Shown: in pieces, positions 1-64,000 of the stretch | How positions within the stretch are numbered: position 1 is the stretch's first letter | Layout of the letters: every line of letters starts with the position of its first letter | From: an uncultured Acidimicrobiales bacterium | GTDB taxonomy: Bacteria > Actinomycetota > Acidimicrobiia > Acidimicrobiales > VFJN01 | Length of the DNA stretch: 64,000 bases | Assembly (NCBI GenBank): GCA_963739835.1 | Contig: CAVUBW010000016.1 | Coordinates: 30,285 to 94,284 of the forward strand | Direction of reading: 5' to 3' | Program-made: the position numbers and the translations under genes | Notes under the pieces: generated by a model | The model's input: the letters and a program-made list of their open reading frames with translations, nothing else | Told to the model about the DNA's origin: nothing | The model's database searches: none

Positions 1-267
1 AGCGCCTCGGCCGCCTGCCCGGAGCGCGGTCGCGCTACGTGAGGTGGGTGACCGCGGCACATGCCGAGCACCACCGGTCCGGCCACAAGCCTTACGGCTT
101 CCTTTTGCCCAGACTCGCCTGGACGAGCCCTACCACGGAGCGCGGTGACGCAGACGGGCTAACGGGCGCTCGTTGTGGGTAGCCGCGGAGCGTGTCCGGG
201 CGCCGCTCGCCGTGGCGCCTGGCGACAGTCAGCCGACATCCGGCACGAACTACACGAGGAGAACACG

Positions 268-444
268 ATGAGCGACGGGAAGATCGACAAGATGAAGGGC
301 CGCGCCAAGGAAGCCGTCGGTGACCTGACCGACGATGACGACCTGAAGGACGAAGGCAAGGTCGACAAGGCCAGCGGAACCATGAAGGAGAAGGTCGACA
401 AGGCCGGCGACAAGCTGAAGGACGCCGTCAACCCCAATCGGTGA
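268..444 (+). CDS. csbD: CsbD family stress protein (58 aa)
   Basis: MSDGKIDKMKGRAKEAVGDLTDDDDLKDEGKVDKASG matches the CsbD pattern; GAGGAG RBS before ATG 268. Confidence 0.9.
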   Translation: MSDGKIDKMKGRAKEAVGDLTDDDDLKDEGKVDKASGTMKEKVDKAGDKLKDAVNPNR

Positions 445-646
445 TGGCTGGGGCCGCGGCGGGACAGCGCCGCCAGGGCCCACCGGACGCGTGACTGATC
501 CGTCGCGAGATCGGGCAAGGGTTGGACGCGGATCTGTAGCCGGCTGCCGCGGGACAATGGAGTCCCGCCGGCGGCTGGCTCTTGCGCTTCACCGGGGCAG
601 TCGACCCGGCGGGCGTCAACACCGCGAACGGAGCACGAGCGCACGC

Positions 647-665
647 GTGTCAATCGATCTGACGA
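647..665. promoter_or_regulatory. Putative TetR operator GTGTCAA-N4-TCTGACGA
   Basis: Imperfect palindrome (GTCA-N7-TGAC) upstream of tetR; the same arms occur at 6425-6443. Confidence 0.6.
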
Positions 666-726
666 CCTCGCGCGTTGCGCACGACGCTACCTCGAACGCC
701 GTTCGTAACGGGGATACGCTCGGTCG

Positions 727-1566
727 ATGGCGGAGGTCGACGAACGGGACGATCTTGACTTGGTGCCTGCGACGCGATCGGAGGGCGCCCGCCGCAACTC
801 CCGCGCCGCACTGATCGAGGCCGCCTTCGAGGAGTTCTCGATCAAGGGCTACGAGGCGACCACAGTCGCCGGGATCGCTGACCGTGCCGGCGTCACCACC
901 GGCGCCCTCTACGCCCACTTCACCAGCAAGCTCGACCTGCTGCTCGCGACGCTCGGCCTCACACCTGTCGAGGACATCCTCCGCTCGGCACGTGACGCCG
1001 CGGCCCTGTCGAGGAGCGAAGCATCGAAACGGCTCATCCAATCCATGTCGGCGCGTCCGGACCGCCACATGCTGCTGCTGCTCGACGTCATCGTCGTTGC
1101 CCGGCGAGATCCGCACGTCGCGCAGATCCTGCGGCGTGGGCTCGAGCACTATGTGCGTGCCTCGATCAGCGCAAACGACGAAGCCGTGCAGCTCGGGCTC
1201 ATCGACCCGGCCCTCGCCACCGACGACCTCGCCCGGGTGCTGACGCTCCTCACGATGGGCATGATCGTGTTCGGCGCCCTCGACGGGGAGCCGCCGTCGG
1301 AACTGGCGTTCGCTCGGCTGGCCGATCTGCTGCTGCGGCCCGCCGGCACCGACGACGGTGATCAGCCTGCGGCCCTGGCCAGGGTCCGGGCCCGGGCTGG
1401 AGCCGCCGAACGGGCGCGACGGACGTTGTACGACAGCATCGTCGACGCCGTGCACGAGGGCCACAGCCTTCGGCAGGTCGGCAGTGCTGCCGGCCTGTCC
1501 CACGAGCGCATCCGGCAGGTGCTCCGCGTCGATGCCTCCCAACGGAATGGAGGTCGCGTCAGCTGA
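727..1566 (+). CDS. TetR/AcrR family regulator with an extra C-terminal HTH
   Basis: N-terminal AAFEEFSIKGYEATTVAGIADRAGVTTGALYAHF; C-terminal GHSLRQVGSAAGLSHERIRQVL. Confidence 0.9.
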   Translation: MAEVDERDDLDLVPATRSEGARRNSRAALIEAAFEEFSIKGYEATTVAGIADRAGVTTGALYAHFTSKLDLLLATLGLTPVEDILRSARDAAALSRSEASKRLIQSMSARPDRHMLLLLDVIVVARRDPHVAQILRRGLEHYVRASISANDEAVQLGLIDPALATDDLARVLTLLTMGMIVFGALDGEPPSELAFARLADLLLRPAGTDDGDQPAALARVRARAGAAERARRTLYDSIVDAVHEGHSLRQVGSAAGLSHERIRQVLRVDASQRNGGRVS

Positions 1567-2846
1567 GGTCGGGCGGTTCGAGGATGTCGACGAAGTCGTC
1601 GGAGAGGACGTCGTACTGGCCGTCGTGCATCTGGAGGATGGCGACCTCCCGGGTGAAGATCCGGAACGCGGCGAGATCCGGCAGCTCGGGAAGGGCGTTC
1701 TCGCGGAAGTCGTAGGGCGCCGTCTCCGGCCGGTCCACCGGGTTGGCCACGACGGCGTCGACGACCCCCTGGGAGTCGAGCGACGCGATCTCCTCGGGGC
1801 TCAGGTGGCTGAGCGCCTCCTCCAGCTTCTTCACGTTCGACCACGTCACGACGGTGTTGAAGTCGACGTCCGGGTCGTCCGGGTCGAACCCGGCCGCCTC
1901 CAGGTCGCCGCGGAACTCGGCGATGCCGCGGGTTGTCGGTGTCGGTCGGCGGGAGTCCCGGGCTGACGACGATCAGACCGTCGAGCGTGTCGCCGAGCTC
2001 GTGGACGACCTCGGGCGACATCACGACCGAGGCCGTCGTGATGATGTGATCTTCCGCGGTGATGCCTTCGGCCGCCAGCGCGTTGAACATCACGACCGGC
2101 TGGGCGGGCAGCAGCCCGATGGCATCGGTGTCGCGCTCGGCGATCTGCGCGGCGATCGGCGCGTAGTCCGTCGTGTCCGCCGGGAAGTAGATGACCTCGA
2201 CGTCGATGCCGATGATGTCGGCGACCTGCTCGACCTGCGCGGCGGCGAACTGCAGCGCCGGCACGTCGGGCAGCACCAGGAGGAAGTCGTCGGCGCCCTT
2301 GGCCTTGGCGGCCGTGACGCCGGAGATGCCGACCGAGATGCCGCTGATCGAGGAGTACGCGTTCTCGTTGGTCAGCTCGAAAGCCGAGGTGCCCCCAGGT
2401 AGAGGGCCGGCAGGCCGGACGCCGTCGCGCCGTCGTCGAACGATCCGACGAAGCTGAGGATCGCCAGCGAGCCGTTCGACCGCGGCCTTCCGGCCGCAGG
2501 CGAGGTTGCTCGTTCACGTCGCCCGTGTCGTCGCAGAACGTCGACCTCGATGGGCCGGCCCAGCGAGCACTCGCGGTTGACGGCGCGGACCGCGGCGTCG
2601 GTGCCCATGCGGGCCCGGTCGCCGTTGTTGCCGAGCGGGCTGGTGAGCGCGGCGATCGTGGTGAACTTCAGCGGCTCCCCCGGGCAGTCTGGCGGCGTCG
2701 CCAGCGCCGGCATCGGACGTCGTCGTGGCCGGCGAAGCGGCGTCACCGCCAGTCACCGGTGACACCTCCGATCTTGCCGTCACCGCACGCGGCGCCACGA
2801 GCATCGCGCCCAGGGCAGCCGCGATCAGGAGCGGACGTCGGATCAT
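1559..2846 (-). CDS. ABC transporter substrate-binding protein, LivJ/PBP1 type (frameshifted in assembly)
   Basis: Signal peptide MIRRPLLIAAALGAML; pieces in ORFs 2372..2746, 1362..2276 and 1559..1849; last gene of the Liv-like operon. Confidence 0.75.
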
Positions 2847-3551
2847 CACGCAGTCCCCTCCGTGGTGGCGGGTTGCAGGTAGGCCTCCTGGATGTCGTCG
2901 ACCCGGCCGCGCAGGTCGGCGGCCGTGCCGTCGAGCTCGACGGCACCGCGCTTCATCACCAGGACGCGGTCGGCGACGCCGAGCGCCTTGTGGATGTGTT
3001 GCTCGACGAGGAGCACGCCCATGCCGTCGTCGGCTGCGGCCCGCACCGCGGCGAGCAGCCGGTCGACGACCATCGGCGCCAGGCCGAGGGACAGCTCGTC
3101 GACGAGCAGGACCCTCGACGACCGTGCCAGGCAGCGCGCCAGGGCGAGCATCTGCTGCTGGCCGCCCGACAGCAGCCCGACGCGGCGTTCGAGGTGCGTC
3201 CTCGAGCTCCGGGAACAGCTCGACGGCCCGGCCGATGTCGCACCGGCTCACCCGCAGGTTCTCCGCCGCGGTCAGGTCCATGAGGACGGCCCGCTCCTGG
3301 GTGACGACGGCGAGGCCCTTTCGGGCGCGGACGTGCAGCGGGTCACGGGTGCTCTGGCCGAGGAGCCGCACCTCGCCGCCGAGCGGCGGCAGCTCACCGG
3401 AGATCGTGAGCAGCGTCGTCGTCTTGCCGGCGCCGTTCGGCCCGAGCAGGGCGACGACCTCCCCGGCGTCGACCCGAAGGTCGAGGCCGCGGACGATCTC
3501 GACGTCCCCGTAGCCGGCGCGCAGCCCGACGGTCTCGACCAGCGTCGTCAT
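2846..3551 (-). CDS. livF: Branched-chain amino acid type ABC ATP-binding protein (frameshifted)
   Basis: GPNGAGKTT Walker A, LSGGQQQMLAL signature, LLVDELSLGLAP, LLVEQH. Confidence 0.85.
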
Positions 3552-6310
3552 GCCGGCTGCTCTGTCGTCGTGCTCGCAGACCCCGAGGTACGCCTCGATG
3601 ACGCCGGCGTCGCCGGCGATGTCGCCGGGCGAGCCCTCGGCGATCTTCCGGCCGAAGTCGAGCACGACCATCCGGTCGCAGGTCTGCAACAGCAGCGGCA
3701 CGTCGTGCTCGATGACGAGGATGCCGATCCCGTGGCGCTGCGCCATCGCCCGGATGGCCTCCCCGAGCTCGGACGACTCGCGGGCGTCGAGACCGGCGGC
3801 CGGCTCGTCGAGAAGCAGCACCGCCGGTTCGGTCACCAGCGCCCGAGCGATGCCGACGAGGCGCGACACGCCGTGGGGCAGCGGCGGACGGCCGCTGGTC
3901 GAGCACATCGCCGAGCCCGAACTCGGCGACGAGGTCGTCCATCAGCGCCGTCGGCGTTTGCCGGCCCGGCCGCACGAGGTCGACGAGGTACTGCCACCGG
4001 GACTGGTCGTCGGCCGCGACGAGGAGGTTCTCCCGGACCGTCATCTCCTCGAACAGCTCGACCGCCTGCCACGAGCGCACGATCCCGGCTCGGGCCCGCC
4101 GCTCGACCGACCAGCCGTCGATGGGCGTGCCGTCGAAGCGCACGGAGCCCCGCGACGGGCGCCGTGAAGCCGGTGACGACGTCGAGCAGCGTCGTCTTGC
4201 CGGCGCCGTTCGGGCCGATGAGCCCGACGACCTCGCCCGGCTCGACCGAGAAGCTCACGCCGTCGAGGGCGACGACGCCGCCGAACGACACGCCGACGTC
4301 GCTGACCTCGAGCGTCGCCGGGGCCCGGCGGGGCCGTGCCGGTGCCGGCACCTCCTCGACGCGCCGCCGCGGGACCCGGAACGGCGCGGTGATGCGTTCG
4401 GCGGACACGCGACCACAGGGACGCGACGCCATCGGGCGCCTGCCGCAGCACCAGCACGCGCCGACACGCCCGAGAGGACGGCGAGCCAGGACACGATGTC
4501 GGTCCCTTCCGGCACGACGTCGGCGAAGATCACGTTGCCGATGGACGGTCGGCGCACCGGCGGCGCCGAGCACGACGCCGGCCACCCAGGCGAGGCCGCC
4601 GACGACGGCGTACTGGATCAGCAGGACCGAGCCGACGACGTTGTACTGACGCTCAGCTGCACGTTCGGCTGCCGCAACGACAGCAGCGTGCCGCCGAGGG
4701 CCGCGATCGCGGCGGCGACCGCGAACGCGTACACCTTCGCCCCCACGACGCCGACTCCGAGCGACGCCGCGGCCCGTTCGTTGCTGCGGACGGCGAGCAG
4801 CCGGGCCCCGGCCCGTCCTCGCCGTAGGTTGGCGACGAGCAGCCCGACCAGCACGAGCATCACGAGCACGAACACGCCGTAGCGCTGCGGGTGGTCCGAG
4901 CGGGTCGAGGTCGATGCCGAGGAACGACACGTCGTCGATCGGCAGGCCGCGGACGCCGCCGGTCAGGGCGCTGTTGGTGAAGATCAGCGAGCTGAACATC
5001 AGCGCCATGGCGAGGGTCGCCACCGCGAGGCTGGTGCCGCGGGTGCGGATCGCCGGCAGGGCCACGACCACGCCGACCAGGGTCGTCACGACGATCGCCG
5101 CCGAGGAGCGCCAGCTCGAACGGCCAGCCGTTGACCGACATCGAGCCGGGCCACGATCCACGCCCCGAACCCGGCCAGGGCGAACTGGCACAGCGACAGC
5201 TGACCGGCGTAGCCGGCGACGACGACGACCGAGGCCAGGATGATGGCGATGGCGAACGTGGAGATGAGGGCGTCGGTCCAGCGTGTCGACCCCGACCAGG
5301 AGCGCTACGCCGACCACCCCGCCCACGATCAGGGGCAGCAGCGACACCGAGCCCGACCCCGGTAGCGGCAGCTGGGCGACGGTCTCGCCGCGCTGGAGCC
5401 GCGACCGGCCGGTGACGATCATGTAGCCGAGGATGATCGCCAAGCGGGACGGCCTGCGACGAGACCGGTCAGCGACGCGGCGCTCACGCCGAGGGCGTCG
5501 GCGATGTCGGGCTGGAACAGCGAGATCTCGCTCTGGATGATGCCGATCACCAGGGCCGCGGCGACCGTGACACCGAACGACGAGAAGCGGCCGACCAGGG
5601 CGGCCGCGAGCGCCGGGATCACGGCGATCGACAGCACGGCGGCGTTGAGCGTGACGATCGGGGCGAGGAGGATGGCGGCCAGCGCCGACAGGCCCCCGGC
5701 GACGGCGAAGTTCACGAGCTCGATCTGGTTGGGTGACCAGCCGGCGCTCGCCGCGACCCGGCGGTTCTCGGCGACCGCCGAGGTGGCGAGGCCGAACAGC
5801 GTTCCCGAGTAGACGAACCGCAGCACGACGGCGCACGCCAAGGCGATGCCGATGAGCAGCAGCCGGTCGAGGCCGATCATCACGTCGCCGAACAGCGTCA
5901 CGTTCTGCGACGGCAGCATCGGCCGGGGCTGCACGATGCGAGGGCCCCAGCGCAGCACCATGAACGCCTGGCCGGCGCTGAACAGCGCGAGGGTGGCGAT
6001 GAGCCGCGCGAGCTGCGAGGCGTCGCGGAGCAGCGCCAGCACGCCGTAGGTCAGCAGCCCGAGCAGGACGCCGACGACCGACGCCGATCGCCACCGCGGC
6101 CGGCGTGGCCATGCGTCGTCGCGCAGGTCGTAGCAGTACGTACGCGGCGATCCCGCCCATGGCACCGGCGCTGAAGTTCAGGACGCCTGACGCCCGGTAC
6201 ACGATGACGATGCCGAGCGCGACCAGCGCGGTGAGCGCGCCGGTCGCAGCGCCGAGCAGCACGAAGCGCAGCGACGCTTCGCTGAACAGTTCCGTGGCCA
6301 GGCAGCCCAC
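3548..6310 (-). CDS. Fused LivH-LivM-LivG ABC permease/ATPase (frameshifted)
   Basis: IVIVYRASGVLNFS permease start, LAVRSNERAAASLG, GPNGAGKTT, LLLDEPAAGLD, IEHD across several frames. Confidence 0.8.
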
Positions 6311-6424
6311 GAGATACCCCCCCTTCGGGGCGGCCGAGACGCCTGCCGTCCCCCGGGAGCCAACATAGCTGCACTACGGGTGCGCTGCCTCTTGACCGCA
6401 GGTTCCCTCGCCGAGTCGTGGCGA

Positions 6425-6443
6425 TCGTCAGAATTGTTGACAC
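6425..6443. promoter_or_regulatory. Putative TetR operator, second copy, in the ABC/ceramidase divergent promoter
   Basis: Reverse complement GTGTCAAcaatTCTGACGA versus GTGTCAAtcgaTCTGACGA at 647-665. Confidence 0.6.
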
Positions 6444-6530
6444 TCTTGGCCCCGGCGCGTGCACCGTCTCGGACGGGTGGGGCACGACGTGGTAGAGCAG
6501 GAGCGTCGTCGAGGGGGACGTTCTCGCGCC

Positions 6531-8528
6531 ATGACCGACAGCTGGGACATCGGGGCCGACAGCCCCCTGCTGGCCGTCGACGCGGCGGCCCGTCGGGCAC
6601 GGTTCGCGCTGCCGTTGGCGGCACCGGGCGCCCCGCCCGCGCCCGTGGACGGCCTGCTGGCGGGAGCGGTCGAGGTGGACATCACGCCGCCTCCCGGGTT
6701 GCCCAAGGCCGGCTACTCGCGCAACGCCCACACCGGGGCGGGGTTCCGCTCGCGGCTGCGAGCCCGGGTGCTGCACCTGCGCTCGGGCGGCCGATCGCTC
6801 GCCATCGTGCAGTGCGACCTGCTGGGCGGCTCCGCGGTGGTGCACCGGCTGGTGGCCCGGTCGGTGGCCGCCGAGACCGACGTGCCGGCGGCCGGGGTGT
6901 ACCTCGGGGCGACCCACACCCATGGCGGTCCGGGGCAGTTCCTCGGCACCGACTTCTACAACCGGTTCGCGTCCAACAAGCCCGGGTTCGACGCCGCCTG
7001 GGCGCAGTGGCTGTCGTCCCGCATCGCCGCCGGCGTCGCCCGGGCGGTCGAGGAGCGGCGCCCGGCCCGCCTGGCCTGGGGTCGCATCGACGTCTGGGGC
7101 CTCACCCGCAACCGCTCCCTGGCCTCCTACGTGCGCAACCCGGCCGTCGCCGACCGGCGCACGGGGCGGCAGCGGGCCTATGTGTCGATCGATCCCCGCC
7201 TGCGCCTGCTGCGGGTCGACGCCCGGCAGGCCGACGGCGGCCATGCGCCGCTGGCGGCGATGGTGGTGTTCCCCGTCCACGGCACCGGCGTCCCCATGCG
7301 CTCCGAGGTGTACAACGCCGACCTGTGGGCCTACCTGACCGACGAGCTCGGTGAGCGCATCGAGCGGTCGACCGGCGTGCGGCCGGTGGTCGGCGCGGTC
7401 GAGGGCACCCACGCAGACGTTGCGCCCGCGCTGCATCCCGGGATGGCCGGCCACCTCGAGGCCCGGCGCGTCGGGCGGGGCATCGGAGCCCGGGCCGCCC
7501 AGCTGCACGACGACCTGGAGGGCCAGCTGTCCGACCGGGTCGAGCTGGCGTGCGGGCTCCGCGAGGTCGACCTCGACCGCTCGCGGGCCATCGACCGGGT
7601 CACGCTCCCTCGGCGCCCGGCGGTCGGCGCCGCCCTGGTCGCCGGGGCGTACGAGAACGAGACGCCGGTCATCCACCGCATCCCGCCGTTCCGGCCGGGC
7701 GTCCCCCGCCGGCGCGCCGGCGGGGCCCAGGGCGGCAAGCGGGTGATCGGCGGACCGTTCCAGCGGTTCGTGCTGCCCCTCCGGGGCTTCCCCCGGGTGC
7801 TGCCCGTGCAGGTGCTCCGCATCGGCGGCGCGGCGGTGGTGGGCCTGCCGTGCGAGCTGACGGTGGAGACGGGCCGGCGCATCGAGGCGGCCGTGGTCGC
7901 CGCAGTGGGGGAGCGGGGCGTCGACGAGGTGGTGGTGACGTCGGTGGCCAACGAGTACGCGGGCTACTGCACCACGCCGGAGGAGTACGCGGAGCAGCGC
8001 TACGAGGGCGGCCACACGCTCTACGGCCCCTCCACCCAGCCCTTCCTCGCCGCCCACGCCGCCCGGCTGGCCGGGGAGACGGTGCGGGACGGGCTCGTGA
8101 GCGACCTGGTGCCCGACCGCCGCTTCGACCTGCGCCACCGCCGCTACCTTCCCGGCCCGGCCGGGCCGGCCGCCGACCGGGCGATCGACGGGCCCGCGAC
8201 CTTCGCCGATGCCACCGGCACCAGCGACCCGGTGTGGGAGCAGCGCTGGTGGGACGTGGCCCCCGGCGGGCTCGACTGGCACGAGCCGCTCGCCAGGGTC
8301 GAGATGCGGGACGGCCCCGACGGCCGGTGGCTGCCGGCCGTCGCGCACGGGCGCCGGGTCGACGACCGCGGTTGCGACGTCGAGGTCGTCCACCTCGGGG
8401 CGGGCGAGCGGGGCCACCGCTACGCAGTGCGCTGGTGGGACCCGGGCTTCCGGGCCGGGCGCCAGCACCGGGTCGTGCTCGCCGCCAACGCCGGCCGGCC
8501 CGAGCTGGCCGGCGACCCGTTCGACTAG
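6531..8528 (+). CDS. Neutral/alkaline ceramidase family amidohydrolase
   Basis: AVEVDITPP, ATHTHGGP, NRSL, VHGT, PCELT, ANEYAGYCTTPEEYAEQRYEGGHTLYGP. Confidence 0.85.
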   Translation: MTDSWDIGADSPLLAVDAAARRARFALPLAAPGAPPAPVDGLLAGAVEVDITPPPGLPKAGYSRNAHTGAGFRSRLRARVLHLRSGGRSLAIVQCDLLGGSAVVHRLVARSVAAETDVPAAGVYLGATHTHGGPGQFLGTDFYNRFASNKPGFDAAWAQWLSSRIAAGVARAVEERRPARLAWGRIDVWGLTRNRSLASYVRNPAVADRRTGRQRAYVSIDPRLRLLRVDARQADGGHAPLAAMVVFPVHGTGVPMRSEVYNADLWAYLTDELGERIERSTGVRPVVGAVEGTHADVAPALHPGMAGHLEARRVGRGIGARAAQLHDDLEGQLSDRVELACGLREVDLDRSRAIDRVTLPRRPAVGAALVAGAYENETPVIHRIPPFRPGVPRRRAGGAQGGKRVIGGPFQRFVLPLRGFPRVLPVQVLRIGGAAVVGLPCELTVETGRRIEAAVVAAVGERGVDEVVVTSVANEYAGYCTTPEEYAEQRYEGGHTLYGPSTQPFLAAHAARLAGETVRDGLVSDLVPDRRFDLRHRRYLPGPAGPAADRAIDGPATFADATGTSDPVWEQRWWDVAPGGLDWHEPLARVEMRDGPDGRWLPAVAHGRRVDDRGCDVEVVHLGAGERGHRYAVRWWDPGFRAGRQHRVVLAANAGRPELAGDPFD

Positions 8529-8822
8529 ACGACCGGACCCGGCGGTGACGCCGGGCGGCCGTTGCCCGGCGGGGCGGAGCGTGCCCGGTGAGCCTGTGCC
8601 GCCGACTCCTCGACCGCTCGGGATCGCTATCACGCCCGGCGGACCACCGCGTACGTCGCCAACAACGCAGCCGACAGCGTCACGCCGATTTCGACCGCGG
8701 CCCGGCGGGGCGGAGCGTCACGTGGCGGCAGAACCGCGGCGCTTGGTGACCGGACCGCCGTGCGGCGCTTGGGTATGTTGCGCCGCGCTGGCGTACGTGG
8801 GGAACGAAAGGGCACGAGCAAC

Positions 8823-9419
8823 ATGTCACAGGGACCTCCGGGCTCCGGCGGATGGCCGCCTCCGTCGCAGGGTGGCTGGCCCGCGCCGGCTCCGCCGAGG
8901 CCGCCGGCTCCGCCGAGTGGACACAACCGGACGCCGTTGATGGTCGTCCTCGGGGCTCTCGCCGTCGTGGTGATCGTGGGCGGCGTGGCGCTCGCTCTGC
9001 GGGATGGCGACGGCGGGGGCGACGCAGATGTCGGGCGCGACCTGACCACGACGGCGTCGACCGCGCCCGAGGAGACGACCACGCCTGCCCAGGGCGACGA
9101 GGCCGAGGCCGAAGCCGTCGTGCGCTCGTACTTCCAGGGCGTCATCGACAAGGACTGCCAGGCGATCGTCGCCTCGGCCAGCCAGGCCGTGTTCGCCGAG
9201 GGCAGCCCGGACACGGACCCGATGGAGGTCTGCGAACGGGCGGCCGCGATGGGGATGTTCGACTTCGAGAACTACAGCCTCGACGGCCTCGAGGTCATCG
9301 GCAACGACGGCGACACGATCACGTTCACCGCCTACGAGATGCTCGACGGCACCGGTTACACCGAGACCATCATCGTCACCAATCGCGAGGGCCCCTGGAA
9401 GATCGACGACATCGTCTGA
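8823..9419 (+). CDS. Hypothetical membrane-anchored protein (Pro-rich N-terminus, one TM helix, acidic extracellular domain)
   Basis: MSQGPPGSGGWPPP, hydrophobic LMVVLGALAVVVIVGGVALAL, ends WKIDDIV. Confidence 0.7.
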   Translation: MSQGPPGSGGWPPPSQGGWPAPAPPRPPAPPSGHNRTPLMVVLGALAVVVIVGGVALALRDGDGGGDADVGRDLTTTASTAPEETTTPAQGDEAEAEAVVRSYFQGVIDKDCQAIVASASQAVFAEGSPDTDPMEVCERAAAMGMFDFENYSLDGLEVIGNDGDTITFTAYEMLDGTGYTETIIVTNREGPWKIDDIV

Positions 9420-9519
9420 GCAGAGGTTGCCGGCGGCGCCTGAGGACGGTCTTGCCGGCGGGGTGAACGGCCCGCTCCGGCCCCAAGCAGTGGGTGGGAC
9501 ACGGCCGCTGCCTAGAACC

Positions 9520-9590
9520 GGCCACGATCGATGACGGCCCCACGCCATCCCCGTGTCGGCGCCGGTGCGCGCCGGCGACCGCACGATCCT
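9520..9590 (+). repeat. About 71-bp copy of an internal piece of the PNPOx-like gene (15521-15592)
   Basis: GGCCACGATCGATGACGGCC...GCGACCGCACGATCCT is present at both sites with about 4 differences. Confidence 0.85.
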
Positions 9591-10325
9591 TCACCATCCG
9601 CCTTCCCGCCTAGGACTGAAGCGGCCGTCGCCCGGTTGGACCAGGCCCGACTCGTAGGCGGCGATCACCGCCTGCACACGGCTGCGCAGGCCGAGCTTGG
9701 CCAGGACGCTGCTCACGTGGGTCTTCACCGTGGCCTCGCTGAGGTGCAGCTCGGCGGCCAGCTCGGTGTTGGACCACCCGGCGGCGAGGCCCACAAGGAC
9801 CTCGCGCTCGCGGTCGGTGAGGCCGGCCCGGGCGACGGCCTCGGCCATGGGGGTCGGGCGGGACCGGCCGGCGGCGCCGTCGAGCTCGACGTAGCGCTCG
9901 ATGACCCGCCGGGTGATCGCCGGGGCCAGCAGGCTCTCGTGGCGGGCGACGGTGTGGATGGCCTCGATCAGCGGGTCGGGGCCGACGTCTTTGAGCAGGA
10001 AGCCGCTGGCCCCGGCCCGCAGGGCGTCGAACAGGTACTCGTCGTCGTCGAAGGTCGTGAGCACCAGCACACGGGGCGGGGCGTCGGACGACGCGACGAT
10101 CCGTCGGGTCGCCTCGAGGCCGTCGAGCAGCGGCATGCGGACGTCCATCAGCACCACGTCGGGTCGGGCGCTGGTCGCCGCCTCGACCGCCTCGAGGCCG
10201 TCGGCCGCCTCGGCCACGACCGCCAGGTCGGGCTCGTTGTCGAGGATCATCCGTAGCCCGACCCGGATCATCGCCTGGTCGTCGGCCACCAGGACCCGGA
10301 TCGTCGTCGCCCCCTCCGCGCTCAC
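9591..10325 (-). CDS. NarL/LuxR family response regulator
   Basis: VLVADDQ, DVVLMDVRMP, LTTFDDD, GFLLKD, LTDREREVL...SEATVKTHVSSVLAKLG. Confidence 0.95.
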   Translation of the reverse strand: MSAEGATTIRVLVADDQAMIRVGLRMILDNEPDLAVVAEAADGLEAVEAATSARPDVVLMDVRMPLLDGLEATRRIVASSDAPPRVLVLTTFDDDEYLFDALRAGASGFLLKDVGPDPLIEAIHTVARHESLLAPAITRRVIERYVELDGAAGRSRPTPMAEAVARAGLTDREREVLVGLAAGWSNTELAAELHLSEATVKTHVSSVLAKLGLRSRVQAVIAAYESGLVQPGDGRFSPRREGGW

Positions 10326-11567
10326 AGCCGGCCATTCTGGCGGCAGGGCAGGGTGGCCCGCACCGACCAACCGCCCAGGTCGCTGCGGGCAACGTCGAGC
10401 CGTCCGCCGCAGGCCGCGGCCCGCTCGGCCATCCCCCGCAGCCCGTGGCCGGAGGCGCTGAGGGCCGGGGCCTTGCCGCTGCGGCCGTCGTCGTCGACCG
10501 CGACCACCAGGTGGCCCGCCTCCTCCGCCACGCGGACCACCGCCCGTCGAGCCTCGGCGTGGCGCAGGGCGTTGGTCACGCCCTCCTGGGCGATGCGCAC
10601 CGCGGCCAGCTCGACCTGGGGGTCGACCGCCGGGAGCGGGTCGGGCAGCGCGATCTCGACGTCGAGCCCGACGGGGGCGAGCCGCTCGACGATGCCCCGC
10701 AGGTCGGCCAGCGTGGGCTGGGGCGCCAGCTCCACGGCGCGGTCGCCGTGGGGCGCCAACTCCACGGCGCGGTCGCCGTCCGCCTCCCGCAGCACCTGCA
10801 CGGCGTGGCGCATACCGGTGAGCGCTTCCTTGCCGGTGTCCGCGATCCAACGCAGCGCCTCGACCGCCACCTCGGGCCGGCCGGGAGCGAGTCGCTCGGC
10901 CGCCTGGGCCCGGATCACGATCGCGCTCATGTGGTGGGCGACCACGTCGTGCAGCTCGCGGGCGATGCGGGTGCGCTCCTCGACCACCACCTTCTGCGCC
11001 TCGACCGCCCGCAACCGCCGCTGCTCGCGCACGAGCGTCCCCAGGAACGTGGTGCCCGCCACCACGAACAGCGAGAACAGCACCTGCGACCAGTCGAAGC
11101 CGGGAGCCAGCATCATGCCGTCGAGGTCGACGAACAGCGCCCCCGTGCCTGCCAGGCACAGGGCGCCCGCCACCAGCGGGCTGATGGCACCCGACTGCGC
11201 GACCAGGTAGGCGACGGCGAGGATGGGCACCAGTTGGAACTCGGTGGTATGGCTGAGCACGCCTCCGCCTCCACCGGGTGGACCCACGTCGTACAGCGGC
11301 AGGCTCATCACCACGACGTAGAGCGGCACCGCGAGGAGCAGGGCTACCGGCGGCACCATGCGCCGGAGCGTGAGCACCGCCGCCGTCGCCCACATCGCCA
11401 CCTGGCTCTGGCCAGCCGGCAGCCGCGAGCGTGCCGCCGTCACCCACCGGGGGCAGCTGCGCGGCGAGCGTGGCCGCCGTCCAGCCCACGACGACCAGGA
11501 CACCCACCATGAGGTCCTGACCGAGGTCGGGAAGGCGGCGCCACCATGCTGCGAGCTGGCCAGACAC
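10322..11567 (-). CDS. HisKA_3 sensor histidine kinase (one frameshift near the 5' end)
   Basis: EERTRIARELHDVVAHHMS H-box, QEGVTNALRHA, DDDG, GHGLRGMAER; N-terminal TM helices. Confidence 0.9.
10719..10779 (-). repeat. In-frame 30-bp tandem duplication in the histidine kinase
   Basis: Encodes DGDRAVELAP-HGDRAVELAP. Confidence 0.85.
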
Positions 11568-11628
11568 CGGCTCACGGTAACCAGCCGGCGGTCGCGGTTC
11601 ATCGGCCGAAAGGTGGAACGACCCGCCA

Positions 11629-11679
11629 GGCACATCGGTCCTTCGGACCAGGGGAAACGCCACGTGCGACCGATGTGCC
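11629..11679. promoter_or_regulatory. 12-bp perfect inverted repeat, likely response regulator site
   Basis: GGCACATCGGTC-N27-GACCGATGTGCC in the divergent kinase/carboxypeptidase intergenic region. Confidence 0.5.
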
Positions 11680-11708
11680 CGTGACCAGGGCCTCCGTACG
11701 TTCGCTCC

Positions 11709-12650
11709 ATGGCGAGCACCCTCTCCCACCGCCGCCGGCGGCCGGCGCAGTCCCGGCAAGCCCGCCCCCGACACCTTCGTCGCCGGGGCCGAGGCCGTCG
11801 GCAGGCCTTCCTCTTCAGCGGGCTGGTCGCCGCCGCCCTCCTGGCCATCGCCGGCGTCACCACCATGACCGCGGCGGTGACCGACGCGGTCCGCGGCCCC
11901 CAGGCCGAGATCGTCCCACCGACCGCCGACCTCCCTCCGATCGCGGCCGCCGCCTACGTGGTGGTCGACGGCGACACGGGCGAGCCCCTGGCCTCCCTCA
12001 ACGCCGACCAGCCCCGCCCGGTGGCCAGCCTGGTGAAGCTCATGACCGCCCGGCTGGTCCTCGACGCCGGGCCACTCGACGACACCACGACCGTCCCGCC
12101 GATGCAGATCGCCGGTGACGAGTCGCAGGCCGGCCTCGAGCCCGGCGATCACGTGTCGCGGGGCGCGCTGCTGCAAGCGATGCTGGTCGCCAGCGCCAAC
12201 GACGCGGCCCGCACCCTGGCGGTCGACGTGGCCGGAAACGAGCACAGCTTCGTCCGCATGATGAACGCCGAGGCGACCGCGGCAGGCCTCGACGCCACCC
12301 GCTACGCCAACCCCGTCGGCCTCGATGACCCAGCTCAGCACTCGTCGGCCGCCGACGTCTCCCGCCTCGCCCGCGACCTCATGCAGGACCCCGCCTTCCG
12401 CCACATCGTCGCCGCCGAGAGCACCAGGATCGACGGCTCAGAGCTGCCCACCACCAACGACCTGCTGGGTGCCTACCGGGGCGCCGACGGCATCAAGACC
12501 GGCCACACCGACGAAGCCGGCTGGTGCATCGCCGCCTCGGCCACCCGCGACGGCCGCAGCATCGTGGCCGTCGTCCTCGGCGCCCCCACCGAACAAGCCC
12601 GCGACGCCGCCGCCCGCGCCCTCCTCGACTACGGCTTCTCCGTCGCCTAG
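11709..12650 (+). CDS. D-alanyl-D-alanine carboxypeptidase (peptidase S11)
   Basis: SLVK (SxxK), SAN (SxN), KTG motifs and NPVGLD; N-terminal TM/signal. Confidence 0.92.
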   Translation: MASTLSHRRRRPAQSRQARPRHLRRRGRGRRQAFLFSGLVAAALLAIAGVTTMTAAVTDAVRGPQAEIVPPTADLPPIAAAAYVVVDGDTGEPLASLNADQPRPVASLVKLMTARLVLDAGPLDDTTTVPPMQIAGDESQAGLEPGDHVSRGALLQAMLVASANDAARTLAVDVAGNEHSFVRMMNAEATAAGLDATRYANPVGLDDPAQHSSAADVSRLARDLMQDPAFRHIVAAESTRIDGSELPTTNDLLGAYRGADGIKTGHTDEAGWCIAASATRDGRSIVAVVLGAPTEQARDAAARALLDYGFSVA

Positions 12651-12780
12651 ATGACCTGTTCCGAGCGGGGTCAGCTGCCGAGTCGGGCCCAGTGTGTTGA
12701 TCGGACGTCGCGGTACACCCGCCGCTACCGCGGGGGGCTGGCAGGCCGGGTACGGTGGCATCAGCGACCAGGAGGTCCCG

Positions 12781-13138
12781 ATGACGGGCGCTGAGCACGA
12801 TCACCTGCGGCCCGTCGAGCGCCGGGTTCTGCGGTGGGCCGAGATCGGCCTCGACGACGCGGAGATCGCCCGGAGGTTCGGGCGGAGCGAGCGGTGGGTC
12901 GCCCAGGTGCGGTTCCTGGCCGACCTCGACCGGTCTGCGCCGCTGGACCGACCCGTCAGGTCGGAGCGATCGGACACGTCGGACCGACCCGTCGACCGGC
13001 TGCGGCCTCTCGAACGCCGGCTGCTCCGGTGGCGGCATGCAGGGGTGCGGCACGAGGATCTCAGCGGCCGGTTCCGCCGCAGCCCCGAGTTCCTCGCGGG
13101 TCGAGGACTACGCCAAGTACAAGCTGGCGATGACCTGA
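12781..13138 (+). CDS. Hypothetical protein with two HTH-like repeats (frameshift near the 3' end)
   Basis: LRPVERRVLRW..EIARRFGRSERWV and LRPLERRLLRW..DLSGRFRRSPEFL; AGGAGG RBS. Confidence 0.7.
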
Positions 13139-13287
13139 TCCACCCCAGCCGACATCGGTCGCGCAACGCGCCCCCGACCGCCGGGGGTGTGCCGCATCTG
13201 CGCCGGGCCGAGCGGCGACGCGTGCGGCACGGGACCATCCATCTGTTGCCATGCGTCACCGGGCCGTGCTGAGGCAGTGTTGTCGGG

Positions 13288-14175
13288 GTGCAGGAGGGAC
13301 GGGCGAGTCGGACCGCGGTGCTGGTGTGCCAAGGGCGGGCGGTCGCCGACGGCCTCATGGCCCCCGGAACCTTCCGCGACCAGATCGCGGCGCTCCTTCT
13401 GACGCCCGACGAGCGAGCCGTGGTGGAACGAGCCCGTGACGGCACCCCGCCCTCAGACCTCGGGGACCGGCTTGCGTGGGAGCGCCTGCGGGCGTGTGCC
13501 GAGGGGATGGTGCCGCGCACGGTTCTGGTCGATGCCGCCGTGCGTGGCGCCGGCCACCGCCAACTGGTCATCGTCGGCGCCGGTCTGGACACCCGGCCGT
13601 GGCGCCTGGGCGAACTGGCCGAGACCGACGTGTTCTCCGTGGACCATCCGGCCTCGCAGGCCGACTGTCGCCGCCGCGCCGACGGCCTGGACGCGGTGGC
13701 TCGCCGCGTGGAATTCGTACCGGTCGACCTTGGTCTGGAGCCACTCGGGCCCGCACTGTCGAATGCCGGTCACGACCCGTCGGCGCCGACGACGTGGCTG
13801 TGGGAAGGCGTCGTCCCGTATCTGACGCGTGAACAGGTGGAGGGCACCCTCAGCGCCGTGGCCGAGCGTTCCGTCCCCGCCAGCACGCTGGTCGTCCAGT
13901 ATCAGGACCGCTCGGCGATCGCGCGAGTCGGACGTCGCGTGAGCGCGATCGTCGCTCGCCGCACCGGACTCGACGATCCGTTGACCGACGAGCCGTGGCG
14001 CTCGCTGTGGACGGCGAAAGCCATCACGGCCCTCCTCGCCAGACACGGATTCGTCGTCGAGCTCGACGAAGACCTGCTGACGACCGCGCGCCAGATCGGC
14101 TCGCCCTCCACCCACCGCCGCTCGCTGGCCAACGGCCGAGTTGCTGTGGGGACGCGCGTCTCCCTACTGCCATGA
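13288..14175 (+). CDS. Class I SAM-dependent methyltransferase (LCM/TIGR00027-like)
   Basis: ASRTAVLVCQGRA, QLVIVGAGLDTR, VDHPASQ, WLWEGVVPYL. Confidence 0.88.
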   Translation: MQEGRASRTAVLVCQGRAVADGLMAPGTFRDQIAALLLTPDERAVVERARDGTPPSDLGDRLAWERLRACAEGMVPRTVLVDAAVRGAGHRQLVIVGAGLDTRPWRLGELAETDVFSVDHPASQADCRRRADGLDAVARRVEFVPVDLGLEPLGPALSNAGHDPSAPTTWLWEGVVPYLTREQVEGTLSAVAERSVPASTLVVQYQDRSAIARVGRRVSAIVARRTGLDDPLTDEPWRSLWTAKAITALLARHGFVVELDEDLLTTARQIGSPSTHRRSLANGRVAVGTRVSLLP

Positions 14176-14203
14176 GTCACCGACACCACCTGACGACCAG
14201 CGA

Positions 14204-15154
14204 TCATCTGTCCGCCGGCGGGTCGATGCCGGCGCTCGAGGCCGCGCCGGCATCGTCCCGGGCCCGCGCCACGGCGAGGAAGGCGCGGGTGGGGAGCGTT
14301 TGGCCCTGCCGGCGCCACACCAGGTCCGTGCGGCGCTCGAGGTGGGGCCGCCGCAGGCGCAGCACGGCCACGCGCGGGCCGGCCTGGCGGGCGGTCGTGA
14401 CGGGCAGCAGCGCCACGCCCAGCCCGTGGGCCACGAGGTCGGCCAGCACGCCCAGGTCGTTGGCAGCGATGGCGATCCGCGGGTCGAAGCCGGCCTCTGC
14501 GCACGCGGAGTCCAGCACGGTTCGTAGCCCGGTCCCGGGGGTGAGCGTGACCAGCGGCTCGTCCCGCAGGTCGGACAGCGACACCGCGGCTGCGCCCGCC
14601 TGCGGATGGTCGGGCGGCACGGCCACGACCAGCGGCTCGGTGGCGATGGTCTGGCTGGCGAGGCCAGCGGGCAGCCGCCTCCCCGCGGGACCCGCCGGCA
14701 GGCGGCCGGCCATGACGCCGACGGCGGCGGCGTCGAGCGACCCGGCCGCCACGCCGTCGGCTAGGGCTTGGGGATCGCCGGTGCGAAGCGTGACGCGCAC
14801 GGCGGGGTGACGGTGGGCGAAGGTGCCGATCTGCCGCACGAGCCACTCGCTCGGGGACGGGATCGTGCCGACGGCCAGCTCGCCCGCCAGTTCGCCCCGC
14901 AGGGTCCGCACCGCGTCGCTCCCGGCGGTGGCAGCCGCTAGCGCGGCCTGGGCATGGGGCAGGAAGGCCGCACCCGCCGCGGTGAGCGCCACGCCCCGGG
15001 GCGACCGCTCGAAGAGGGGGGCGCCGAGCTCGCGCTCGACCTCCGCGATCTGCTGGCTGACGGCTGGCTGGGCGACGTGGGCCCGCGCCGCGGCGCGGGT
15101 GAAGTTCCCCTCCTCGGCCACCGCCACGACGTATCTGAGCTGGCGCAGCTCCAT
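14204..15154 (-). CDS. LysR family transcriptional regulator
   Basis: MELRQLRYVVAVAEEGNFTRAAARAHVAQPAVSQQI. Confidence 0.95.
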   Translation of the reverse strand: MELRQLRYVVAVAEEGNFTRAAARAHVAQPAVSQQIAEVERELGAPLFERSPRGVALTAAGAAFLPHAQAALAAATAGSDAVRTLRGELAGELAVGTIPSPSEWLVRQIGTFAHRHPAVRVTLRTGDPQALADGVAAGSLDAAAVGVMAGRLPAGPAGRRLPAGLASQTIATEPLVVAVPPDHPQAGAAAVSLSDLRDEPLVTLTPGTGLRTVLDSACAEAGFDPRIAIAANDLGVLADLVAHGLGVALLPVTTARQAGPRVAVLRLRRPHLERRTDLVWRRQGQTLPTRAFLAVARARDDAGAASSAGIDPPADR

Positions 15155-15167
15155 AAGCAATAGTTAT
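15153..15167. promoter_or_regulatory. LysR recognition box
   Basis: ATAA-N7-TTAT (T-N11-A) overlapping the lysR start, in the divergent promoter. Confidence 0.65.
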
Positions 15168-15225
15168 CATACGGCATCCTCGTCATGTCTTGGACTTCTC
15201 CTTCGCCGCAGGGCACGCTCACGGC

Positions 15226-15468
15226 ATGTCTTCCGCCACCTCCACCCCCCAGCCCTCCGCCTCCGCATCGCAGCACCGCCAGGCGGTCACCGTCTGGCTG
15301 GCCGTGCTGCCGACACTGAGCCTGCTCCAACTCGTGCTCGGCGACCTGTTGGCCGCGGTGCCGCCCTACCTGCGGCCGCCGATCATGGCCACGTTCGCCG
15401 TGCCGATCGTGGTCTACGTGGTGATGCCCCGCCTGGCCCGTCTCACCGCCCGCATGGCACGGGGGTGA
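15226..15468 (+). CDS. Small two-TM membrane protein
   Basis: HRQAVTVWLAVLPTL...VPIVVYVVMPRL; divergent from lysR. Confidence 0.65.
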   Translation: MSSATSTPQPSASASQHRQAVTVWLAVLPTLSLLQLVLGDLLAAVPPYLRPPIMATFAVPIVVYVVMPRLARLTARMARG

Positions 15469-15473
15469 GGGTG

Positions 15474-15899
15474 ATGGCTGCATCCCTGCCCGAGTGGCCG
15501 CCGCGGACCATCGCGGTGTTGGCCACGATCGATGACGGCCCCCACGTCATCCCCGTGTCTGCGCCGGTGCGCGCGGGCGACCGCACGATCCTGCTGGGGC
15601 TCCACCGCAGCCGCGACTCGCTGGCCCGGCTGCGCCGCCGCCCGCAGGTGGCGCTGCTCGTCCTGGCCGAGGGCAATGTCGCCTTCACGGCCAGGGGCAC
15701 GGCGCGGATCGCAGCCGAGCCCATGGCAGACGACCCCGACTTCGCGGCCGTGGTGATCGATGTCACCGATGTCGACGACCATCGCCAGCCGGCGTTCACG
15801 GTCGAGGCCGGCGTCGACCGGGCCTGGGTCGACCAGACCGAGCGCGAGGCTCTGGGGCGCCGGGTGCAAGAGCTGCGCGGGCTCGCTGCTCGCCGGTAG
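15474..15899 (+). CDS. Pyridoxamine 5'-phosphate oxidase-like (split-barrel flavin/F420-binding) protein
   Basis: AVLATIDDGPHVIPVS, SLARLRRRPQVALLV, FTARGTARI. Confidence 0.75.
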   Translation: MAASLPEWPPRTIAVLATIDDGPHVIPVSAPVRAGDRTILLGLHRSRDSLARLRRRPQVALLVLAEGNVAFTARGTARIAAEPMADDPDFAAVVIDVTDVDDHRQPAFTVEAGVDRAWVDQTEREALGRRVQELRGLAARR

Positions 15900-16016
15900 C
15901 TGCCGTGATCCCGAGCGCCGTCAGCAGGTGCTCATCCAGGGAGACAAACTCCGGACCACACCCGGGACTGGCCGCGCTCCCGGGCCAGGGACCGAGGCGG
16001 CGCGGCTTCTGTCGGA

Positions 16017-16033
16017 CCATCCCACCCGGATGA
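16017..16033. promoter_or_regulatory. TCATCC-N5-GGATGA palindrome
   Basis: CCATCC-CACCC-GGATGA, about 79 bp before the SHOCT ATG. Confidence 0.65.
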
Positions 16034-16111
16034 CGACGCGGGGCGAGCGCTGGACGATCCTCGCCAATGGCCTGCGATGCATCGGCGCATCGTGGGTTGG
16101 AGGATCGTCAC

Positions 16112-16342
16112 ATGGGACTGATGTTCCGTCGTCGTCGACCGCTTGCTCGGCTCGCGGTCGCGGCCGCCTTGTACGCAAGGATCGAGGGTTTGCCGGGCCG
16201 GCTGCCGCGGTACGTGGCGCCGCCTCCGGCCTCGACCGGGGGCGAGGTCGACGAGCTGAGCCGCCTCGTCCAGATGCGCGACTCGGGCGACCTGAGCGAT
16301 CCGGAGTTCGCCGCCGCCAAGTCCCAACTCCTGGGCACCTAG
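16112..16342 (+). CDS. SHOCT domain protein with Arg-rich N-terminus
   Basis: DELSRLVQMRDSGDLSDPEFAAAKSQLLG; GGAGG RBS. Confidence 0.8.
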   Translation: MGLMFRRRRPLARLAVAAALYARIEGLPGRLPRYVAPPPASTGGEVDELSRLVQMRDSGDLSDPEFAAAKSQLLGT

Positions 16343-16365
16343 AAGCCCAGCACGACGAGACGAGC

Positions 16366-16794
16366 ATGACCACAACCGCTTCCACCCGGGCGAGCGCGAT
16401 GCGGCGCCTCATCCGGGCGGCCGTCACGGGCGACGGCGACTCCATGGTCGATCTGGTGACCGCCGACGTCACGAGCTGGTCGCCAAACCTGTTCACGACG
16501 TCCCGCAGCGAGCTCCTGGCGGCGCTCGACGCCCGGGACGATGCCTTCACCGGCGTCACGGTCGAGGTGCGCGCCCTCGACCAGATCGGCGACAAGGCGA
16601 TCGTCGAGTGGCATGTGGCCGCCGACCACACAGGCCCGCTTGTCGTCGACGATGACCTGCGCATCGAGCCGACCGGCCAGCGGCTTCACCTCTGCGGTAC
16701 GACCGTCGCGGAGTTCGACGGCGACCGGGTGTGTGCCTTTCGTAGCTACTTCGACGACCTCGCGCTGGTCGAACAGGCCCTGGCCCTCAGGTGA
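16366..16794 (+). CDS. SnoaL/NTF2-like (ester cyclase fold) protein
   Basis: VEWHVAADHTGPL, TTVAEFDGDRVCAFRSYFDD. Confidence 0.85.
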   Translation: MTTTASTRASAMRRLIRAAVTGDGDSMVDLVTADVTSWSPNLFTTSRSELLAALDARDDAFTGVTVEVRALDQIGDKAIVEWHVAADHTGPLVVDDDLRIEPTGQRLHLCGTTVAEFDGDRVCAFRSYFDDLALVEQALALR

Positions 16795-16853
16795 GCCGGG
16801 CACGCGGCGGCGGACGGGCAATCCGGCCCCGAGCGGCGGCCGCCGGGGCCCGC

Positions 16854-16870
16854 TCATCCGGATCGGATGA
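16854..16870. promoter_or_regulatory. TCATCC-N5-GGATGA palindrome
   Basis: Perfect TCATCC-GGATC-GGATGA, about 92 bp before ATG 16962. Confidence 0.7.
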
Positions 16871-16961
16871 GGACAGCTGCCACAGGTCACGGGATCATCC
16901 GCGGTCGGAGCAACGTGACAGGAGCGTCGATGACGGCGAACGAGTGGCTGGGGCGTCCGAC

Positions 16962-17409
16962 ATGATCTGGGCGATCCTGGCGCTGCTCGGGGTTCCACTG
17001 TGGTTCTGCGCGATCGCCATCGGGACGGTCGTGTTCCGGAACCGCCGGCTGCGCAGGCGTCCCGGCAGCGTGCCCGTCAGGGTGCTGGTACCGGGGAAGA
17101 CGAGGTGGTCCGCGGGCCATGGCGTCTGGGTGTCCGACGTCTTCGCCTGGCGCGGGAGCCCGGCGGCCTGGCGCGAGGACCTCGTCCAGGTCGGCGACGC
17201 ATCGGCACGGGTTCCCGAGGCCGAGGTGGAGAAGCGGCTTCACCGCATCGGCGACCATCCCGTCGTCGCCACCTTCGTCCTCGCCGACGGGGGGACCCTC
17301 GACGGTGGCCAGCGGGGTCGAGCACAGGGCCGAGCTCCTCGGTCCCTTCGCCGGCGCCTCGAGCGCCGACGGAGCGGCGGACTTCCGGGCAGCCTCCTCG
17401 GGCTCCTGA
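16962..17409 (+). CDS. Membrane-anchored hypothetical protein, DUF2550-like (frameshifted)
   Basis: MIWAILALLGVPLWFCAIAI...RRRPG...WSAGHGVWVSDVFAWRG. Confidence 0.6.
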
Positions 17410-17415
17410 GATCGC

Positions 17416-18405
17416 TCAGTCGTCGATCTCCTCCCAGACCGCCTGCTCGTCGTGCTCCTCCCAGTCGGCGCCTGGCAGCGCGATGGCCCAGCTCGTCCAT
17501 GTCCCGACCGGCCGAGCCGGGGTGGTCCTGACTCTGGCGCGGACGACCATGCCGGGCGTGAGCTCCACGGGCGAGCGCAGCGGGGCCGTCGTCATCCCCC
17601 AGTGCGTCGGTGGATCGCCGGGTCCCACGGAGAGCGAGATGCCGGGCGCGAGCTCGGCGCTGAACCAGAGTGCGAGCGCGTTGGCCGTTCCGTGGTCGCG
17701 GACGGGCAGCAGCGTCTCGGCTTCGTGAGGCGCCTGCGCCTGCTCGAGCGGGATCAGGTCCGCGTCCGTCGTCCACAACCGACTCGGCTCGGAGCGCCTG
17801 TCACCCGCCGCAAGGTGACGGAAGGTGCCGGAATAGAGGATCTCGTTGACGGTCTTCTCGACCAGGTCATCGAGCCTGAGGCCGTACGGGTTGTCCCGCA
17901 GGAAACTCCACCATGTCCGCGAGGTAGCGGTCGTGCACCAGCGCGGCCCACGCCGTGACCGAGCGGGGGATCATGACGCCGCCCGGCTTGAGCCAGCGGT
18001 CACGGGCGGCGATGACCGGAACGAGCATCCCTTCGTCGATCCCGAACCCTCCGAGCCACTCCGAGACGATCACGTCGACACGTTCCGGCGGCTCGATGTC
18101 CAGGACGTCGCCGTGGATCACCTGGACGATCTCCGTCGACCCCGTTCGCGGCGGCCAGTTCCTGCGCCAGGACGGCGATCGACGTCTGCTCCACCGCGTA
18201 GACGCGCGCAGCACCCGCCCGCGCCGCGAACACGCTCAGGATGCCGCTTCCCGCCCCGACGTCGAGAACGATGTCGCCGGGGCGCACGACCGCGTCGATC
18301 GCAGCGCCGGAACGCCTCGGTGCGGACGCGGTCGCGGATCATCGTCCGGTGTACCTCGAACTCCGCGTACATCGGGTCCGGCGGGTGCTTGATCGGCGTC
18401 CGCAC
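17416..18405 (-). CDS. Protein arginine N-methyltransferase (PRMT)-like SAM methyltransferase (frameshifted)
   Basis: [60 protein letters not shown] rebuilt over several frames. Confidence 0.85.
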
Positions 18406-18440
18406 ACGCTCAACCTAGGTTGACCATCTGAGCGAAGGAA

Positions 18441-18457
18441 CCATCCGTTCGGGATGA
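18441..18457. promoter_or_regulatory. TCATCC-N5-GGATGA palindrome
   Basis: CCATCC-GTTCG-GGATGA between the divergent PRMT and SHOCT genes. Confidence 0.65.
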
Positions 18458-18533
18458 GGACGGCTTCGACGACCCGTGGAACGGTGGCGCTCTGAGCAAG
18501 GACATTTGGTCGGACGACGGGAAGGGGTTCTCC

Positions 18534-18794
18534 ATGGGATTCAGGCGACGGACACGACGCCGGGCGCTCGTCGCCGGAGCGGCGGTTGCTCACCACCGGG
18601 ACAGGATGTACGCCGAGGAGCAGCAGCAGGCCGACGACCAGGCGCCTGCCGACGACTACCAGGACCAGGCGCAATATGCGCCGCCTCCGGCGGACCCGGC
18701 CGACCAGATCGAACACCTCGCACAGTTGCACGCCTCGGGCGCGCTGACAGACGAGGAGTTCGCGGCGGCCAAGGCGAAGGCCCTCGGGTCGTGA
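18534..18794 (+). CDS. SHOCT domain protein with Arg-rich N-terminus
   Basis: MGFRRRTRRRALVAGAAV...DQIEHLAQLHASGALTDEEFAAAKAKALG. Confidence 0.88.
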   Translation: MGFRRRTRRRALVAGAAVAHHRDRMYAEEQQQADDQAPADDYQDQAQYAPPPADPADQIEHLAQLHASGALTDEEFAAAKAKALGS

Positions 18795-18835
18795 ACGCCC
18801 GCCGGACTCGCCAGAACACGGGAACAGGGGCTGCA

Positions 18836-19253
18836 ATGAGCGAATCGCGCAAGGACGTGCTGTTGAAGGCGCTCGAGGCCGAGGTCGGTGGCGCATCGGT
18901 CGATCTGGGCACCCTGTTCACCGACGATGTCGTCGGTTGGTCGCCGTTCGCGACGGTGTCCGGACTGACGGCACTCGCTGACCTCGCCGCCGCTCCGTGA
19001 CACCGCGTTCTCCAACGTCGTCATCATGTTCCGAGGACTCGACGAAGTGGGCAACAAGGCGTTCGCCGAATGGCTCATCGAAGCCGATCACACGGGGCCA
19101 CTGGTCCTCGACGAGGATGCCGTGTTGGAGGCAACGGGACGGCACGTCCAGATGGCCGGCGTCACCGTGGCCGACTTCCGCGACGGGAAGATCCGGTCGT
19201 TCCGGACGTACTTCGACGACATCTCGCTGATCGAGCAGATCGTCGACGCCTGA
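18836..19253 (+). CDS. SnoaL/NTF2-like protein (frameshift near 18995)
   Basis: LFTDDVVGWSP, AEWLIEADHTGPL, FRDGKIRSFRTYFDD; paralog of 16366-16794. Confidence 0.8.
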
Positions 19254-19266
19254 CGAGTCGGTCGCT

Positions 19267-19719
19267 GTGGAGTTCCACGTCGAGGACCATCCGGATCCGC
19301 TCGACATCGAGGTCCTCGAAACGCAGATCCGTCGTGAGGCGTCCGCCGCCATGGGACTCGGTGACGAAGTCGACCTGGCGATCTTCGTGCGCGACGCCGG
19401 CAGGGTCGTCGCCGGTATCAGCGGATGGACCTGGGGCGACTGCTGCGAGCTGCAGAACCTCTGGGTGGAGCCAGGTCTCCGAGGTCGCGGCCTCGCGACT
19501 CGGCTCATCGCCGCCGCCGAGGCCGAGGCGGCGGCCCGCGGGTGCTCACAGACCGTCCACTTCACCTACGACTTTCAGGCTCGAGCTCTCTACGAGCGGA
19601 ACGGCTACGAACTGGTGGGTCGAGTCGAGGACTTCCCATCAGGAACGGACGTCCTCTGGTACCGCAAGCGCCTTCGAGCCACCGGAGCTCCCGCCGACGC
19701 GAGGTGCGACCGGTCGTAG
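19267..19719 (+). CDS. GNAT family N-acetyltransferase
   Basis: LWVEPGLRGRGLATRLI, FQARALYERNGY. Confidence 0.9.
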   Translation: MEFHVEDHPDPLDIEVLETQIRREASAAMGLGDEVDLAIFVRDAGRVVAGISGWTWGDCCELQNLWVEPGLRGRGLATRLIAAAEAEAAARGCSQTVHFTYDFQARALYERNGYELVGRVEDFPSGTDVLWYRKRLRATGAPADARCDRS

Positions 19720-19986
19720 CCCGTCGCGGCGGCCTCCAAATCCGGCGCGCCTCGTCCCGAGCGGATGATCTGGACAACGACCCGCGGTAGGACCGCCCGC
19801 TGAATGGGAGCGGATCATTCCGTGCGCGAGGTGCCTCGCGGCGGCGCGCTCGACCAGCACCGGTACGAAGGTCTCGACCCGGGCTCGATCGAATCGGCCG
19901 AGCTCCTCCTCGATGACCTGGTCGACGAGCGCGGCGCCAACCAGGTCATCGAAGCGACGATGGAGCCTGTTGCTCACGCGGTGCAT
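19639..19986 (-). CDS. Small three-helix-bundle protein (DUF3562-like); ends uncertain
   Basis: RLHRRF...VDQVIEEELGRFDRARVETFVPVLVERAA. Confidence 0.5.
   Translation of the reverse strand: MHRVSNRLHRRFDDLVGAALVDQVIEEELGRFDRARVETFVPVLVERAAARHLAHGMIRSHSAGGPTAGRCPDHPLGTRRAGFGGRRDGLRPVAPRVGGSSGGSKALAVPEDVRS
19752..19768. promoter_or_regulatory. TCATCC-N5-GGATGA palindrome
   Basis: TCGTCC-CGAGC-GGATGA. Confidence 0.5.
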
Positions 19987-20090
19987 GGGGGCGCTCGCTA
20001 ACGCGCCACCGCTCGGGGATCGCCGCCATCCGTGCGCTGAAGCGAGGAGCGGTACTCGACTGGCTCGTCCGTTCCGGGCGTGCCCTCGGC

Positions 20091-20549
20091 TCAGGCCTCA
20101 CGCATTTCGCGTCCATGGGCCATCAGGGCCCAGATCACGAGGACGTCGATGGTGATCACGGTCAGTGCCCAGAATGGGTAGACCGGGATGAAGGCGAAGT
20201 TGACCAGCATGCTGACGCCGGCGACGAGGACGCCAACCATCCGAGCGAGAAACCTGCCGCTGAACACCCCGAAGCCGGCGAGCACGATGATGGTGCCCAG
20301 GATGATGTGCACCCAGCCCCACTGCGACACGTCGAGGTAGACGTTCGCACGGTTGGCGAAGACGACCCATTCGTCGTTGACGGCGGCGACGATGCCGTAG
20401 AAGAGATTGAGGCTCCCGCCGATGATCAACATCACGCCCGCGAAGGCGATCCAGCCGGTCCAGCCGGTCGGTTCGTCGTAGGACGACGCCGGCAACGGCT
20501 CGTCTCTGCCGGCACTTCCCGTCTGCCCGCCTATGTCTGTGGTTGCCAT
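20091..20549 (-). CDS. DUF7144-type four-TM membrane protein
   Basis: GWIAFAGVMLIIGG...WGWVHIILG...ARMVGV...PVYPFWALTVITIDVLVIWAL. Confidence 0.8.
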   Translation of the reverse strand: MATTDIGGQTGSAGRDEPLPASSYDEPTGWTGWIAFAGVMLIIGGSLNLFYGIVAAVNDEWVVFANRANVYLDVSQWGWVHIILGTIIVLAGFGVFSGRFLARMVGVLVAGVSMLVNFAFIPVYPFWALTVITIDVLVIWALMAHGREMREA

Positions 20550-20647
20550 TTGCAAGTCCCCTCTTTCGGCTCCCGGGGCCCGATGATCGCCGGGTTCCAG
20601 GAGGAATCGGATCGTGCTGACCGTAGAAAGGGTCGGCAGGCACGTCG

Positions 20648-20704
20648 TCAGCCGGACAGGATGAGATCGACGAACAAGTCGTGGATCTCATCCCCCCGGG
20701 CTGA
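20648..20704. promoter_or_regulatory. Two TCATCC-N5-GGATGA palindromes
   Basis: TCAGCC-GGACA-GGATGA (20648-20664) and TCATCC-CCCCG-GGCTGA (20688-20704). Confidence 0.6.
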
Positions 20705-20787
20705 GGACGCGATCGACGATTTTCGTACGATCCGGTGTTCCGATCACCCGTTCTCCGATCCCGATAGACGTCGGTATCCGGGAAGTC

Positions 20788-20937
20788 GGCAACCCCGGCC
20801 AGACCCTTGCCGTGCTCGAGGCGCTCGTGGGCCAGATCTTCCTCGTGACCGCCATCGGAAAGGTCGTGAGCGCTTGGCGGCCGAGGCGTTGGCGCCCGTC
20901 TCCAGAGGAGGCGCAGGGCGGCGTCGATGAGTCGTGA
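20788..20937 (+). pseudogene. C-terminal remnant of a potassium/ion channel (Ion_trans_2-type) gene
   Basis: GNPGQTLAVLEALVGQIFLVTAIGKVVSAW...stop; no TxGYG filter or start codon seen upstream. Confidence 0.55.
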
Positions 20938-20951
20938 GCCCCGGGTGAAGT

Positions 20952-20968
20952 TCATCCGTTGGGGATGA
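20952..20968. promoter_or_regulatory. TCATCC-N5-GGATGA palindrome
   Basis: Perfect TCATCC-GTTGG-GGATGA, about 79 bp before ATG 21047. Confidence 0.7.
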
Positions 20969-21046
20969 GGCTGGGGGCCACGGGCGGTGCCACTGTCAAC
21001 ATGGTTGGCCGCAGCCGCGTCCACGACCGGCGCCGAGGAGGTGCGA

Positions 21047-21295
21047 ATGGCAGGGTTGAGTGTGTCGATGGTGACCGAGCACGGTGGGCATCGGATCCTG
21101 GTCGGCACGGACGGTCTCCACCTCGAGACACCACCCGTCGAGCATCTCGCGTTCTACATCGGGCTCGGCGCGCTCGTCGCGCTGAACGTGGTCGAGCCGC
21201 CGGTGGCAGTGGCTCTCACGGTTGGTCACCTCCTCATCGACTTTACGAGGCGGCCGGGGCTACGGTCGCTCGGGGAGGCTCTCGACGAGGTCTGA
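21047..21295 (+). CDS. Small membrane protein (82 aa)
   Basis: GAGGAGG RBS; PPVEHLAFYIGLGALVALNVVEPPVAVALTVGH. Confidence 0.7.
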   Translation: MAGLSVSMVTEHGGHRILVGTDGLHLETPPVEHLAFYIGLGALVALNVVEPPVAVALTVGHLLIDFTRRPGLRSLGEALDEV

Positions 21296-21500
21296 CCGTC
21301 CGGCCCGCAGCCGTGCCCGCCCCTCGTATCAGTCGATTGCTCTTCATTGACCGGGACCAGCGGCGCGGTCCCGGGGCGGCAGTTGACGTCACGTTTGCCC
21401 TGTCGTCACCTTCTCTTCAGCTCCGGTTCCTCCCGTCCTGTCCGTGCGGTCATTTGGGCTCCATACGATCACCCGAGTCGACCCCGTGGGGAGGACACAC

Positions 21501-21608
21501 ATGGAGGGCTTTGTGCAGTCTCTGGTCGTCATGGCCCTGCTGGTGCTGGCCGAGCTGGCGATCAGGGAGTTCTGGCAACGACTGCGCCCACTGAGCCTGT
21601 TGGGCTGA
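21501..21608 (+). CDS. 35-aa single-TM peptide (below ORF-track cutoff)
   Basis: GGAGG-N7-ATG; MEGFVQSLVVMALLVLAELAIREFWQRLRPLSLLG. Confidence 0.55.
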   Translation: MEGFVQSLVVMALLVLAELAIREFWQRLRPLSLLG

Positions 21609-21717
21609 ACAGGTCTGGCGCCGGCCGCGTCCTGGCTTTTCGGGCCGGCCGGCGGGACAATCGGATCTCCGCATCGAGATGCCGCCAGGCGCCGCGGAAT
21701 CGAGCAGGAGGTTCACC

Positions 21718-21921
21718 ATGGAGGAGATGTGGCCGCTGGCACTCGGAGCAGGGGCTGTGCTGCTCGTCCCACCGCTACGCCGACGGGTGAAGCCTGTTGC
21801 CGTCGCAGTCGCCCGCACAGGGCTGGGACTCGTCGGCGTCAGCGTGACGGGCGCCGTGAACGTCGCTACTGCGGTCGTGCGAGGTGAGCCTCAGGCGGCG
21901 GGCAAGGGCTCTGCGACATAG
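21718..21921 (+). CDS. Small hydrophobic protein (67 aa)
   Basis: AGGAGGT RBS; MEEMWPLALGAGAVLLVPPLRRRVKPVAVAVARTG. Confidence 0.6.
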   Translation: MEEMWPLALGAGAVLLVPPLRRRVKPVAVAVARTGLGLVGVSVTGAVNVATAVVRGEPQAAGKGSAT

Positions 21922-21944
21922 CCGGGCTCTGGTTCCCGTCTGCT

Positions 21945-24900
21945 CTAGCAGTTCCGGCCGGTCGACGGCTGCGGGGGGTCCGTCCGCCCCGATGGCATCG
22001 TCGACAGGGCTCGCGGTAGGACGGCGGCGCCGGCGGTCGCGGCGATGGACGCCGTGGTGCTGATGGTCCACCCGATGGGTCCGAGGGGTCGGCAGCCGAA
22101 CACGTGGGACAGGCCCGGTGTCTGGACGATCCCGGCCAGGATTGCGGCGGAGCCGAGGCCCGCGGCCAGGACGACGGGATCCCGGCCGCCGACCAGGATG
22201 GTCTGACCGAGCTGGGTCCCGACGACGGCCGTCATCCCGACGGTGCTGGCGTGAGCACGCGTGCCGGTGGCCCGGGCGGCGAGCCACGCGCCGGTCGCGC
22301 CGGCCGTGGTCAGGGTGGCCCGCATGGCGATGTCGCGGGCGAACGTGCCCAGAGAGGCTTCTGGACCCTCGCTCACGAGCTGCTCGGGGGTCGGCCGTGC
22401 CGGCTGGCGGATCGCGATGGCGAGGGCCGGAGCGGTGTCGGTGAGCAGGTTGACCAGCAGCAGTTGTCGGGCGTTGAGCGGAGCCCGGCCTTGGATCGCC
22501 GAACCCGTGATCATGAAGCCGATCTCGCCGAGGTTCCCACCGACGAGGATGGCTGCCGCGTCCCGGGCCGACGTCCACAGGGCCCGGCCCTCGAGGAGGG
22601 CGTCGACGAGGGTCTCGACCCTGTCGTCCACGACCACGAGGTCGGCGGCGTCTCTGGCGGCTCCTGTGCTCTGCTCACCGAACGCGATCCCCACGTCGGC
22701 CAAGCGGATCGCCTGGGCATCGTTGGCCCCATCACCGGTCATCGCAACCACGCGACCGGCCTGCTGGAAGGCCCACACGATACGCACCTTGTGGACGGGC
22801 GTGACCCGGGCGAAGACGGCCACCCCGGGCATGGCGTCGGCCAGTTCCTCGTCGCTCATCGCGTCGAGGTCAGGTCCGGTCAGCATGCGCTTGCCGTTGA
22901 CCAGTCCCAGCTCCGCAGCGATGGTCGCCGCGGTGCTGGGGTGATCGCCGGTGACCATGACTACCTCGACCCCGGCCCGCTGCAGATCGTGCAGGGCGGC
23001 CGCCGCCTCGGGGCGCACCGGATCGCTGTAGGCCACGAACCCGACGAACGCCAGGCCGTCGACCCCGTCCTCGTCGAGGCTCGCGGCTCCGGGCACGTCG
23101 CGCTCGGCCACCGCCAGGACGCGGAGCCCCCGCATTGCCATGCCATGCGCGTGGTCCAACAGACGGCGCCGCCGGTGCCGGGTCAACCGGTCGTTCGCCG
23201 CGCCGTTCGGCCACGTCGAGCACCGGGCCAGGACGACCTCGGGTGCCCCCTTGACGGTCAGCTTCGCCGACCCACTTCCGTTCCCCAGAACCGCGTGGAA
23301 TGCCCGCCCCGCCTCGAACGGTAGCTCGGCCAGTTGCCGCCACTCGTCGGCACCGTCGCTCGCCGTGACCTCGGCCATGCCGGCGCCGTCGACCAGGGCG
23401 CGGTCCTCGGGGTGCACCAGGTCGTGGCGCGCCGCGCTCGGCGAGGCCCGGAGGCCGGCGGCCAGGATGCTCCGGGCCTCTGGAGCGACGTGCGGCGTGT
23501 CGACGGGCATGTCGGTGACCCCATCGGAGACGGTCACCAGCGCGATGCGCCCTTCTGTCAGTGTCCCCGTCTTGTCGACGCAGGCGACGTCGACGCGGCC
23601 CAGGGCCTCCACCGCGCGTCGAGAGCGCACCGACCGCGCCGCGCCCCGCCAACCGCCGGGCGGCGCTGAGCTGGGCAACCGTGGTCAACAGTGGCAGCCC
23701 TTCCGGCACGGCGGCAGCCGACAGGGCCACACCGGACTCGACGATCTCGGCCAGTGGGGCGCCACGGATGCCGGCGAGGCCCGCCAGCAGGCCGGCGCTG
23801 CCGACCGCGACGGGAGCGGACAGCCGGCCCAGCGTGTGCAGCCGCGCCTCGAGACCGCTCGGCGGGGGCTCCGCGCCCGGGAGGTGGGCCGTACGGCGAG
23901 CCTCGGTGTCCGGCCCGCTGGCCACGACCACGGCGGTCGCCTCCCCGGCCGCCACCGCGGAGCCCTCGAACAGCATCGAGGTCCGGTCCGCGACGGCGGC
24001 GGCGAAGGACGGCGCCGCGCTCTTGGGCACCGGGAGCGACTCCCCGGTCAAGCTCGACTCGTCGACCTCGAGAGACCGGGCGTCGACGATCCGGCAGTCC
24101 GCGGACACGGTCTCTCCCGCCCGCAGCCGGATCAGGTCACCGGCGACGAGGTGGCGGGCGTCGACCAGAGCCTCCTCCCCGCCCCGGAGCGCCAGCACGA
24201 CGTGACCTGCTCGGGCGTCGAGTCGCTCGATGGCTTGGTCCGCACGGTGTCGCTCGACCCCACCGATCAGGGCATTGAACAACACGACGCTGCCCACCAT
24301 GGCCGCGTCGACCGTGGAGCCGACTGCCGCGGCGAGGCCGGCTCCTGACGCGAGGATGGGCGTGAAGGGGTTGACCAACTCGGCCGCCACCGACCGGACG
24401 AGCAACAGGGGGCCGGGAACCGATCGGGCCTCCGCCCGCTGGCGACGCGCCGCTTCGTCGTGCGACAGCCCCCCGGGCGTGGTCCCCAGCCGCTCGACGA
24501 CGACCCGAGCGTCGAGCTCGTGCCACGGCACCGGCTCGGGCCAACTCGGCATCGGCCGCCCCGCCAGCTCGATCCCCGCTCGCGTGCCATTGGCCAGCGC
24601 CACGGCGGAGGCGGCGTTCACCGCGTTCATCGTCCGCCCGACCGCCCCGGACGGGCGTCCGAGGAGCCCGGCCACGGCACCGGTCGCCGCACCCAGCGTT
24701 GCCACCAGCGCGGTCTCGCGGGCCACGCGGCGCGCGATCGAGCAGGCCTGGATCAGCAGGTAGGCATGTGCCAGCTCACAATCTTCCGCGAGCACGTCGG
24801 CTCCCCATGGTGGCGGGCCCGACCCGGCACGCAATCCGAGCGCGACGTCGGCGGGCGGCAGCCCCGGTGAGCCCCCGGGGGCGACCAGGAAAACGACGGC

Positions 24901-26427
24901 ACCCTCGCGCTGCAGCGAACGGATGGCCCGCGGGAGGCGGGACCCGTTGCGCACCGTGCGCTCGCACCTGAGCCTCGAGGCCACACTGTCGTCGCGCCCG
25001 GCGATGACGATCTCGAGACCCGCGAGCCGGACTGCGGCGATCAGCTCCTGGGCACCGCCGCGCAGGCGGCGCCGGGTGCCGGTCAGCGCCACCAACGTGC
25101 GGTGACGGACCAGTCCGAGCACCAGCCCGTCCTTGGCCAGCCGCCGGGCCGCCCGCTTGCGGCCGGGCGGCGCCTCGACGCCGAGACGATCGATCGGCGC
25201 CAGCGTCCATCCGCCCTGCCGGAACACCGCGCCGCGTGCGCTACCAGCCAAGAGGCTGCGGGCCCGGCGCTCGGCCTCCCGGGCGTCGTCTGCGCCGTTG
25301 CCCTCCGCCGAGGCGATCATCACGACCTCGGACAGCTCGAGCTCGTCGGACACCAGCAGGTCCTCGTCGATGACCACGCAGTCCACCCGGTCGAGCCGCC
25401 GGAGGGCATCGGGATCGAGCGGGAGGAGGCCGCGTGAGGCGAGCAGACGGCCCACCTGGGCAGCGAACCCCTCGCGGCCAAAATGGGCTGCCTTCGGCAC
25501 CCCCGCCTGCAACATTGCTGCCGCCTGCGCGAGGCTCCGAGTCGTGACCAGCGTTGCTCCGGCCGCCCCGAGCGAGGCGAGCAACACCCGATCCGTGAAC
25601 TGCTCGATAGGCCCGTCGGCAATCGGGGCCTGGCGACCTGTGTCCGGTGCCGCCTTCGGATGGTTCGTGGGAGCCTCCCACAGCGTCGGTTCCCGTTGAC
25701 GCCAGAGGCTGCGCCGCGCGCTCATCTCCGCCATGAGCGCCGAGCGGTGCGCCAGATCAACAATGGGACCGAGCGGCGAACCGGAGACGCCCTGCATGAC
25801 CCCGTTGCCCAGCGCCAGGGCCAGCTCGGCCGGTCTCGTCCCGAGGCCGTGCTCGACGAGGCGCCGAAGCCTCGGCTGGTGCTCGAGGATCGAGAGCCCG
25901 GCGGCCGCATACCCGACGAACGGGATCGGTGGGAGCCGGGCGACCCTCTGGAACGTGGCGAGCCCCAGGCCAGTCGCCGATCCTCCGATCATTGCCCCGG
26001 TCCGCAGCAGCGGTTCGACGTCGGCCGGGTGGGGCGGTGCTCCGGAGCCGAGTGGCTCCTCACGGACGCCGAACTCCTCCTCCACCGACTCCACCGACTC
26101 GACCAGCTCATTCGGAGAGGCGGCCCGCTCGTCGAACGCCACGACCACACGTCCCAGGTCCCCGACGGCCTCGACCCACTGGACCGCATGGTGCGCGCCC
26201 AGCTTCGCCTCGAGGCGCTCGCCGTAGCGCTCGGCGTCCACGGGACCGACCCGCCGCACCTCGATGTGCGCGTGGCCACCGCTCGACCACACCCGCCGCG
26301 CGCGACGCCGACCCGGGTCGAACAGACGGCTCAGCGGATCGAGCAAGCCCACGGCCGCCTTTCCACCTTGTGCGTCATGACCCGGTGCGGTGACAGCAGA
26401 CGCCGGGTCGGGAGGGCGGGGGAGCAC
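21945..26427 (-). CDS. Large cation-translocating P-type ATPase, CtpH/CtpI-like (frameshift near 23630; start approximate)
   Basis: DESSLTGES, AVPEGLP, DKTGTLT, KGAPE, TGDHP, MTGDGAND; long N-terminal extension. Confidence 0.88.
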
Positions 26428-26617
26428 CCCCCGTCACGGCGACCGTTGGGACTGCGGAGGACGCCCGGCACGGCTCGCTGGGCTCGCCGACTTGCCAGTC
26501 TGCGGCAACCATCGGACTTCCCTCCTCGCTCGATCCGTGCCGGTTGGTGGCGTGGCCGGAGTCACTGGAACCCACCTGCGTGCGTCCGACTATGGGGCCG
26601 TGCATCGGGGCCCCGCC

Positions 26618-26876
26618 TCATCCGACCGGGATGATGCGGTCGACCCGGCGTGGTGCCGGTAGAACTCGAGGGCGCCATCGCGGTCGGGGCGGGTCATCAG
26701 CCCGGATGATCGCGGCGTCGGCGGGCGCCATGTCGGAGTCGATCATCCCGGTCGGATGAGGCGAGGCCGTAGTGGCGGGCCGACAGTCGTGGGCGAGCGC
26801 GCACAGTCCAACCGGGGCTCATGGCGGGCGCACGATCGCCGTCGTCGCCCGGGGTGTCCCCATCCCAGAGGGATGA
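26618..26876. promoter_or_regulatory. Cluster of four TCATCC-N5-GGATGA palindromes
   Basis: 26618-26634 (perfect), 26694-26709 (N4 spacer), 26743-26759 (perfect), 26860-26876 (CCATCC). Confidence 0.7.
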
Positions 26877-29480
26877 TCAGAGCAGGCCGAGGTGCGTCGC
26901 CTTCTCGACTGCTGCGGCCCGGCTATCCACGCCGAGCTTGCGGTAGGTGCTCTGCAGGTGGGTCTTGAGTGTGTTCAGGGACACGTAGAGCTCGGACGCG
27001 ATCTCGCGGTTGCTCAAGCGGGTGGGGAGGTAGCGGAGCACGGTGCGCTCGCGGTCGGTCAGGCCGACCTCGCCGGCGGACCCGGCTCGCTCGACCGGCA
27101 TGGGCCGGGTCGTCGCCTCGACGACGGCGTGCTCCAGCGCTCCGAGGGCCGGCTCCGGCGCATCCCCGCGCAGCCGGGCCTCGAGCGCCAGGGTGACGTC
27201 CATGCCGGCGTCGGTGATCGAGCGCGCGAAGCCCTGCGATCGTGACAGATCGAGGATCCTGTCGAGCTGTCGGTCGACGTGGATCGCGTCGTGCTCGAGC
27301 AGCCCGATCTGCGCCTCGACGAGGCAGCGCTCGAGTTGCGGTCTCGGCTCGACGCTGGATTCGAGCGTCTCCAGGCATGCCGCCGCGGCCTCGGGGTCGC
27401 CTCTGCGGGCGTGGTGCTCGGCCTCGGTGATCAGGCGACGGGGACCCGAGCCCAGCCGCGCCAGGTGGTCGGCGGTGACGTCAAGGCCCGCCGCAAGACG
27501 GATCCGTACCTCGAGCGCATCGCCACGTACGACGAGCGGGGACTCCACGTCCTGGCGAGAGAAGGCCCGCGCCCGGTCCAACCGGTGCAGCGCCTCGTCG
27601 AACTCGCCGCGTCGCAACGCGACCCGGGCCAGCTCCACCAAGCTCAACAACGCGAACGGCGGCCGGCCGGGTGCCGCGATGTCGAGCGCGCGCTCGAGGT
27701 GGCGTTCCGCGGTGGTCAGGTCACCGGCCTCGGCCTCGAGGGCGCCGAGCGTCCGCATCACGTCCGCCATGAGGAAGTGCCGCTCGGCCCCCAGCTGCGG
27801 CACCAACGCAGCCGCCCGCCCCGCGAGCTCGCCGGCGAGCCGGAGGTTGCCGCATTCGAGCTCGACCGCGCTGATCGCCCCAACGAGCGCGACCTGCTGC
27901 ATCAGTGGGTAGCGCGCCCACCGGTTGATCGCGTCGGAATAGACGGCCCGAGCGTCCTCCGGCCGGTCCAGGTAGTCGAACCCCCGGATGAGCGTGAGCG
28001 GGGCCATGTCCACGAAATCGTCCTCGCCGGGGGGCGACCGTCGCACGGCATCCTCGGCGTGTGCGAGGGCAGCACCGATCTCCCCGCGGAAGCCGAGCCA
28101 CATCGCTCTCGCCAGGGCCTGCCGCGCTACGTACCGGGGGCTGGGATCGGTGGGTCCGAGGGTGTCCAGGTAGGCGAGCCACCGCCCGGCCTCGTCGATC
28201 GAGCCAGCCATGATGAGGGCGATGGTGTAGTCGAGTACCTGGTCGCTGCGCGCCGAGAGCACCTCGCCGCCGAGCTCGGTGATCCACGAGCTGATCGCGG
28301 CACGGCCACCGAGGTACTTGTCGACGGCATGGTCGCGGACAAGGGCGAAGGCGCGGTCGGCGTCTGCTCCGTCGACGGCATGGCGTACCGCGCGTGCGAT
28401 GTCATCGTGCTGCTCGTACCAGTGCGAGGCCGCAACGTTCAGCACGTTGACCCGGTCGGGATCCCGCGCCGACAGCCAGCGCCGGAGGACGTCACGGAAC
28501 AGCTGGTGAAAGCGGTAGGTTCCCGCATCGGTGCCGACCCGGACCAGGAAGAGGTTGGCTGTCTCGAACGCCTCGAGCCTGTCTGCCGCGTCGTGTCGTC
28601 CGGTGAGGGCCCGGCATCGGTCGGCGTCGAACTCGTCGAGCGTGGCGAGGGCGAGCAGGCAGTCGAGGCTTTCTGCGTCGAGCTGAGCGAGCACCTCGCT
28701 GGCGAGGTAGTCGGTGATGTTGTGATCGGATCCGGCGAAGGCTCTTACGAAGGCGGACGGGTCGGGGTGGTCGCGCAGTGCGAGCGCCGCCAGGTGCACC
28801 CCTGCGGCCCAGCCTTCTGTTCGCGCCGTCAGCGCGTCCGCGTCTTCGGGGGTGAGCTCGATGCCGTGCGCGGCGACCACCCGCGCGGTGTCGTCGGCCG
28901 AGAAGCGCAGCTGGTCGGTTCGTAGCTCGCCGAGGATGCCGTTGGCTCGCCACCGGTGCAGTGGCAGCGGCGGGTCGGATCGGCTGCCCAGGACGAGTGC
29001 CACGCCAGGTGGGAGTCGCTCGACCAGGAGACCAAGCGGCGCGACGGCGTCGGCAGGGACCATGTGCAGGTCGTCGATCACCAGGGCGGCACCCCGGTCG
29101 AGCCGGGCAAGGTCGTTCACGAGCGACGGCACCACGTCATCGAGCGCGAGCGGGTCTTCGGCGAGTAGCGCCCGGGCTTCGTTCCCGATCCCGTCGCCCA
29201 GGTGCGCACAGGCGGCGACGATCGACATCCAGAACCGGGCGCTGTCGGCGTCGGTGACGTCGCATGTCAGCCAGGCCCACGATTCCTCCGGCCGGTGGTG
29301 GACCCAGTCGGTCAACAACACCGTCTTGCCCGCTCCGGCCAGCGCAGCGATCAACGTCACCGGGTGCTCGTCGACGAGCCGGTCGAGCAAGGCCACGGGG
29401 TGGTCGCGCGCCATGACCGTTCGCGGCGGTGTGGGCGGTGCGAACTTTGTGACCGCGAGCAGCGGAACTGCATCCGCCAT
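26877..29480 (-). CDS. MalT-like ATP-dependent LuxR regulator (STAND)
   Basis: TKFAPP, ALAGAGKT, LVIDDLH, TEGWAAG, RFHQLF, LTDRERTVLRYL...SLNTLKTHLQSTYRKLG. Confidence 0.92.
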   Translation of the reverse strand: MADAVPLLAVTKFAPPTPPRTVMARDHPVALLDRLVDEHPVTLIAALAGAGKTVLLTDWVHHRPEESWAWLTCDVTDADSARFWMSIVAACAHLGDGIGNEARALLAEDPLALDDVVPSLVNDLARLDRGAALVIDDLHMVPADAVAPLGLLVERLPPGVALVLGSRSDPPLPLHRWRANGILGELRTDQLRFSADDTARVVAAHGIELTPEDADALTARTEGWAAGVHLAALALRDHPDPSAFVRAFAGSDHNITDYLASEVLAQLDAESLDCLLALATLDEFDADRCRALTGRHDAADRLEAFETANLFLVRVGTDAGTYRFHQLFRDVLRRWLSARDPDRVNVLNVAASHWYEQHDDIARAVRHAVDGADADRAFALVRDHAVDKYLGGRAAISSWITELGGEVLSARSDQVLDYTIALIMAGSIDEAGRWLAYLDTLGPTDPSPRYVARQALARAMWLGFRGEIGAALAHAEDAVRRSPPGEDDFVDMAPLTLIRGFDYLDRPEDARAVYSDAINRWARYPLMQQVALVGAISAVELECGNLRLAGELAGRAAALVPQLGAERHFLMADVMRTLGALEAEAGDLTTAERHLERALDIAAPGRPPFALLSLVELARVALRRGEFDEALHRLDRARAFSRQDVESPLVVRGDALEVRIRLAAGLDVTADHLARLGSGPRRLITEAEHHARRGDPEAAAACLETLESSVEPRPQLERCLVEAQIGLLEHDAIHVDRQLDRILDLSRSQGFARSITDAGMDVTLALEARLRGDAPEPALGALEHAVVEATTRPMPVERAGSAGEVGLTDRERTVLRYLPTRLSNREIASELYVSLNTLKTHLQSTYRKLGVDSRAAAVEKATHLGLL

Positions 29481-29621
29481 CGCCTCTCCGCCGTCCTTCG
29501 GGTTGTGTGGGCTCCGGAAATCATCCTGGGTAGGGCGACGCTGCATCACCCCAAGAGTGGCAAGGCTACTACGAACAGCGATTTCAGCCAGGCCCCTCTG
29601 GACCCCGGGGGTGCCCGTGTC

Positions 29622-29816
29622 GTGCGTTACGACGTGACGATCATGGGGCGTGGTGACCTGGTTCGGAGTGCGTTCAGCGACGTGACGGTGCTCCGTGGCC
29701 GGGTGTGACGGTGCTGTCCGCGGATCTCGATCAGGCCGCGCTGCACGGTCTCCTCGGGCGTCGCCGACCTCGGGATCGAGCTCGTGGGCGTTCATCGTGT
29801 CGCGGGTTCGATCTGA
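29622..29816 (+). CDS. Small protein of about 65 aa of the type found next to MalT-like LuxR genes (frameshifted)
   Basis: RYDVTIMG..LVRSAF...TVLSADLDQAALHGLLGRVADLGIELVGVHR rebuilt over frames. Confidence 0.6.
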
Positions 29817-29960
29817 TCCGTCGACGCGGCCCAGGCGGACAACCGAGGAGGGTGGGTGTGACGGTGAGCAGTTCTTTGTCGCATCGTGTGGCGGTTCGAA
29901 CCGCCGTCGAGCGATCACCACTCCACCGGCACGCGCCCGCACAACCACTGGAGCGCCCCG

Positions 29961-32497
29961 ATGCGCTCGCACGCGGAGCGCCCCCACCCGTGCCGCTCTT
30001 CGCGATCCGCCGGATGCGCCTCGAGGGACGCCTCGAGGATCACCCGGACCGGCACGTGCTCCTCGTGCGCGGTCCTGCTGGAGCGGGCAAGACGGTTCTC
30101 GTCTCGCAATGGGTGAGAACACGCACCCAGCCGTGCGCCTGGCTCGCGATCGACCCGACCCACAACGACGAGACCGTTCTGAAGCAACAGTTGGTCAGGG
30201 CGGTGGAGCGGCTCTCCCCGGAAGGCTCGGTCGTGGTCGGTCGATGGGCGGTCGCCGGCGACATCGACGGCACCGTGGTCACTGACGTCCTCAACTCGGT
30301 GACACAGCGCCTCGGAACGGGCATCACCGTCGTCGTCGACGACGTCCATCTCCTGCACGATCGAAGCGCGCGGCACGTTCTCGAGCTGCTGGTGGAGCAT
30401 CCGCCCGACCAGGTTCGGCTCGTGCTCGTGTCGCGATCGAAACCCCGGCTCCTGCTCGAACGCGCCCGACTGCGGGGTGACCTGGTGGAGATCACCCCTG
30501 CCGAGCTGCGGTTCGAGCGCGCCGAGATCGACGCGCTCGCCGCGACGTGGACCGGGCGGCAGCTCGATGCCGCCGACCTCGAGCAGGCGACGCTGGGCTG
30601 GGCCGCGGGGCTGCGGCTTGCGTACCTCGACGGCTCGAACAACGCCACACCGTCATCCGCCGGGCCCGATCTCGACGGCATCGCCACTGGGTACATCGGG
30701 GAGCTGATCGCTGCCTTACCCGCGACCACGCGCTCGTTTCTCCAGGTGACCTGCTGGCTGCCGGTCCTCACTGAGCAATTGTGTGCTGCGGTCGCCGCTG
30801 ATGAGCGCGGCCGTCCGTCATCCGCCCGGCCCGACATCGAGGCGCTCCCCGCCGTCCCGGTCACCAGCCGGCCCGGGGCGTTCCGTCATCCACCCATGCT
30901 GATCCGTGTCCTGCAGCGGGAGTGTCGGCGCGGTGACCCACGCGCCGCGCTGACCGCCCGCCGCCGCGCTGCCGAGGCCTGTCGAGACACCGGGGATCTC
31001 GTCACCGCCATCGAGCTGTTCCTGCAGGCCGCCTGCACGGACGAGGCGGCCGCGTCGTGCGCGGACCTGGCGGCCGTTGACGATTCAGCCTTGCGCCGGG
31101 TCGACGAGCTCTTGCTGCGGCTCCCCGAGATCACGCCTGTCAGCCCAGGGTGGTCGGCCTGGCGGATCCGCGCCGCCGTCGCGGCCGGGCGTGTCGACGA
31201 GGCGTGCCGCCTGCTGAAAATAGCAGACGCGGCCGCCAGGTCGGCCGGCCTGGCCGGCCAGGAGGACAGCCCGGATCTCGTCATGGCGCGGGCCGTGGTC
31301 GCGGAGCGCCTGGGCGATGTCACCGACCTGCTCGCCAGCGCCGATCATCTGCTGACGCCCGTCGTGCAGGCCGGAACCAGCCCGTGCGCGACCGTGCGAG
31401 CGCACGGCTGGCGAGTTCGCGCCCTGGTTTGGGCCGGTGAGGCGGAGCAGGCGAGGTCGGCACTGCGGGAGCTCGACCAGGCAGCCCTCGGAACCGAACT
31501 CGAGGCGGCGATCGACATCGCCCTGGCTCGTGCCTGGATCGCCTGGCAGGACGGTGACATCTCGGACGTCGCGGAGTCGGTCGCCTCCGTCGAGGGCGAC
31601 GGTCGTAACCGCGGCTCGGGCTCGGCCGAGCTTGCGCTGCTGGCAGGATTGGCCCACCGCGAGTGCAACCACCTGGCCAAGGCCGTGCAGCTCCTCGACG
31701 AGGCCCACTATCTCGCGGTCGTGCACTCTCACCACGTCCTCGCCGCGCTCGCCGCCAGCGAGCTTGCTCGCTGCCACCGGGCATCGGGCGCCGACATGGA
31801 GGCGCTGGAACTGGTGGTCTCCACCCGTGCCGCGCACCCTGAACTGCCACCGGCGATCGATCTTCACCTCCGCGCCACGGAGGTGAAGGTGCGCCTCGAC
31901 CAGGGCGATGTGGCCGGAGCCCGGGCCGCGGTCCGCGACGGACCACCGGGAGCCGACACGCAGCTGCTGGCCGCGCGGGTGGCGCTGCAGGAAGCCCCGA
32001 CGGAGGCCCGGGAGCTCGCGGAGTCGGTCGACCCGAGCGCACCCCGGCACGTCGTGGAGGCGCTCCTGTTGCGCGCCCAGCTGCCGGATGCCGGACCGGA
32101 GGACGAGTCGGCGGCCGTCATCGAGGCGATCTCGGTCGGCGGGCCCCTCGGCCTCGTGCGAACGTTCCTCGACGAGGGACCCGCGCTGAACCGGCGGCTC
32201 TCCGAGTTGGCGCTCGACCACACCGACCGGACCCTCGGCCGCCTGGCCGCCCTTGCGTGCCACGAGCTTGCCCTGGCATCGACGCGACGGGAGACCGGGC
32301 CGATCGAGCAGCTCACCGCCCGCGAGCTCACGGTGTTGCGCATGCTGCCGCTGCGCATGTCCAACCGCGAGATGGCCGCTCAGCTCTACATCTCCGTCAA
32401 CACCATCAAGACACACGTCCGAGCGATCTACCGCAAGCTCGACGTCCCCCACCGGTCCGCGGCGGTCCATCGGGCCACGGCATTGCAGCTCGTCTGA
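29961..32497 (+). CDS. Second MalT-like LuxR regulator (start uncertain)
   Basis: RGPAGAGKT, VVVDDVH, TLGWAAG, LTARELTVLRML...SVNTIKTHVRAIYRKLD. Confidence 0.88.
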
Positions 32498-32507
32498 CTC
32501 CCCAAGC

Positions 32508-32533
32508 TCATCCCGGTCGGATGAGGCGAGGCC
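32508..32533. promoter_or_regulatory. TCATCC-N5-GGATGA palindrome inside a 26-bp sequence identical to 26743-26768
   Basis: TCATCCCGGTCGGATGAGGCGAGGCC; palindrome ends about 90 bp before the arylsulfatase ATG. Confidence 0.7.
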
Positions 32534-32613
32534 CGCTTCCGCGACCCGACAATGGCAGGGAGAGCACGCGGCGTCGCGTGACTCCGGCCACTGGCCCGAA
32601 CCGGAGATGGACG

Positions 32614-35024
32614 ATGAGTGAGCACGATCGCAGCAGGCTCCCGATCCGGCGTGAGACCGTTCGCAGGAGTGGCCAACCGGACGCTCGACGGCTCGCAGCC
32701 GGACTGGAACCTGATCGGGCATCCGACCCCGCCCGACGGCGCGCCGAACGTGCTGCTGGTGCTCATCGACGACGCCGGGTTCGGCAACCCGAGCACCTTC
32801 GGCGGCCCGATCCAGACGCCGAACTACACGCGGATCGCCGAGGGCGGCCTGCGCTACAACCGGTTCCACGTCACCGCGCTGTGCTCGCCCACGCGGGCGG
32901 CGCTGCTGACCGGGCGGAACAACCACGCGGTCGGGTTCGGCTCGGTCGGCGAGTTCGCGGGCGGGTTCCCCGGCTACTCCGCGACCCTGCCGCGGGACTG
33001 CGCGCCGCTGCCTCGGATCCTGCGGGACAACGGCTACAGCACGGCGGCCTTCGGCAAGTGGCACCTGACGCCCGACGGCCAGCAGGGCCCGGCCGGGCCG
33101 TTCGACCGGTGGCCGAACGGGTGGGGCTTCGACTACTTCTACGGGTTCCTCGGCGGCGGCTCGAGCCAGTGGGACCCGTGCCTGGCCGAGAACCAGAAGA
33201 TCATCGGCACTCCCGAGGAGTTCTACGACGAGGAGGATCCGTACTACTTCCCCGACGCGATGGCCGACCGCACCATCGAGTGGCTGCACGGGGTCCGCGC
33301 ACAGGACGCCGACAAGCCGTTCTTCGTCTACTTCTCGACCGGCTGCAGCCACGCCCCGCACCACGTCGCGAAGGAGTGGGCGGACAAGTACAAGGGCAAG
33401 TTCGACCAGGGATGGGACCAGCTCCGCGAGGAGACCTTCGCCCGCCAGAAGGAGCTCGGGGTCATCCCGGCCGACGCCGAGCTGACCCCGCGCGACGAGG
33501 CGTTCCCGGCGTGGGACGACGTGCCCGACAAGCTGAAGCCGTTCTACGCCCGCCAGATGGAGGTCTACGCCGGGTTCTCGGAGAACGCCGACCACAACGT
33601 CGGTCGGGTGATCGACGCGATCGACGAGCTCGGCGAGCTCGACAACACGCTGATCCTCTGGATCTGGGGCGACAACGGCGCCAGCATGGAGGGGACGGTC
33701 ACCGGCTCGTTCAACGAGCTGACGATGCAGAACGGCATCCCGCTCACCGACGAGATGCAGCTCCAGCTCTCCGAGCGCTACGGCGGGCTCGACGCGTGGG
33801 GCGCCTCGATCATGGACCCGCACTACGGGGCGGCGTGGGCGTGGGCGGGGAACACGCCGTTCCAGTGGGGCAAGCAGGTCGGCTCGCACCTCGGCGGGAC
33901 GCGCAACCCGCTGGTCGTGCACTGGCCCGACCGCATCACCGACGCCGGCGGGCTGCGCTCGCCAGTTCACCCACGTCATCGACGTGGCGCCCACGATCCT
34001 CGACATCGCCGGGATCCCCGCGCCCGACACCGTCGACGGGATCGAGCAGGAGCCGATGCACGGGACCTCGTTCGCCGCGTCGCTGACCGACGGCGCCGCG
34101 CCCGAGCACCGCACGCAGCAGTACTTCGAGACCATCGGCAACCGCGCCATGTACAAGGACGGCTGGTGGCTCGCGATGAAGACCGAGCGCATCCCGTGGG
34201 TGCTCACCCCGGACGCGCTCAAGCCCTACGCGCCGGGCGTCTGGGATCCGGACGCCGGCCCGGCCGAGCTGTACTACCTGCCCGACGACTTCACCCAGGC
34301 GAACGACCTGGCGGCCGAGCACCCCGACAAGGTCAAGGAGCTCAAGGAGCTGTTCTGGGAGGAGGCCGAGCGGTACAAGGTGCTGCCGCTGCTCGCGACG
34401 CTGTCGACGTTCTTCGGCATGCTGCCGCCGATCCCGGAGCAGACGACGTTCGAGTTCCGCGGCGACGTGCAGAACGTGATGTCCGGCATGATCCCGAGGA
34501 TCTACAACCGCTCGTACGCGATCACCGCCGACCTGGTCGTTCCCGACGGCGGCGCCGAGGGCGTGATCGTCGCCGAGGCCGACCACCTCGGCGGGTTCAC
34601 CCTCTACGTCAAGGACGGCAAGCTCACCCACACCTACTCGATGATGGGCGTGTTCGTCTTCAAGCAGGTCGCCGAGGAGGACCTCCCGACCGGCGACGTG
34701 ACCGTCCGCATGGAGTTCGAGGCCGACGGGGCCACGCCGGCGACCGGCGGCGAGGTGACGCTGTTCATCGACGACCGACCGGTCGGCAAGGGGCGCATGG
34801 ACCACACCGTGCCGGTCCGGTTCTCCGGCTACGCGGGGATGGACATCGGCCGGGACAACGGTGGCGTCGTCGACCGCAGCTACGAGAGCGAGAAGCCGTT
34901 CGCGTTCACCGGCACGGTCAAGAAGGTGGTGTTCGACATCAAGCCGCACCTCTCGGACCAGGACGAGCTCGACCTCCACGCCGCCGCGCACCACGGGCAG
35001 GCGGCGCACGGCCTGTCGGCATGA
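32614..35024 (+). CDS. Arylsulfatase, Cys-type, AtsA-like (frameshifts near 32655 and 33960)
   Basis: PNVLLVLIDDAG, LCSPTRAALLTG, FGKWHL, HAPHH, GDNG. Confidence 0.92.
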
Positions 35025-35561
35025 CCAGCGACGCGAGGAGCGACCCGATGCCATCGATGACGAGACGACCGACGTCCTGATCGGCGGCTATCTGTCGACC
35101 GACGCCGCGCACGAGGACTACGAGGCGGTCCTGACCTGCGGCGCACGCCTCTGGGGCGCGGTCGTCGTGAGCAAGGACCTCGAGGGCAACCTCTCGGTCG
35201 AGCAGACCGATCACATGGTCGAGGAGGGCGCCGCGGGCCTCGCCTCGGTCGGCTTCGTGGTCGGTCTGTTCGCGCCGCCACTGCTCGCCGCGACCGCGAT
35301 CGGGGCGGCCCTCGGCGCCGTCGGCGGCAAGGCGCTGCACAAGAAGACCGGCAGCAAGATCGAGGAGACGGCCGGCGAGACGATCCCGATCGGCGGCGCC
35401 GGCCTGATCGTCGCCTACCCGCACGCGGCCGCCGAGACGGTCGAGCCGGCCGTCACCCGGGCGATCAGCAAGGTGGTCGGCGAGGCCGAGGGCACCACGT
35501 GAAGGCGCTCAAGGGCGCGCTCGCCGACGCCCAGAAGAAGATGGCCGAAGACCGCACCTAG
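35021..35561 (+). CDS. DUF1269-like membrane protein (frameshifted)
   Basis: AVVVSKDLEG...GFVVGLFAPPLLAATAIGAALGAVGG; ATGA overlap with the sulfatase stop. Confidence 0.7.
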
Positions 35562-35599
35562 CGGTCTTCGGCTCGATCACCGACGACGCCACGAGACAC

Positions 35600-37327
35600 A
35601 TGACCGGCACCACCGTGTCCGCCGGACAGCCGACCAAGCGCGCCGGGCTGGGCCGGTACCTTCCGATCGTCGGTTGGCTGCCGGCGTATCGCCGGGACTC
35701 GTTTGCGCCTGATGCGGTCGCCGCGCTGTCGGTCTGGGCCCTGCTGGTGCCGCAGTCGCTCGGCTACGCGACGCTCGCGGGCGTTCCGGTGCAGTATGGG
35801 CTCTACGCCGCGTTCACGGGACTCGTGGCGTACGCGATCTTCGGCACCTCACGGCAGGTGGTCCAGGGGCCGAGCGGGGCGGTGGCTGCGGTGTCGGCGG
35901 CGGTCGTCGGACCGATCGTCGGCGCGTCCGCCTTGGGGACGGACAAGGCCGTGGGCTACACGGCCGCCCTGGCATTGATGGCCGGCGCCGTGTACCTCGC
36001 GCTGGGCCTGCTGCGGATGGGCTGGGTGTCGAACTTCCTGTCCAAGGCCGTGCTGGGCGGGTTCGTGCTCGGCTTCTCCGTCGGCATCATCATCGACCAG
36101 TCGCAGAAGTTGCTCGGGATCCCGGCGGTGTCGGGGACCTATGTCGAGGAGCTGATCAAGACGATCGAGGAGATCCCCGACACCAACCTGTGGACCCTTG
36201 GCGTCGGTGCGACGTCGTTGATCGCGCTGCTGCTCATGCGCCGCTACCTCCCGAGGTGGCCCCGTGCGCTGATCGTCGTGGCGCTGTCGATCGCGGCGGT
36301 GAGCCTGTTCGACCTGACCGACCACGACGTGGCGGTGACCGGCGATGTGCCGACCGGCCTGTTCTCCGTGCAGCTTCCGGGCGTCGGATGGAGCCAGTGG
36401 GCCGCCCTGCTCGCCGGTGCGCTGTCGATCGTGTTCGTCGGGTACTCCGAGTCCCTGGCGTCGGCGCGCGGGATGGCCGTCAAGCACCGCTACGAGATCG
36501 ACGCCGACCAGGAGCTGATCGCGCAGGGCGCGGCGTGCGGCGCGGCCGGCTTCGTCGGCGCGTTCGCTACCGACGGCAGCCTCTCCAAGACGTCGGTGGC
36601 CGACGCCGCCGGTCAACGTACGCAGATGGCGTCCCTGATCAACGCCGTGTTCATCCTGTTGACCATGCTGTTCCTGGCGGCGTTGTTCGAGAACCTCCCG
36701 GCAGCGACGCTCGGCGCCGTGGTGATCGACGCGATGCTCGGCGTGGTCGATCTCGGCCCGATACGGCGCTACTTCCGGGTGAACCGCGCCGATTGGGTCT
36801 TCTCCATGGGCGCCATGCTCGGGATCCTGTTCTTCGGCATCATCCAGGGGATCCTGATCGGCGTCGTCTTGTCGCTGCTCCTGCTCATCGCCCGGTCGTC
36901 GAACCCGGCGGTGCGCCGTCTCGGCAGAGACCCGACGTCGGGCGCGTTCGTCGACCTGACGCGGGTCGAGGAGGCCGAGGCGATCCCGGGCGTGCTCGTG
37001 CTCCGGCTGGACGGGCCGCTGTTCTTCGCCGATGCCAACCGGTTCCGCGACACGCTCAAGGAGCTGATCGAGGGCGCAGCGGAACCGGTCCGGGCGGTCG
37101 TGATGGACGCCGATGCGATCTCGCTGACCGACACCGATGGCGCCGACATGGTGGCCCAGCTCGCGGGGGAGCTGCGATCGCAGGATGTCTGGCTGGCGCT
37201 GGCCCGCGTGGAGCCGGAGACCCTGGAGCTTTGGGCCCGGGCGGGCGCGATCGACGCCGTCGGCCAGGACCGGGTGTTCGACACGGTTCGACAGGCCGTC
37301 GCAGCCGTAACAGGAGGGATGCCATGA
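35600..37327 (+). CDS. SulP family anion transporter with STAS domain
   Basis: VPQSLGYATLAG, GLYAA, GSLSKT, LDGPLFFADA. Confidence 0.93.
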   Translation: MTGTTVSAGQPTKRAGLGRYLPIVGWLPAYRRDSFAPDAVAALSVWALLVPQSLGYATLAGVPVQYGLYAAFTGLVAYAIFGTSRQVVQGPSGAVAAVSAAVVGPIVGASALGTDKAVGYTAALALMAGAVYLALGLLRMGWVSNFLSKAVLGGFVLGFSVGIIIDQSQKLLGIPAVSGTYVEELIKTIEEIPDTNLWTLGVGATSLIALLLMRRYLPRWPRALIVVALSIAAVSLFDLTDHDVAVTGDVPTGLFSVQLPGVGWSQWAALLAGALSIVFVGYSESLASARGMAVKHRYEIDADQELIAQGAACGAAGFVGAFATDGSLSKTSVADAAGQRTQMASLINAVFILLTMLFLAALFENLPAATLGAVVIDAMLGVVDLGPIRRYFRVNRADWVFSMGAMLGILFFGIIQGILIGVVLSLLLLIARSSNPAVRRLGRDPTSGAFVDLTRVEEAEAIPGVLVLRLDGPLFFADANRFRDTLKELIEGAAEPVRAVVMDADAISLTDTDGADMVAQLAGELRSQDVWLALARVEPETLELWARAGAIDAVGQDRVFDTVRQAVAAVTGGMP

Positions 37328-38751
37328 GCAAGATCGTGCACCTCGACATCGAGGAACGTAAGGCTCGCGGGAAGGCCGCGCGCGAGCGGACCGCTCCCTC
37401 CGGCCATGGCGGGTGGGTGCCGGCCGCTGGGCGCCCCGATCCGGTCGGGTTGCTCGAGGAGCAGAACGCCACCCGCGAGCCGGACCTGGTGCCCGTCCGC
37501 CATGGGCGGATGATGGTGTCCCCGTTCACGTTCTACAGAGGGGCCGCGAAGATCATGGCCGCGGATCTGCGGGACACGCCGACGGCGGGTCTGAACGTCC
37601 AGCTCTGTGGTGACGCCCACCTCTCGAACTTCGGTGCGTACGCGTCGCCGGAGCGAACGCTGCTGTTCGACCTCAACGACTTCGACGAGACGCTTCCCGG
37701 GCCCTTCGAGTATGACGTGAAACGCATGGCGGCGAGCTTCACGATCGCGGCCCGCAACAACGGCTTCGCCGACCCCGACGTGCGTGCCGCGACCCTCGCC
37801 TCGGTGAAGGCCTATCGGGAGGCAATGGCCGAGTTCGCGGAGATGCGGACGCTGGACATCTGGTACGCACGGCTGTCGGAACAAGACCTCATGCAACAGA
37901 TCGACATTGCTACCCGCGCCATCAAACGCCATGACAAGAAGGTAGGGACGACCGCAAGGAAGACCGCCAAGAAGACCGCGCTGAAGGCTCATAGCCACGA
38001 CAGCGTGCAGGCACTGTCGAAACTCGCGGAAGAGGTCGACGGTCGGTACCGGATCGTCAGCCAGCCGCCGATCGTCGTCCCACTGCGTGACCTGGCCGGG
38101 ACCGTCGGTCTCTCGGTCGACGAGATGGAGCACGCCATCCATGAGCAGTTCCGCGCCTACCGGGCCACGTTGCAGGATGATCGGCGGCACCTGCTGGAAC
38201 GCTTCGAGGTCGTCGACATGGCCCGGAAGGTCGTCGGCGTCGGCAGCGTCGGCGCGCGCGCCTTCATCGTGTTGCTCCAGGGTCGCGATCAGCAGGACCC
38301 GCTGTTCCTGCAGGTCAAGGAGGCAACCGCGTCGGTCCTGGAGGATCACCTGCCGAAGAGCCGGTTTCGACAGCCGGGTGAGCGAGTGGTGCAGGGACAG
38401 CGCATGATGCAGGCCGCGAGCGACATCTTCCTGGGATGGACGAAAGGTGTGCAGGCCGACCGTTACCTGTATTGGCGGCAGCTGCGCGACATGAAGGGCT
38501 CGGCCCTGATCGAGGCGATGCCCCCGGCGGCACTCGCGTTCTACGCGCGCGTCTGCGGTTGGACGCTGGCACGGGCGCACGCCCGATCGGGCGACGCCGT
38601 CTCGCTCGCCGCCTACCTGGGTGCGAAGGGCCGGTTCGACGACTCGGTTGCGGACTTCTCCCAACGCTACGCAGACCAGAACGCGCAGGACTATCAGGCG
38701 TTCACCGAGGCGATCCGATCCGGCCGGCTCGAGGCAGTCGAGGGTGTGTGA
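37324..38751 (+). CDS. DUF2252 family protein (kinase-like)
   Basis: RHGRMMVSPFTFYRG, CGDAHLSNFG, FDLNDFDE, KVVGVGSVG, RQLRDMKGS, LARAHARSG. Confidence 0.92.
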   Translation: MSKIVHLDIEERKARGKAARERTAPSGHGGWVPAAGRPDPVGLLEEQNATREPDLVPVRHGRMMVSPFTFYRGAAKIMAADLRDTPTAGLNVQLCGDAHLSNFGAYASPERTLLFDLNDFDETLPGPFEYDVKRMAASFTIAARNNGFADPDVRAATLASVKAYREAMAEFAEMRTLDIWYARLSEQDLMQQIDIATRAIKRHDKKVGTTARKTAKKTALKAHSHDSVQALSKLAEEVDGRYRIVSQPPIVVPLRDLAGTVGLSVDEMEHAIHEQFRAYRATLQDDRRHLLERFEVVDMARKVVGVGSVGARAFIVLLQGRDQQDPLFLQVKEATASVLEDHLPKSRFRQPGERVVQGQRMMQAASDIFLGWTKGVQADRYLYWRQLRDMKGSALIEAMPPAALAFYARVCGWTLARAHARSGDAVSLAAYLGAKGRFDDSVADFSQRYADQNAQDYQAFTEAIRSGRLEAVEGV

Positions 38752-38756
38752 CGCCT

Positions 38757-39755
38757 CTATGCACGTGCGGAGGCCCGCATGATGCAACGGAAGCCCAGAT
38801 GCGACGTCGACGTGTCGATCGTCTGGGGCATCCGAGCGGCCGGCCTGTAGCGCCGGCAGTAGTTCTCGGCACACAGGTGCGAGCCGCCCTTGATCACCCT
38901 GCGGGCCAGCTGCACGGGCTCGGCGGCGAGCTGCGGGTCGTAGCTGCCCTCGGCGTCACCGCCGTGCGGGTCGGTCACGGTGCAGCACGCATGTGCGCCG
39001 GCGGCATGGTCGCCGTACCAGTCGGCCGTCCATTCCCAGACGTTGCCGGTCATCTCGAACAGCCCGAAGCCGTTGGGTGGGAACGAACGGACGGGCGCCG
39101 TGTACTCGTGACCGTCGAGGCCGAGGTTCTCGACGGGGAACTCGCCCTGCCACGTGTTGGCCATGAACCGCCCGTCCGGTGTGAGCTCGTCGCCCCAGGC
39201 GAACTCCGCGCCCTCGAGACCGCCTCGCGCCGCCCGCTCCCATTCGGCCTCGGTCGGCAGCTCCTTGCCGGCCCAGCGAGCGTACGCGTCGACGTCCTCC
39301 CACGCGACATGGACAACCGGGTGCTGCCCACGGCCCTTGAGCGACGACTGGGGGCCGCGGGGGTGACGCCAATTGGCGCCAGGGACCCAGAACCACCAGT
39401 TGGTGTGGTCGCGCATGTCCACCGGGTGGCTGGGTCGACGGAAGACGCTTGAGCCAGCGACCATCAGGCTGGGCTCGGCGTCGCGGTAGCAGGCCGGGTC
39501 GGGCGCCCGTTCGGCCAGGGTGACGTGACCCGTGGCGTCGACGAAGCGGCGGAACTCGGCGTTCGTGACCGCGGTGCGGTCCATCCAGAAACCGTCGATC
39601 TCGACCCCGTGCGCGGGTGCTTCCTCCGGGTAGTGGTCGTCGGAGCCCATCACGAACGTGCCGCCCGGGACCCACACCATGCCGTCCGCAGGCGCCCGAC
39701 CGGGCGCGGGGTCCGCAGACCCGCCCGTGGCTGTTGTCCCGACCGACGTGTCCAT
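38757..39755 (-). CDS. Formylglycine-generating enzyme (sulfatase maturase)
   Basis: LPTEAEWE, NTWQG, GNVWEW, KGGSHLCAENYCRRYRPAAR, HLGFRC. Confidence 0.92.
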   Translation of the reverse strand: MDTSVGTTATGGSADPAPGRAPADGMVWVPGGTFVMGSDDHYPEEAPAHGVEIDGFWMDRTAVTNAEFRRFVDATGHVTLAERAPDPACYRDAEPSLMVAGSSVFRRPSHPVDMRDHTNWWFWVPGANWRHPRGPQSSLKGRGQHPVVHVAWEDVDAYARWAGKELPTEAEWERAARGGLEGAEFAWGDELTPDGRFMANTWQGEFPVENLGLDGHEYTAPVRSFPPNGFGLFEMTGNVWEWTADWYGDHAAGAHACCTVTDPHGGDAEGSYDPQLAAEPVQLARRVIKGGSHLCAENYCRRYRPAARMPQTIDTSTSHLGFRCIMRASARA

Positions 39756-39790
39756 CGGTCGTCAGCTTCCCGACCCTGCCGGCGGTGTCC

Positions 39791-39807
39791 TCATTCGAAC
39801 GGGATGA
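39791..39807. promoter_or_regulatory. TCATCC-N5-GGATGA palindrome
   Basis: TCATTC-GAACG-GGATGA upstream of FGE. Confidence 0.6.
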
Positions 39808-39808
39808 T

Positions 39809-39970
39809 TCAGCGGCGAACCTGGCGACGGTCGCGACGGTCATCGCGGCGATCATGGCGGCGATTCACGCCGTGCGACACGACGGCGGCGGTGCCGACCA
39901 CCGCTGCCGTCCTCGCCACCGGGGCACCGATGACACCGCGCCGTGCAGCTCGAGCCGGTCGGAGGGGCAT
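39809..39970 (-). CDS. 53-aa Arg/Asp-rich peptide (below ORF-track cutoff)
   Basis: MPLRPARAARRGVIGAPVARTAAVVGTAAVVSHGVNRRHDRRDDRRDRRQVRR; AAGGAG RBS; starts 1 nt after the DUF6325 stop. Confidence 0.7.
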   Translation of the reverse strand: MPLRPARAARRGVIGAPVARTAAVVGTAAVVSHGVNRRHDRRDDRRDRRQVRR

Positions 39971-39971
39971 G

Positions 39972-40433
39972 TCAGTCTCCTTCGCTAGCGGCGTTCTCGG
40001 CCTCGATGGAGGCGGCGATCGCCTGGATGGGGATCCTGCCGGTGGCGATCAGCTGGCCGCCGGCCCGGCGGGTTGCCGACGCGAACGGGGCGGCCCAGGA
40101 GTTCTCCCAGACCAGGACGCCGGCGGTGCTGCCGTTCTCCATCGCCTCCGCAAGATGAACGACGTCCTCGGCGGCGAGGATCTCAGCGATCTCGGTCTCC
40201 AGGCCGATCAGCGCGCCCGCCTCGTCCTCGTCGAGGTCGTCGATCTCGAACGCCTCGACGGTGCCGTCCTCGGCCTTGTTCAGGATCAGCAGGTCGAGCA
40301 CACGAATCGTGCCGGACTCGGTCAGTGAAGCGAGCTCGGCGGCCATCTCGCCCGAGAAGTTGCTCTTGCCGGCAGGAAATTCCACGACGAGGTAGTCAAC
40401 CGGACCCAGTTCGTCGATCTCCGTCGCACCCAT
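39972..40433 (-). CDS. DUF6325 family protein
   Basis: LGPVDYLVVEFP, GTIRVLDL, VLVWENSWAAPF, GRIP. Confidence 0.88.
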   Translation of the reverse strand: MGATEIDELGPVDYLVVEFPAGKSNFSGEMAAELASLTESGTIRVLDLLILNKAEDGTVEAFEIDDLDEDEAGALIGLETEIAEILAAEDVVHLAEAMENGSTAGVLVWENSWAAPFASATRRAGGQLIATGRIPIQAIAASIEAENAASEGD

Positions 40434-40519
40434 AGGAAACTCCTATCTCGCGGTAGTGCCCGGTCGAGGTCGCACAGCCGGACAGTGATGCACTCTCCCG
40501 CTGGGTAGGACGTCTGTCG

Positions 40520-40536
40520 TCATCCGTTCCGGATGA
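40520..40536. promoter_or_regulatory. TCATCC-N5-GGATGA palindrome
   Basis: Perfect TCATCC-GTTCC-GGATGA, about 87 bp upstream of DUF6325. Confidence 0.7.
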
Positions 40537-40709
40537 GCGGCTTCGTCACTGCCGACGGGACCACCGGGCGCTGCGACGGGCTGACGGTGCACCGAGCCAC
40601 CTCGTCGCCCTGGTCCTCGTCGCCGCCGGCGACGGCCAGGCTCTCCGTGATCATCCGGGCCAGCCGGACCTCTTGTTTGGGTAACTGGCTTTGGCGAAAC
40701 TCGCGGTTC

Positions 40710-41114
40710 ATGAGCGACGACAAGTCCGCTGCGACGGTGCGGTGGGTCGGGTTGGCGATCGACTGCGCGGAGGCGCCGCCGATGGCGCGCTTCTACGAGA
40801 AGTTGCTCGGCTTCAAGGTTCGCGAGGTGGGTCCGTACTGGGCGCAACTGTGGGACCCCGCGGGCGGCGTCCACCTCAACATCCAAGGCGGGAAGGGCTA
40901 CGTGCCACCCACGTGGCCCGAGAAGCCCGAGCAGCAGGCGAAGATGATGCACTTCGAGGTACAGGTCGACGACCTGGAGGTCGCCGTGGCGCGTGCAATC
41001 GAGGCGGGAGGCACCGAAGCACCATGGCAACCGCCCGACCGCAACCCCGAGCGCCTGCGCATCATGCTCGACCCAGCCGGCCATCCACTCTGCTTGTTCT
41101 TGCGCGGCGAGTAG
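40710..41114 (+). CDS. VOC/glyoxalase family protein
   Basis: AIDCAEAPPMARFYEKLLG, MMHFEVQVDDLE, LDPAGHPLC. Confidence 0.88.
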   Translation: MSDDKSAATVRWVGLAIDCAEAPPMARFYEKLLGFKVREVGPYWAQLWDPAGGVHLNIQGGKGYVPPTWPEKPEQQAKMMHFEVQVDDLEVAVARAIEAGGTEAPWQPPDRNPERLRIMLDPAGHPLCLFLRGE

Positions 41115-41215
41115 CCACCGCGGGCCCTCTACTGCGCCAGTCGATCTCCAAGGCGCTCTTGGTGGTGCTGCTGGGGCTCCAGATCGTCCATTGCGCCTGG
41201 CACCCGGCGATCGCA

Positions 41216-41229
41216 GGGCCGAAGGTCCC
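41216..41229. promoter_or_regulatory. DosR-like box
   Basis: GGGCC-GAAG-GTCCC versus the mycobacterial DosR core GGGAC-TWWA-GTCCC; weaker copy at 41248-41261. Confidence 0.5.
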
Positions 41230-41318
41230 GGTGGGACCGGTCTGAGTGGCCCTGACGGCCCGCTCGGGGACAGCGCAGGCTTCACCCAGGTGACCACACG
41301 GTCGAGAGGAGGTCCGCC

Positions 41319-41726
41319 ATGGACGACTGGCACGAGGGTGTCGTTCTCCTGGACGTCCCGCCCGGCGCCGCCGGCGAGTTCGACCGAGCGATGCTCGAGC
41401 GGATGGGCCATCCGGTGGTCGTGTGCCCCGGCCCCGAGTCGGGAGCGCTCTGCCCCCTGCTGAGCGGGGAGGGCTGCCCGATGTTCGAGCAGGCGCACGG
41501 CATCGTGTTCAAGCTCGATCTCGGCGTGGAGCAGCACCGGGCGATCCTGCGCCGCTACCGGGAGCTCGGCCGGTCGGAGATGCCGATCCGGGCCATGGTG
41601 TCGGCCGCGGACGCCGAGCGCTACGCGGAGCTGCTGCGCGACATCGAGCTCTGGCCACATGAGCCGTCTGTCGCCGAGCTCGACGGGTTCGCCGCCGAGG
41701 TCGAGGCGGCCGACCGACCCACGTGA
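41319..41726 (+). CDS. Hypothetical protein with a three-Cys motif
   Basis: GAGGAGG RBS; [22 protein letters not shown]. Confidence 0.7.
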
Positions 41727-42532
41727 GCGTCCGAGGTGTCTTCGCCGTGCGGCACGACACCGTCTCGCCCCCGGGGCGCCACGCCGCTCGGGCCCGCCCG
41801 GTCGAAGACGAGCACACGCCGGACGCTATCCGGGCTCGTCTCGCCCAGGGCCCCGATCGCAGCGCGTTGCGCGACGTCGTCTACGGGGCCATCGATGGCG
41901 TCGTCACGACCTTCGCCGTCGTCGCGGGCGTCGCCGGCGCCGGTCTCGCCGCTCGGGTCGTCCTGATCCTCGGGGTCGCCAACCTGGCCGCCGACGGGTT
42001 CAGCATGGCCGTGAGCAACTTCCTGGGTGCGCGGTCCGAGGGCCAGCGCCGCGAGCGCATCCGCCGGCAGGAGGAGCAGCACATCGCGGTCGTCCCGGCG
42101 GGCGAGCGCGAGGAGGTGCGCCAACTGCTGGCCCGCTGGGACCTCGACGACGAGTCGCTCGACGCGGCGACCGACGCCATCACCCGCGACCCGGACCGCT
42201 GGGTCGGCTTCATGCTCCAGCTCGAGCACGGCCTGCCGGGATCATCGACCAGCCCCCTGCGGGCGGCCGTGGCGACGTTCGCCGCGTTCGTCGCCGTCGG
42301 GTCCGTGCCCCTTGCCCCGTTCGTGCTCGACGCGCTCGCCGATGCGGGCATCGCGTCGCCGTTCGCGTGGAGCGCTGCGCTGACCGCGGTCGCGTTCTTC
42401 GCCGTGGGGGTCGGCAAGGCGATGGTCGTCGCCCAGAGCCGGTGGCGCTCGGGGCTCGAGACGGTCCTGGTGGGCGGTACGGCGGCCGCGCTCGCGTACG
42501 CGGTCGGACTCGGCCTCGGGGGGCTCGCCTGA
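41723..42532 (+). CDS. VIT1/CCC1 family Fe/Mn transporter
   Basis: [32 protein letters not shown]. Confidence 0.92.
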
Positions 42533-42558
42533 CCGGCGCGCTGTGGGAGGATGCGCGG

Positions 42559-43314
42559 GTGTCCGTGCGGTGGTTGGCGCGGGGTGTGCACGACGTGCCC
42601 GAGTCCGCCGACTGGTTGTCGCCCGCCGAGTCGGCGCGGCTGTCCGTGCTCCGGTTCGCCAAGCGGCGCAGCGAGATGCGTCTGGCCCGCTGGACCGCCA
42701 AGGAGGCCATCGCCCGCGCGCTCGACCTGGACACCGACGCCGGCACCTTCGCCCGGATCGAGATCCGCCCCGCCTCGACGGGTGCACCGACGGCCTTCCT
42801 GGGCGACGAGCGGGCACCGGTCGCCGTCTCGCTGAGCGATCGGGCGGATTGGGCGGTGTGCGTGGTGGCGCCGGCGGACCTCGGCGTCGGGTGCGACCTC
42901 GAGATCGTCGAGCCCCGCACCGACAGGTTCGTGCGCGACTGGTTCACGCCCGCCGAGCGGGACCTGGTCTTCGGGGCCGACCCGGGGGAGGCGCGCCACC
43001 TGCTCGCCAACCTGGTGTGGTCGGCCAAGGAGAGCGCGCTCAAGGTGCTCCAGACGGGCCTGCGGCGCGACACCCGCTCGGTCGAGGTCGACGTGGTCGA
43101 CCCCGAGGGCGACCGGCGCTGGGCCAGGCTCGTCGTGCGCACCGAGGAGGGCGCCGCGTTCCCCGCCTGGTGGCGGCGCTACGGGGACTTCGTGCTCACC
43201 TTCGCCGCCGACTTCGCCGAAGATCTCGACCGCGGTCCGCCCCGCACCTTGGAGGAGCCGCCGCGCCTCGCCGGAGCCACGCCGTCACATTCGTGGTTGT
43301 CCGACCCGACCTGA
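42559..43314 (+). CDS. 4'-phosphopantetheinyl transferase (Sfp-type)
   Basis: RWTAKEA, SLSDR, GCDLEIVEPR, WSAKESALK; GGAGG RBS. Confidence 0.88.
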   Translation: MSVRWLARGVHDVPESADWLSPAESARLSVLRFAKRRSEMRLARWTAKEAIARALDLDTDAGTFARIEIRPASTGAPTAFLGDERAPVAVSLSDRADWAVCVVAPADLGVGCDLEIVEPRTDRFVRDWFTPAERDLVFGADPGEARHLLANLVWSAKESALKVLQTGLRRDTRSVEVDVVDPEGDRRWARLVVRTEEGAAFPAWWRRYGDFVLTFAADFAEDLDRGPPRTLEEPPRLAGATPSHSWLSDPT

Positions 43315-44715
43315 GCCGGGGCCGGCTCGGCCGGGCTGCCGCCGGCCAACCGCAGGAGCACCCCGACGGCGGCTTCGATGCCGCCGGCGAGGACGCCGAT
43401 GTCGGGGGCCGTGTCGTAGTCGCCGGTGATCCCGAAGCGGACCTCGCCGTTGTAGGACAGGATGGCCACGCCGATGCGCACGCCGCCTCCGATCGGGACG
43501 AATGGGATGTACTCGAGCATCTCCAGACCCGCGATGTAGAGCGGGAACTGCGGCCCGGGGACGTTCGTGGTCACGGTGTTCATCGTGCGCTGGGACACCC
43601 GGGACGCCAGCCGGGACGCCAGGCGCGTGGCCTGGGCGGTGACGGTCGGCGGCACGATGCCGACGAGGGTGGTGAGCGCGACGCCGGCCTCGGTCTCGTG
43701 CGACTGCTTGAGGCGATCCATCTCCTCGTGGACCGCAGCCATGCGCTGCGAGCGGATCGTCGAGGTGCACGGGCAGGTCGAGGAAGATCGCCGAGCACGC
43801 GGTTGTCGAAGACGCCGTGGCCGGTCTCGTCGCGCACGGACACGGGGACGAGCGTGCGCAGCGCCACGTGGGCCGGGTCCTCGCCCCGGGCCAGGATGAG
43901 GTCGCGGAAGCCGCTGGTGATGGCGGCCAGCACGACGTCGTTGACCGTCCCGCCGAGCGTGTGGCGGATCGTACGGATGTCGGCGAGGGTCGTGCCGGCG
44001 TAGGTCCACCGCCGGTGGCGCCCGATCGTCCCGTCCAGGGAGGTGGGTGGCGTCGCCCGCAACGCCGAGCCATAGCCGAGCAGCCCCGTGCCGATGGTGG
44101 CGCCCCGTCCCAGCGCCCAGCGGGGCGCGCGCATCGCCGTCCACGCCGCCCGCACGGCCTGGCGGGGGCTGGTGACGAGGCTGCGGGCACCGTCGAGCGC
44201 CAGTTGCAGGCCCGACGGCTCGGCGGCCGGCTCCCAGTCGTCCGCGACGGCGGGCGCCGCGGTGCGCTCGTGATCGAGCACGACCGAGATGAGGTCCACG
44301 CCCGCGATGCCGTCGATCATGCTGTGGTGGATCTTGCTGACGAGCGCCCACCGCCCGCCGGCGAGGCCCTCGACCATCCATGCCTCCCACAGAGGGCGGG
44401 CCCGGTCGAGCGGCTGGGACATCAGCCGGCCCATGAGCCGGCAGAGGTCCGCCTGGTCGCCGGGGGGCGGCAATGCCGTGTGCCGCACGTGGTACTCGAC
44501 GTCGAAGTGCGGGTCGTCGGCCCACACCGGGCGACCGATGTCCAGCGGCACGAACCGGACGCGCTGCCGGTAGCGTGGGACGAGCGGCAGCTTCGACGCG
44601 AACAGTGCGATCACCGAGTCGTAGGCGGGTGCCGGTCCCTCGAACACCGAGCACGACGCGACGTGCATGTGCGTGGTCCCGTTCTCCAGGTAGAGGAACT
44701 CTGCGTCGAGCGGGT

Positions 44716-44728
<13 letters not shown>
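43179..44728 (-). CDS. Wax ester synthase/diacylglycerol acyltransferase (frameshifts near 43750-43800)
   Basis: MDRLNPLDAEFLYLE, MHV, LDRARPLWE, HHSMIDG, TVNDV, TNVPGP, ILSYNG. Confidence 0.92.
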
Positions 44729-50317
<5,589 letters not shown>

Positions 50318-50366
50318 ACCTCCGCCTCCGGGGGGTTGTTCTGGCGAGCGCCTGGCGACGCCGGGT

Positions 50367-53300
50367 TCAGGCCATGGCCTCGGCCAGCGGGATCTGCCGC
50401 TCGGGGTCGACGGCCCCGGGCAGCGCGACGGTCCGGTAGCCCTGCACCTCGACCAGGACGGCGCCGCCCTCGTCGACGACCCGGCCGCCGAACCCGCCGT
50501 CGAGCGCCTCCACGAGCGCTTCCACACGACCGTGCGGCGAGTCCAGCGCCGGGTGGAACACGATGCGGTCGACGTGCTGCGGCAGGCCGAACCGCCCCTC
50601 GCGACCGATCTCCCAGATCCCCGCCGTCTGGAAGAACAGCTCGATCAGGCGCGGCGACGCGAGCTCCGGCCGGTCGGCCGGCACGTGGTCGCTGGGCAGG
50701 CCCGTCGCGTACAGGCCCACGGGGCCCTGGTCGCCGCGCCACGCCCGCTCGAGCACGCGGAAGGCTGGACCGTGGAAGTAGACGCCGTAGATGGCGTCGG
50801 CGGTCGTGCCCTTGCCGTCCGGCGACGGGGGCGGAGGCGCGGGGGCCTCGGCCCCGAGCGGCGCCCGCGCCAGGCGCACCCGGCCCGTGAAGTGGACGGT
50901 CACCTGCGGATCCGGTTGGTTGGCCAGTTGCCGGCGCCCGACCAGCCGGCAGTCGGCGACCATCTGGTCGTCCTCCCGCCGGAAGGTGGCGGTGATCTCC
51001 AGCGTGCGCGGCTCGTGCCGGTAGAACTTGCAGGGCGCCAGGAACTCCACGTCCTCGACACCGACGACACGCCATCCGGGCAGCGGCAGCGCCGCCACCT
51101 CGGCGAACGCCTCGATCCCCATGACGCCGGGCAGCACCGGCGTGCCCTCGATCTCGTGGTCGCCGAGGAAGGGCTGCTCCGCCGGGTCGAGCGTGGTCTC
51201 GACGACCAGCCCGCCGTGGACGCCCATCGCGGTGACCCGGCCGACCATCGGTCCGGTCGGCCCGGTTGCGAAGCGGGCCGGATCGATGCCGCCGCCCTCG
51301 GCCCGTTCCTCGGCCATCATGCCGAGCCGTCCGGCGACGACGACCTCGCCGCGGGTGGCCCCGGCGGTCAGCTCCCGCCGGATCGTCGGGATGCCCACCT
51401 CCGGCGGCAGCATCTCGATCCCCGCCAGCTCCATCACCTTGGGGATGGAGCCGCGGGCGGCCATGCCGATGCCGGCCCACGCCGTCCAGTCGACGACGAT
51501 GGCCCGCGTGTCGGGCCGGGTCGTGCGCATCGCCGACGCCAGCTTGCACAGCAGGTCGTTCGCGGCGCTGTAGTCGGTCTGGCCGACGTTGCCGAACCGG
51601 CCGGCGACGGAGCTGAAGGCGACGGTGGCGCCGAGCGGCAGGTAACCGATCGCCGACATCAGGTTGAACCAGCCGTCGCTCTTGACCCCGAACACGAGGT
51701 CGTACTCGCGCGGCTCCTTGTCGGGCAGGGCGTGGCTGATGTCGAGACCGGCCGCGTGCAGCAGCACGTCGATCCGGCCGTGGCGGGCGGCCACGTCGCC
51801 GACCACGCGGGCGACCGCGTCGCCGTCGGTCAGGTCGACGCTGTGGTAGTGGGCCTCACCGCCGGCCGCCCGCACGGCGTCGATCGCCGACCGTGCGGCC
51901 GCGAGCCGTTCGAGCCGCGCCAGCTCCCGTTCGACCATCACGGGCGTCGGTCGCTCGCCCGCGGTGCGCAGCCGGGCGATCAGGTCGGTCTTGAGCCCCT
52001 CCCTGTCGCTGGCGAAGCGCCGGATGTCCGGATCGTCGGCGTCGGGCTCCGGAACCAGGTCGAGCAGGTGGAAGGTGCCACCGGAGGCGCCCGCCAGGTC
52101 CTGCGGTGATGGCCGAGACGATGCTGCCGGCGGCCCCGGTCACGACGAACACCGTGTCGGGGCCGAGGACCATGCCCTCGCCCGGCCCGGTGGTGGCGGG
52201 TCGCTCGTCGAGCGTGACCGTCCACCGCAGCCCGTCCGCGTGGCCGACCTCGACGGCCCCCGGGTCGCCGAGCGCCTCCGCCACGAGCAGGTCGGCGACG
52301 TCGTCGGGCCGGTCGGCCGGCCCCACGTCGACCGCCTTCACCAGCGGTTCGGGCCGCTCACGGGCGAAGGCCTTGGCGAACCCGGTCACCGCGCCCCCGA
52401 GCGGGGCGTGGGCGCCGGCGTCGTCGTAGCCGTGGCGGCCCCCGAGGCGGGTCGCGGTCAGGAGGAAGGTGCCCGGCCGCGAGATCTGCTCGTACAGCCG
52501 CCGCATGGTGGCGTACAGCAGCTTGACCCGCACCCGGTTCGCCTCCCGCCAGGCGGCGAGGTCCATGCGGCCGAGGTCACCCTCGTGCGTCGAGGGCGGC
52601 GAGCCAGTAGACCCCGTGGATCGGACCGGCGGCCAGCCAGCCGTCGATGCGGGCGACCAGTGCCGCCGCGTCGGGCTCGTCGTCGACCGCGAGCACCTCG
52701 ACGCCGCGTGCGGTCAGCCTCTCGGCCAGTGCTGCGCCGACGCCGCCGCGGTCGCACCCGACGACGACCCGCGTCCCCGCAGCGAGGTCGACGCCGGTCG
52801 GCGCACAGCGGTCGAGCGGCGGGCGGATGGTGGCAACCGGCACCCGCCGCGGCATCCGATCGGCGGCCGAGACGTCCGGGACCGCGACGGGAGGCACGGT
52901 CGGGGAGGCGACGGCGGCGATCGGGCGGCGGGTGCCGGGGCGAGGTCCGGATCGGGGATGCGGTCGCGGACGAAGGCGATGACGTGGGCGAGGGTGGGGT
53001 AGTCGCGCAGCTTGAGCTTGTCGTCGCGTTCGATGCCGAAGCGTTCGCGGATCTGGGCGAACACCTCGGCTTGTTTGACGGTGTCGATGCCGAGGTCGGC
53101 TTCGAGGTCGAGGTCGAGGTCGAGCAGGTCGGCGGGGTAGCCGGTCTTGTCGGCCACCACCGCGACCACCTCGGCCTCCACGTCGGGCGGCCTCGATGTC
53201 GGGGGCCGTCTCGGCGGGGGCTGCCGGCCCCGGCTCCGGCGCCGCCGGGGAGGTGGTGGACGCCGGAGCCGGAGCGCGGTCGCGGACGAAGGCGATGACG

Positions 53301-56300
53301 TGGGCGAGGGTGGGGTAGTCGCGCAGCTTGAGCTTGTCGTCGCGTTCGATGCCGAAGCGTTCGCGGATCGGGGCGAAGACCTCGGCTTGTTTGACGGTGT
53401 CGATGCCGAGGTCGGCTTCGAGGTCGAGGTCGAGGTCGAGCAGGTCGGCGGGGTAGCCGGTCTTGTCGGCCACCACCGCGACCACCTCGGCCTCCACGTC
53501 GGGCGCCTCGAGTCGGGGGCCGTCTCGGCGGGGGCTGCCGGCCCCGGCTCCGGCGCCGCCGGGGCAGGTGGTGGACGCCGGAGCCGGGAGCGCGGTCGCG
53601 GACGAAGGCGATGACGTGGGCGAGGGTGGGGTAGTCGCGCAGCTTGAGCTTGTCGTCGCGTTCGATGCCGAAGCGTTCGCGGATCTGCGGCGAACACCTC
53701 GGCTTGTTTGACGGTGTCGATGCCGAGGTCGGCTTCGAGGTCGAGGTCGAGGTCGAGCAGGTCGGCGGGGTAGCCGGTCTTGTCGGCCACCACCGCGACC
53801 ACCTCGGCCTCCACGTCGGGCGGCCTCGATGTCGGGGGCCGTCTCGGCGGGGGCTGCCGGCCCCGGCTCCGGCGCCGCCGGCGGAGGTGGTGGACGCCGG
53901 AGCCGGGAGCGCGGTCGCGGACGAAGGCGATGACGTGGGCGAGGGTGGGGTAGTCGCGCAGCTTGAGCTTGTCGTCGCGTTCGATGTCGAAGCGTTCGCG
54001 GATCTGGGCGAAGACCTCGGCTTGTTTGACGGTGTCGATGCCGAGGTCGGCTTCGAGGTCGAGGTCGAGGTCGAGCAGGTCGGCGGGGTAGCCGGTCTTG
54101 TCGGCCACCACCGCGACCACCTCGGCCTCCACGTCGGGGGCCTCGATGTCGGCTGCCTCGATGTCGGCTGCCTCGATGTCGGGGGCCTCGCACGTCGGGG
54201 GCCTCCACGTCGGGCGAGGTCGCCGCCGGTATCACCACCGGCTCCGGCTCCGGCTCCGACTCCAACTCGGGCTCGGCCTCCAAGGCGGCCACCTCCGGCG
54301 CGTGCGGCCGGCTGGCCGGCTCCTCGTCGACCACCCGTAGCCGCCGGTGGTCGACCTCGAGGCGGGCGTCGGCCGTGCCGCTGATCGTCGCCAGCCACCG
54401 CTGCCAGGCCGCCGGGTCGACGATGCGGTACGCGAAGCCGAGCTCGCTCGGGCTCGCGGTGCAACCCGTCCGGGACGGGCGTCCAGCGCAGGAGGATCAT
54501 GCTGATCTGCGAGCCGAACCCGGCGGCCAGCCGCAGCGCGTAGCGGACCGGGTAGGCGCCGCCGAGCGAGAGGTTCAGCGATCCGAGGGAGGGGTCGATC
54601 TCCTTGAAGTTCGGCACCGGCGGGACGATCCCGGTCTCCAGCGCCTTGACGGCGACCACGTCCTCGATGCCGACGCCCATCGGGTGGCCGGTGAACCCCT
54701 TGGTGTTGGCGATGACCACCTCGTCGGCCTCGGCGCCGAACACGGCGCGCAGGGCGCTGATCTCGGCCTGGGCGCTGCCCCCCCGGGCCGGCGTGTAGGT
54801 CTCGTGGGACACGAACACCGTCTCGGGCGCCATGGCGCGACGCTCGACCCCGCGGGCCTCCGCCCGGGCGACGAGGCTCTCCATGACCGCCGAGATGTGG
54901 TCGACGTCGAGCTTGGTGCCGTGGAAGGCGCTGTTGGCGGTGACCGAGGCCAGCACCTCGCAGATCGGCTGAACGCCGCGCTCCCGCGCTGCGGCGGCCG
55001 ACTCGACGACGATGCCGGCGGCGCCCATTCCCGAGCAGCATCCCGTGGCGGCGGTTGTCGAACGGGACGGCGGCGTCCTCGACGACCTCGTCGGTGGCGG
55101 CGGCGCCCGTCGCCAGGAAGCCGGCGCCCATCCACTCGAGGAGCGAGTCGGACGTCACGTCGTCGGCGGCGACGATCACGACCCGCCGGCAGCGGCCGGC
55201 GCGGATCCAGTCCTCGGCCAGGCCGATCGCCTGGGTGGTGCTGGCGCAGGCCGAGTTGATCTGCGTGTTCGGCCCCCGCGCGCCGATGATCTCGGCGAAC
55301 TGGGAGTGGCCCATCGACAGGATCCGGAACAGGAAGCGCCGGTCGAACTCGAACGGCTCCGCCTCGATCGCGGCCTCGAGCTCGCCGATGCGCCGGTCGA
55401 TCTCGGCGGCGGCCCCGTCGCCGTCGAGACGGGCGCGGACGGCGAGCAGCGCGTCGAGCTCGCTGGTGGCGGACGCGGTCGGCGACGTAGCGCTCGATGT
55501 CCCGCGGCGAACTCCCCGTAGCCGGGGAAGGCGGAGGCGAAGATCACGCCGGTGTCGTCGCGCAGCGCGTCGGGCAGGCCCCACCGGTCGGGGAGCTGCG
55601 TTCCGAGCGTGGTCGTCTTGTAGCGCATCACCAGCGGGATGCCGGCGTCGCGCAGCGCGTCGAAGCCGGCGCCGATGGCCAGCCGGGTGCAGCCGTCGAG
55701 CGCCCTGTCGCGGTCGGGATCGACCCCGAACTCGTCGACCAGGTCGAGCGCGCCGGCGCGGCCCGCCAGCTTGATGACGTCGTCCGGGCTGTCGATGGCG
55801 TCGAACCGTGCCCCGCCGTCGCTCTTCACCAGGCGGGTGATGTGCTTGTCGACCATGGCCTGCCGCAGCGACGGCGGGATCGTGCCGATGAACTGCTCGC
55901 CCGCCGAGGATGCGGGCCACGTTGGCGTCGTCGAAGACCCGCTCGGTGCCCGGGAGGCCGAGCGCCGCGCCCGTGATCACCACGGGCTCCGGGGGAGCGG
56001 CCTCCGCCGATCGCGGTGCAGCCGCGGGTGCAGGTGCGGAGGCCTCCCACACGGAGCGGCTGCGGTCGAGGAAGTCGGCCAGCATGTGCCCGAGCTCGCG
56101 GTAGCGGTCGTCCGGCATCGTTTCGACCGCGGGGACCGGGACGCCCGGCAAGTCGCCCGCCACCGGAGCGGCGGGGGTCGCCACGGCGGGCGCGCCGAGG
56201 CCGGCGGCGTAGAGCCCGCACAGCGCCTGGTTGAACGAGACAGCGTCCCCCTGCTTGGGGTGGTTGGTGAACAGGGCGACCACGTCGTCGTGCTGCCGCC

Positions 56301-59016
56301 CGAGCACGTCCTCGACGAAGCCGTGGAGCGCCTTCTTCGGCCCGACCTCGACGAACACCCGCGCTCCCTCGGCGTACAGGGTGTGGAGGCCCTTCACGAA
56401 CTGGACCGGCGAGGCCACCTGGCGGGCGAGGATGTCGAGCATCTGCCCCTGCGCGTCCGGGCCCATCGGGTAGAGCTCGCCGTCGACGTTGGCGACGACG
56501 GGAAGCGTCGGCGGGCAGAGGTCGAGCCGGGCCAGCGTCTGCCGCAGCGGCTCGCTGGCGGGGGCGACGATCGAGGTGTGGAAGGCGTGGCTGACCGGCA
56601 GCCGGATGACGGCGTGACCGCCCTCGGTGAAGGCAGCGACGGCCGCCTCGACCGCGGCGGTGGCGCCGCCGATCACCGCCTGGCTGGGGCTGTTGACGTT
56701 GGCGACGACCACGTAGCCGTCGATCGAGGCGACGACCCGCTCGATCTCGTCGAGCGGCGCGAGGACGGCCGCCATCGCGCCGTTGTCCTCCATCGACAGG
56801 TTGGCCATCTCGCTGCCCCGGGCGCTGACCGCCTCGAGGGCGGCCGCGAACGACAGCGCACCGGCGGCGACCAGCGCGCCGTACTCACCGAGGCTGTGGC
56901 CCATCACCATGTCGGGCGCGATGCCGTAGGCGGCGAGCAGGCGAGTGAGCGCGATGTCGGTCGCCAGCACCGCGGGCTGGGTGATCTCGGTCTGGAGGAG
57001 CTGCTGCTCGAGCTGGGCCACCGCGGCGGGATCGCCGTCGTCGATGAAGATGAAATCGGACAGCGGCTTGCCCAGCAGCGGTGCCATCACCCGGTCGGCC
57101 TCGGCGAAGGTGTCCGCGACCACGGGCTCCGTCCCGCGGAGCGTCGCGCAGCATGTTGACGTACTGCGAGCCCTGCCCGGTGTAGAGGAAGGCGACCTTG
57201 CCCGGCCGCCCCCGCCCGAGGAAGACGCCCCGGGCACGCAGGGCGCGCCACACCGCCGCCTCGCCCCGCTCGATCGCCTCGACCGCCCGGCCCGCCTTGT
57301 CGGCCAGCTCGGCGGCGTCGCCGTAGTCGATGGCGACCCGCACCGGCGCGCCGAGGTCGGCGGCCTGGGGCGGGGCCGGCGCGGGAACCTCGCCGCGGCG
57401 GCGCGCTCGGCGATGTCCCGCAGGCGGCGGTCGAGGTCGGCGTCGTCGTCGGCGCCGGTGACCAGCGCCCCGCGGCCCGGGGCCGTGGGGATGGCCGGCC
57501 CTGCTGCCGCGGGAGCGCCGACGCCCGAGGTGGCCGGTACGTCCACGTCGGCGAACGAGACCTGGGCGGTCCCCTCACCGCCGTGACGTCCGGGCATGTA
57601 CTCCTCCAGCACGCCGTGGAAGTTCGTGCCGCCGAAGCCGAAGGCGCTCACGCCCGCGCGGCGGATCCCGCCGGGCGGCGCGTCCCAGGGCCGCAGCTCG
57701 GTGTTGACGGCGAACGGCGAGTGGGCGAAGTCGATGTTCGGGTTCGGCCGCTCGACGTGGATGCTGGCGGGCAGGACCTTGTGGTGGAGGGCCATCGTCG
57801 CCTTGAACAGCCCGGCCGTGCCGGCCGCGCCCTTCAGGTGGCCGATGTTCGACTTCACCGAGCCGAGCGGGATCGAGCCGACGGGCACACCGTCGGCCCC
57901 GAACACGTCGGTCAGGGCCTCGACCTCGACCACGTCGCCCACGGCGGTCGACGTGCCGTGCCCCTCGACCAGCGAGCACGTCGACGGGGCCACGCCCGCC
58001 AGCTTCCAGGCCCGCTCGACCGCGAGCCGCTGGCCGACGGGATTGGGGGCGGTGATGCCCTTGCCCCGGCCGTCGCTCGACCCGGCCATGCCGAGGAGCA
58101 CCGCGTAGATGCGGTCGCCGTCGCGCTCGGCGTCGGCCAGCCGCTTGAGCAGGAACAAGGTCCCGCCCTCGCCCATGACGAAGCCGTCGGCGCCGTCGGC
58201 GTAGGGGCGGGTACCGGTGGCCGACAGCGCGCCGATCTTGCAGAACTTCACGAAGGTGGCGGCGCCCATGTTGCGGTCGATGCCGCCGGTGAGGACCGCG
58301 TCGTACTCGTGGTTGACCAGCCCCTCGACCGATGCCGCCATCGCCGCGAGCCCGGAGGCGCAGGCGGCGTCGGTGACGTAGTTCGGCCCGCGGAGGTCGA
58401 ACAGGTTGGCGACCCGGCCGGCGATGACGTTGGCCAGCTCGCCCGGCATGGTGTCCTCGGTGATGGCCGGCAGGGAGGCCCGCATGCCGTCGGGCGGTCT
58501 CGTCGAGGATCGTCTCCCGTTGCTCCTTGGGCAGGGCGGCGAACGTCGTCGAGCGCTCGAGCTCCTGGACGAACTCGGGGAAGTTGACCCGCAGCGCGGT
58601 CAGGTAGTGCCGCTCGCCCGCCATGGCGTTGCCGATCACGACCGCGGTGCGCTCGGTGTCGAGCGGGCGTTCGGGCCAGCCGTAGTCGATCAGGGCGGCC
58701 CGGGCCAGGTGACCGCCCACTTCTGGGCGTCGTCCATGGCGTCGCTCACCCGGGGCGGGATCGGGGAGCTTCCAGCCGAGCGGATCCCACTCGAAGGCGC
58801 GGACCCAGCCGCCGATCTTCGAGTAGGTCTTGTCGGTCGCGCTGCGGGTCGGGGTCGTAGTAGAGCGCCGGGTCCCAGCGGTCCGGCGTCGACATCGCTG
58901 ATCGAGTAGCGGCCGTCCTGGATGTTCTGCCAGAAGGCCGCCGCGTCGGGGGCGTCGGGCATGATGGCGGCGACCCCGACGATCGCCACGGCCCGGTCGG
59001 CGGCTGCGTCCTTCAT
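50367..59016 (-). CDS. Iterative type I PKS/FAS, KS-AT-KS-(ACP)4-KR-DH (many frameshifts)
   Basis: KS1 DAACAS/HGTST/IGHLK; AT GHSLG and HAFH; KS2 NSACAS/SHETYT/TGHPMG; [13 protein letters not shown] x4; KR TGAAGSI and DYSAAN; [14 protein letters not shown]. Confidence 0.85.
52961..54135 (-). repeat. Four near-identical tandem ACP-coding repeats of about 317 bp
   Basis: Units start at about 52961, 53277, 53593 and 53912. Confidence 0.92.
54125..54214 (-). repeat. 15-bp tandem repeat x6 in the PKS linker
   Basis: GCCTCSAYGTCGGSK units encoding (A/P)D(I/V)EA. Confidence 0.8.
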
Positions 59017-60681
59017 GACCGTCCTCCTGAACGCCCGTAGACGGCGTCGGCGACGGCGTCCATGTCCTCGATGGCGCCGCCTCGGCGGCGATGACGTCGT
59101 GGATGCGCAGCGCGGTCTCCAGCGTCGGGCACGGGGTCGTCGCCGCCCGCCCCCCGCACGAGCCGCAGGCCGCCCCACGCCACCCGGTCGGCGGCCTCAC
59201 GGGCGAACACGCGGGCGAGGGCGGCCAGCCCGGCGGCGTCGAACCGGGCGTCGGCCTTCGGGCCCAGCGTGCCGTCGCCGGCCGCGGCCGCCCGGCGGAC
59301 CAGCGCCTCGGCGCACTCGGCGTAGGCGATCAGCTCGCCCAGCCGGAGCAGCACGTGCTGGTGCCGGGTCAGGCGCCCGGTGCGGCACCGCTCGAGCACC
59401 TCCGCCAGGGCGTGCAGCGCCAGCGCGGCGGTCCGGGCCCCGATGCCGGGGTGGGAGGCGTCGAGCGCCTCGAGCGCGTCGGCCCGGTCGTGGTAGTAGC
59501 GGCCCCGGGTCTTCAGGTGCTCCTGCCAGCGGTCGCGGGCGATCGTCATCTCCATGATCTCGGAGGTGCCCTCGTAGATCGTGGTGATCCGGACGTCGCG
59601 CTTGATCTTCTCGACCAGGTACTCCCGCGTGTAGCCGTAGCCGCCGTGGGCCTGGATGGCGGCCTCCGCGGCCGCGTTGCCGGCCTCGGTGGCCAGGTAC
59701 TTGGCGATCGCGCCCTCGGTGTTGAGGCTGCCCTCGCCGGCGTCGATCCGCTCGGCGGTCTCCTCGATGTAGGCGCGGGCGGCCTCCAGCCGGGCGGCGT
59801 GGGGGACGATCAGCTTGTGCGTGTAGCCCTGCTTCTCCGACAGCGGCCCGCCGGCCTGGATGCGCTCGGTCGAGTAGGCGATCACCCGGTCGAGCGCCGA
59901 CCACCCGGCGCCCAGCCCGAACGCGGCGACCATCAGGCGCGTGTAGCCGAACACCTGCTGGGCCTGGAGCAGGCCCTGGCCCTCGACGCCTCCGACCAGC
60001 GCGTCGAGCTCGACCGGCACGTCGTCGAGGTAGAGCGCGGCGGTGTTGCTGAGCCGGATGCCGTGCTTGTCCTCGGGCTTGGCCTGCGTGAAGCCCTCGG
60101 CGCCGCGCTCGACGACGAACCAGCTCGGCCCGCCCGGGGCAGTTCGCCAGGATCGTGTAGGCGTCGGCGATCCCGCCGTTGCTGATCCACTGCTTGCGCC
60201 CGTTGAGGCGGTAGCCGACCACGCGCCCGTCCTGCTCGACGGGCGCGGCGGTCGTCTTGCAGCGCGCCGAGGTCGCTGCCCGCCTCGGGCTCGGTCGCGC
60301 CGTAGGCGAACAGGAGGCCCTCGTCGGCGATCCGGGTGAGCCACAGCTTCTTCTGGTCGTCGGTCGCGCCCACCGAGATCGGGTCGCTGCCGAGGAACGG
60401 TGGCGAGCACGCTCGTCGCCACCCCGAGGTCGATGGACGCCATCTTCTCGCAGACCCGGTACACGTCGAGGCAGCCGCCGCCCATGCCGCCGTACTCCTC
60501 GGGAACGAACAGGAGGTGGATGCCCAGGTCGTCGCCGCACATCTTGCGGACCAGGTCGACGGGGCATTCGTCGTCGCGATCGAGCTGCAGCACGCAGCTC
60601 GGCGGGCAGGTGGCGGTCGGCGAACTCCTGGATCGCCTCCAGGGTCATCTCCAGGACGTCGGCGTCGAGACCCTTCATCAC
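59013..60681 (-). CDS. Acyl-CoA dehydrogenase family protein with C-terminal extension (frameshifted)
   Basis: [48 protein letters not shown]; ATGA overlap with the PKS start. Confidence 0.9.
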
Positions 60682-60749
60682 GGCCCCTTCCCAGGGGTTG
60701 TGGGCACAGCTTTTCTGTCACCGTACGTGTCGTCACGCCCACGGCGAAT

Positions 60750-60763
60750 GGGCCAAAGGTCCC
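60750..60763. promoter_or_regulatory. DosR-like box
   Basis: GGGCC-AAAG-GTCCC about 70 bp upstream of the acyl-CoA dehydrogenase. Confidence 0.55.
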
Positions 60764-60781
60764 TACCCGCGCCGGCGATCG

Positions 60782-61818
60782 TCACCCGGGCGGCGGCGGG
60801 GCCGCGACGGGGGGCGTCGCCCACGAGTGGAGGGTGCGCACGTAGTTGGCGCGCTCGAACGCGGCCGGGTTGTCGCTCGTGGCGCGGCTGACGCTGCCGC
60901 GCAGCTCGGCCACCGACTCGTAGTCGTGTTCGGCCATCCAGCCGAGCAGCTCGGCCTCGACGGTGGCGAGGTGCTCCGGCCCGTGGCGCAGCACCGCCGA
61001 GGTCGTCATCGCCACGTCGGCGCCGACCAGCAGGGCCTTGACCACGTCGCCGCCGGAGTGCACGCCGGACGTGGCCGCCAGCGAGACGCCGGGGCCGAGG
61101 AGCGGGCGGAGGATGGCGATCCAGCGCAGCGGCAGCCGCAGCTCCCACGGCTGGCGACAGCTCGATCCGCGGCACGACGCTCGAGCGTCTCGAGGTCGAG
61201 GTCGGGCTGGTAGAAGCGGTTGAACAGCACCAGCCCGTCCGCGCCGGCCGCCGTGACCCGGCGAGCGAAGTTGGCCATCGCCGAGTAGTACGGGCCGAGC
61301 TTCACCGCCACCGGGACGTCGACGGCCGCCACGCACGTCGGCGACCAGGCGAGGTCGCTCGTCCTCGACGTCGGCGCGGTCCGCGTCGGGGTCGGCGGCC
61401 ACGCCGGTACAGGTTGAGCTCGATGGCGTCGGCGCCGGCGTCGGCGAGCAGCTCGGCGTAGCGGATCCACGCTCCGGCGCTGGTGGCGTTCAGGCTGGCG
61501 ATGACGGGGATGTCGAGCGCGTCCTTCAGCTCGCTGATCGTCGCCAGGTAGCGGTCGACGGATCGAGCCGACCGCCGGGAACGTCGGGGAAGTAGTCGAG
61601 GGCCTCGGCGAAGTGCTCGGTCCCGGCCTCGAGCGCGAAGGTCGAGCTCGATCTCCTCGTGGACGATCTCCTCCTCGAACAGCGACGGCAGCACGATCGC
61701 GCCGGCGCCCGACGCCGCCAGGCGGCGGGCCGTGTCGAGGTCGCCCGTCAGCGGGCCGGCCGAGGCGACGATCGGCGAGCGCAGGTCGAGGCCCGAGGTA
61801 GCTGGTGCGGAGATCGAG

Positions 61819-61822
<4 letters not shown>
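60782..61822 (-). CDS. Dihydroorotate dehydrogenase-like flavoprotein (frameshifted)
   Basis: [69 protein letters not shown]. Confidence 0.85.

Positions 61823-64000
<2,178 letters not shown>

Follow-up and report, generated by a model that had tools for sequence, protein, structure and literature searches.

A MalT-like STAND/LuxR regulon candidate marked by the palindrome TCATCC-N5-GGATGA in an uncultured Acidimicrobiales bacterium

What is the role of a palindrome that recurs around two large regulator genes in an uncultured Acidimicrobiales genome, and which protein might read it? A first-pass annotation had listed 14 copies of TCATCC-N5-GGATGA (17 bases), six of them perfect and all between positions 16017 and 40536 of the window, i.e., the whole 64,000-nucleotide stretch of DNA analyzed here, and had proposed that they are the operators of a STAND/LuxR pair uniting the neighboring genes into one regulon. 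Our motif search of the window bore out the six perfect copies (16854, 20952, 26618, 26743, 32508 and 40520); shuffled sequences contain a mean of 0.01, and none of 100 shuffles reached six or more. When up to two mismatches are tolerated, the window yields 14 matches, namely the six perfect copies, seven with one mismatch (16017, 18441, 19752, 20648, 20688, 26860 and 39791) and one with two, against a mean of 2.45 and a largest value of 8 in the shuffles. The two-mismatch match, at 30886, lies within the second regulator gene and is covered by the chance expectation. This leaves 13 canonical sites with at most one mismatch, all within the 24.5 kb from 16017 to 40536, and these account for 13 of the copies listed earlier; in the remaining one, a variant, the spacer has 4 bases (TCATCA-GCCC-GGATGA, 26694..26709). 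The window outside this interval, where the first-pass annotation had seen no copy by eye, holds no match with two or fewer mismatches.

The confinement extends to the genome as a whole. Across the assembly (5,657,698 bases in 28 contigs), six of the seven perfect and seven of the 12 one-mismatch copies fall in this interval, which makes up 0.43% of the sequence; one perfect and five one-mismatch copies lie beyond the island. Thus, the palindrome is not a dispersed repeat of the REP type: such a genome-wide scatter, which the first-pass annotation had named as evidence that would speak against an operator, is absent, with only seven perfect copies in 5.66 Mb.

The sites further share a characteristic geometry with respect to potential promoters. 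A -10-like hexamer of the form nAnnnT begins 22–24 nt beyond the motif in 12 of the 13 sites, corresponding to 13 of the 26 flanks, with the peak at an offset of 23 (n = 8); a control with random positions in the island (2000 draws) gave a mean of 1.65 and a maximum of 7 per 26 flanks. With a hexamer at this distance, each such site would therefore overlap a -35 region. Viewed in the direction of the promoter, 11 of the 13 sites carry TCATCC as their promoter-distal half, and GGAC or GGCG often comes after the promoter-proximal half. A plausible start codon lies 74–99 nt from seven sites (16017, 16854, 18441, 20648, 20952, 32508 and 40520), so that the earlier count of seven stands and the range of 77–99 bp given with it holds approximately.

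The left part of the island, which spans 24 kb and about 20 genes in all, begins with a one-mismatch site (CCATCC-N5-GGATGA, 16017..16033, plus strand; GATCCT at offset 23), the predicted promoter of SHOCT1 (16112-16342, +) and the first SnoaL-like gene (16399-16794, +). The SHOCT1 start, ATG 16112 with GGAGGA, is 79 nt from the end of this motif. A perfect site (16854..16870, +; GATCAT at offset 23) is the predicted promoter of a predicted 195-aa membrane ORF (16944..17531, +), which has no recognizable family and is conserved in two of the orthologous islands (L002 and G784). The one-mismatch site at 18441..18457 bears hexamers on both sides, AACGGT at offset 23 (+) facing an operon of SHOCT2 (18534-18794, +), a second SnoaL-like gene (to 19253, +) and a GNAT gene (19267-19719, +), and TAGGTT at offset 24 (−) facing a PRMT-like methyltransferase gene (17416..18405, −); this bidirectional pattern recurs at L001:8741. 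By comparison, the one-mismatch site downstream of the GNAT gene (19752..19768) lacks a -10-like hexamer on either side. A pair of one-mismatch sites then follows: 20648..20664 (−; TACGGT at offset 23) is the predicted promoter of a DUF7144 protein (20091..20555, −; Pfam, E 9e-37), and 20688..20704 (+; TACGAT at offset 22) has just a 41-aa ORF after it. The perfect site at 20952..20968 (+; CACTGT at offset 23) is predicted to serve an 82-aa ORF (21047-21295), whose ATG at 21047 is preceded by GAGGAGG.

To the right of these lies a long P-type ATPase (21945..26427, −), extended at its N terminus by about 700 aa, for which the perfect site 26618..26634 (−; CATAGT at offset 24) is the predicted promoter. 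Two further sites occupy the space up to the first regulator gene: a perfect one at 26743..26759, with GACAGT at offset 23 on its plus side, and a one-mismatch copy at 26860..26876, which abuts the stop codon of that regulator and has GATCGT at offset 23 on its minus side; the starts predicted from them are convergent, 31 nt apart and without a clear gene. Beyond the regulators, the perfect site 32508..32524 (+; GACAAT at offset 24), which is kept in L002, L003 and G784, is the predicted promoter of an operon coding for a Cys-type sulfatase with a CSPTR motif (32614..35024, +), a DUF1269 protein (35167-35502, +), a SulP-STAS protein (35600-37327, +) and a DUF2252 protein (37324-38751, +). The formylglycine-generating enzyme of the FGE-sulfatase family (38757..39755, −; Pfam, E 6.9e-84) has a one-mismatch site as its predicted promoter (39791..39807, −; GAAGCT at offset 22), and as its ATG at 39755 is 36 nt from the motif, its transcript is probably leaderless. 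Finally, the perfect site 40520..40536 (−; GAGAGT at offset 23) is the predicted promoter of a DUF6325 protein (39972..40433, −), with GGAG preceding the ATG at 40433. All the gene families named in the first-pass annotation were found by Pfam; DUF1269, GNAT and the second SHOCT–SnoaL pair complement them.

The two regulators encoded at the center of the island are of the STAND/LuxR type. The first, LAL1 (26877..29414, −; 845 aa), matches Pfam TPR_MalT and GerE; the second, LAL2 (29909..32497, +; start uncertain within 29909-30014), is divergently oriented and matches AAA_16 and GerE, and both translations contain the Walker A motif GAGKT. This is the LAL architecture of an N-terminal P-loop NTPase, a helical/TPR sensor and a C-terminal GerE HTH in a protein of about 800–1000 aa, and E. 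coli MalT likewise combines a STAND ATPase, a TPR-like sensor and a LuxR-type HTH. The actinomycete LAL family (large ATP-binding LuxR regulators) includes pathway-specific activators of antibiotic clusters; LAL1 and LAL2 resemble these in size (about 850 aa) and domain order, but no biosynthetic gene cluster is under control here; the cargo consists instead of a sulfatase system together with transporters and small membrane proteins. For both proteins, the best solved-structure match is E. coli MalT (8bob; E 1.3e-22 for LAL1, 1.2e-18 for LAL2) and the best NCBIfam family is the MalT model NF003420 (230.2 and 168.5 bits, respectively), with neither reaching the equivalog cut-off of 537 bits. 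Judged by these scores, they are MalT-like proteins and not MalT equivalogs. A lone half-site occurs at 29521 between the two genes. No canonical site was found between them, and their own control is therefore unexplained by the palindrome.

Against this background, the literature proved directly informative: TCATCC-N5-GGATGA has already been described for Actinoplanes SE50/110 as the motif of its MalT-like activator ACSP50_3915 (Droste et al. 2020, PMC7567727), and our search for work on the motif or region found only that paper and citations of it. The Actinoplanes region, MRLGR, holds 51 genes in all, including two MalT-like LuxR genes, and transcriptomics of malT deletion (42 of 51 genes down) and overexpression (39 of 51 up) showed activation, with binding deduced there from these data and the position of the motif (PMC7567727). 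The 3' end of the motif lies 34.4 ± 1.0 nt from the transcription start in Actinoplanes (PMC7567727), a spacing with which our hexamer offsets of 22–24 agree, the starts here being predicted only. The E. coli MalT box, as quoted in the same paper, has the core GGA(T/G)GA and sits at about -35; the half-site GGATGA equals this core (PMC7567727). The sites here differ from it in being inverted repeats with a 5-base spacer, and the island, unlike the E. coli maltose regulon, is without maltose or maltodextrin genes.

The correspondence with MRLGR goes beyond the identical operator, its predicted overlap with -35 and its many copies in one region: in both cases two MalT-like LuxR genes lie inside the region, relatives differ in the order of the genes, and SHOCT, DUF1269 and DUF2252 are shared cargo (Table S4, PMC7567727). 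The differences lie in size (51 genes versus about 20 genes in 24 kb here), in a present host outside Micromonosporales, in the lack here of amino-acid metabolism genes, and in the sulfatase, FGE, SulP, long P-type ATPase, PRMT-like methyltransferase, SnoaL and GNAT genes, names not found in Table S4 or the consulted part of Table S3 (PMC7567727). The terms 'SulP' and 'P-type' have zero occurrences in the spreadsheet of that paper, and at least two of its passages with 'sulfatase' lie outside MRLGR (PMC7567727). Thus, the island is a further example of the kind of regulon known from Actinoplanes, being smaller, in a lineage outside Micromonosporales and with different cargo.

The same arrangement is encountered in other genomes. 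Orthologous islands, which the first-pass annotation had suggested examining for the motif, keep the site–hexamer geometry despite a shuffled gene order (14 of 16 sites in L001-L003 and 6 of 6 in G784); among public sequences, the closest loci come from metagenome-assembled genomes labelled Kribbellaceae, 'uncultured bacterium' and Acidimicrobiales. The motif clusters adjoin homologues of the first regulator in the orthologous loci and also in unrelated genomes. In three of the five unrelated genomes tested (G278, G552 and G639), a homologue of LAL1 is encoded no more than about 0.5 kb from a site; in the other two (G380 and G467), none was found near the sites at E <= 1e-20. Similar clusters with recurring cargo occur in other Actinomycetota, the cargo that recurs in the unrelated genomes being DUF2252, SHOCT, DUF7144, SulP, GH15, class II glutamine amidotransferase and DUF308.

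Hence, with a probability that we place at roughly 0.85, we propose that the palindromes are operators of an island-encoded MalT-like STAND/LuxR (LAL) activator, which would effect class II activation of about eleven transcription units. This accords with the gene-uniting role suggested in the first-pass annotation, for which the published motif, the promoter geometry and the co-occurrence with LAL genes provide support. To elaborate, LAL1, the candidate main activator and most likely binder, would occupy the palindromes on activation by ATP and an inducer, with LAL2 possibly assisting it or playing a redundant part. Since the operator would overlap -35, with the -10 hexamer beginning about 23 nt past the motif, the bound regulator could be expected to recruit RNA polymerase in a class II manner; activation as such is a property taken over from the homologous Actinoplanes regulator, with which the regulators here share their likeness to E. 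coli MalT. The units switched on together would comprise the two SHOCT–SnoaL sets, the membrane ORF, the PRMT-like methyltransferase, the DUF7144 protein and a small ORF, along with the long P-type ATPase, the sulfatase–DUF1269–SulP–DUF2252 operon, the FGE and DUF6325.

It is possible, if clearly the less probable version, that LAL2 or a mixed LAL1–LAL2 oligomer, rather than LAL1 alone, reads the palindrome: the HTH domains are identical at 37 of 61 residues (61%), their recognition helices are near-identical (SLNTLKTHL and SVNTIKTHV), and the pair is kept as direct neighbors in L001-L003, G784 and G278, as well as in Actinoplanes (PMC7567727). However, of the two, LAL1 bears the stronger resemblance to E. 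coli MalT (230 against 168 bits, with a TPR_MalT match in LAL1 only), and in Actinoplanes it is the regulator closer to MalT that is the main activator (PMC7567727), deletion of the second having slight effects only (unpublished data cited in PMC7567727).

It is improbable that some other protein reads the palindrome, be it the LysR regulator encoded at 14204-15160, the GerE-type one at 9591-10325 or one encoded elsewhere. Such further DNA-binding proteins are indeed encoded nearby, and binding by the LALs is itself putative, but the clusters in L001-L003, G784, G278, G552 and G639 are accompanied by LAL genes instead, the half-site is the MalT box core (PMC7567727), and L004, the sole relative of the 9945-10311 stretch compared, has no site. 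Slightly less credible still is the motif as the -35 element of an alternative sigma factor: this would account for the fixed distance to the hexamer and the overlap with -35, but both halves are conserved even where a hexamer is present on one side only, with the promoter-distal half showing the stronger conservation, a pattern in keeping with a dimeric regulator but not with a sigma factor; the Actinoplanes genetics, too, point to MalT (PMC7567727). The notion of non-regulatory REP-like repeats or remnants of duplicated DNA, prompted by the 26 identical nt shared by sites 26743 and 32508 (26618 being nearly the same) and by the duplicated SHOCT–SnoaL units, is largely refuted by the genome-wide confinement, by the unrelated flanks of most sites and by their persistence across shuffled gene orders in other genomes.

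Returning to the proposed LAL-activated regulon, this type had been known from a single industrial actinomycete plus four relatives and now extends to soil lineages that are uncultured and belong to a different order or class, and the same operator–promoter design occurs beside LAL genes in several more families of the phylum. The promoter model is concrete and testable (operator, about 23 nt, -10 hexamer; about eleven units), and by tying DUF2252, DUF1269, DUF6325, DUF7144 and SHOCT to one sensor it offers a handle on their function; given the inducer, the promoters and regulator could be used for inducible expression in high-G+C bacteria. The palindrome does not strictly delimit all the related regulation of this genome, as on other contigs (C6, C12 and C17) similar genes next to paralogous regulators, one of them encoded at C6:35950-38421, carry the variant TCACCC/GGGTGA. 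We tentatively suggest, as a possibility short of an even chance, that the island is an instance of a widespread, horizontally shuffled Actinomycetota module in which STAND/LuxR sensors activate a recurring set of little-understood proteins (DUF2252, SHOCT, DUF1269/DUF6325, DUF7144, PPK2, SulP and GH15), and that paralogous regulators of one genome would be separated by one operator base-pair change (TCATCC/GGATGA in the island versus TCACCC/GGGTGA beside the paralogues). This base change may be matched by K-T-H versus K-S-H or K-F-H in the recognition helix.

The gene calls in the island were made from frame plots and Pfam matches and by comparing relatives. Searches of Pfam and NCBIfam gave no match for the ORFs 16944-17531, 21047-21295, 21444-21608 and 21679-21921 or in the first ~640 residues of the P-type ATPase, and no tRNA gene was found flanking the island. 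Among public sequencing runs, no RNA run containing the stretch was found; DNA runs contain only small shares of it (0.16 or less), and the contigs aligned to it stem mostly from relatives and are thus uninformative on expression. Several genes with disrupted frames were considered as pseudogenes, an option mostly set aside in favor of assembly errors. The frame of the P-type ATPase changes near 23640, that of the second SnoaL-like gene is interrupted, and that of the PRMT-like gene is in pieces, with three single-base insertions, at 17908, 18133 and 18306, relative to its intact counterpart (L001:8792-9778); the sulfatase gene similarly has single-base insertions at 32657 and 33964 relative to G784, L002 and L003. 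The two SHOCT–SnoaL units are duplicates of each other.

The island at positions 16017–40536 of the window is very probably a regulon of a MalT-like (LAL) activator, of the same type as the MalT-regulated region (MRLGR) of Actinoplanes SE50/110, whose operator and promoter design has already been published (Droste et al. 2020, PMC7567727); what is new here is the lineage in which such a regulon occurs, and part of its cargo. The first-pass annotation had claimed a palindrome, TCATCC-N5-GGATGA, clustered in this interval with six perfect copies, which pattern counts confirm in both the window and the assembly. The window covers bases 30285–94284 of contig C16 of that assembly. The six perfect copies in the window compare with a shuffle mean of 0.01, and none of 100 shuffles reached six; allowing up to two mismatches gives 14 matches, all within 16017–40536 (shuffle mean 2.45, largest 8), 13 of which have at most one mismatch. 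The remaining match, at 30886, has two mismatches, falls within coding sequence and is no more than chance would give. The copies listed in the annotation stand as canonical ones except for 26694, a variant copy whose spacer has only four bases (TCATCA-GCCC-GGATGA). Single half-site hexamers are likewise concentrated, with 37 of the window's 48 in the island. Dispersal as a REP-like repeat is rejected, given that this 24.5-kb interval holds six of the seven perfect and seven of the 12 one-mismatch copies in the 5,657,698 bases of the assembly.

The precedent is specific. As reported by Droste et al., the Actinoplanes region carries this motif, 5'-TCATCC-5nt-GGATGA-3' having been found by MEME upstream of 17 mapped transcription starts, with 34.4 ± 1.0 nt between the motif's 3' end and the start; those authors related it to the E. 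coli MalT box GGA(T/G)GA and described partial motif-bearing regions in four other Micromonosporaceae (PMC7567727). Of the two MalT-like LuxR genes there, ACSP50_3915 and ACSP50_3917, deletion of the former lowered 42 of 51 genes and its overexpression raised 39 of 51, while deletion of the latter is said, from unpublished data cited there, to have slight effects only; regulator binding was inferred by the authors without an assay (PMC7567727). The cargo in Table S4 includes SHOCT, DUF2252 and two DUF1269 homologues, and PPK2 is noted in related regions of other species (PMC7567727). Our literature search on the motif or region returned nothing beyond this study. It is because of the match to PMC7567727 that we describe the island as having an Actinoplanes-type operator, predicted motif-to-start spacing, MalT-like regulator pair and part of the cargo.

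The predicted spacing was examined by looking for an nAnnnT hexamer on both flanks of the 13 canonical sites, those that differ from the palindrome at one position or none (26694 and 30886 set aside). In 13 of 26 flanks, and at 12 of 13 sites, the hexamer begins at an offset of 22–24 from the motif, with eight at offset 23; for sets of 13 random island positions the mean was 1.65 flanks and the maximum seven in 2000 draws. With this −10 hexamer at −12 to −7, transcription is predicted to start 34–35 nt past the motif. The predicted promoters are directed as follows: 16017 towards the first SHOCT gene; 16854 towards a membrane ORF; 18441 both ways, towards the second SHOCT gene and towards the methyltransferase; 20648 towards DUF7144; 20952 towards an 82-aa ORF; 26618 towards the ATPase; 32508 towards the sulfatase operon; 39791 towards FGE, whose ATG (39755) lies at or next to the predicted start, so that its mRNA would be leaderless; and 40520 towards DUF6325. 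In promoter orientation the distal half is TCATCC in 11 of 13, mismatches falling mostly in the promoter-proximal half, which is often directly followed by GGAC or GGCG. The hexamer is absent at 22–24 on both flanks of 19752; 20688 faces only a 41-aa ORF; 26743 and 26860 have convergent predicted starts without a clear gene; and no canonical site was found between the two regulator genes. The perfect sites at 26743–26768 and 32508–32533 share 26 identical bases (the motif plus GGCGAGGCC), nearly matched by 26618 on the other strand, a likeness which suggests that promoter segments may have been copied.

The divergent regulator genes are LAL1 (26877–29414, minus strand; 845 aa, Pfam TPR_MalT and GerE) and LAL2 (29909–32497, plus strand; about 860 aa, AAA_16 and GerE). 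Both translations contain GAGKT, and for both the top solved-structure match is the nucleotide-binding region of E. coli MalT (8bob; E 1.3e-22 and 1.2e-18, respectively). Their top NCBIfam family is the MalT equivalog, and by this profile we class them as MalT-like, not MalT, because they score 230 and 168 bits against a cut-off of 537. By BLASTP they align significantly with each other only in the HTH (37 of 61 residues identical). The annotation's view of the palindrome as the operator of this STAND/LuxR pair, uniting the island genes, draws support from the published operator and promoter design, the regulator pair and the partly shared cargo, and we give a probability of roughly 85% to its being the operator of a LAL activator. 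LAL1 is somewhat favored as the main binder; the ATP- and inducer-bound regulator would then activate the promoters in a class II manner.

Gene calls combined frame plots, relatives and Pfam (57 of 138 ORFs of at least 80 aa, plus 35 further ORFs). The island, with a G+C of 0.66–0.72 against about 0.74 in the flanks, opens with a SHOCT and a SnoaL-like gene, followed by an ORF of 195 aa for a predicted membrane protein, a minus-strand gene for a PRMT-like methyltransferase, another pair of SHOCT and SnoaL-like genes, a GNAT gene, DUF7144 (minus), small ORFs and a long P-type ATPase (21945–26427, minus; about 1490 aa), whose N-terminal extension of about 700 aa matched no Pfam or NCBIfam model. 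Right of the regulators come a sulfatase with a CSPTR motif, DUF1269, SulP-STAS and DUF2252 and, last, the minus-strand genes for FGE and DUF6325. The sulfatase (32614–35024), with its CSPTR formylglycine motif, and the FGE gene (38757–39755), 3.7 kb away with its own site, are on sequence grounds an enzyme and the maturation factor that goes with it. The sulfatase–FGE–SulP set may point to the use of sulfate esters; an envelope or stress response may be indicated by the many small membrane proteins. Immediately before the first site, at 14204–15899, a LysR regulator gene diverges from a PNPOx-like gene and a small ORF; this stretch has no palindrome and probably forms a unit of its own. A 621-base stretch (16794–17416) holding the membrane ORF is absent from L001, an orthologous locus, and from a relative's metagenome contig (run X6), which has in its place 36 other bases including a perfect palindrome.

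A LAL1 scan of species genomes found three close loci (81–90% identity; L001–L003) in metagenome-assembled genomes of a Kribbellaceae bacterium, an uncultured bacterium and an uncultured Acidimicrobiales bacterium; neither Kribbellaceae nor Acidimicrobiales belongs to Micromonosporales. These keep the regulator pair with shuffled cargo order, and 14 of their 16 sites (at most one mismatch) show the −10 geometry. Among 20 same-family genomes, a full-length LAL1 orthologue (79% identity) occurs only in G784, with a 162-residue piece (75%) in G779; the remaining same-genus genomes searched yielded nothing but paralogues at 37% identity or below, which makes the island an accessory one. All six sites of G784 show the geometry, neighboring FGE, DUF2252, DUF6325, sulfatase, both regulators, SnoaL, DUF7144, SulP and the membrane ORF.

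The methyltransferase, second SnoaL gene, ATPase and sulfatase contain frame changes, which are more probably assembly errors than real gene decay. Compared with its intact 328-aa counterpart in L001, the methyltransferase gene carries one surplus base at each of 17908, 18133 and 18306; the sulfatase gene has extra bases at 32657 and 33964 when set against G784, L002 and L003. Indels private to the assembly, single-base and once 4-base, lie at these five positions and at 18801, 18990 and about 23640. Relatives' short-read contigs have gaps across the methyltransferase stretch; a contig from run X1, free of base substitutions relative to the window, carries one additional G at 20574. The coding parts of LAL1 and LAL2 have no indel relative to L001. 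Completeness is scored at 63% for the assembly (5.66 Mb) and at 95% for the same-genus G784 (5.7 Mb).

More widely, at least one perfect copy occurs in 67 of 401 same-class and 61 of 401 phylum genomes (each 400 others plus the source assembly), against 0 or 1 per genome for a reversed control pattern; the source assembly has most (seven), the next genomes three or four. Some of the genomes counted are flagged unpublished (G275, G254, G512, G417, G766; in the 20-genome family comparison G781 and G782), and no other claim is built on them. In five genomes with clustered copies the −10 geometry holds at 8/8, 2/2, 3/6 (G639, two loci), 4/4 and 3/3 sites, and in three, G278 (a divergent pair), G552 and G639, a LAL1 homologue lies about 0.5 kb or less from a site. 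Pfam searches of 45 of the 59 candidate ORFs of these loci, those lying nearer the sites, recovered DUF2252 (G278, G380 twice, G639), SHOCT (G278, G380), DUF7144 (G552, G639), SulP (G380), GH15 (G278, G639), class II glutamine amidotransferase (G639) and DUF308 (G278); several of these recurring families also appear in the Actinoplanes table (PMC7567727). No LAL1 homologue was found near the sites of G380 or G467 at E ≤ 1e-20. The G467 locus (L010; C1:2589589–2594239), with three perfect palindromes in 5 kb of a 58% G+C genome, each followed by the same CAAGCT hexamer, and likewise no homologue at that threshold, may represent not a regulon but some repeated element.

Within the source assembly, the relaxed pattern TCAYCC-N5-GGRTGA is matched 18 times, its reversed control never; 12 matches lie outside the island, mostly TCACCC/GGGTGA, eight with the −10 geometry. 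The variant TCACCC-N5-GGGTGA and hybrids occur, with this −10 spacing, at C6:38567, C12:326855, C12:228236, C15:182182, C17:219096, C17:350035, C17:421618 and C24:632348 (loci L011–L020). Pfam searches of 29 of 56 neighboring ORFs identified regulator paralogues (C6:38567, C12:326855, C17:219096), DUF6325, DUF7144, SHOCT/PLDc_N and PPK2. Besides LAL1 and LAL2, the assembly encodes regulator paralogues on C24, C6, C19, C12, C5 and C28, and the recognition helices read SLNTLKTHL (LAL1), SVNTIKTHV (LAL2), SINTVKSHL (C6) and SPNTLKFHL (C12). These differences hint that paralogous regulons may be kept separate by operator variants.

Follow-up and report, generated by a model that had tools for sequence, protein, structure and literature searches.

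A bacterial type I PRMT-like methyltransferase gene, most likely intact, in an uncultured actinobacterial lineage

Protein arginine methylation is regarded as a means of regulation in eukaryotes. A preliminary description of the window (the whole stretch of 64,000 nucleotides analysed here) had placed at 17416..18405 a bacterial protein with the full motif set of the protein arginine methyltransferases (PRMTs), in a gene crossed by frame breaks. Does this locus hold a bacterial enzyme of that type, is its gene intact in the organism, and what could the enzyme methylate? The reading preferred here, which we consider rather likely, is a gene for a bacterial type-I-PRMT-like, SAM-dependent guanidino-N-methyltransferase, most likely intact, with breaks that would be consensus errors of a mixed population.

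Gene, motifs and predicted fold

The gene was located on the minus strand within exactly the limits given earlier, and its parts are as follows.

17416..18405, minus strand: PRMT-like methyltransferase gene, 328 codons and a stop, three extra bases discounted
18405-18403 and 17418-17416, minus strand: GTG start codon and TGA stop codon of this gene
18304..18405, minus strand: frame piece 1, 34 aa, N-terminal helix region, with the first motif of the preliminary description at 18319-18369
18136..18302, minus strand: frame piece 2, 55 aa, with the SAM-binding motif (18234-18269) and post-I VYAVE (18189-18203)
17906..18133, minus strand: frame piece 3, 76 aa, with the double-E loop (18032-18064) and LKPGG (17978-17992)
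17419..17904, minus strand: frame piece 4, 162 aa, dimerisation arm and beta-barrel domain, with the THW loop (17599-17607)

Four stretches spread over three reading frames gave one complete methyltransferase in the minus-strand translation; piece 2 reads from AIDAVV to AANGV, piece 3 from EIVQVIHGD to DMVE, and piece 4 from FLRDNPYG by way of PPTHWG to WEEIDD and the TGA. The GC3 frame plot switched frame at the three break sites, and tblastn with an intact relative placed its residues 1-23, 24-79, 77-161 and 155-317 in frames -1, -2, -3 and -1; by both, the window sequence has three +1 shifts without loss of a residue. Every motif claimed for 17416..18405 was located in this translation, and the two Glu of the double-E loop stood 9 residues apart.

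Pfam matches were spread over the pieces. The 52-aa piece matched a PrmA-type methyltransferase region (40.4 bits), the 71-aa piece matched PRMT5 (24.6 bits, cutoff 22.9), and the 172-aa C-terminal piece alone matched PRMT_C (PF22528, 31.6 bits, cutoff 27), while no Pfam match was obtained for the 34-aa N-terminal piece. The C-terminal piece could also be aligned with PRMT2 (5fub, E 2.9e-07), THW falling over THW. When a protein collection was searched with this piece, with candidates limited to proteins of 302-2000 aa, 618 matches at E <= 1e-3 were obtained from 3181 candidates, and the best 120 of the 618 had identities of 85-96% and lengths of mostly 317 or 328 aa. The relatives listed were named by their sources "protein arginine N-methyltransferase 1" (JGI), "type I protein arginine methyltransferase", "SAM-dependent methyltransferase" or "predicted RNA methylase", and one carried the NCBI name "50S ribosomal protein L11 methyltransferase".

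The best match, P0001, was an intact protein of 317 aa that spanned the window gene in four frame-shifted blocks, with 299 of 317 aligned residues identical (94%). Its first match among solved structures was human PRMT6 (4y30, E 3.4e-41, residues 2-286), followed by PRMT2, PRMT8, PRMT1, PRMT3 and CARM1; 72 distinct PDB sequences were matched at E <= 1e-3, and the best 60 of these 72 were all arginine methyltransferases. None of the 32 NCBIfam families listed for P0001 reached its cutoff. PrmA, the ribosomal protein L11 methyltransferase, has neither the double-E loop nor the THW loop nor the PRMT beta-barrel, and what it shares with the window gene is the class I SAM-binding domain. An identity as PrmA was ruled out by the score of the prmA model TIGR00406 (39.2 bits, cutoff 183.15), in agreement with the distinction drawn in the preliminary description, and because of this score the L11 methyltransferase name on relatives is, by profile comparison, a mis-annotation.

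A family alignment of 25 sequences, with identities to P0001 of 29-91%, was used for conserved residues. All 24 invariant and all 25 near-invariant family residues were kept in the window, where an X was put at each break. Invariant in all 25 sequences were (P0001 numbering) D14 and R17 of DxxRT, D37, G39 and G41 of motif I, E61 of post-I, E104 and E113 of the double-E loop, and T255 and W257 of THW, while H256 of THW was conserved in 90% or more of the family. E104 and E113 aligned with the double-E loop of PRMT6, and the THW of the window with those of PRMT2 and PRMT6. M11 of HRTM, found in at least 90% of the family, was present in the window. The N-terminal motif YFxxY of eukaryotic PRMTs caps the SAM pocket; its region reads PDPMY in the window, with the last Tyr only (Y2 of P0001, at least 90% conserved). 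As far as sequence can tell, the core features of a type I PRMT are present, namely the class I SAM-binding domain, the double-E loop, the THW loop and the PRMT_C beta-barrel.

The fold was predicted with AlphaFold2 for P0001, set as first row of the family alignment, and the model had a pLDDT of 94.1 and a pTM of 0.91. Foldseek against the PDB returned PRMT6 first (4y2h_B, E 2.2e-33, TM 0.85 on the query, 31% identity), and CARM1 also reached TM 0.85. Together with the motifs, the invariant residues and the PRMT_C match, this upholds the description of a bacterial protein with the type I PRMT fold and catalytic signature, a likeness far greater than chance would give.

A complex of two copies was predicted with a score of 0.80, the best control having 0.00. 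Of 30 proteins solved as pairs of one chain, 20 came up to the mark for a dimer, as did 1 of 23 whose structures are single chains. Contact agreement between the dimer runs was at least 87%, and partner pLDDT was at least 91. The predicted interface joined the helical arm (153-178) to residues 5-22, 42-48 and 64-76 of the partner, in its SAM-binding domain, and this arm-to-Rossmann arrangement is that of solved type I PRMT dimers. A head-to-tail homodimer through the helical arm is inferred from the model, although the pass may reflect memory of solved PRMT dimers and thus show likeness, not binding.

Distribution, start codon and neighbourhood

PRMTs had been given in the preliminary description as regarded as mainly eukaryotic. 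Rarity of such genes in bacteria was not supported, since a scan of prokaryotes with one genome per species matched at least 599 stretches, at least 555 of them encoding relatives, and JGI already names members of the cluster PRMT 1. Eighty loci were kept. Fifty-seven were close (L001-L057, 65-99% identity to P0001), all from metagenome-assembled genomes (MAGs) with Actinomycetes, Acidimicrobiia, Thermoleophilia and even Chloroflexia in their titles. The other 23 were distant (L058-L080, 39-45% identity), with record titles of Acidobacteriota, Myxococcota, Verrucomicrobiota/Lentisphaerota/Kiritimatiellota, Planctomycetota, Poribacteria, a Paracoccaceae bin and others. An exhaustive library search gave 13,316 cluster representatives at E <= 1e-3 and 957 at E <= 1e-30. 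The assumption that the top 150 library relatives were all prokaryotic was dropped, as two that were compared with the eukaryotic enzymes (P0209 and P0254) lay closer to eukaryotic PRMT1/6, with 200-240 bits, and may be eukaryotic in origin.

The GTG at 18405 was taken as the start because the N-terminal extension MRTPI[K/R] was conserved in relatives and some of these (P0105 and P0121) had no Met at the later MYAEF position. Of the 57 close loci, 56 had a recognisable start codon at the conserved MRTP position (GTG in 39, ATG in 16 and TTG in 1). The following element lies upstream of it.

18412..18417, minus strand: TAGGTT, a -10-like TANNNT hexamer, 6 nt upstream of the GTG start

Such a hexamer occurred in the window and in 45 of the 57 close loci, each time 6-7 nt before the conserved start, with a chance of about 0.01 per locus at the given base composition. 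Actinobacterial leaderless genes have their -10 box just upstream of the start codon, and TAGGTT appears to be the -10 box of such a leaderless transcript, from which the PRMT-like gene would be expressed. A 14-bp upstream palindrome, TCAACCTAGGTTGA, was rejected as a conserved operator after it was found in none of the 44 related loci examined. A comparison of the whole window with Rfam stayed without a match at gathering scores.

Three genes on the opposite strand follow beyond the start of the PRMT-like gene.

18534..18794, plus strand: small protein with a SHOCT domain (38.3 bits, cutoff 27), divergent, in 51 of 57 close loci
18870..19253 (start approximate), plus strand: SnoaL-like gene, in 50 of 57 close loci, with a window-specific extra base of its own at 18992
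19267..19719, plus strand: GNAT acetyltransferase gene (Acetyltransf_1, E 7.2e-15), in 51 of 57 close loci

These counts were made over 57 contigs, some of which were too short to hold the three neighbours, and the three were found in none of the 23 distant loci. The SHOCT protein had a near-invariant N-terminus, MG[F/M]RRR[T/V]RRR, followed by a freely variable linker. In several loci the block of three was inverted relative to the methyltransferase. Genes that lie at 32.6-40.4 kb in the window were found less than 10 kb from the methyltransferase in other bins, with about 13 kb extra between them in the window. A membrane protein is a further neighbour in the window.

Because its three neighbours are kept in 50-51 of the 57 close relatives, the PRMT-like gene is a stable part of the chromosome of this lineage. 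The "island" in which it had been placed earlier was not borne out: no integrase or transposase was found among the window ORFs scanned against Pfam, and the GC dip was small (0.68-0.71 against 0.72-0.75). Nor is the family plasmid-borne, because only one of 72,556 plasmid records held a relative, which was distant (32.7% identity) and annotated as an L11 methyltransferase.

For the 23 distant relatives, 87 flanking ORFs were compared with Pfam and no common neighbour family was revealed, with one YcaO in L079. Small ORFs beside the distant relatives look spurious, and an upstream ORF of about 650 aa was common to only three near-identical Acidobacteriota loci. A role as anti-phage defence methyltransferase was also considered and set aside, since the PADLOC mad2 match (66.5 bits) covered only residues 20-137, the generic methyltransferase part. 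PADLOC gave no match for four neighbours of the PRMT-like gene.

In an IQ-TREE phylogeny of 80 rows, rooted on two chosen eukaryote-like rows and with L053, L055 and L057 left out for broken matches, the close family including the window formed one clade (SH-aLRT 99), in which L009 was the nearest row (95% identity). Class labels were intermixed inside this clade, the other phyla stood outside, and the outer rows were connected through long-branch joins.

These relatives bear on the possibility that the gene is eukaryotic contamination or was recently transferred from a eukaryote. Among solved structures the best matches are eukaryotic PRMTs throughout, as such an origin would have it. Other observations speak against it. 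The window has 72% GC, and the PRMT-like gene has 72% GC and a high GC3 like the rest of it; the neighbours are bacterial and relatives sit on long MAG contigs. Bacterial relatives of other phyla are closer (39-45% identity) than PRMT6 (31%), and the clade falls among bacterial rows in the tree, whose root was chosen and several of whose joins are between long branches. A eukaryotic source for the gene is hardly credible on these grounds.

Origin of the frame breaks

The three breaks could be narrowed to single extra bases by alignment with relatives.

18303..18304, minus strand: extra base 1, CGGCG-C-T-GCG in the window, a single base (G, T or C) in 12 of 12 relatives
18134..18135, minus strand: extra base 2, GTCGA-C-GGAG in the window, GTCGA-GGAG or GTCGC-GGAG in relatives
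17905, minus strand: extra base 3, GTGGAG-T-TTCC in the window, GTGGAG-TTCC or GTGAGT-TTCC in relatives

All three insertions were peculiar to the window and occurred in none of 12 aligned relatives, and most of the 57 close loci could be aligned over the gene with exactly 3 gaps. Each insertion fell at a column that is polymorphic in the relatives, and two of the alleles found there stood in tandem in the window. A column was counted as polymorphic when a second allele was present in at least 3 of the 12 relatives, for which 107 of 951 columns qualified, so the chance that three of three insertions would fall at such columns is about 0.001.

The same pattern was observed in other genes. Single extra bases specific to the window were found at 18992 and 33962 (50 and 16 loci aligned, respectively), at columns polymorphic for G and C with both alleles written, so that all five insertions examined showed both alleles in tandem. 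Homology-based detection of junctions, which covered the window parts with relatives, gave frame junctions backed by the ORFs of many relatives at five places only: the three in the PRMT-like gene, one near 18977 and one near 33950. Other window genes were split between frames as well, with the ABC_tran model matched at positions 2-94 and 100-134 in separate parts and BPD_transp_2 at 4-58 and 60-249. Against an artefact speaks the density of breaks, with three in the 990 bp of the PRMT-like gene and none in an unbroken ORF of 7 kb (43580-50644). Viterbi segmentation by GC3 was tried for counting frameshifts and given up as too noisy, having broken a continuous ORF of 2355 aa.

Because the insertions seen only in the window duplicate polymorphic sites with both alleles, the breaks are read as consensus artefacts of a mixed-strain assembly. 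The other reading is a real and very recent pseudogene with three 1-nt insertions, an outcome that the preliminary description had named as contrary to its claim. Three frame shifts within 990 bp are what a decaying gene would have, and the other broken genes in the window could mean decay of the genome at large. Insertions that duplicate a polymorphic site with both alleles, five times in five, are however not expected of mutation. No residue was lost, no in-frame stop was present inside the pieces, the identity to the intact relative was still 94%, and hundreds of close relatives are intact. Substitutions relative to the nearest locus, L009, were 9, 6 and 34 at the first, second and third codon positions; with this bias to the third position, the PRMT-like gene is under purifying selection. 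A pseudogene is thus very unlikely, and the breaks are probably artefacts of assembling a mixed population, the gene itself being most likely intact in the organism. Apparent pseudogenes in this window should not be trusted at face value, as the breaks look like assembly artefacts of a recognisable type.

Putative activity and substrate

By homology, SAM would be bound by the Rossmann domain through motif I, the acidic post-I VYAVE and the Arg of DRVRT, while the Glu pair of the double-E loop and the THW loop of the beta-barrel would hold the guanidinium beside the methyl donor. The subunits would pair head to tail, with the helical arm (about 153-178) lying on the SAM-binding domain of the partner. 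Work on PRMT1 has linked a Met in the N-terminal helix to asymmetric (type I) products. The conserved Met of HRTM suggests a type I product here too, and mono- and asymmetric dimethyl-arginine could then be formed. From these features the protein would be an active enzyme.

With the eukaryotic type I PRMTs the window gene shares the Rossmann domain and the beta-barrel with its arm, motif I, the post-I Glu, the double-E loop with its 9-residue spacing, the THW loop, the Met of the N-terminal helix and the predicted head-to-tail dimer. It differs from them in its low identity (about 31%) and in having no N-terminal SH3, zinc finger or PH targeting domain. It also has HRTM where they have HEEM, and only the last Tyr of YFxxY. 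Unlike the hosts of the eukaryotic enzymes, the bacterial host is not known to have histones or RGG-rich RNA-binding proteins.

SznE is itself PRMT-like. In PMC11705231, SznE/StzE is an actinobacterial enzyme which methylates a guanidino nitrogen of arginine with SAM, a reaction that the product of the window gene may share. SznE/StzE acts on free arginine and belongs to the streptozotocin cluster with SznF, while no such cluster is present at the window gene. Bacterial PRMT homologues were described as "peptide methylases" by Aravind and co-workers (PMC3417536), and the window gene belongs to the broad bacterial PRMT-like radiation that this paper outlines. The members described there stood in operons with NRPS, dioxygenase or amine oxidase genes or inside giant synthetases (PMC3417536), whereas the window clade consists of stand-alone proteins of 328 aa beside SHOCT, SnoaL-like and GNAT genes. 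Bacterial homologues are thus already in print (PMC3417536) and in database names. A literature search, thin on subscription journals, brought up no bacterial enzyme of full type I signature with a biochemical characterisation.

The best guess for the substrate is arginine in a protein or peptide, which fits the complete PRMT architecture. It has to be weighed against free L-arginine, a small guanidino compound or a peptide natural product, methylated in the manner of SznE/StzE and not as part of a protein. Such chemistry has precedent: N-omega-methyl-L-arginine is the product given for the arginine-guanidino methyltransferase SznE/StzE in PMC11705231, a further gene of this kind was traced with SznE in a cluster of an actinomycete (PMC12637814), and the closest bacterial sisters of the eukaryotic PRMTs are placed in secondary-metabolite operons in PMC3417536. 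The conserved SnoaL-like and GNAT neighbours are likewise enzymes of a small-molecule type. Yet no NRPS, dioxygenase, amine oxidase or SznF-like gene adjoined the gene in the window or was found among the 87 ORFs flanking the 23 distant relatives, the PKS and lipid genes of the window stand at a distance of over 25 kb, and the full beta-barrel and dimer arm of the PRMTs acting on proteins are kept. A small-molecule substrate is on the whole rather unlikely, and arginine in a protein or peptide remains the preferred reading.

One protein candidate is encoded by a neighbour. The SHOCT protein, through its Arg-rich tail, could speculatively be a substrate, and the two genes might even form a dedicated pair of writer and substrate in which the N-terminal RRR[T/V]RRR (6 Arg in 7 residues) is methylated. 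Many SHOCT proteins have an Arg-rich N-terminus, and being neighbours in a single lineage says little about a role as substrate, so that a dedicated pair is quite doubtful. If it were true, it would be a chromosomally conserved bacterial switch by protein arginine methylation in an uncultured actinobacterial lineage.

The clade is compact (328 aa), has a predicted fold of very high confidence, is under purifying selection and is widespread in soil metagenome bins. It thus offers a convenient entry to what the bacterial PRMT-type enzymes methylate, and to how the eukaryotic enzymes arose from them.

Reading frames and single-base insertions

Many genes were broken between reading frames in two other segments of the window, 1500-6400 (-) and 52100-64000 (-). 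Within these segments, positions 2-94 and 100-134 of the ABC_tran model fell in different frames, a branched-chain permease was found in pieces over different frames, and the match to a ketosynthase domain began only at model position 145. The split genes in both segments suggest that an indel problem of the same kind as in the methyltransferase gene extends over much of the window. In addition, two extra single bases specific to the window were located, at each of which both alleles of a G/C-polymorphic site were present in tandem.

Window-specific extra single bases
18992, in the SnoaL-like gene, at a G/C-polymorphic site
33962, in the gene at 32.6-35.0 kb, at a G/C-polymorphic site

Surroundings of the methyltransferase gene

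The following features were recognized around the methyltransferase gene and further along the window.

16067-16794 (+), SHOCT small protein, then SnoaL-like protein
18410-18423, perfect 14-bp palindrome
18534-19253 (+), SHOCT small protein (18534-18794), then SnoaL-like protein
19700-32600, stretch of about 13 kb
43580-50644 (-), single ORF of 2355 aa
50367-58599 (-), KR/DH and KS-AT polyketide-type genes

The methyltransferase gene was flanked on both sides by a SHOCT and SnoaL-like pair. On the left, the SnoaL copy was about 42% identical to orthologues of the right-hand copy, and was not found adjoining the methyltransferase gene in other bins. In the right-hand SHOCT protein, as in the close related loci (L001-L057), the N-terminus MG[F/M]RRR[T/V]RRRAL..AHH was near-invariant; the linker between it and the SHOCT domain was variable, of acidic/Gln/Pro type. 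The palindrome, TCAACCTAGGTTGA, lay just 5' of the methyltransferase start and overlapped a -10-like hexamer; it was present in none of the 44 related loci examined.

The stretch of about 13 kb, which encoded a DUF7144 protein, a P-type ATPase and two large LuxR/MalT-type regulators, set apart genes that are less than 10 kb from each other in related bins, and it may have arisen through an insertion or a rearrangement in the genome of the window. The 2355-aa ORF combined biotin carboxylase, a biotinyl domain, carboxyltransferase and a wax-ester synthase/DGAT domain, and with the adjoining polyketide-type genes it forms a cluster for lipid synthesis. That these domains stand in one ORF could itself result from the assembly.

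Distant and close relatives of the methyltransferase

Some distant members (P0136, P0137, P0141 and P0144) shared a conserved extension at the C-terminus, about 70-100 aa long (FLA.L.VDP...GLS...AL.SR; columns 340-445 of family alignment A1), which was absent from the clade of the window. In three closely related Acidobacteriota bins (L074, L075 and L076), a protein of about 650 aa without Pfam match was encoded directly upstream of the PRMT-like gene on the same strand, with 87-89% identity among the three.

Many cluster representatives in the protein library (P0122-P0131, P0147-P0154 and others) matched only part of the query, with 75-92% identity. Some were short, others had about 290-370 aa and diverged outside the part that matched. 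All have the look of incomplete or frame-shifted gene calls for the same methyltransferase in other assemblies.

Within L001-L057, bins with 75-92% DNA identity over the methyltransferase and flanking genes had record titles that spanned three actinobacterial classes and Chloroflexia, and the class labels were intermixed in the tree. Either the titles are unreliable, or this region moves between lineages.

What the first reader, a model, noticed from the sequence alone, without database searches (positions are those of the whole stretch)
52961..54135. All four ACP domains have Thr (GIDT) where the phosphopantetheine Ser should be
Seen: every copy reads [15 protein letters not shown] (codon ACC), while PfaA-type ACPs read DLGIDSIKRVE. 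No other ACP is visible in the cluster, yet KS, AT, KR and DH motifs are intact and a dedicated PPTase is adjacent. Inference: either threonine phosphopantetheinylation by a specialised PPTase, or non-canonical carriers. Caveat: the copies are homogenised, so they are not four independent observations.
Basis: partly seen in the sequence, partly recalled or inferred. Interest (0 to 1): 0.8.

Follow-up and report, generated by a model that had tools for sequence, protein, structure and literature searches.

The report
Carrier domains with threonine attachment site
A lipid-synthase gene carries four acyl carrier domains that have threonine where all textbook carriers have the cofactor-bearing serine, and this threonine is conserved across a large, multi-phylum enzyme family that nearly always sits beside its own cofactor-attaching enzyme.

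Summary
On the minus strand, four 97%-alike ACP copies (54135-52960) each read [11 protein letters not shown] with Thr (ACC) aligned exactly to the phosphopantetheine Ser of solved ACPs. It is not an error or a homogenised oddity. Thr was found in 546/546 ACP copies of the 120 best homologues and in 276/276 copies in 80 genomic loci from more than 10 phyla. In a sample chosen by the neighbouring KS domain, so blind to the ACP motif, it was found in 317 of 338 ACP domains. The 12 Ser copies lie in lineages nested inside Thr clades. All four Thr codons are used.

The gene is KS-AT-KS-ACPn-KR-DH, matching the uncharacterised "Type R" secondary lipid synthase of Shulse and Allen 2011, not a true PfaA. 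An Sfp-type PPTase lies downstream in 31 of 33 loci with enough flank.

Best reading: Thr is the phosphopantetheine attachment site (inferred, untested). E. coli ACP S36T is reported as unmodifiable. Ten full-text searches found no report of Thr phosphopantetheinylation.

The window copy is frame-broken, most likely by assembly indels.

The parts
52960..54135 (-). Array of four tandem ACP (PP-binding) domains: copies at 54135-53911, 53817-53592 (1-base insertion), 53500-53276 and 53184-52960
54031..54033 (-). Thr codon ACC at the canonical Ppant site, copy 1. The same codon is at 53713-53715, 53396-53398 and 53080-53082 in copies 2-4
   Evidence: alignment to solved ACPs
50367..59100 (-). KS1-AT-KS2-ACP4-KR-DH synthase gene ('Type R'-like). 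The 5' end is approximate. Here it is split over several reading frames
   Evidence: intact orthologue P0122
42559..43311 (+). Sfp-type 4'-phosphopantetheinyl transferase, convergent with the synthase operon. Motifs GCDLE and WSAKESALK are present; SLSD replaces the usual SxSH
44764..50317 (-). Fused acyl-CoA carboxylase (biotin carboxylase, BCCP, carboxyltransferase), with three frame changes in this copy
43368..44719 (-). Wax ester synthase/diacylglycerol acyltransferase. The catalytic and C-terminal domains are in different frames here
59016..60644 (-). Acyl-CoA dehydrogenase-family gene directly upstream of the synthase. This is a conserved partner of the synthase across phyla

Best explanation
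The four domains are genuine acyl carrier domains of an iterative KS-AT-KS-ACPn-KR-DH lipid synthase. In this family the nucleophile for 4'-phosphopantetheine is the hydroxyl of Thr35 ([11 protein letters not shown]) rather than Ser.

Proposed steps, all inferred:
1. The cluster's own Sfp-type PPTase transfers phosphopantetheine from CoA onto Thr35 of every ACP copy.
2. The AT loads malonyl units, supplied by the co-encoded fused carboxylase.
3. The two Cys-His-His ketosynthases extend the chain, and KR and DH process it.
4. The conserved upstream acyl-CoA-dehydrogenase-like protein may supply the missing enoyl reduction or a desaturation.
5. In this lineage a WS/DGAT may esterify the product.

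Shown: the sequence facts, the fold prediction, family-wide conservation of Thr, PPTase linkage, and Thr-to-Ser switches within the family. Not shown: the modification itself, and why Thr is preferred. Possible reasons are insulation from housekeeping PPTases or ACP phosphodiesterases, or a more stable phosphodiester. These are speculation.

The frame breaks in this copy are most probably 1-base assembly errors, not decay of the gene.
For: 1. Site identity. Thr aligns with the Ppant Ser of solved ACPs. The AF2 model has pLDDT 91.4 with helices at 2-14, 35-49 and 65-75, so Thr35 caps helix II. Foldseek matches E. coli-type ACPs and AntF at TM 0.83-0.89.

2. No alternative nucleophile. The 81-aa domain has no Ser and no Cys. 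Across 43 domains from many phyla, T35 is invariant within D30 L31 G32 x D34 T35 V36 K37 Q38 A39 E40.

3. Family-wide conservation.
- 120 of 120 best homologues carry only Thr, in 546 of 546 copies.
- 80 of 80 genomic loci carry only Thr, in 276 of 276 copies.
- The codons used are ACG 143, ACC 121, ACA 7 and ACT 5, so synonymous change is tolerated while the residue is kept.

4. Sample blind to the ACP motif. 150 representatives were found with the KS2 domain.
- By regex: 116 Thr-only, 3 Ser-only, 1 mixed and 30 without an ACP region.
- By HMM: 338 ACP domains in 123 proteins, with site residue T 317, S 12, truncated 5 and other 4.

5. Ser and Thr interchange at the same site. In a KS2 tree rooted on KS1 paralogues, P0263 (Ser), P0174 (Ser) and P0219 (mixed S, T, S) each sit inside 100%-supported groups of Thr-bearing proteins. 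A hydroxyl at this position therefore seems to be what is required.

6. PPTase linkage.
- A homologue lies downstream in 59 of 80 loci.
- It is present in 31 of 33 loci with at least 9.5 kb downstream and in 57 of 65 with at least 4.5 kb.
- It is on the same strand in 57 of 59.
- Catalytic motifs are intact.
- In same-genus genomes the orthologous PPTase (70-80% identity) was found in 5 relatives (G006, G016, G020, G021, G023); three of them (G006, G020, G021) also gave a Thr-type ACP match.
- In those relatives the Ser-type pfa-like cluster has a different PPTase, about 35% identical, beside it.

7. Every other carrier protein found in this genome has Ser, including a second pfa-like array (ELSIDSIKRIE).

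8. The frame breaks are probably errors.
- An intact orthologue exists in G006.
- The carboxylase is also broken.
- Genome completeness is 63% in 28 contigs.
- At all four frame-change points inside 54350-56100 (about 55898, 55506, 55463 and 55028), contigs of four metagenome runs lack one base relative to the window.
Against: - There is no experimental evidence here or in the literature searched that any PPTase modifies Thr.
- The standard reference case goes the other way: E. coli ACP(S36T) is described as unable to receive 4'-PP and as non-functional (PMC3340395, passages read).
- The linked PPTases show only ordinary Sfp-type catalytic residues. No obvious active-site change would accommodate the extra methyl group.
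- The homologue sets were selected by ACP similarity, and one of the six search patterns contained the Thr motif, so those two counts are biased. The KS2-based sample is not.
- The contigs laid are mostly 90-99% alike. They come from relatives, not this strain, so real frameshifts in this organism are not excluded.
Confidence: 0.7

Rival explanations
1. The Thr domains are never phosphopantetheinylated. They are structural or scaffolding ACP-like repeats, and the synthase uses a free-standing Ser-type ACP in trans.
For: E. coli ACP S36T is reported as unmodifiable. The genome has ordinary Ser-type ACPs elsewhere. A few family members carry extra degenerate ACP-like domains with D, Q, G or P at the site.
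Against: The whole PPTase-recognition motif DLGxDT and helix II are invariant across phyla, which unused scaffolds would not need. Copy number varies from 1 to 6, as in PUFA synthases. A PPTase is linked in 31 of 33 well-flanked loci. Switches to Ser occur at the same site. No Ser-type ACP lies in the window, and 109 of 123 family proteins have only Thr-type domains.
Confidence: 0.1
2. Thr35 carries a different group, or the acyl chain directly as an oxoester, so the chemistry is not thioester-based.
For: Only the oddity of Thr itself. No call gives positive support.
Against: KS1 and KS2 keep the Cys-His-His triad, in 98, 98 and 100 of 100 KS2 sequences. AT, KR and DH motifs are standard. All of these act on pantetheine-tethered thioesters in every studied relative (established knowledge of FAS and PKS enzymes). 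The linked enzyme is an Sfp-type PPTase with CoA/Mg motifs.
Confidence: 0.07
3. In this particular organism the cluster is a decaying pseudogene, so the Thr has no current function here.
For: There are at least 6 frame changes in the synthase and 3 in the carboxylase, plus a 1-base insertion in ACP copy 2.
Against: Breaks hit several unrelated genes, and genome completeness is only 63% despite 28 large contigs. The breaks are single extra bases that are absent from related contigs at the same places. Between the breaks the sequence is 70-84% identical to an intact orthologue, with all motifs kept. Even if this reading were true, it would not touch the family-wide finding.
Confidence: 0.1
4. 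The Thr codon is a sequencing or assembly artefact repeated in identical contexts.
For: The assembly is indel-prone and the four copies share their context.
Against: Independent genomes and metagenomes from more than 10 phyla have Thr at the site, with four different codons.
Confidence: 0.01

Closest known systems
'Type R' secondary lipid synthase cluster (Shulse and Allen 2011, PMC3098273; passages read)
   Same: The paper describes one pfaA homologue with KS-MAT-CLF-ACP(3-6)-KR followed by a PPTase gene. In Koribacter an ACC gene lies between them. It reports the cluster in Acidobacteria, Elusimicrobia and Chloroflexi. Here I see KS-AT-KS-ACP(1-6)-KR-DH, a downstream PPTase, ACC in between in 22 of 33 loci, and the same phyla among the 80 loci.
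   Different: The main text of the paper contains neither 'threonine' nor 'serine', so the Thr site is not noted there. The domain it calls CLF keeps the active-site Cys here. The conserved upstream acyl-CoA dehydrogenase is not mentioned in the passages I read. I did not check the paper's own genomes directly, so identity with Type R is inferred from architecture and taxa. The product is unknown.
PfaA of PUFA synthases (NCBIfam TIGR02813) and its tandem ACPs
   Same: Both have tandem ACP arrays between AT and KR-DH. PfaA is the best NCBIfam match for the protein and for the single ACP. The ACP is 42-52% identical to a Ser-type pfa-like array in this genome and its same-genus relatives.
   Different: The score is 395 bits against a cut-off of 1010. 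An additional KS lies between AT and the ACPs. I saw no PfaB, PfaC or PfaD partners in the Pfam scan of 35.7-64 kb. The site is Thr, not Ser.
E. coli ACP S36T mutant
   Same: It has the same residue change at the same structural position.
   Different: The engineered mutant is described as not modifiable by 4'-PP and as non-functional (PMC3340395, passages read). It is used as an apo mimic (PMC13343975, passages read). Here Thr is the naturally selected state of a large family.
Sfp-type PPTases (Pfam PF01648)
   Same: The window protein has two ACPS-like halves in about 250 aa and the motifs GxDxE and WxxKExxxK.
   Different: No solved structure matches by sequence at E <= 0.01. A GLRxDTR motif is conserved in the linked clade. 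In 10 of 60 linked PPTases, including the window's, Asp replaces the His of SxSH. Arg36, Arg37 and Asp171 differ from the six PPTases that sit beside Ser-type clusters in the same genus. That is a small sample of closely related sequences, so it is a lead only.

Membership tests
Acyl/peptidyl carrier protein (Pfam PP-binding, PF00550) | Profile match above the curated cut-off | tested here: met
   64 bits for the array against a cut-off of 20.8. The genome search hits three of the four copies at 29-34 bits.
Acyl/peptidyl carrier protein (Pfam PP-binding, PF00550) | Helical-bundle ACP fold with the attachment residue at the N-terminus of helix II | tested here: met
   AF2 pLDDT 91.4, with helix II starting at residue 35. 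Foldseek TM 0.83-0.89 to solved ACPs.
Acyl/peptidyl carrier protein (Pfam PP-binding, PF00550) | Conserved Ser as the phosphopantetheine attachment residue | tested here: not met
   Thr is at the aligned position in all four copies and in 317 of 338 family domains.
Acyl/peptidyl carrier protein (Pfam PP-binding, PF00550) | Covalent 4'-phosphopantetheine on the domain | not testable with these tools
   This needs mass spectrometry of the expressed protein.
PfaA, polyketide-type PUFA synthase (TIGR02813) | Score above the curated cut-off | tested here: not met
   395.2 bits against 1010.1 for the intact orthologue P0122, which lacks KS1 because of a contig end.
PfaA, polyketide-type PUFA synthase (TIGR02813) | Architecture KS-MAT-ACPn-KR-DH with pfaB, pfaC and pfaD partners | tested here: not met
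   An extra KS lies between AT and the ACPs. The Pfam scan of ORFs in 35.7-64 kb shows ACAD, ACC, WS/DGAT and PPTase but no PfaC- or PfaD-like genes.
'Type R' secondary lipid synthase (Shulse and Allen 2011) | Single pfaA homologue with KS-MAT-(second KS/CLF)-ACP(3-6)-KR | tested here: met
   The second KS keeps Cys-His-His, so the label 'CLF' does not fit.
'Type R' secondary lipid synthase (Shulse and Allen 2011) | Downstream PPTase gene, sometimes with ACC in between | tested here: met
   In the window, ACC and then the PPTase follow the synthase. Across loci with enough flank, the PPTase is present in 31 of 33 and ACC in 22 of 33.
'Type R' secondary lipid synthase (Shulse and Allen 2011) | Orthology to the paper's own clusters (Koribacter, Solibacter, Roseiflexus, Elusimicrobium) | not tested
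   Those genomes were not examined by name. Loci from the same phyla are in the set.
Sfp-type PPTase (PF01648) | ACPS profile match and catalytic acidic and lysine motifs | tested here: met
   74 bits against a cut-off of 25, in two stretches. GCDLE and WSAKESALK are conserved.

The most novel reading that the evidence does not exclude
O-(4'-phosphopantetheinyl)-threonine is a natural, ancient post-translational modification. It is used by a family of lipid synthases spread over more than ten bacterial phyla. A co-evolved PPTase installs it, forming a carrier/PPTase pair insulated from the cell's Ser-based ACP machinery. That would overturn the rule that carrier proteins need an invariant serine.
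Probability: 0.6. Interest if true: 0.88.

Novelty: new variant of a known kind. Interest (0 to 1): 0.8.

Why it matters
Carrier proteins of fatty-acid, polyketide and non-ribosomal peptide synthesis are defined by a serine that bears phosphopantetheine. Ser-to-Thr mutants are used as dead controls. A large natural family that has fixed Thr at that site would have several consequences if the Thr is modified:
- It would add a new protein modification.
- It would show that PPTase chemistry is broader than assumed.
- It would offer a naturally orthogonal carrier/PPTase pair for pathway engineering.
- It would warn that motif-based annotation may mislabel these domains as inactive.

The family is common in Acidobacteriota, Actinomycetota, Chloroflexota, Myxococcota, Gemmatimonadota and Elusimicrobiota, among others. 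Its lipid product is still unknown. The test is simple and cheap.

Tried and rejected
**Literature.** Ten full-text searches found no report of Thr phosphopantetheinylation, of a GIDT or DTVKQ carrier motif, or of follow-up work on Type R clusters. Subscription journals are largely outside that library. The PPTase review I asked for by id was not held. Supplements were not consulted.

- Pfam PF27202, listed among precomputed domains of many homologues, is not in the local library. I do not know what it models.

**Searches that gave little.**
- PPTase against solved structures by sequence: no match at E <= 0.01.
- T-linked against S-linked PPTases: only R36, R37 and D171 differ consistently. 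The Ser-linked set is six same-genus sequences, too few to name a specificity determinant.

**Steps not taken.**
- I did not run complex prediction. A PPTase-carrier pair would tend to pass by likeness to solved complexes and would not tell Thr from Ser.
The Thr codon in this strain therefore rests on the assembly plus homologues.

**Reading rejected.** I considered that the Thr is a systematic base-calling error in identical contexts. The homologues rule this out.


Full report
**What is in the window**

The feature lies on the minus strand of a 73% G+C genome (5.66 Mb, 28 contigs). Tandem Repeats Finder reports a 316-bp unit repeated 3.8 times at 97% identity over 52960-54152.

A script places four ACP copies at 54135-53911, 53817-53592, 53500-53276 and 53184-52960. 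Each reads [15 protein letters not shown]. The Thr codon is ACC, at 54031-54033, 53713-53715, 53396-53398 and 53080-53082.

- Pfam PP-binding matches the array.
- phmmer alignments to solved carriers put the Thr opposite the phosphopantetheine Ser of the PigH ACPs and of S. aureus ACP.
- The 81-residue domain (P0001) contains no Ser and no Cys.
- An AlphaFold2 model built on 43 homologous domains has mean pLDDT 91.4, with helices at 2-14, 35-49 and 65-75. Thr35 therefore caps helix II, as the Ser does in ordinary ACPs.
- Foldseek finds E. coli-type ACPs and AntF at TM 0.83-0.89.

**State of the gene in this window**

The synthase is not in one frame. tblastn with an intact same-genus orthologue (P0122 from G006, 2148 aa, cut at a contig end) shows at least six frame changes across 50370-57516. 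The neighbouring carboxylase has three. ACP copy 2 has one extra base.

Several results point to assembly indels:
- The genome scores only 63% complete despite its large contigs.
- Contigs of four metagenome runs were laid on 54350-58350. They are mostly 90-99% alike, so they come from relatives.
- Those contigs lack exactly one base at 55898, 55504-55506, 55463 and 55028. These are the four places where tblastn changes frame in that stretch. They also lack one base at 57143 and 54456.

I therefore read the breaks as assembly indels. Without accurate reads of this strain that remains an inference.

**What the gene is**

The domain order is KS-AT-KS-ACPn-KR-DH.
- The best NCBIfam model is PfaA, at 395 bits against a cut-off of 1010.
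- The extra KS keeps Cys-His-His in 98, 98 and 100 of 100 family sequences.
- On the same strand, an acyl-CoA dehydrogenase gene lies upstream. A fused biotin carboxylase-BCCP-carboxyltransferase and a WS/DGAT lie downstream. An Sfp-type PPTase converges on the operon at 42559-43311.

This matches the 'Type R' secondary lipid synthase cluster of Shulse and Allen 2011. They describe KS-MAT-CLF-ACP(3-6)-KR plus a downstream PPTase, with ACC in between in Koribacter, found in Acidobacteria, Elusimicrobia and Chloroflexi. The product is uncharacterised (PMC3098273, passages read). The main text of that paper has no occurrence of 'threonine' or 'serine'.

**Is the Thr a family trait?**

- *Best homologues by ACP similarity.* Of 3056 database proteins matching the ACP, the 120 best all carry only Thr, in 546 of 546 motif copies.
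- *Genomic loci.* A scan of species-representative genomes gave 369 confirmed relatives. The 80 best loci come from Actinomycetota, Acidobacteriota, Chloroflexota, Myxococcota, Gemmatimonadota, Elusimicrobiota, Bacteroidota, Calditrichota, KSB1, Spirochaetota and Proteobacteria. They have 276 of 276 copies with Thr, at 1-6 copies per locus.
- *Bias.* Both sets were selected by ACP similarity, and one of the six search patterns contained the motif.
- *Sample blind to the ACP.* I therefore searched 1.84 billion representatives with the KS2 domain alone. This gave 709 hits at E <= 1e-30, with the best 150 returned.
  - By regex: 116 Thr-only, 3 Ser-only, 1 mixed and 30 fragments without ACPs, or 316 Thr against 10 Ser copies.
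  - With an HMM built from the 43-domain alignment: 338 ACP domains in 123 proteins, with T 317, S 12, truncated 5 and other residues 4.
- *Codons.* All four Thr codons occur among the 276 locus copies.
- *Tree.* I built a KS2 tree of 84 rows plus six KS1 paralogues as outgroup. I dropped 66 of the 150 for a KS2 match under 400 positions or for having no ACP motif; P0230 was among those dropped. In the tree, the Ser-bearing P0263 and P0174 and the mixed P0219 each fall inside 100%-supported groups of Thr-bearing proteins.

Thr is therefore the ancestral and strongly preferred state. Ser has reappeared a few times at the same site. That pattern is what one expects if the hydroxyl is the functional group.

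**The PPTase**

- A homologue of the window's PPTase lies downstream of the ACPs in 59 of 80 loci.
- It is present in 31 of 33 loci with at least 9.5 kb of downstream sequence and in 57 of 65 with at least 4.5 kb.
- It is on the same strand in 57 of 59.
- It sits either about 2.5-3 kb or about 8.3 kb after the last ACP. The difference is the carboxylase, which is present in 22 of 33 well-flanked loci.
- The upstream acyl-CoA dehydrogenase is present in 47 of 50 loci with at least 9 kb upstream. WS/DGAT is present in 1 of 80.
- The linked PPTases keep GxDxE and WxxKExxxK and share a GLRxDTR motif. In 10 of 60, including the window's, Asp replaces the His of SxSH.

In the window's genus, the orthologous PPTase (70-80% identity) was found in 5 of 24 relatives: G006, G016, G020, G021 and G023.
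- A Thr-type ACP was found in G006, G011, G020 and G021, so three relatives have both.
- In G011 the ACP match sits at a contig end, and in G016 the PPTase lies near one. In G023 the PPTase lies on a 10.5-kb contig and no Thr-type ACP match was found.
- In those relatives the genus's Ser-type pfa-like cluster has a different PPTase, about 35% identical, a few kb downstream of its own ACPs.

In this genome every other carrier found has Ser. That includes a second pfa-like array reading ELSIDSIKRIE. There are three PPTase loci in all.

**Interpretation**

The most economical reading is that Thr35 receives phosphopantetheine from the cluster PPTase. I put this at about 0.7.

Against it:
- The E. 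coli S36T mutant is described as unmodifiable and non-functional (PMC3340395, passages read) and is used as an apo mimic (PMC13343975, passages read).
- No active-site change is visible in the linked PPTases.

The rivals are apo scaffolds with a trans ACP, a different adduct or oxoester chemistry, a pseudogene in this strain, and a sequencing artefact. They are weighed in their own sections. The artefact reading is refuted by the homologues.

**Novelty**

Ten full-text searches found no report of a Thr attachment site in carrier proteins or of this motif. The library lacks most subscription journals, so prior notice cannot be excluded.

I class this as a new variant of a known kind: a carrier-protein family with Thr at the attachment site, inside an already catalogued but uncharacterised cluster type. 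It should use an error-free orthologue rather than this window's copy.

Noticed in passing
window 43300-64000 (synthase, ACC, WS/DGAT, ACAD, PFOR): Many genes are split by single-base frame changes, and the genome scores only 63% complete in 28 contigs. Related contigs lack one base at the break points. The assembly looks indel-prone.
   Followed up: partly
window 59016-60644 (-); 80 related loci: An acyl-CoA dehydrogenase-family gene sits directly upstream of the synthase on the same strand in 47 of 50 loci with enough upstream flank. The synthase has no ER domain, so this may be its reductase or desaturase partner. The passages of the 2011 Type R description that I read do not mention it.
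   Followed up: partly
window about 54300-55900 (-); orthologue P0122 residues 520-1060: The second KS, called CLF in the 2011 paper, keeps the Cys-His-His triad in 98, 98 and 100 of 100 family sequences. It looks like an active ketosynthase, not a chain-length factor.
   Followed up: yes
window 44764-50317 (-): A single-polypeptide carboxylase (biotin carboxylase, BCCP, carboxyltransferase; about 1860 aa in the intact orthologue) lies between the synthase and the PPTase here and in 22 of 33 well-flanked loci.
   Followed up: partly
window 43368-44719 (-): A WS/DGAT gene follows the carboxylase here but was found in only 1 of 80 related loci. This is a lineage-specific addition, hinting at wax-ester or triacylglycerol products in this genus.
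   Followed up: partly
G000 contig C24:613234-613693 (outside the window): The same genome holds a second pfa-like tandem ACP array with the ordinary Ser motif (ELSIDSIKRIE). In same-genus genomes that cluster has its own PPTase, about 35% identical, a few kb downstream.
   Followed up: partly
window 42559-43311 (+), residue 94: The PPTase reads SLSD where 49 of 60 linked PPTases have SxSH. Asp occurs in 10 of 60, all with Actinomycetota-type sequences (SMTDRADWAV and similar).
   Followed up: partly
representatives P0164, P0166, P0172, P0176, P0174 (KS2 sample): One clade carries an extra, degenerate ACP-like domain after the array, with Q, D, G or S at the site and a diverged helix II.
   Followed up: no
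G000 contigs C22:209379-212807 and C17:273073-276516: There are two full-length rpoB matches above the family cut-off, in 1252-aa and 1234-aa open frames. This is either a paralogue pair or two organisms in one bin.
   Followed up: no
window 54123-54214: A 15-bp unit repeated about six times lies just upstream of the first ACP. It encodes a short repeated linker peptide.
   Followed up: no
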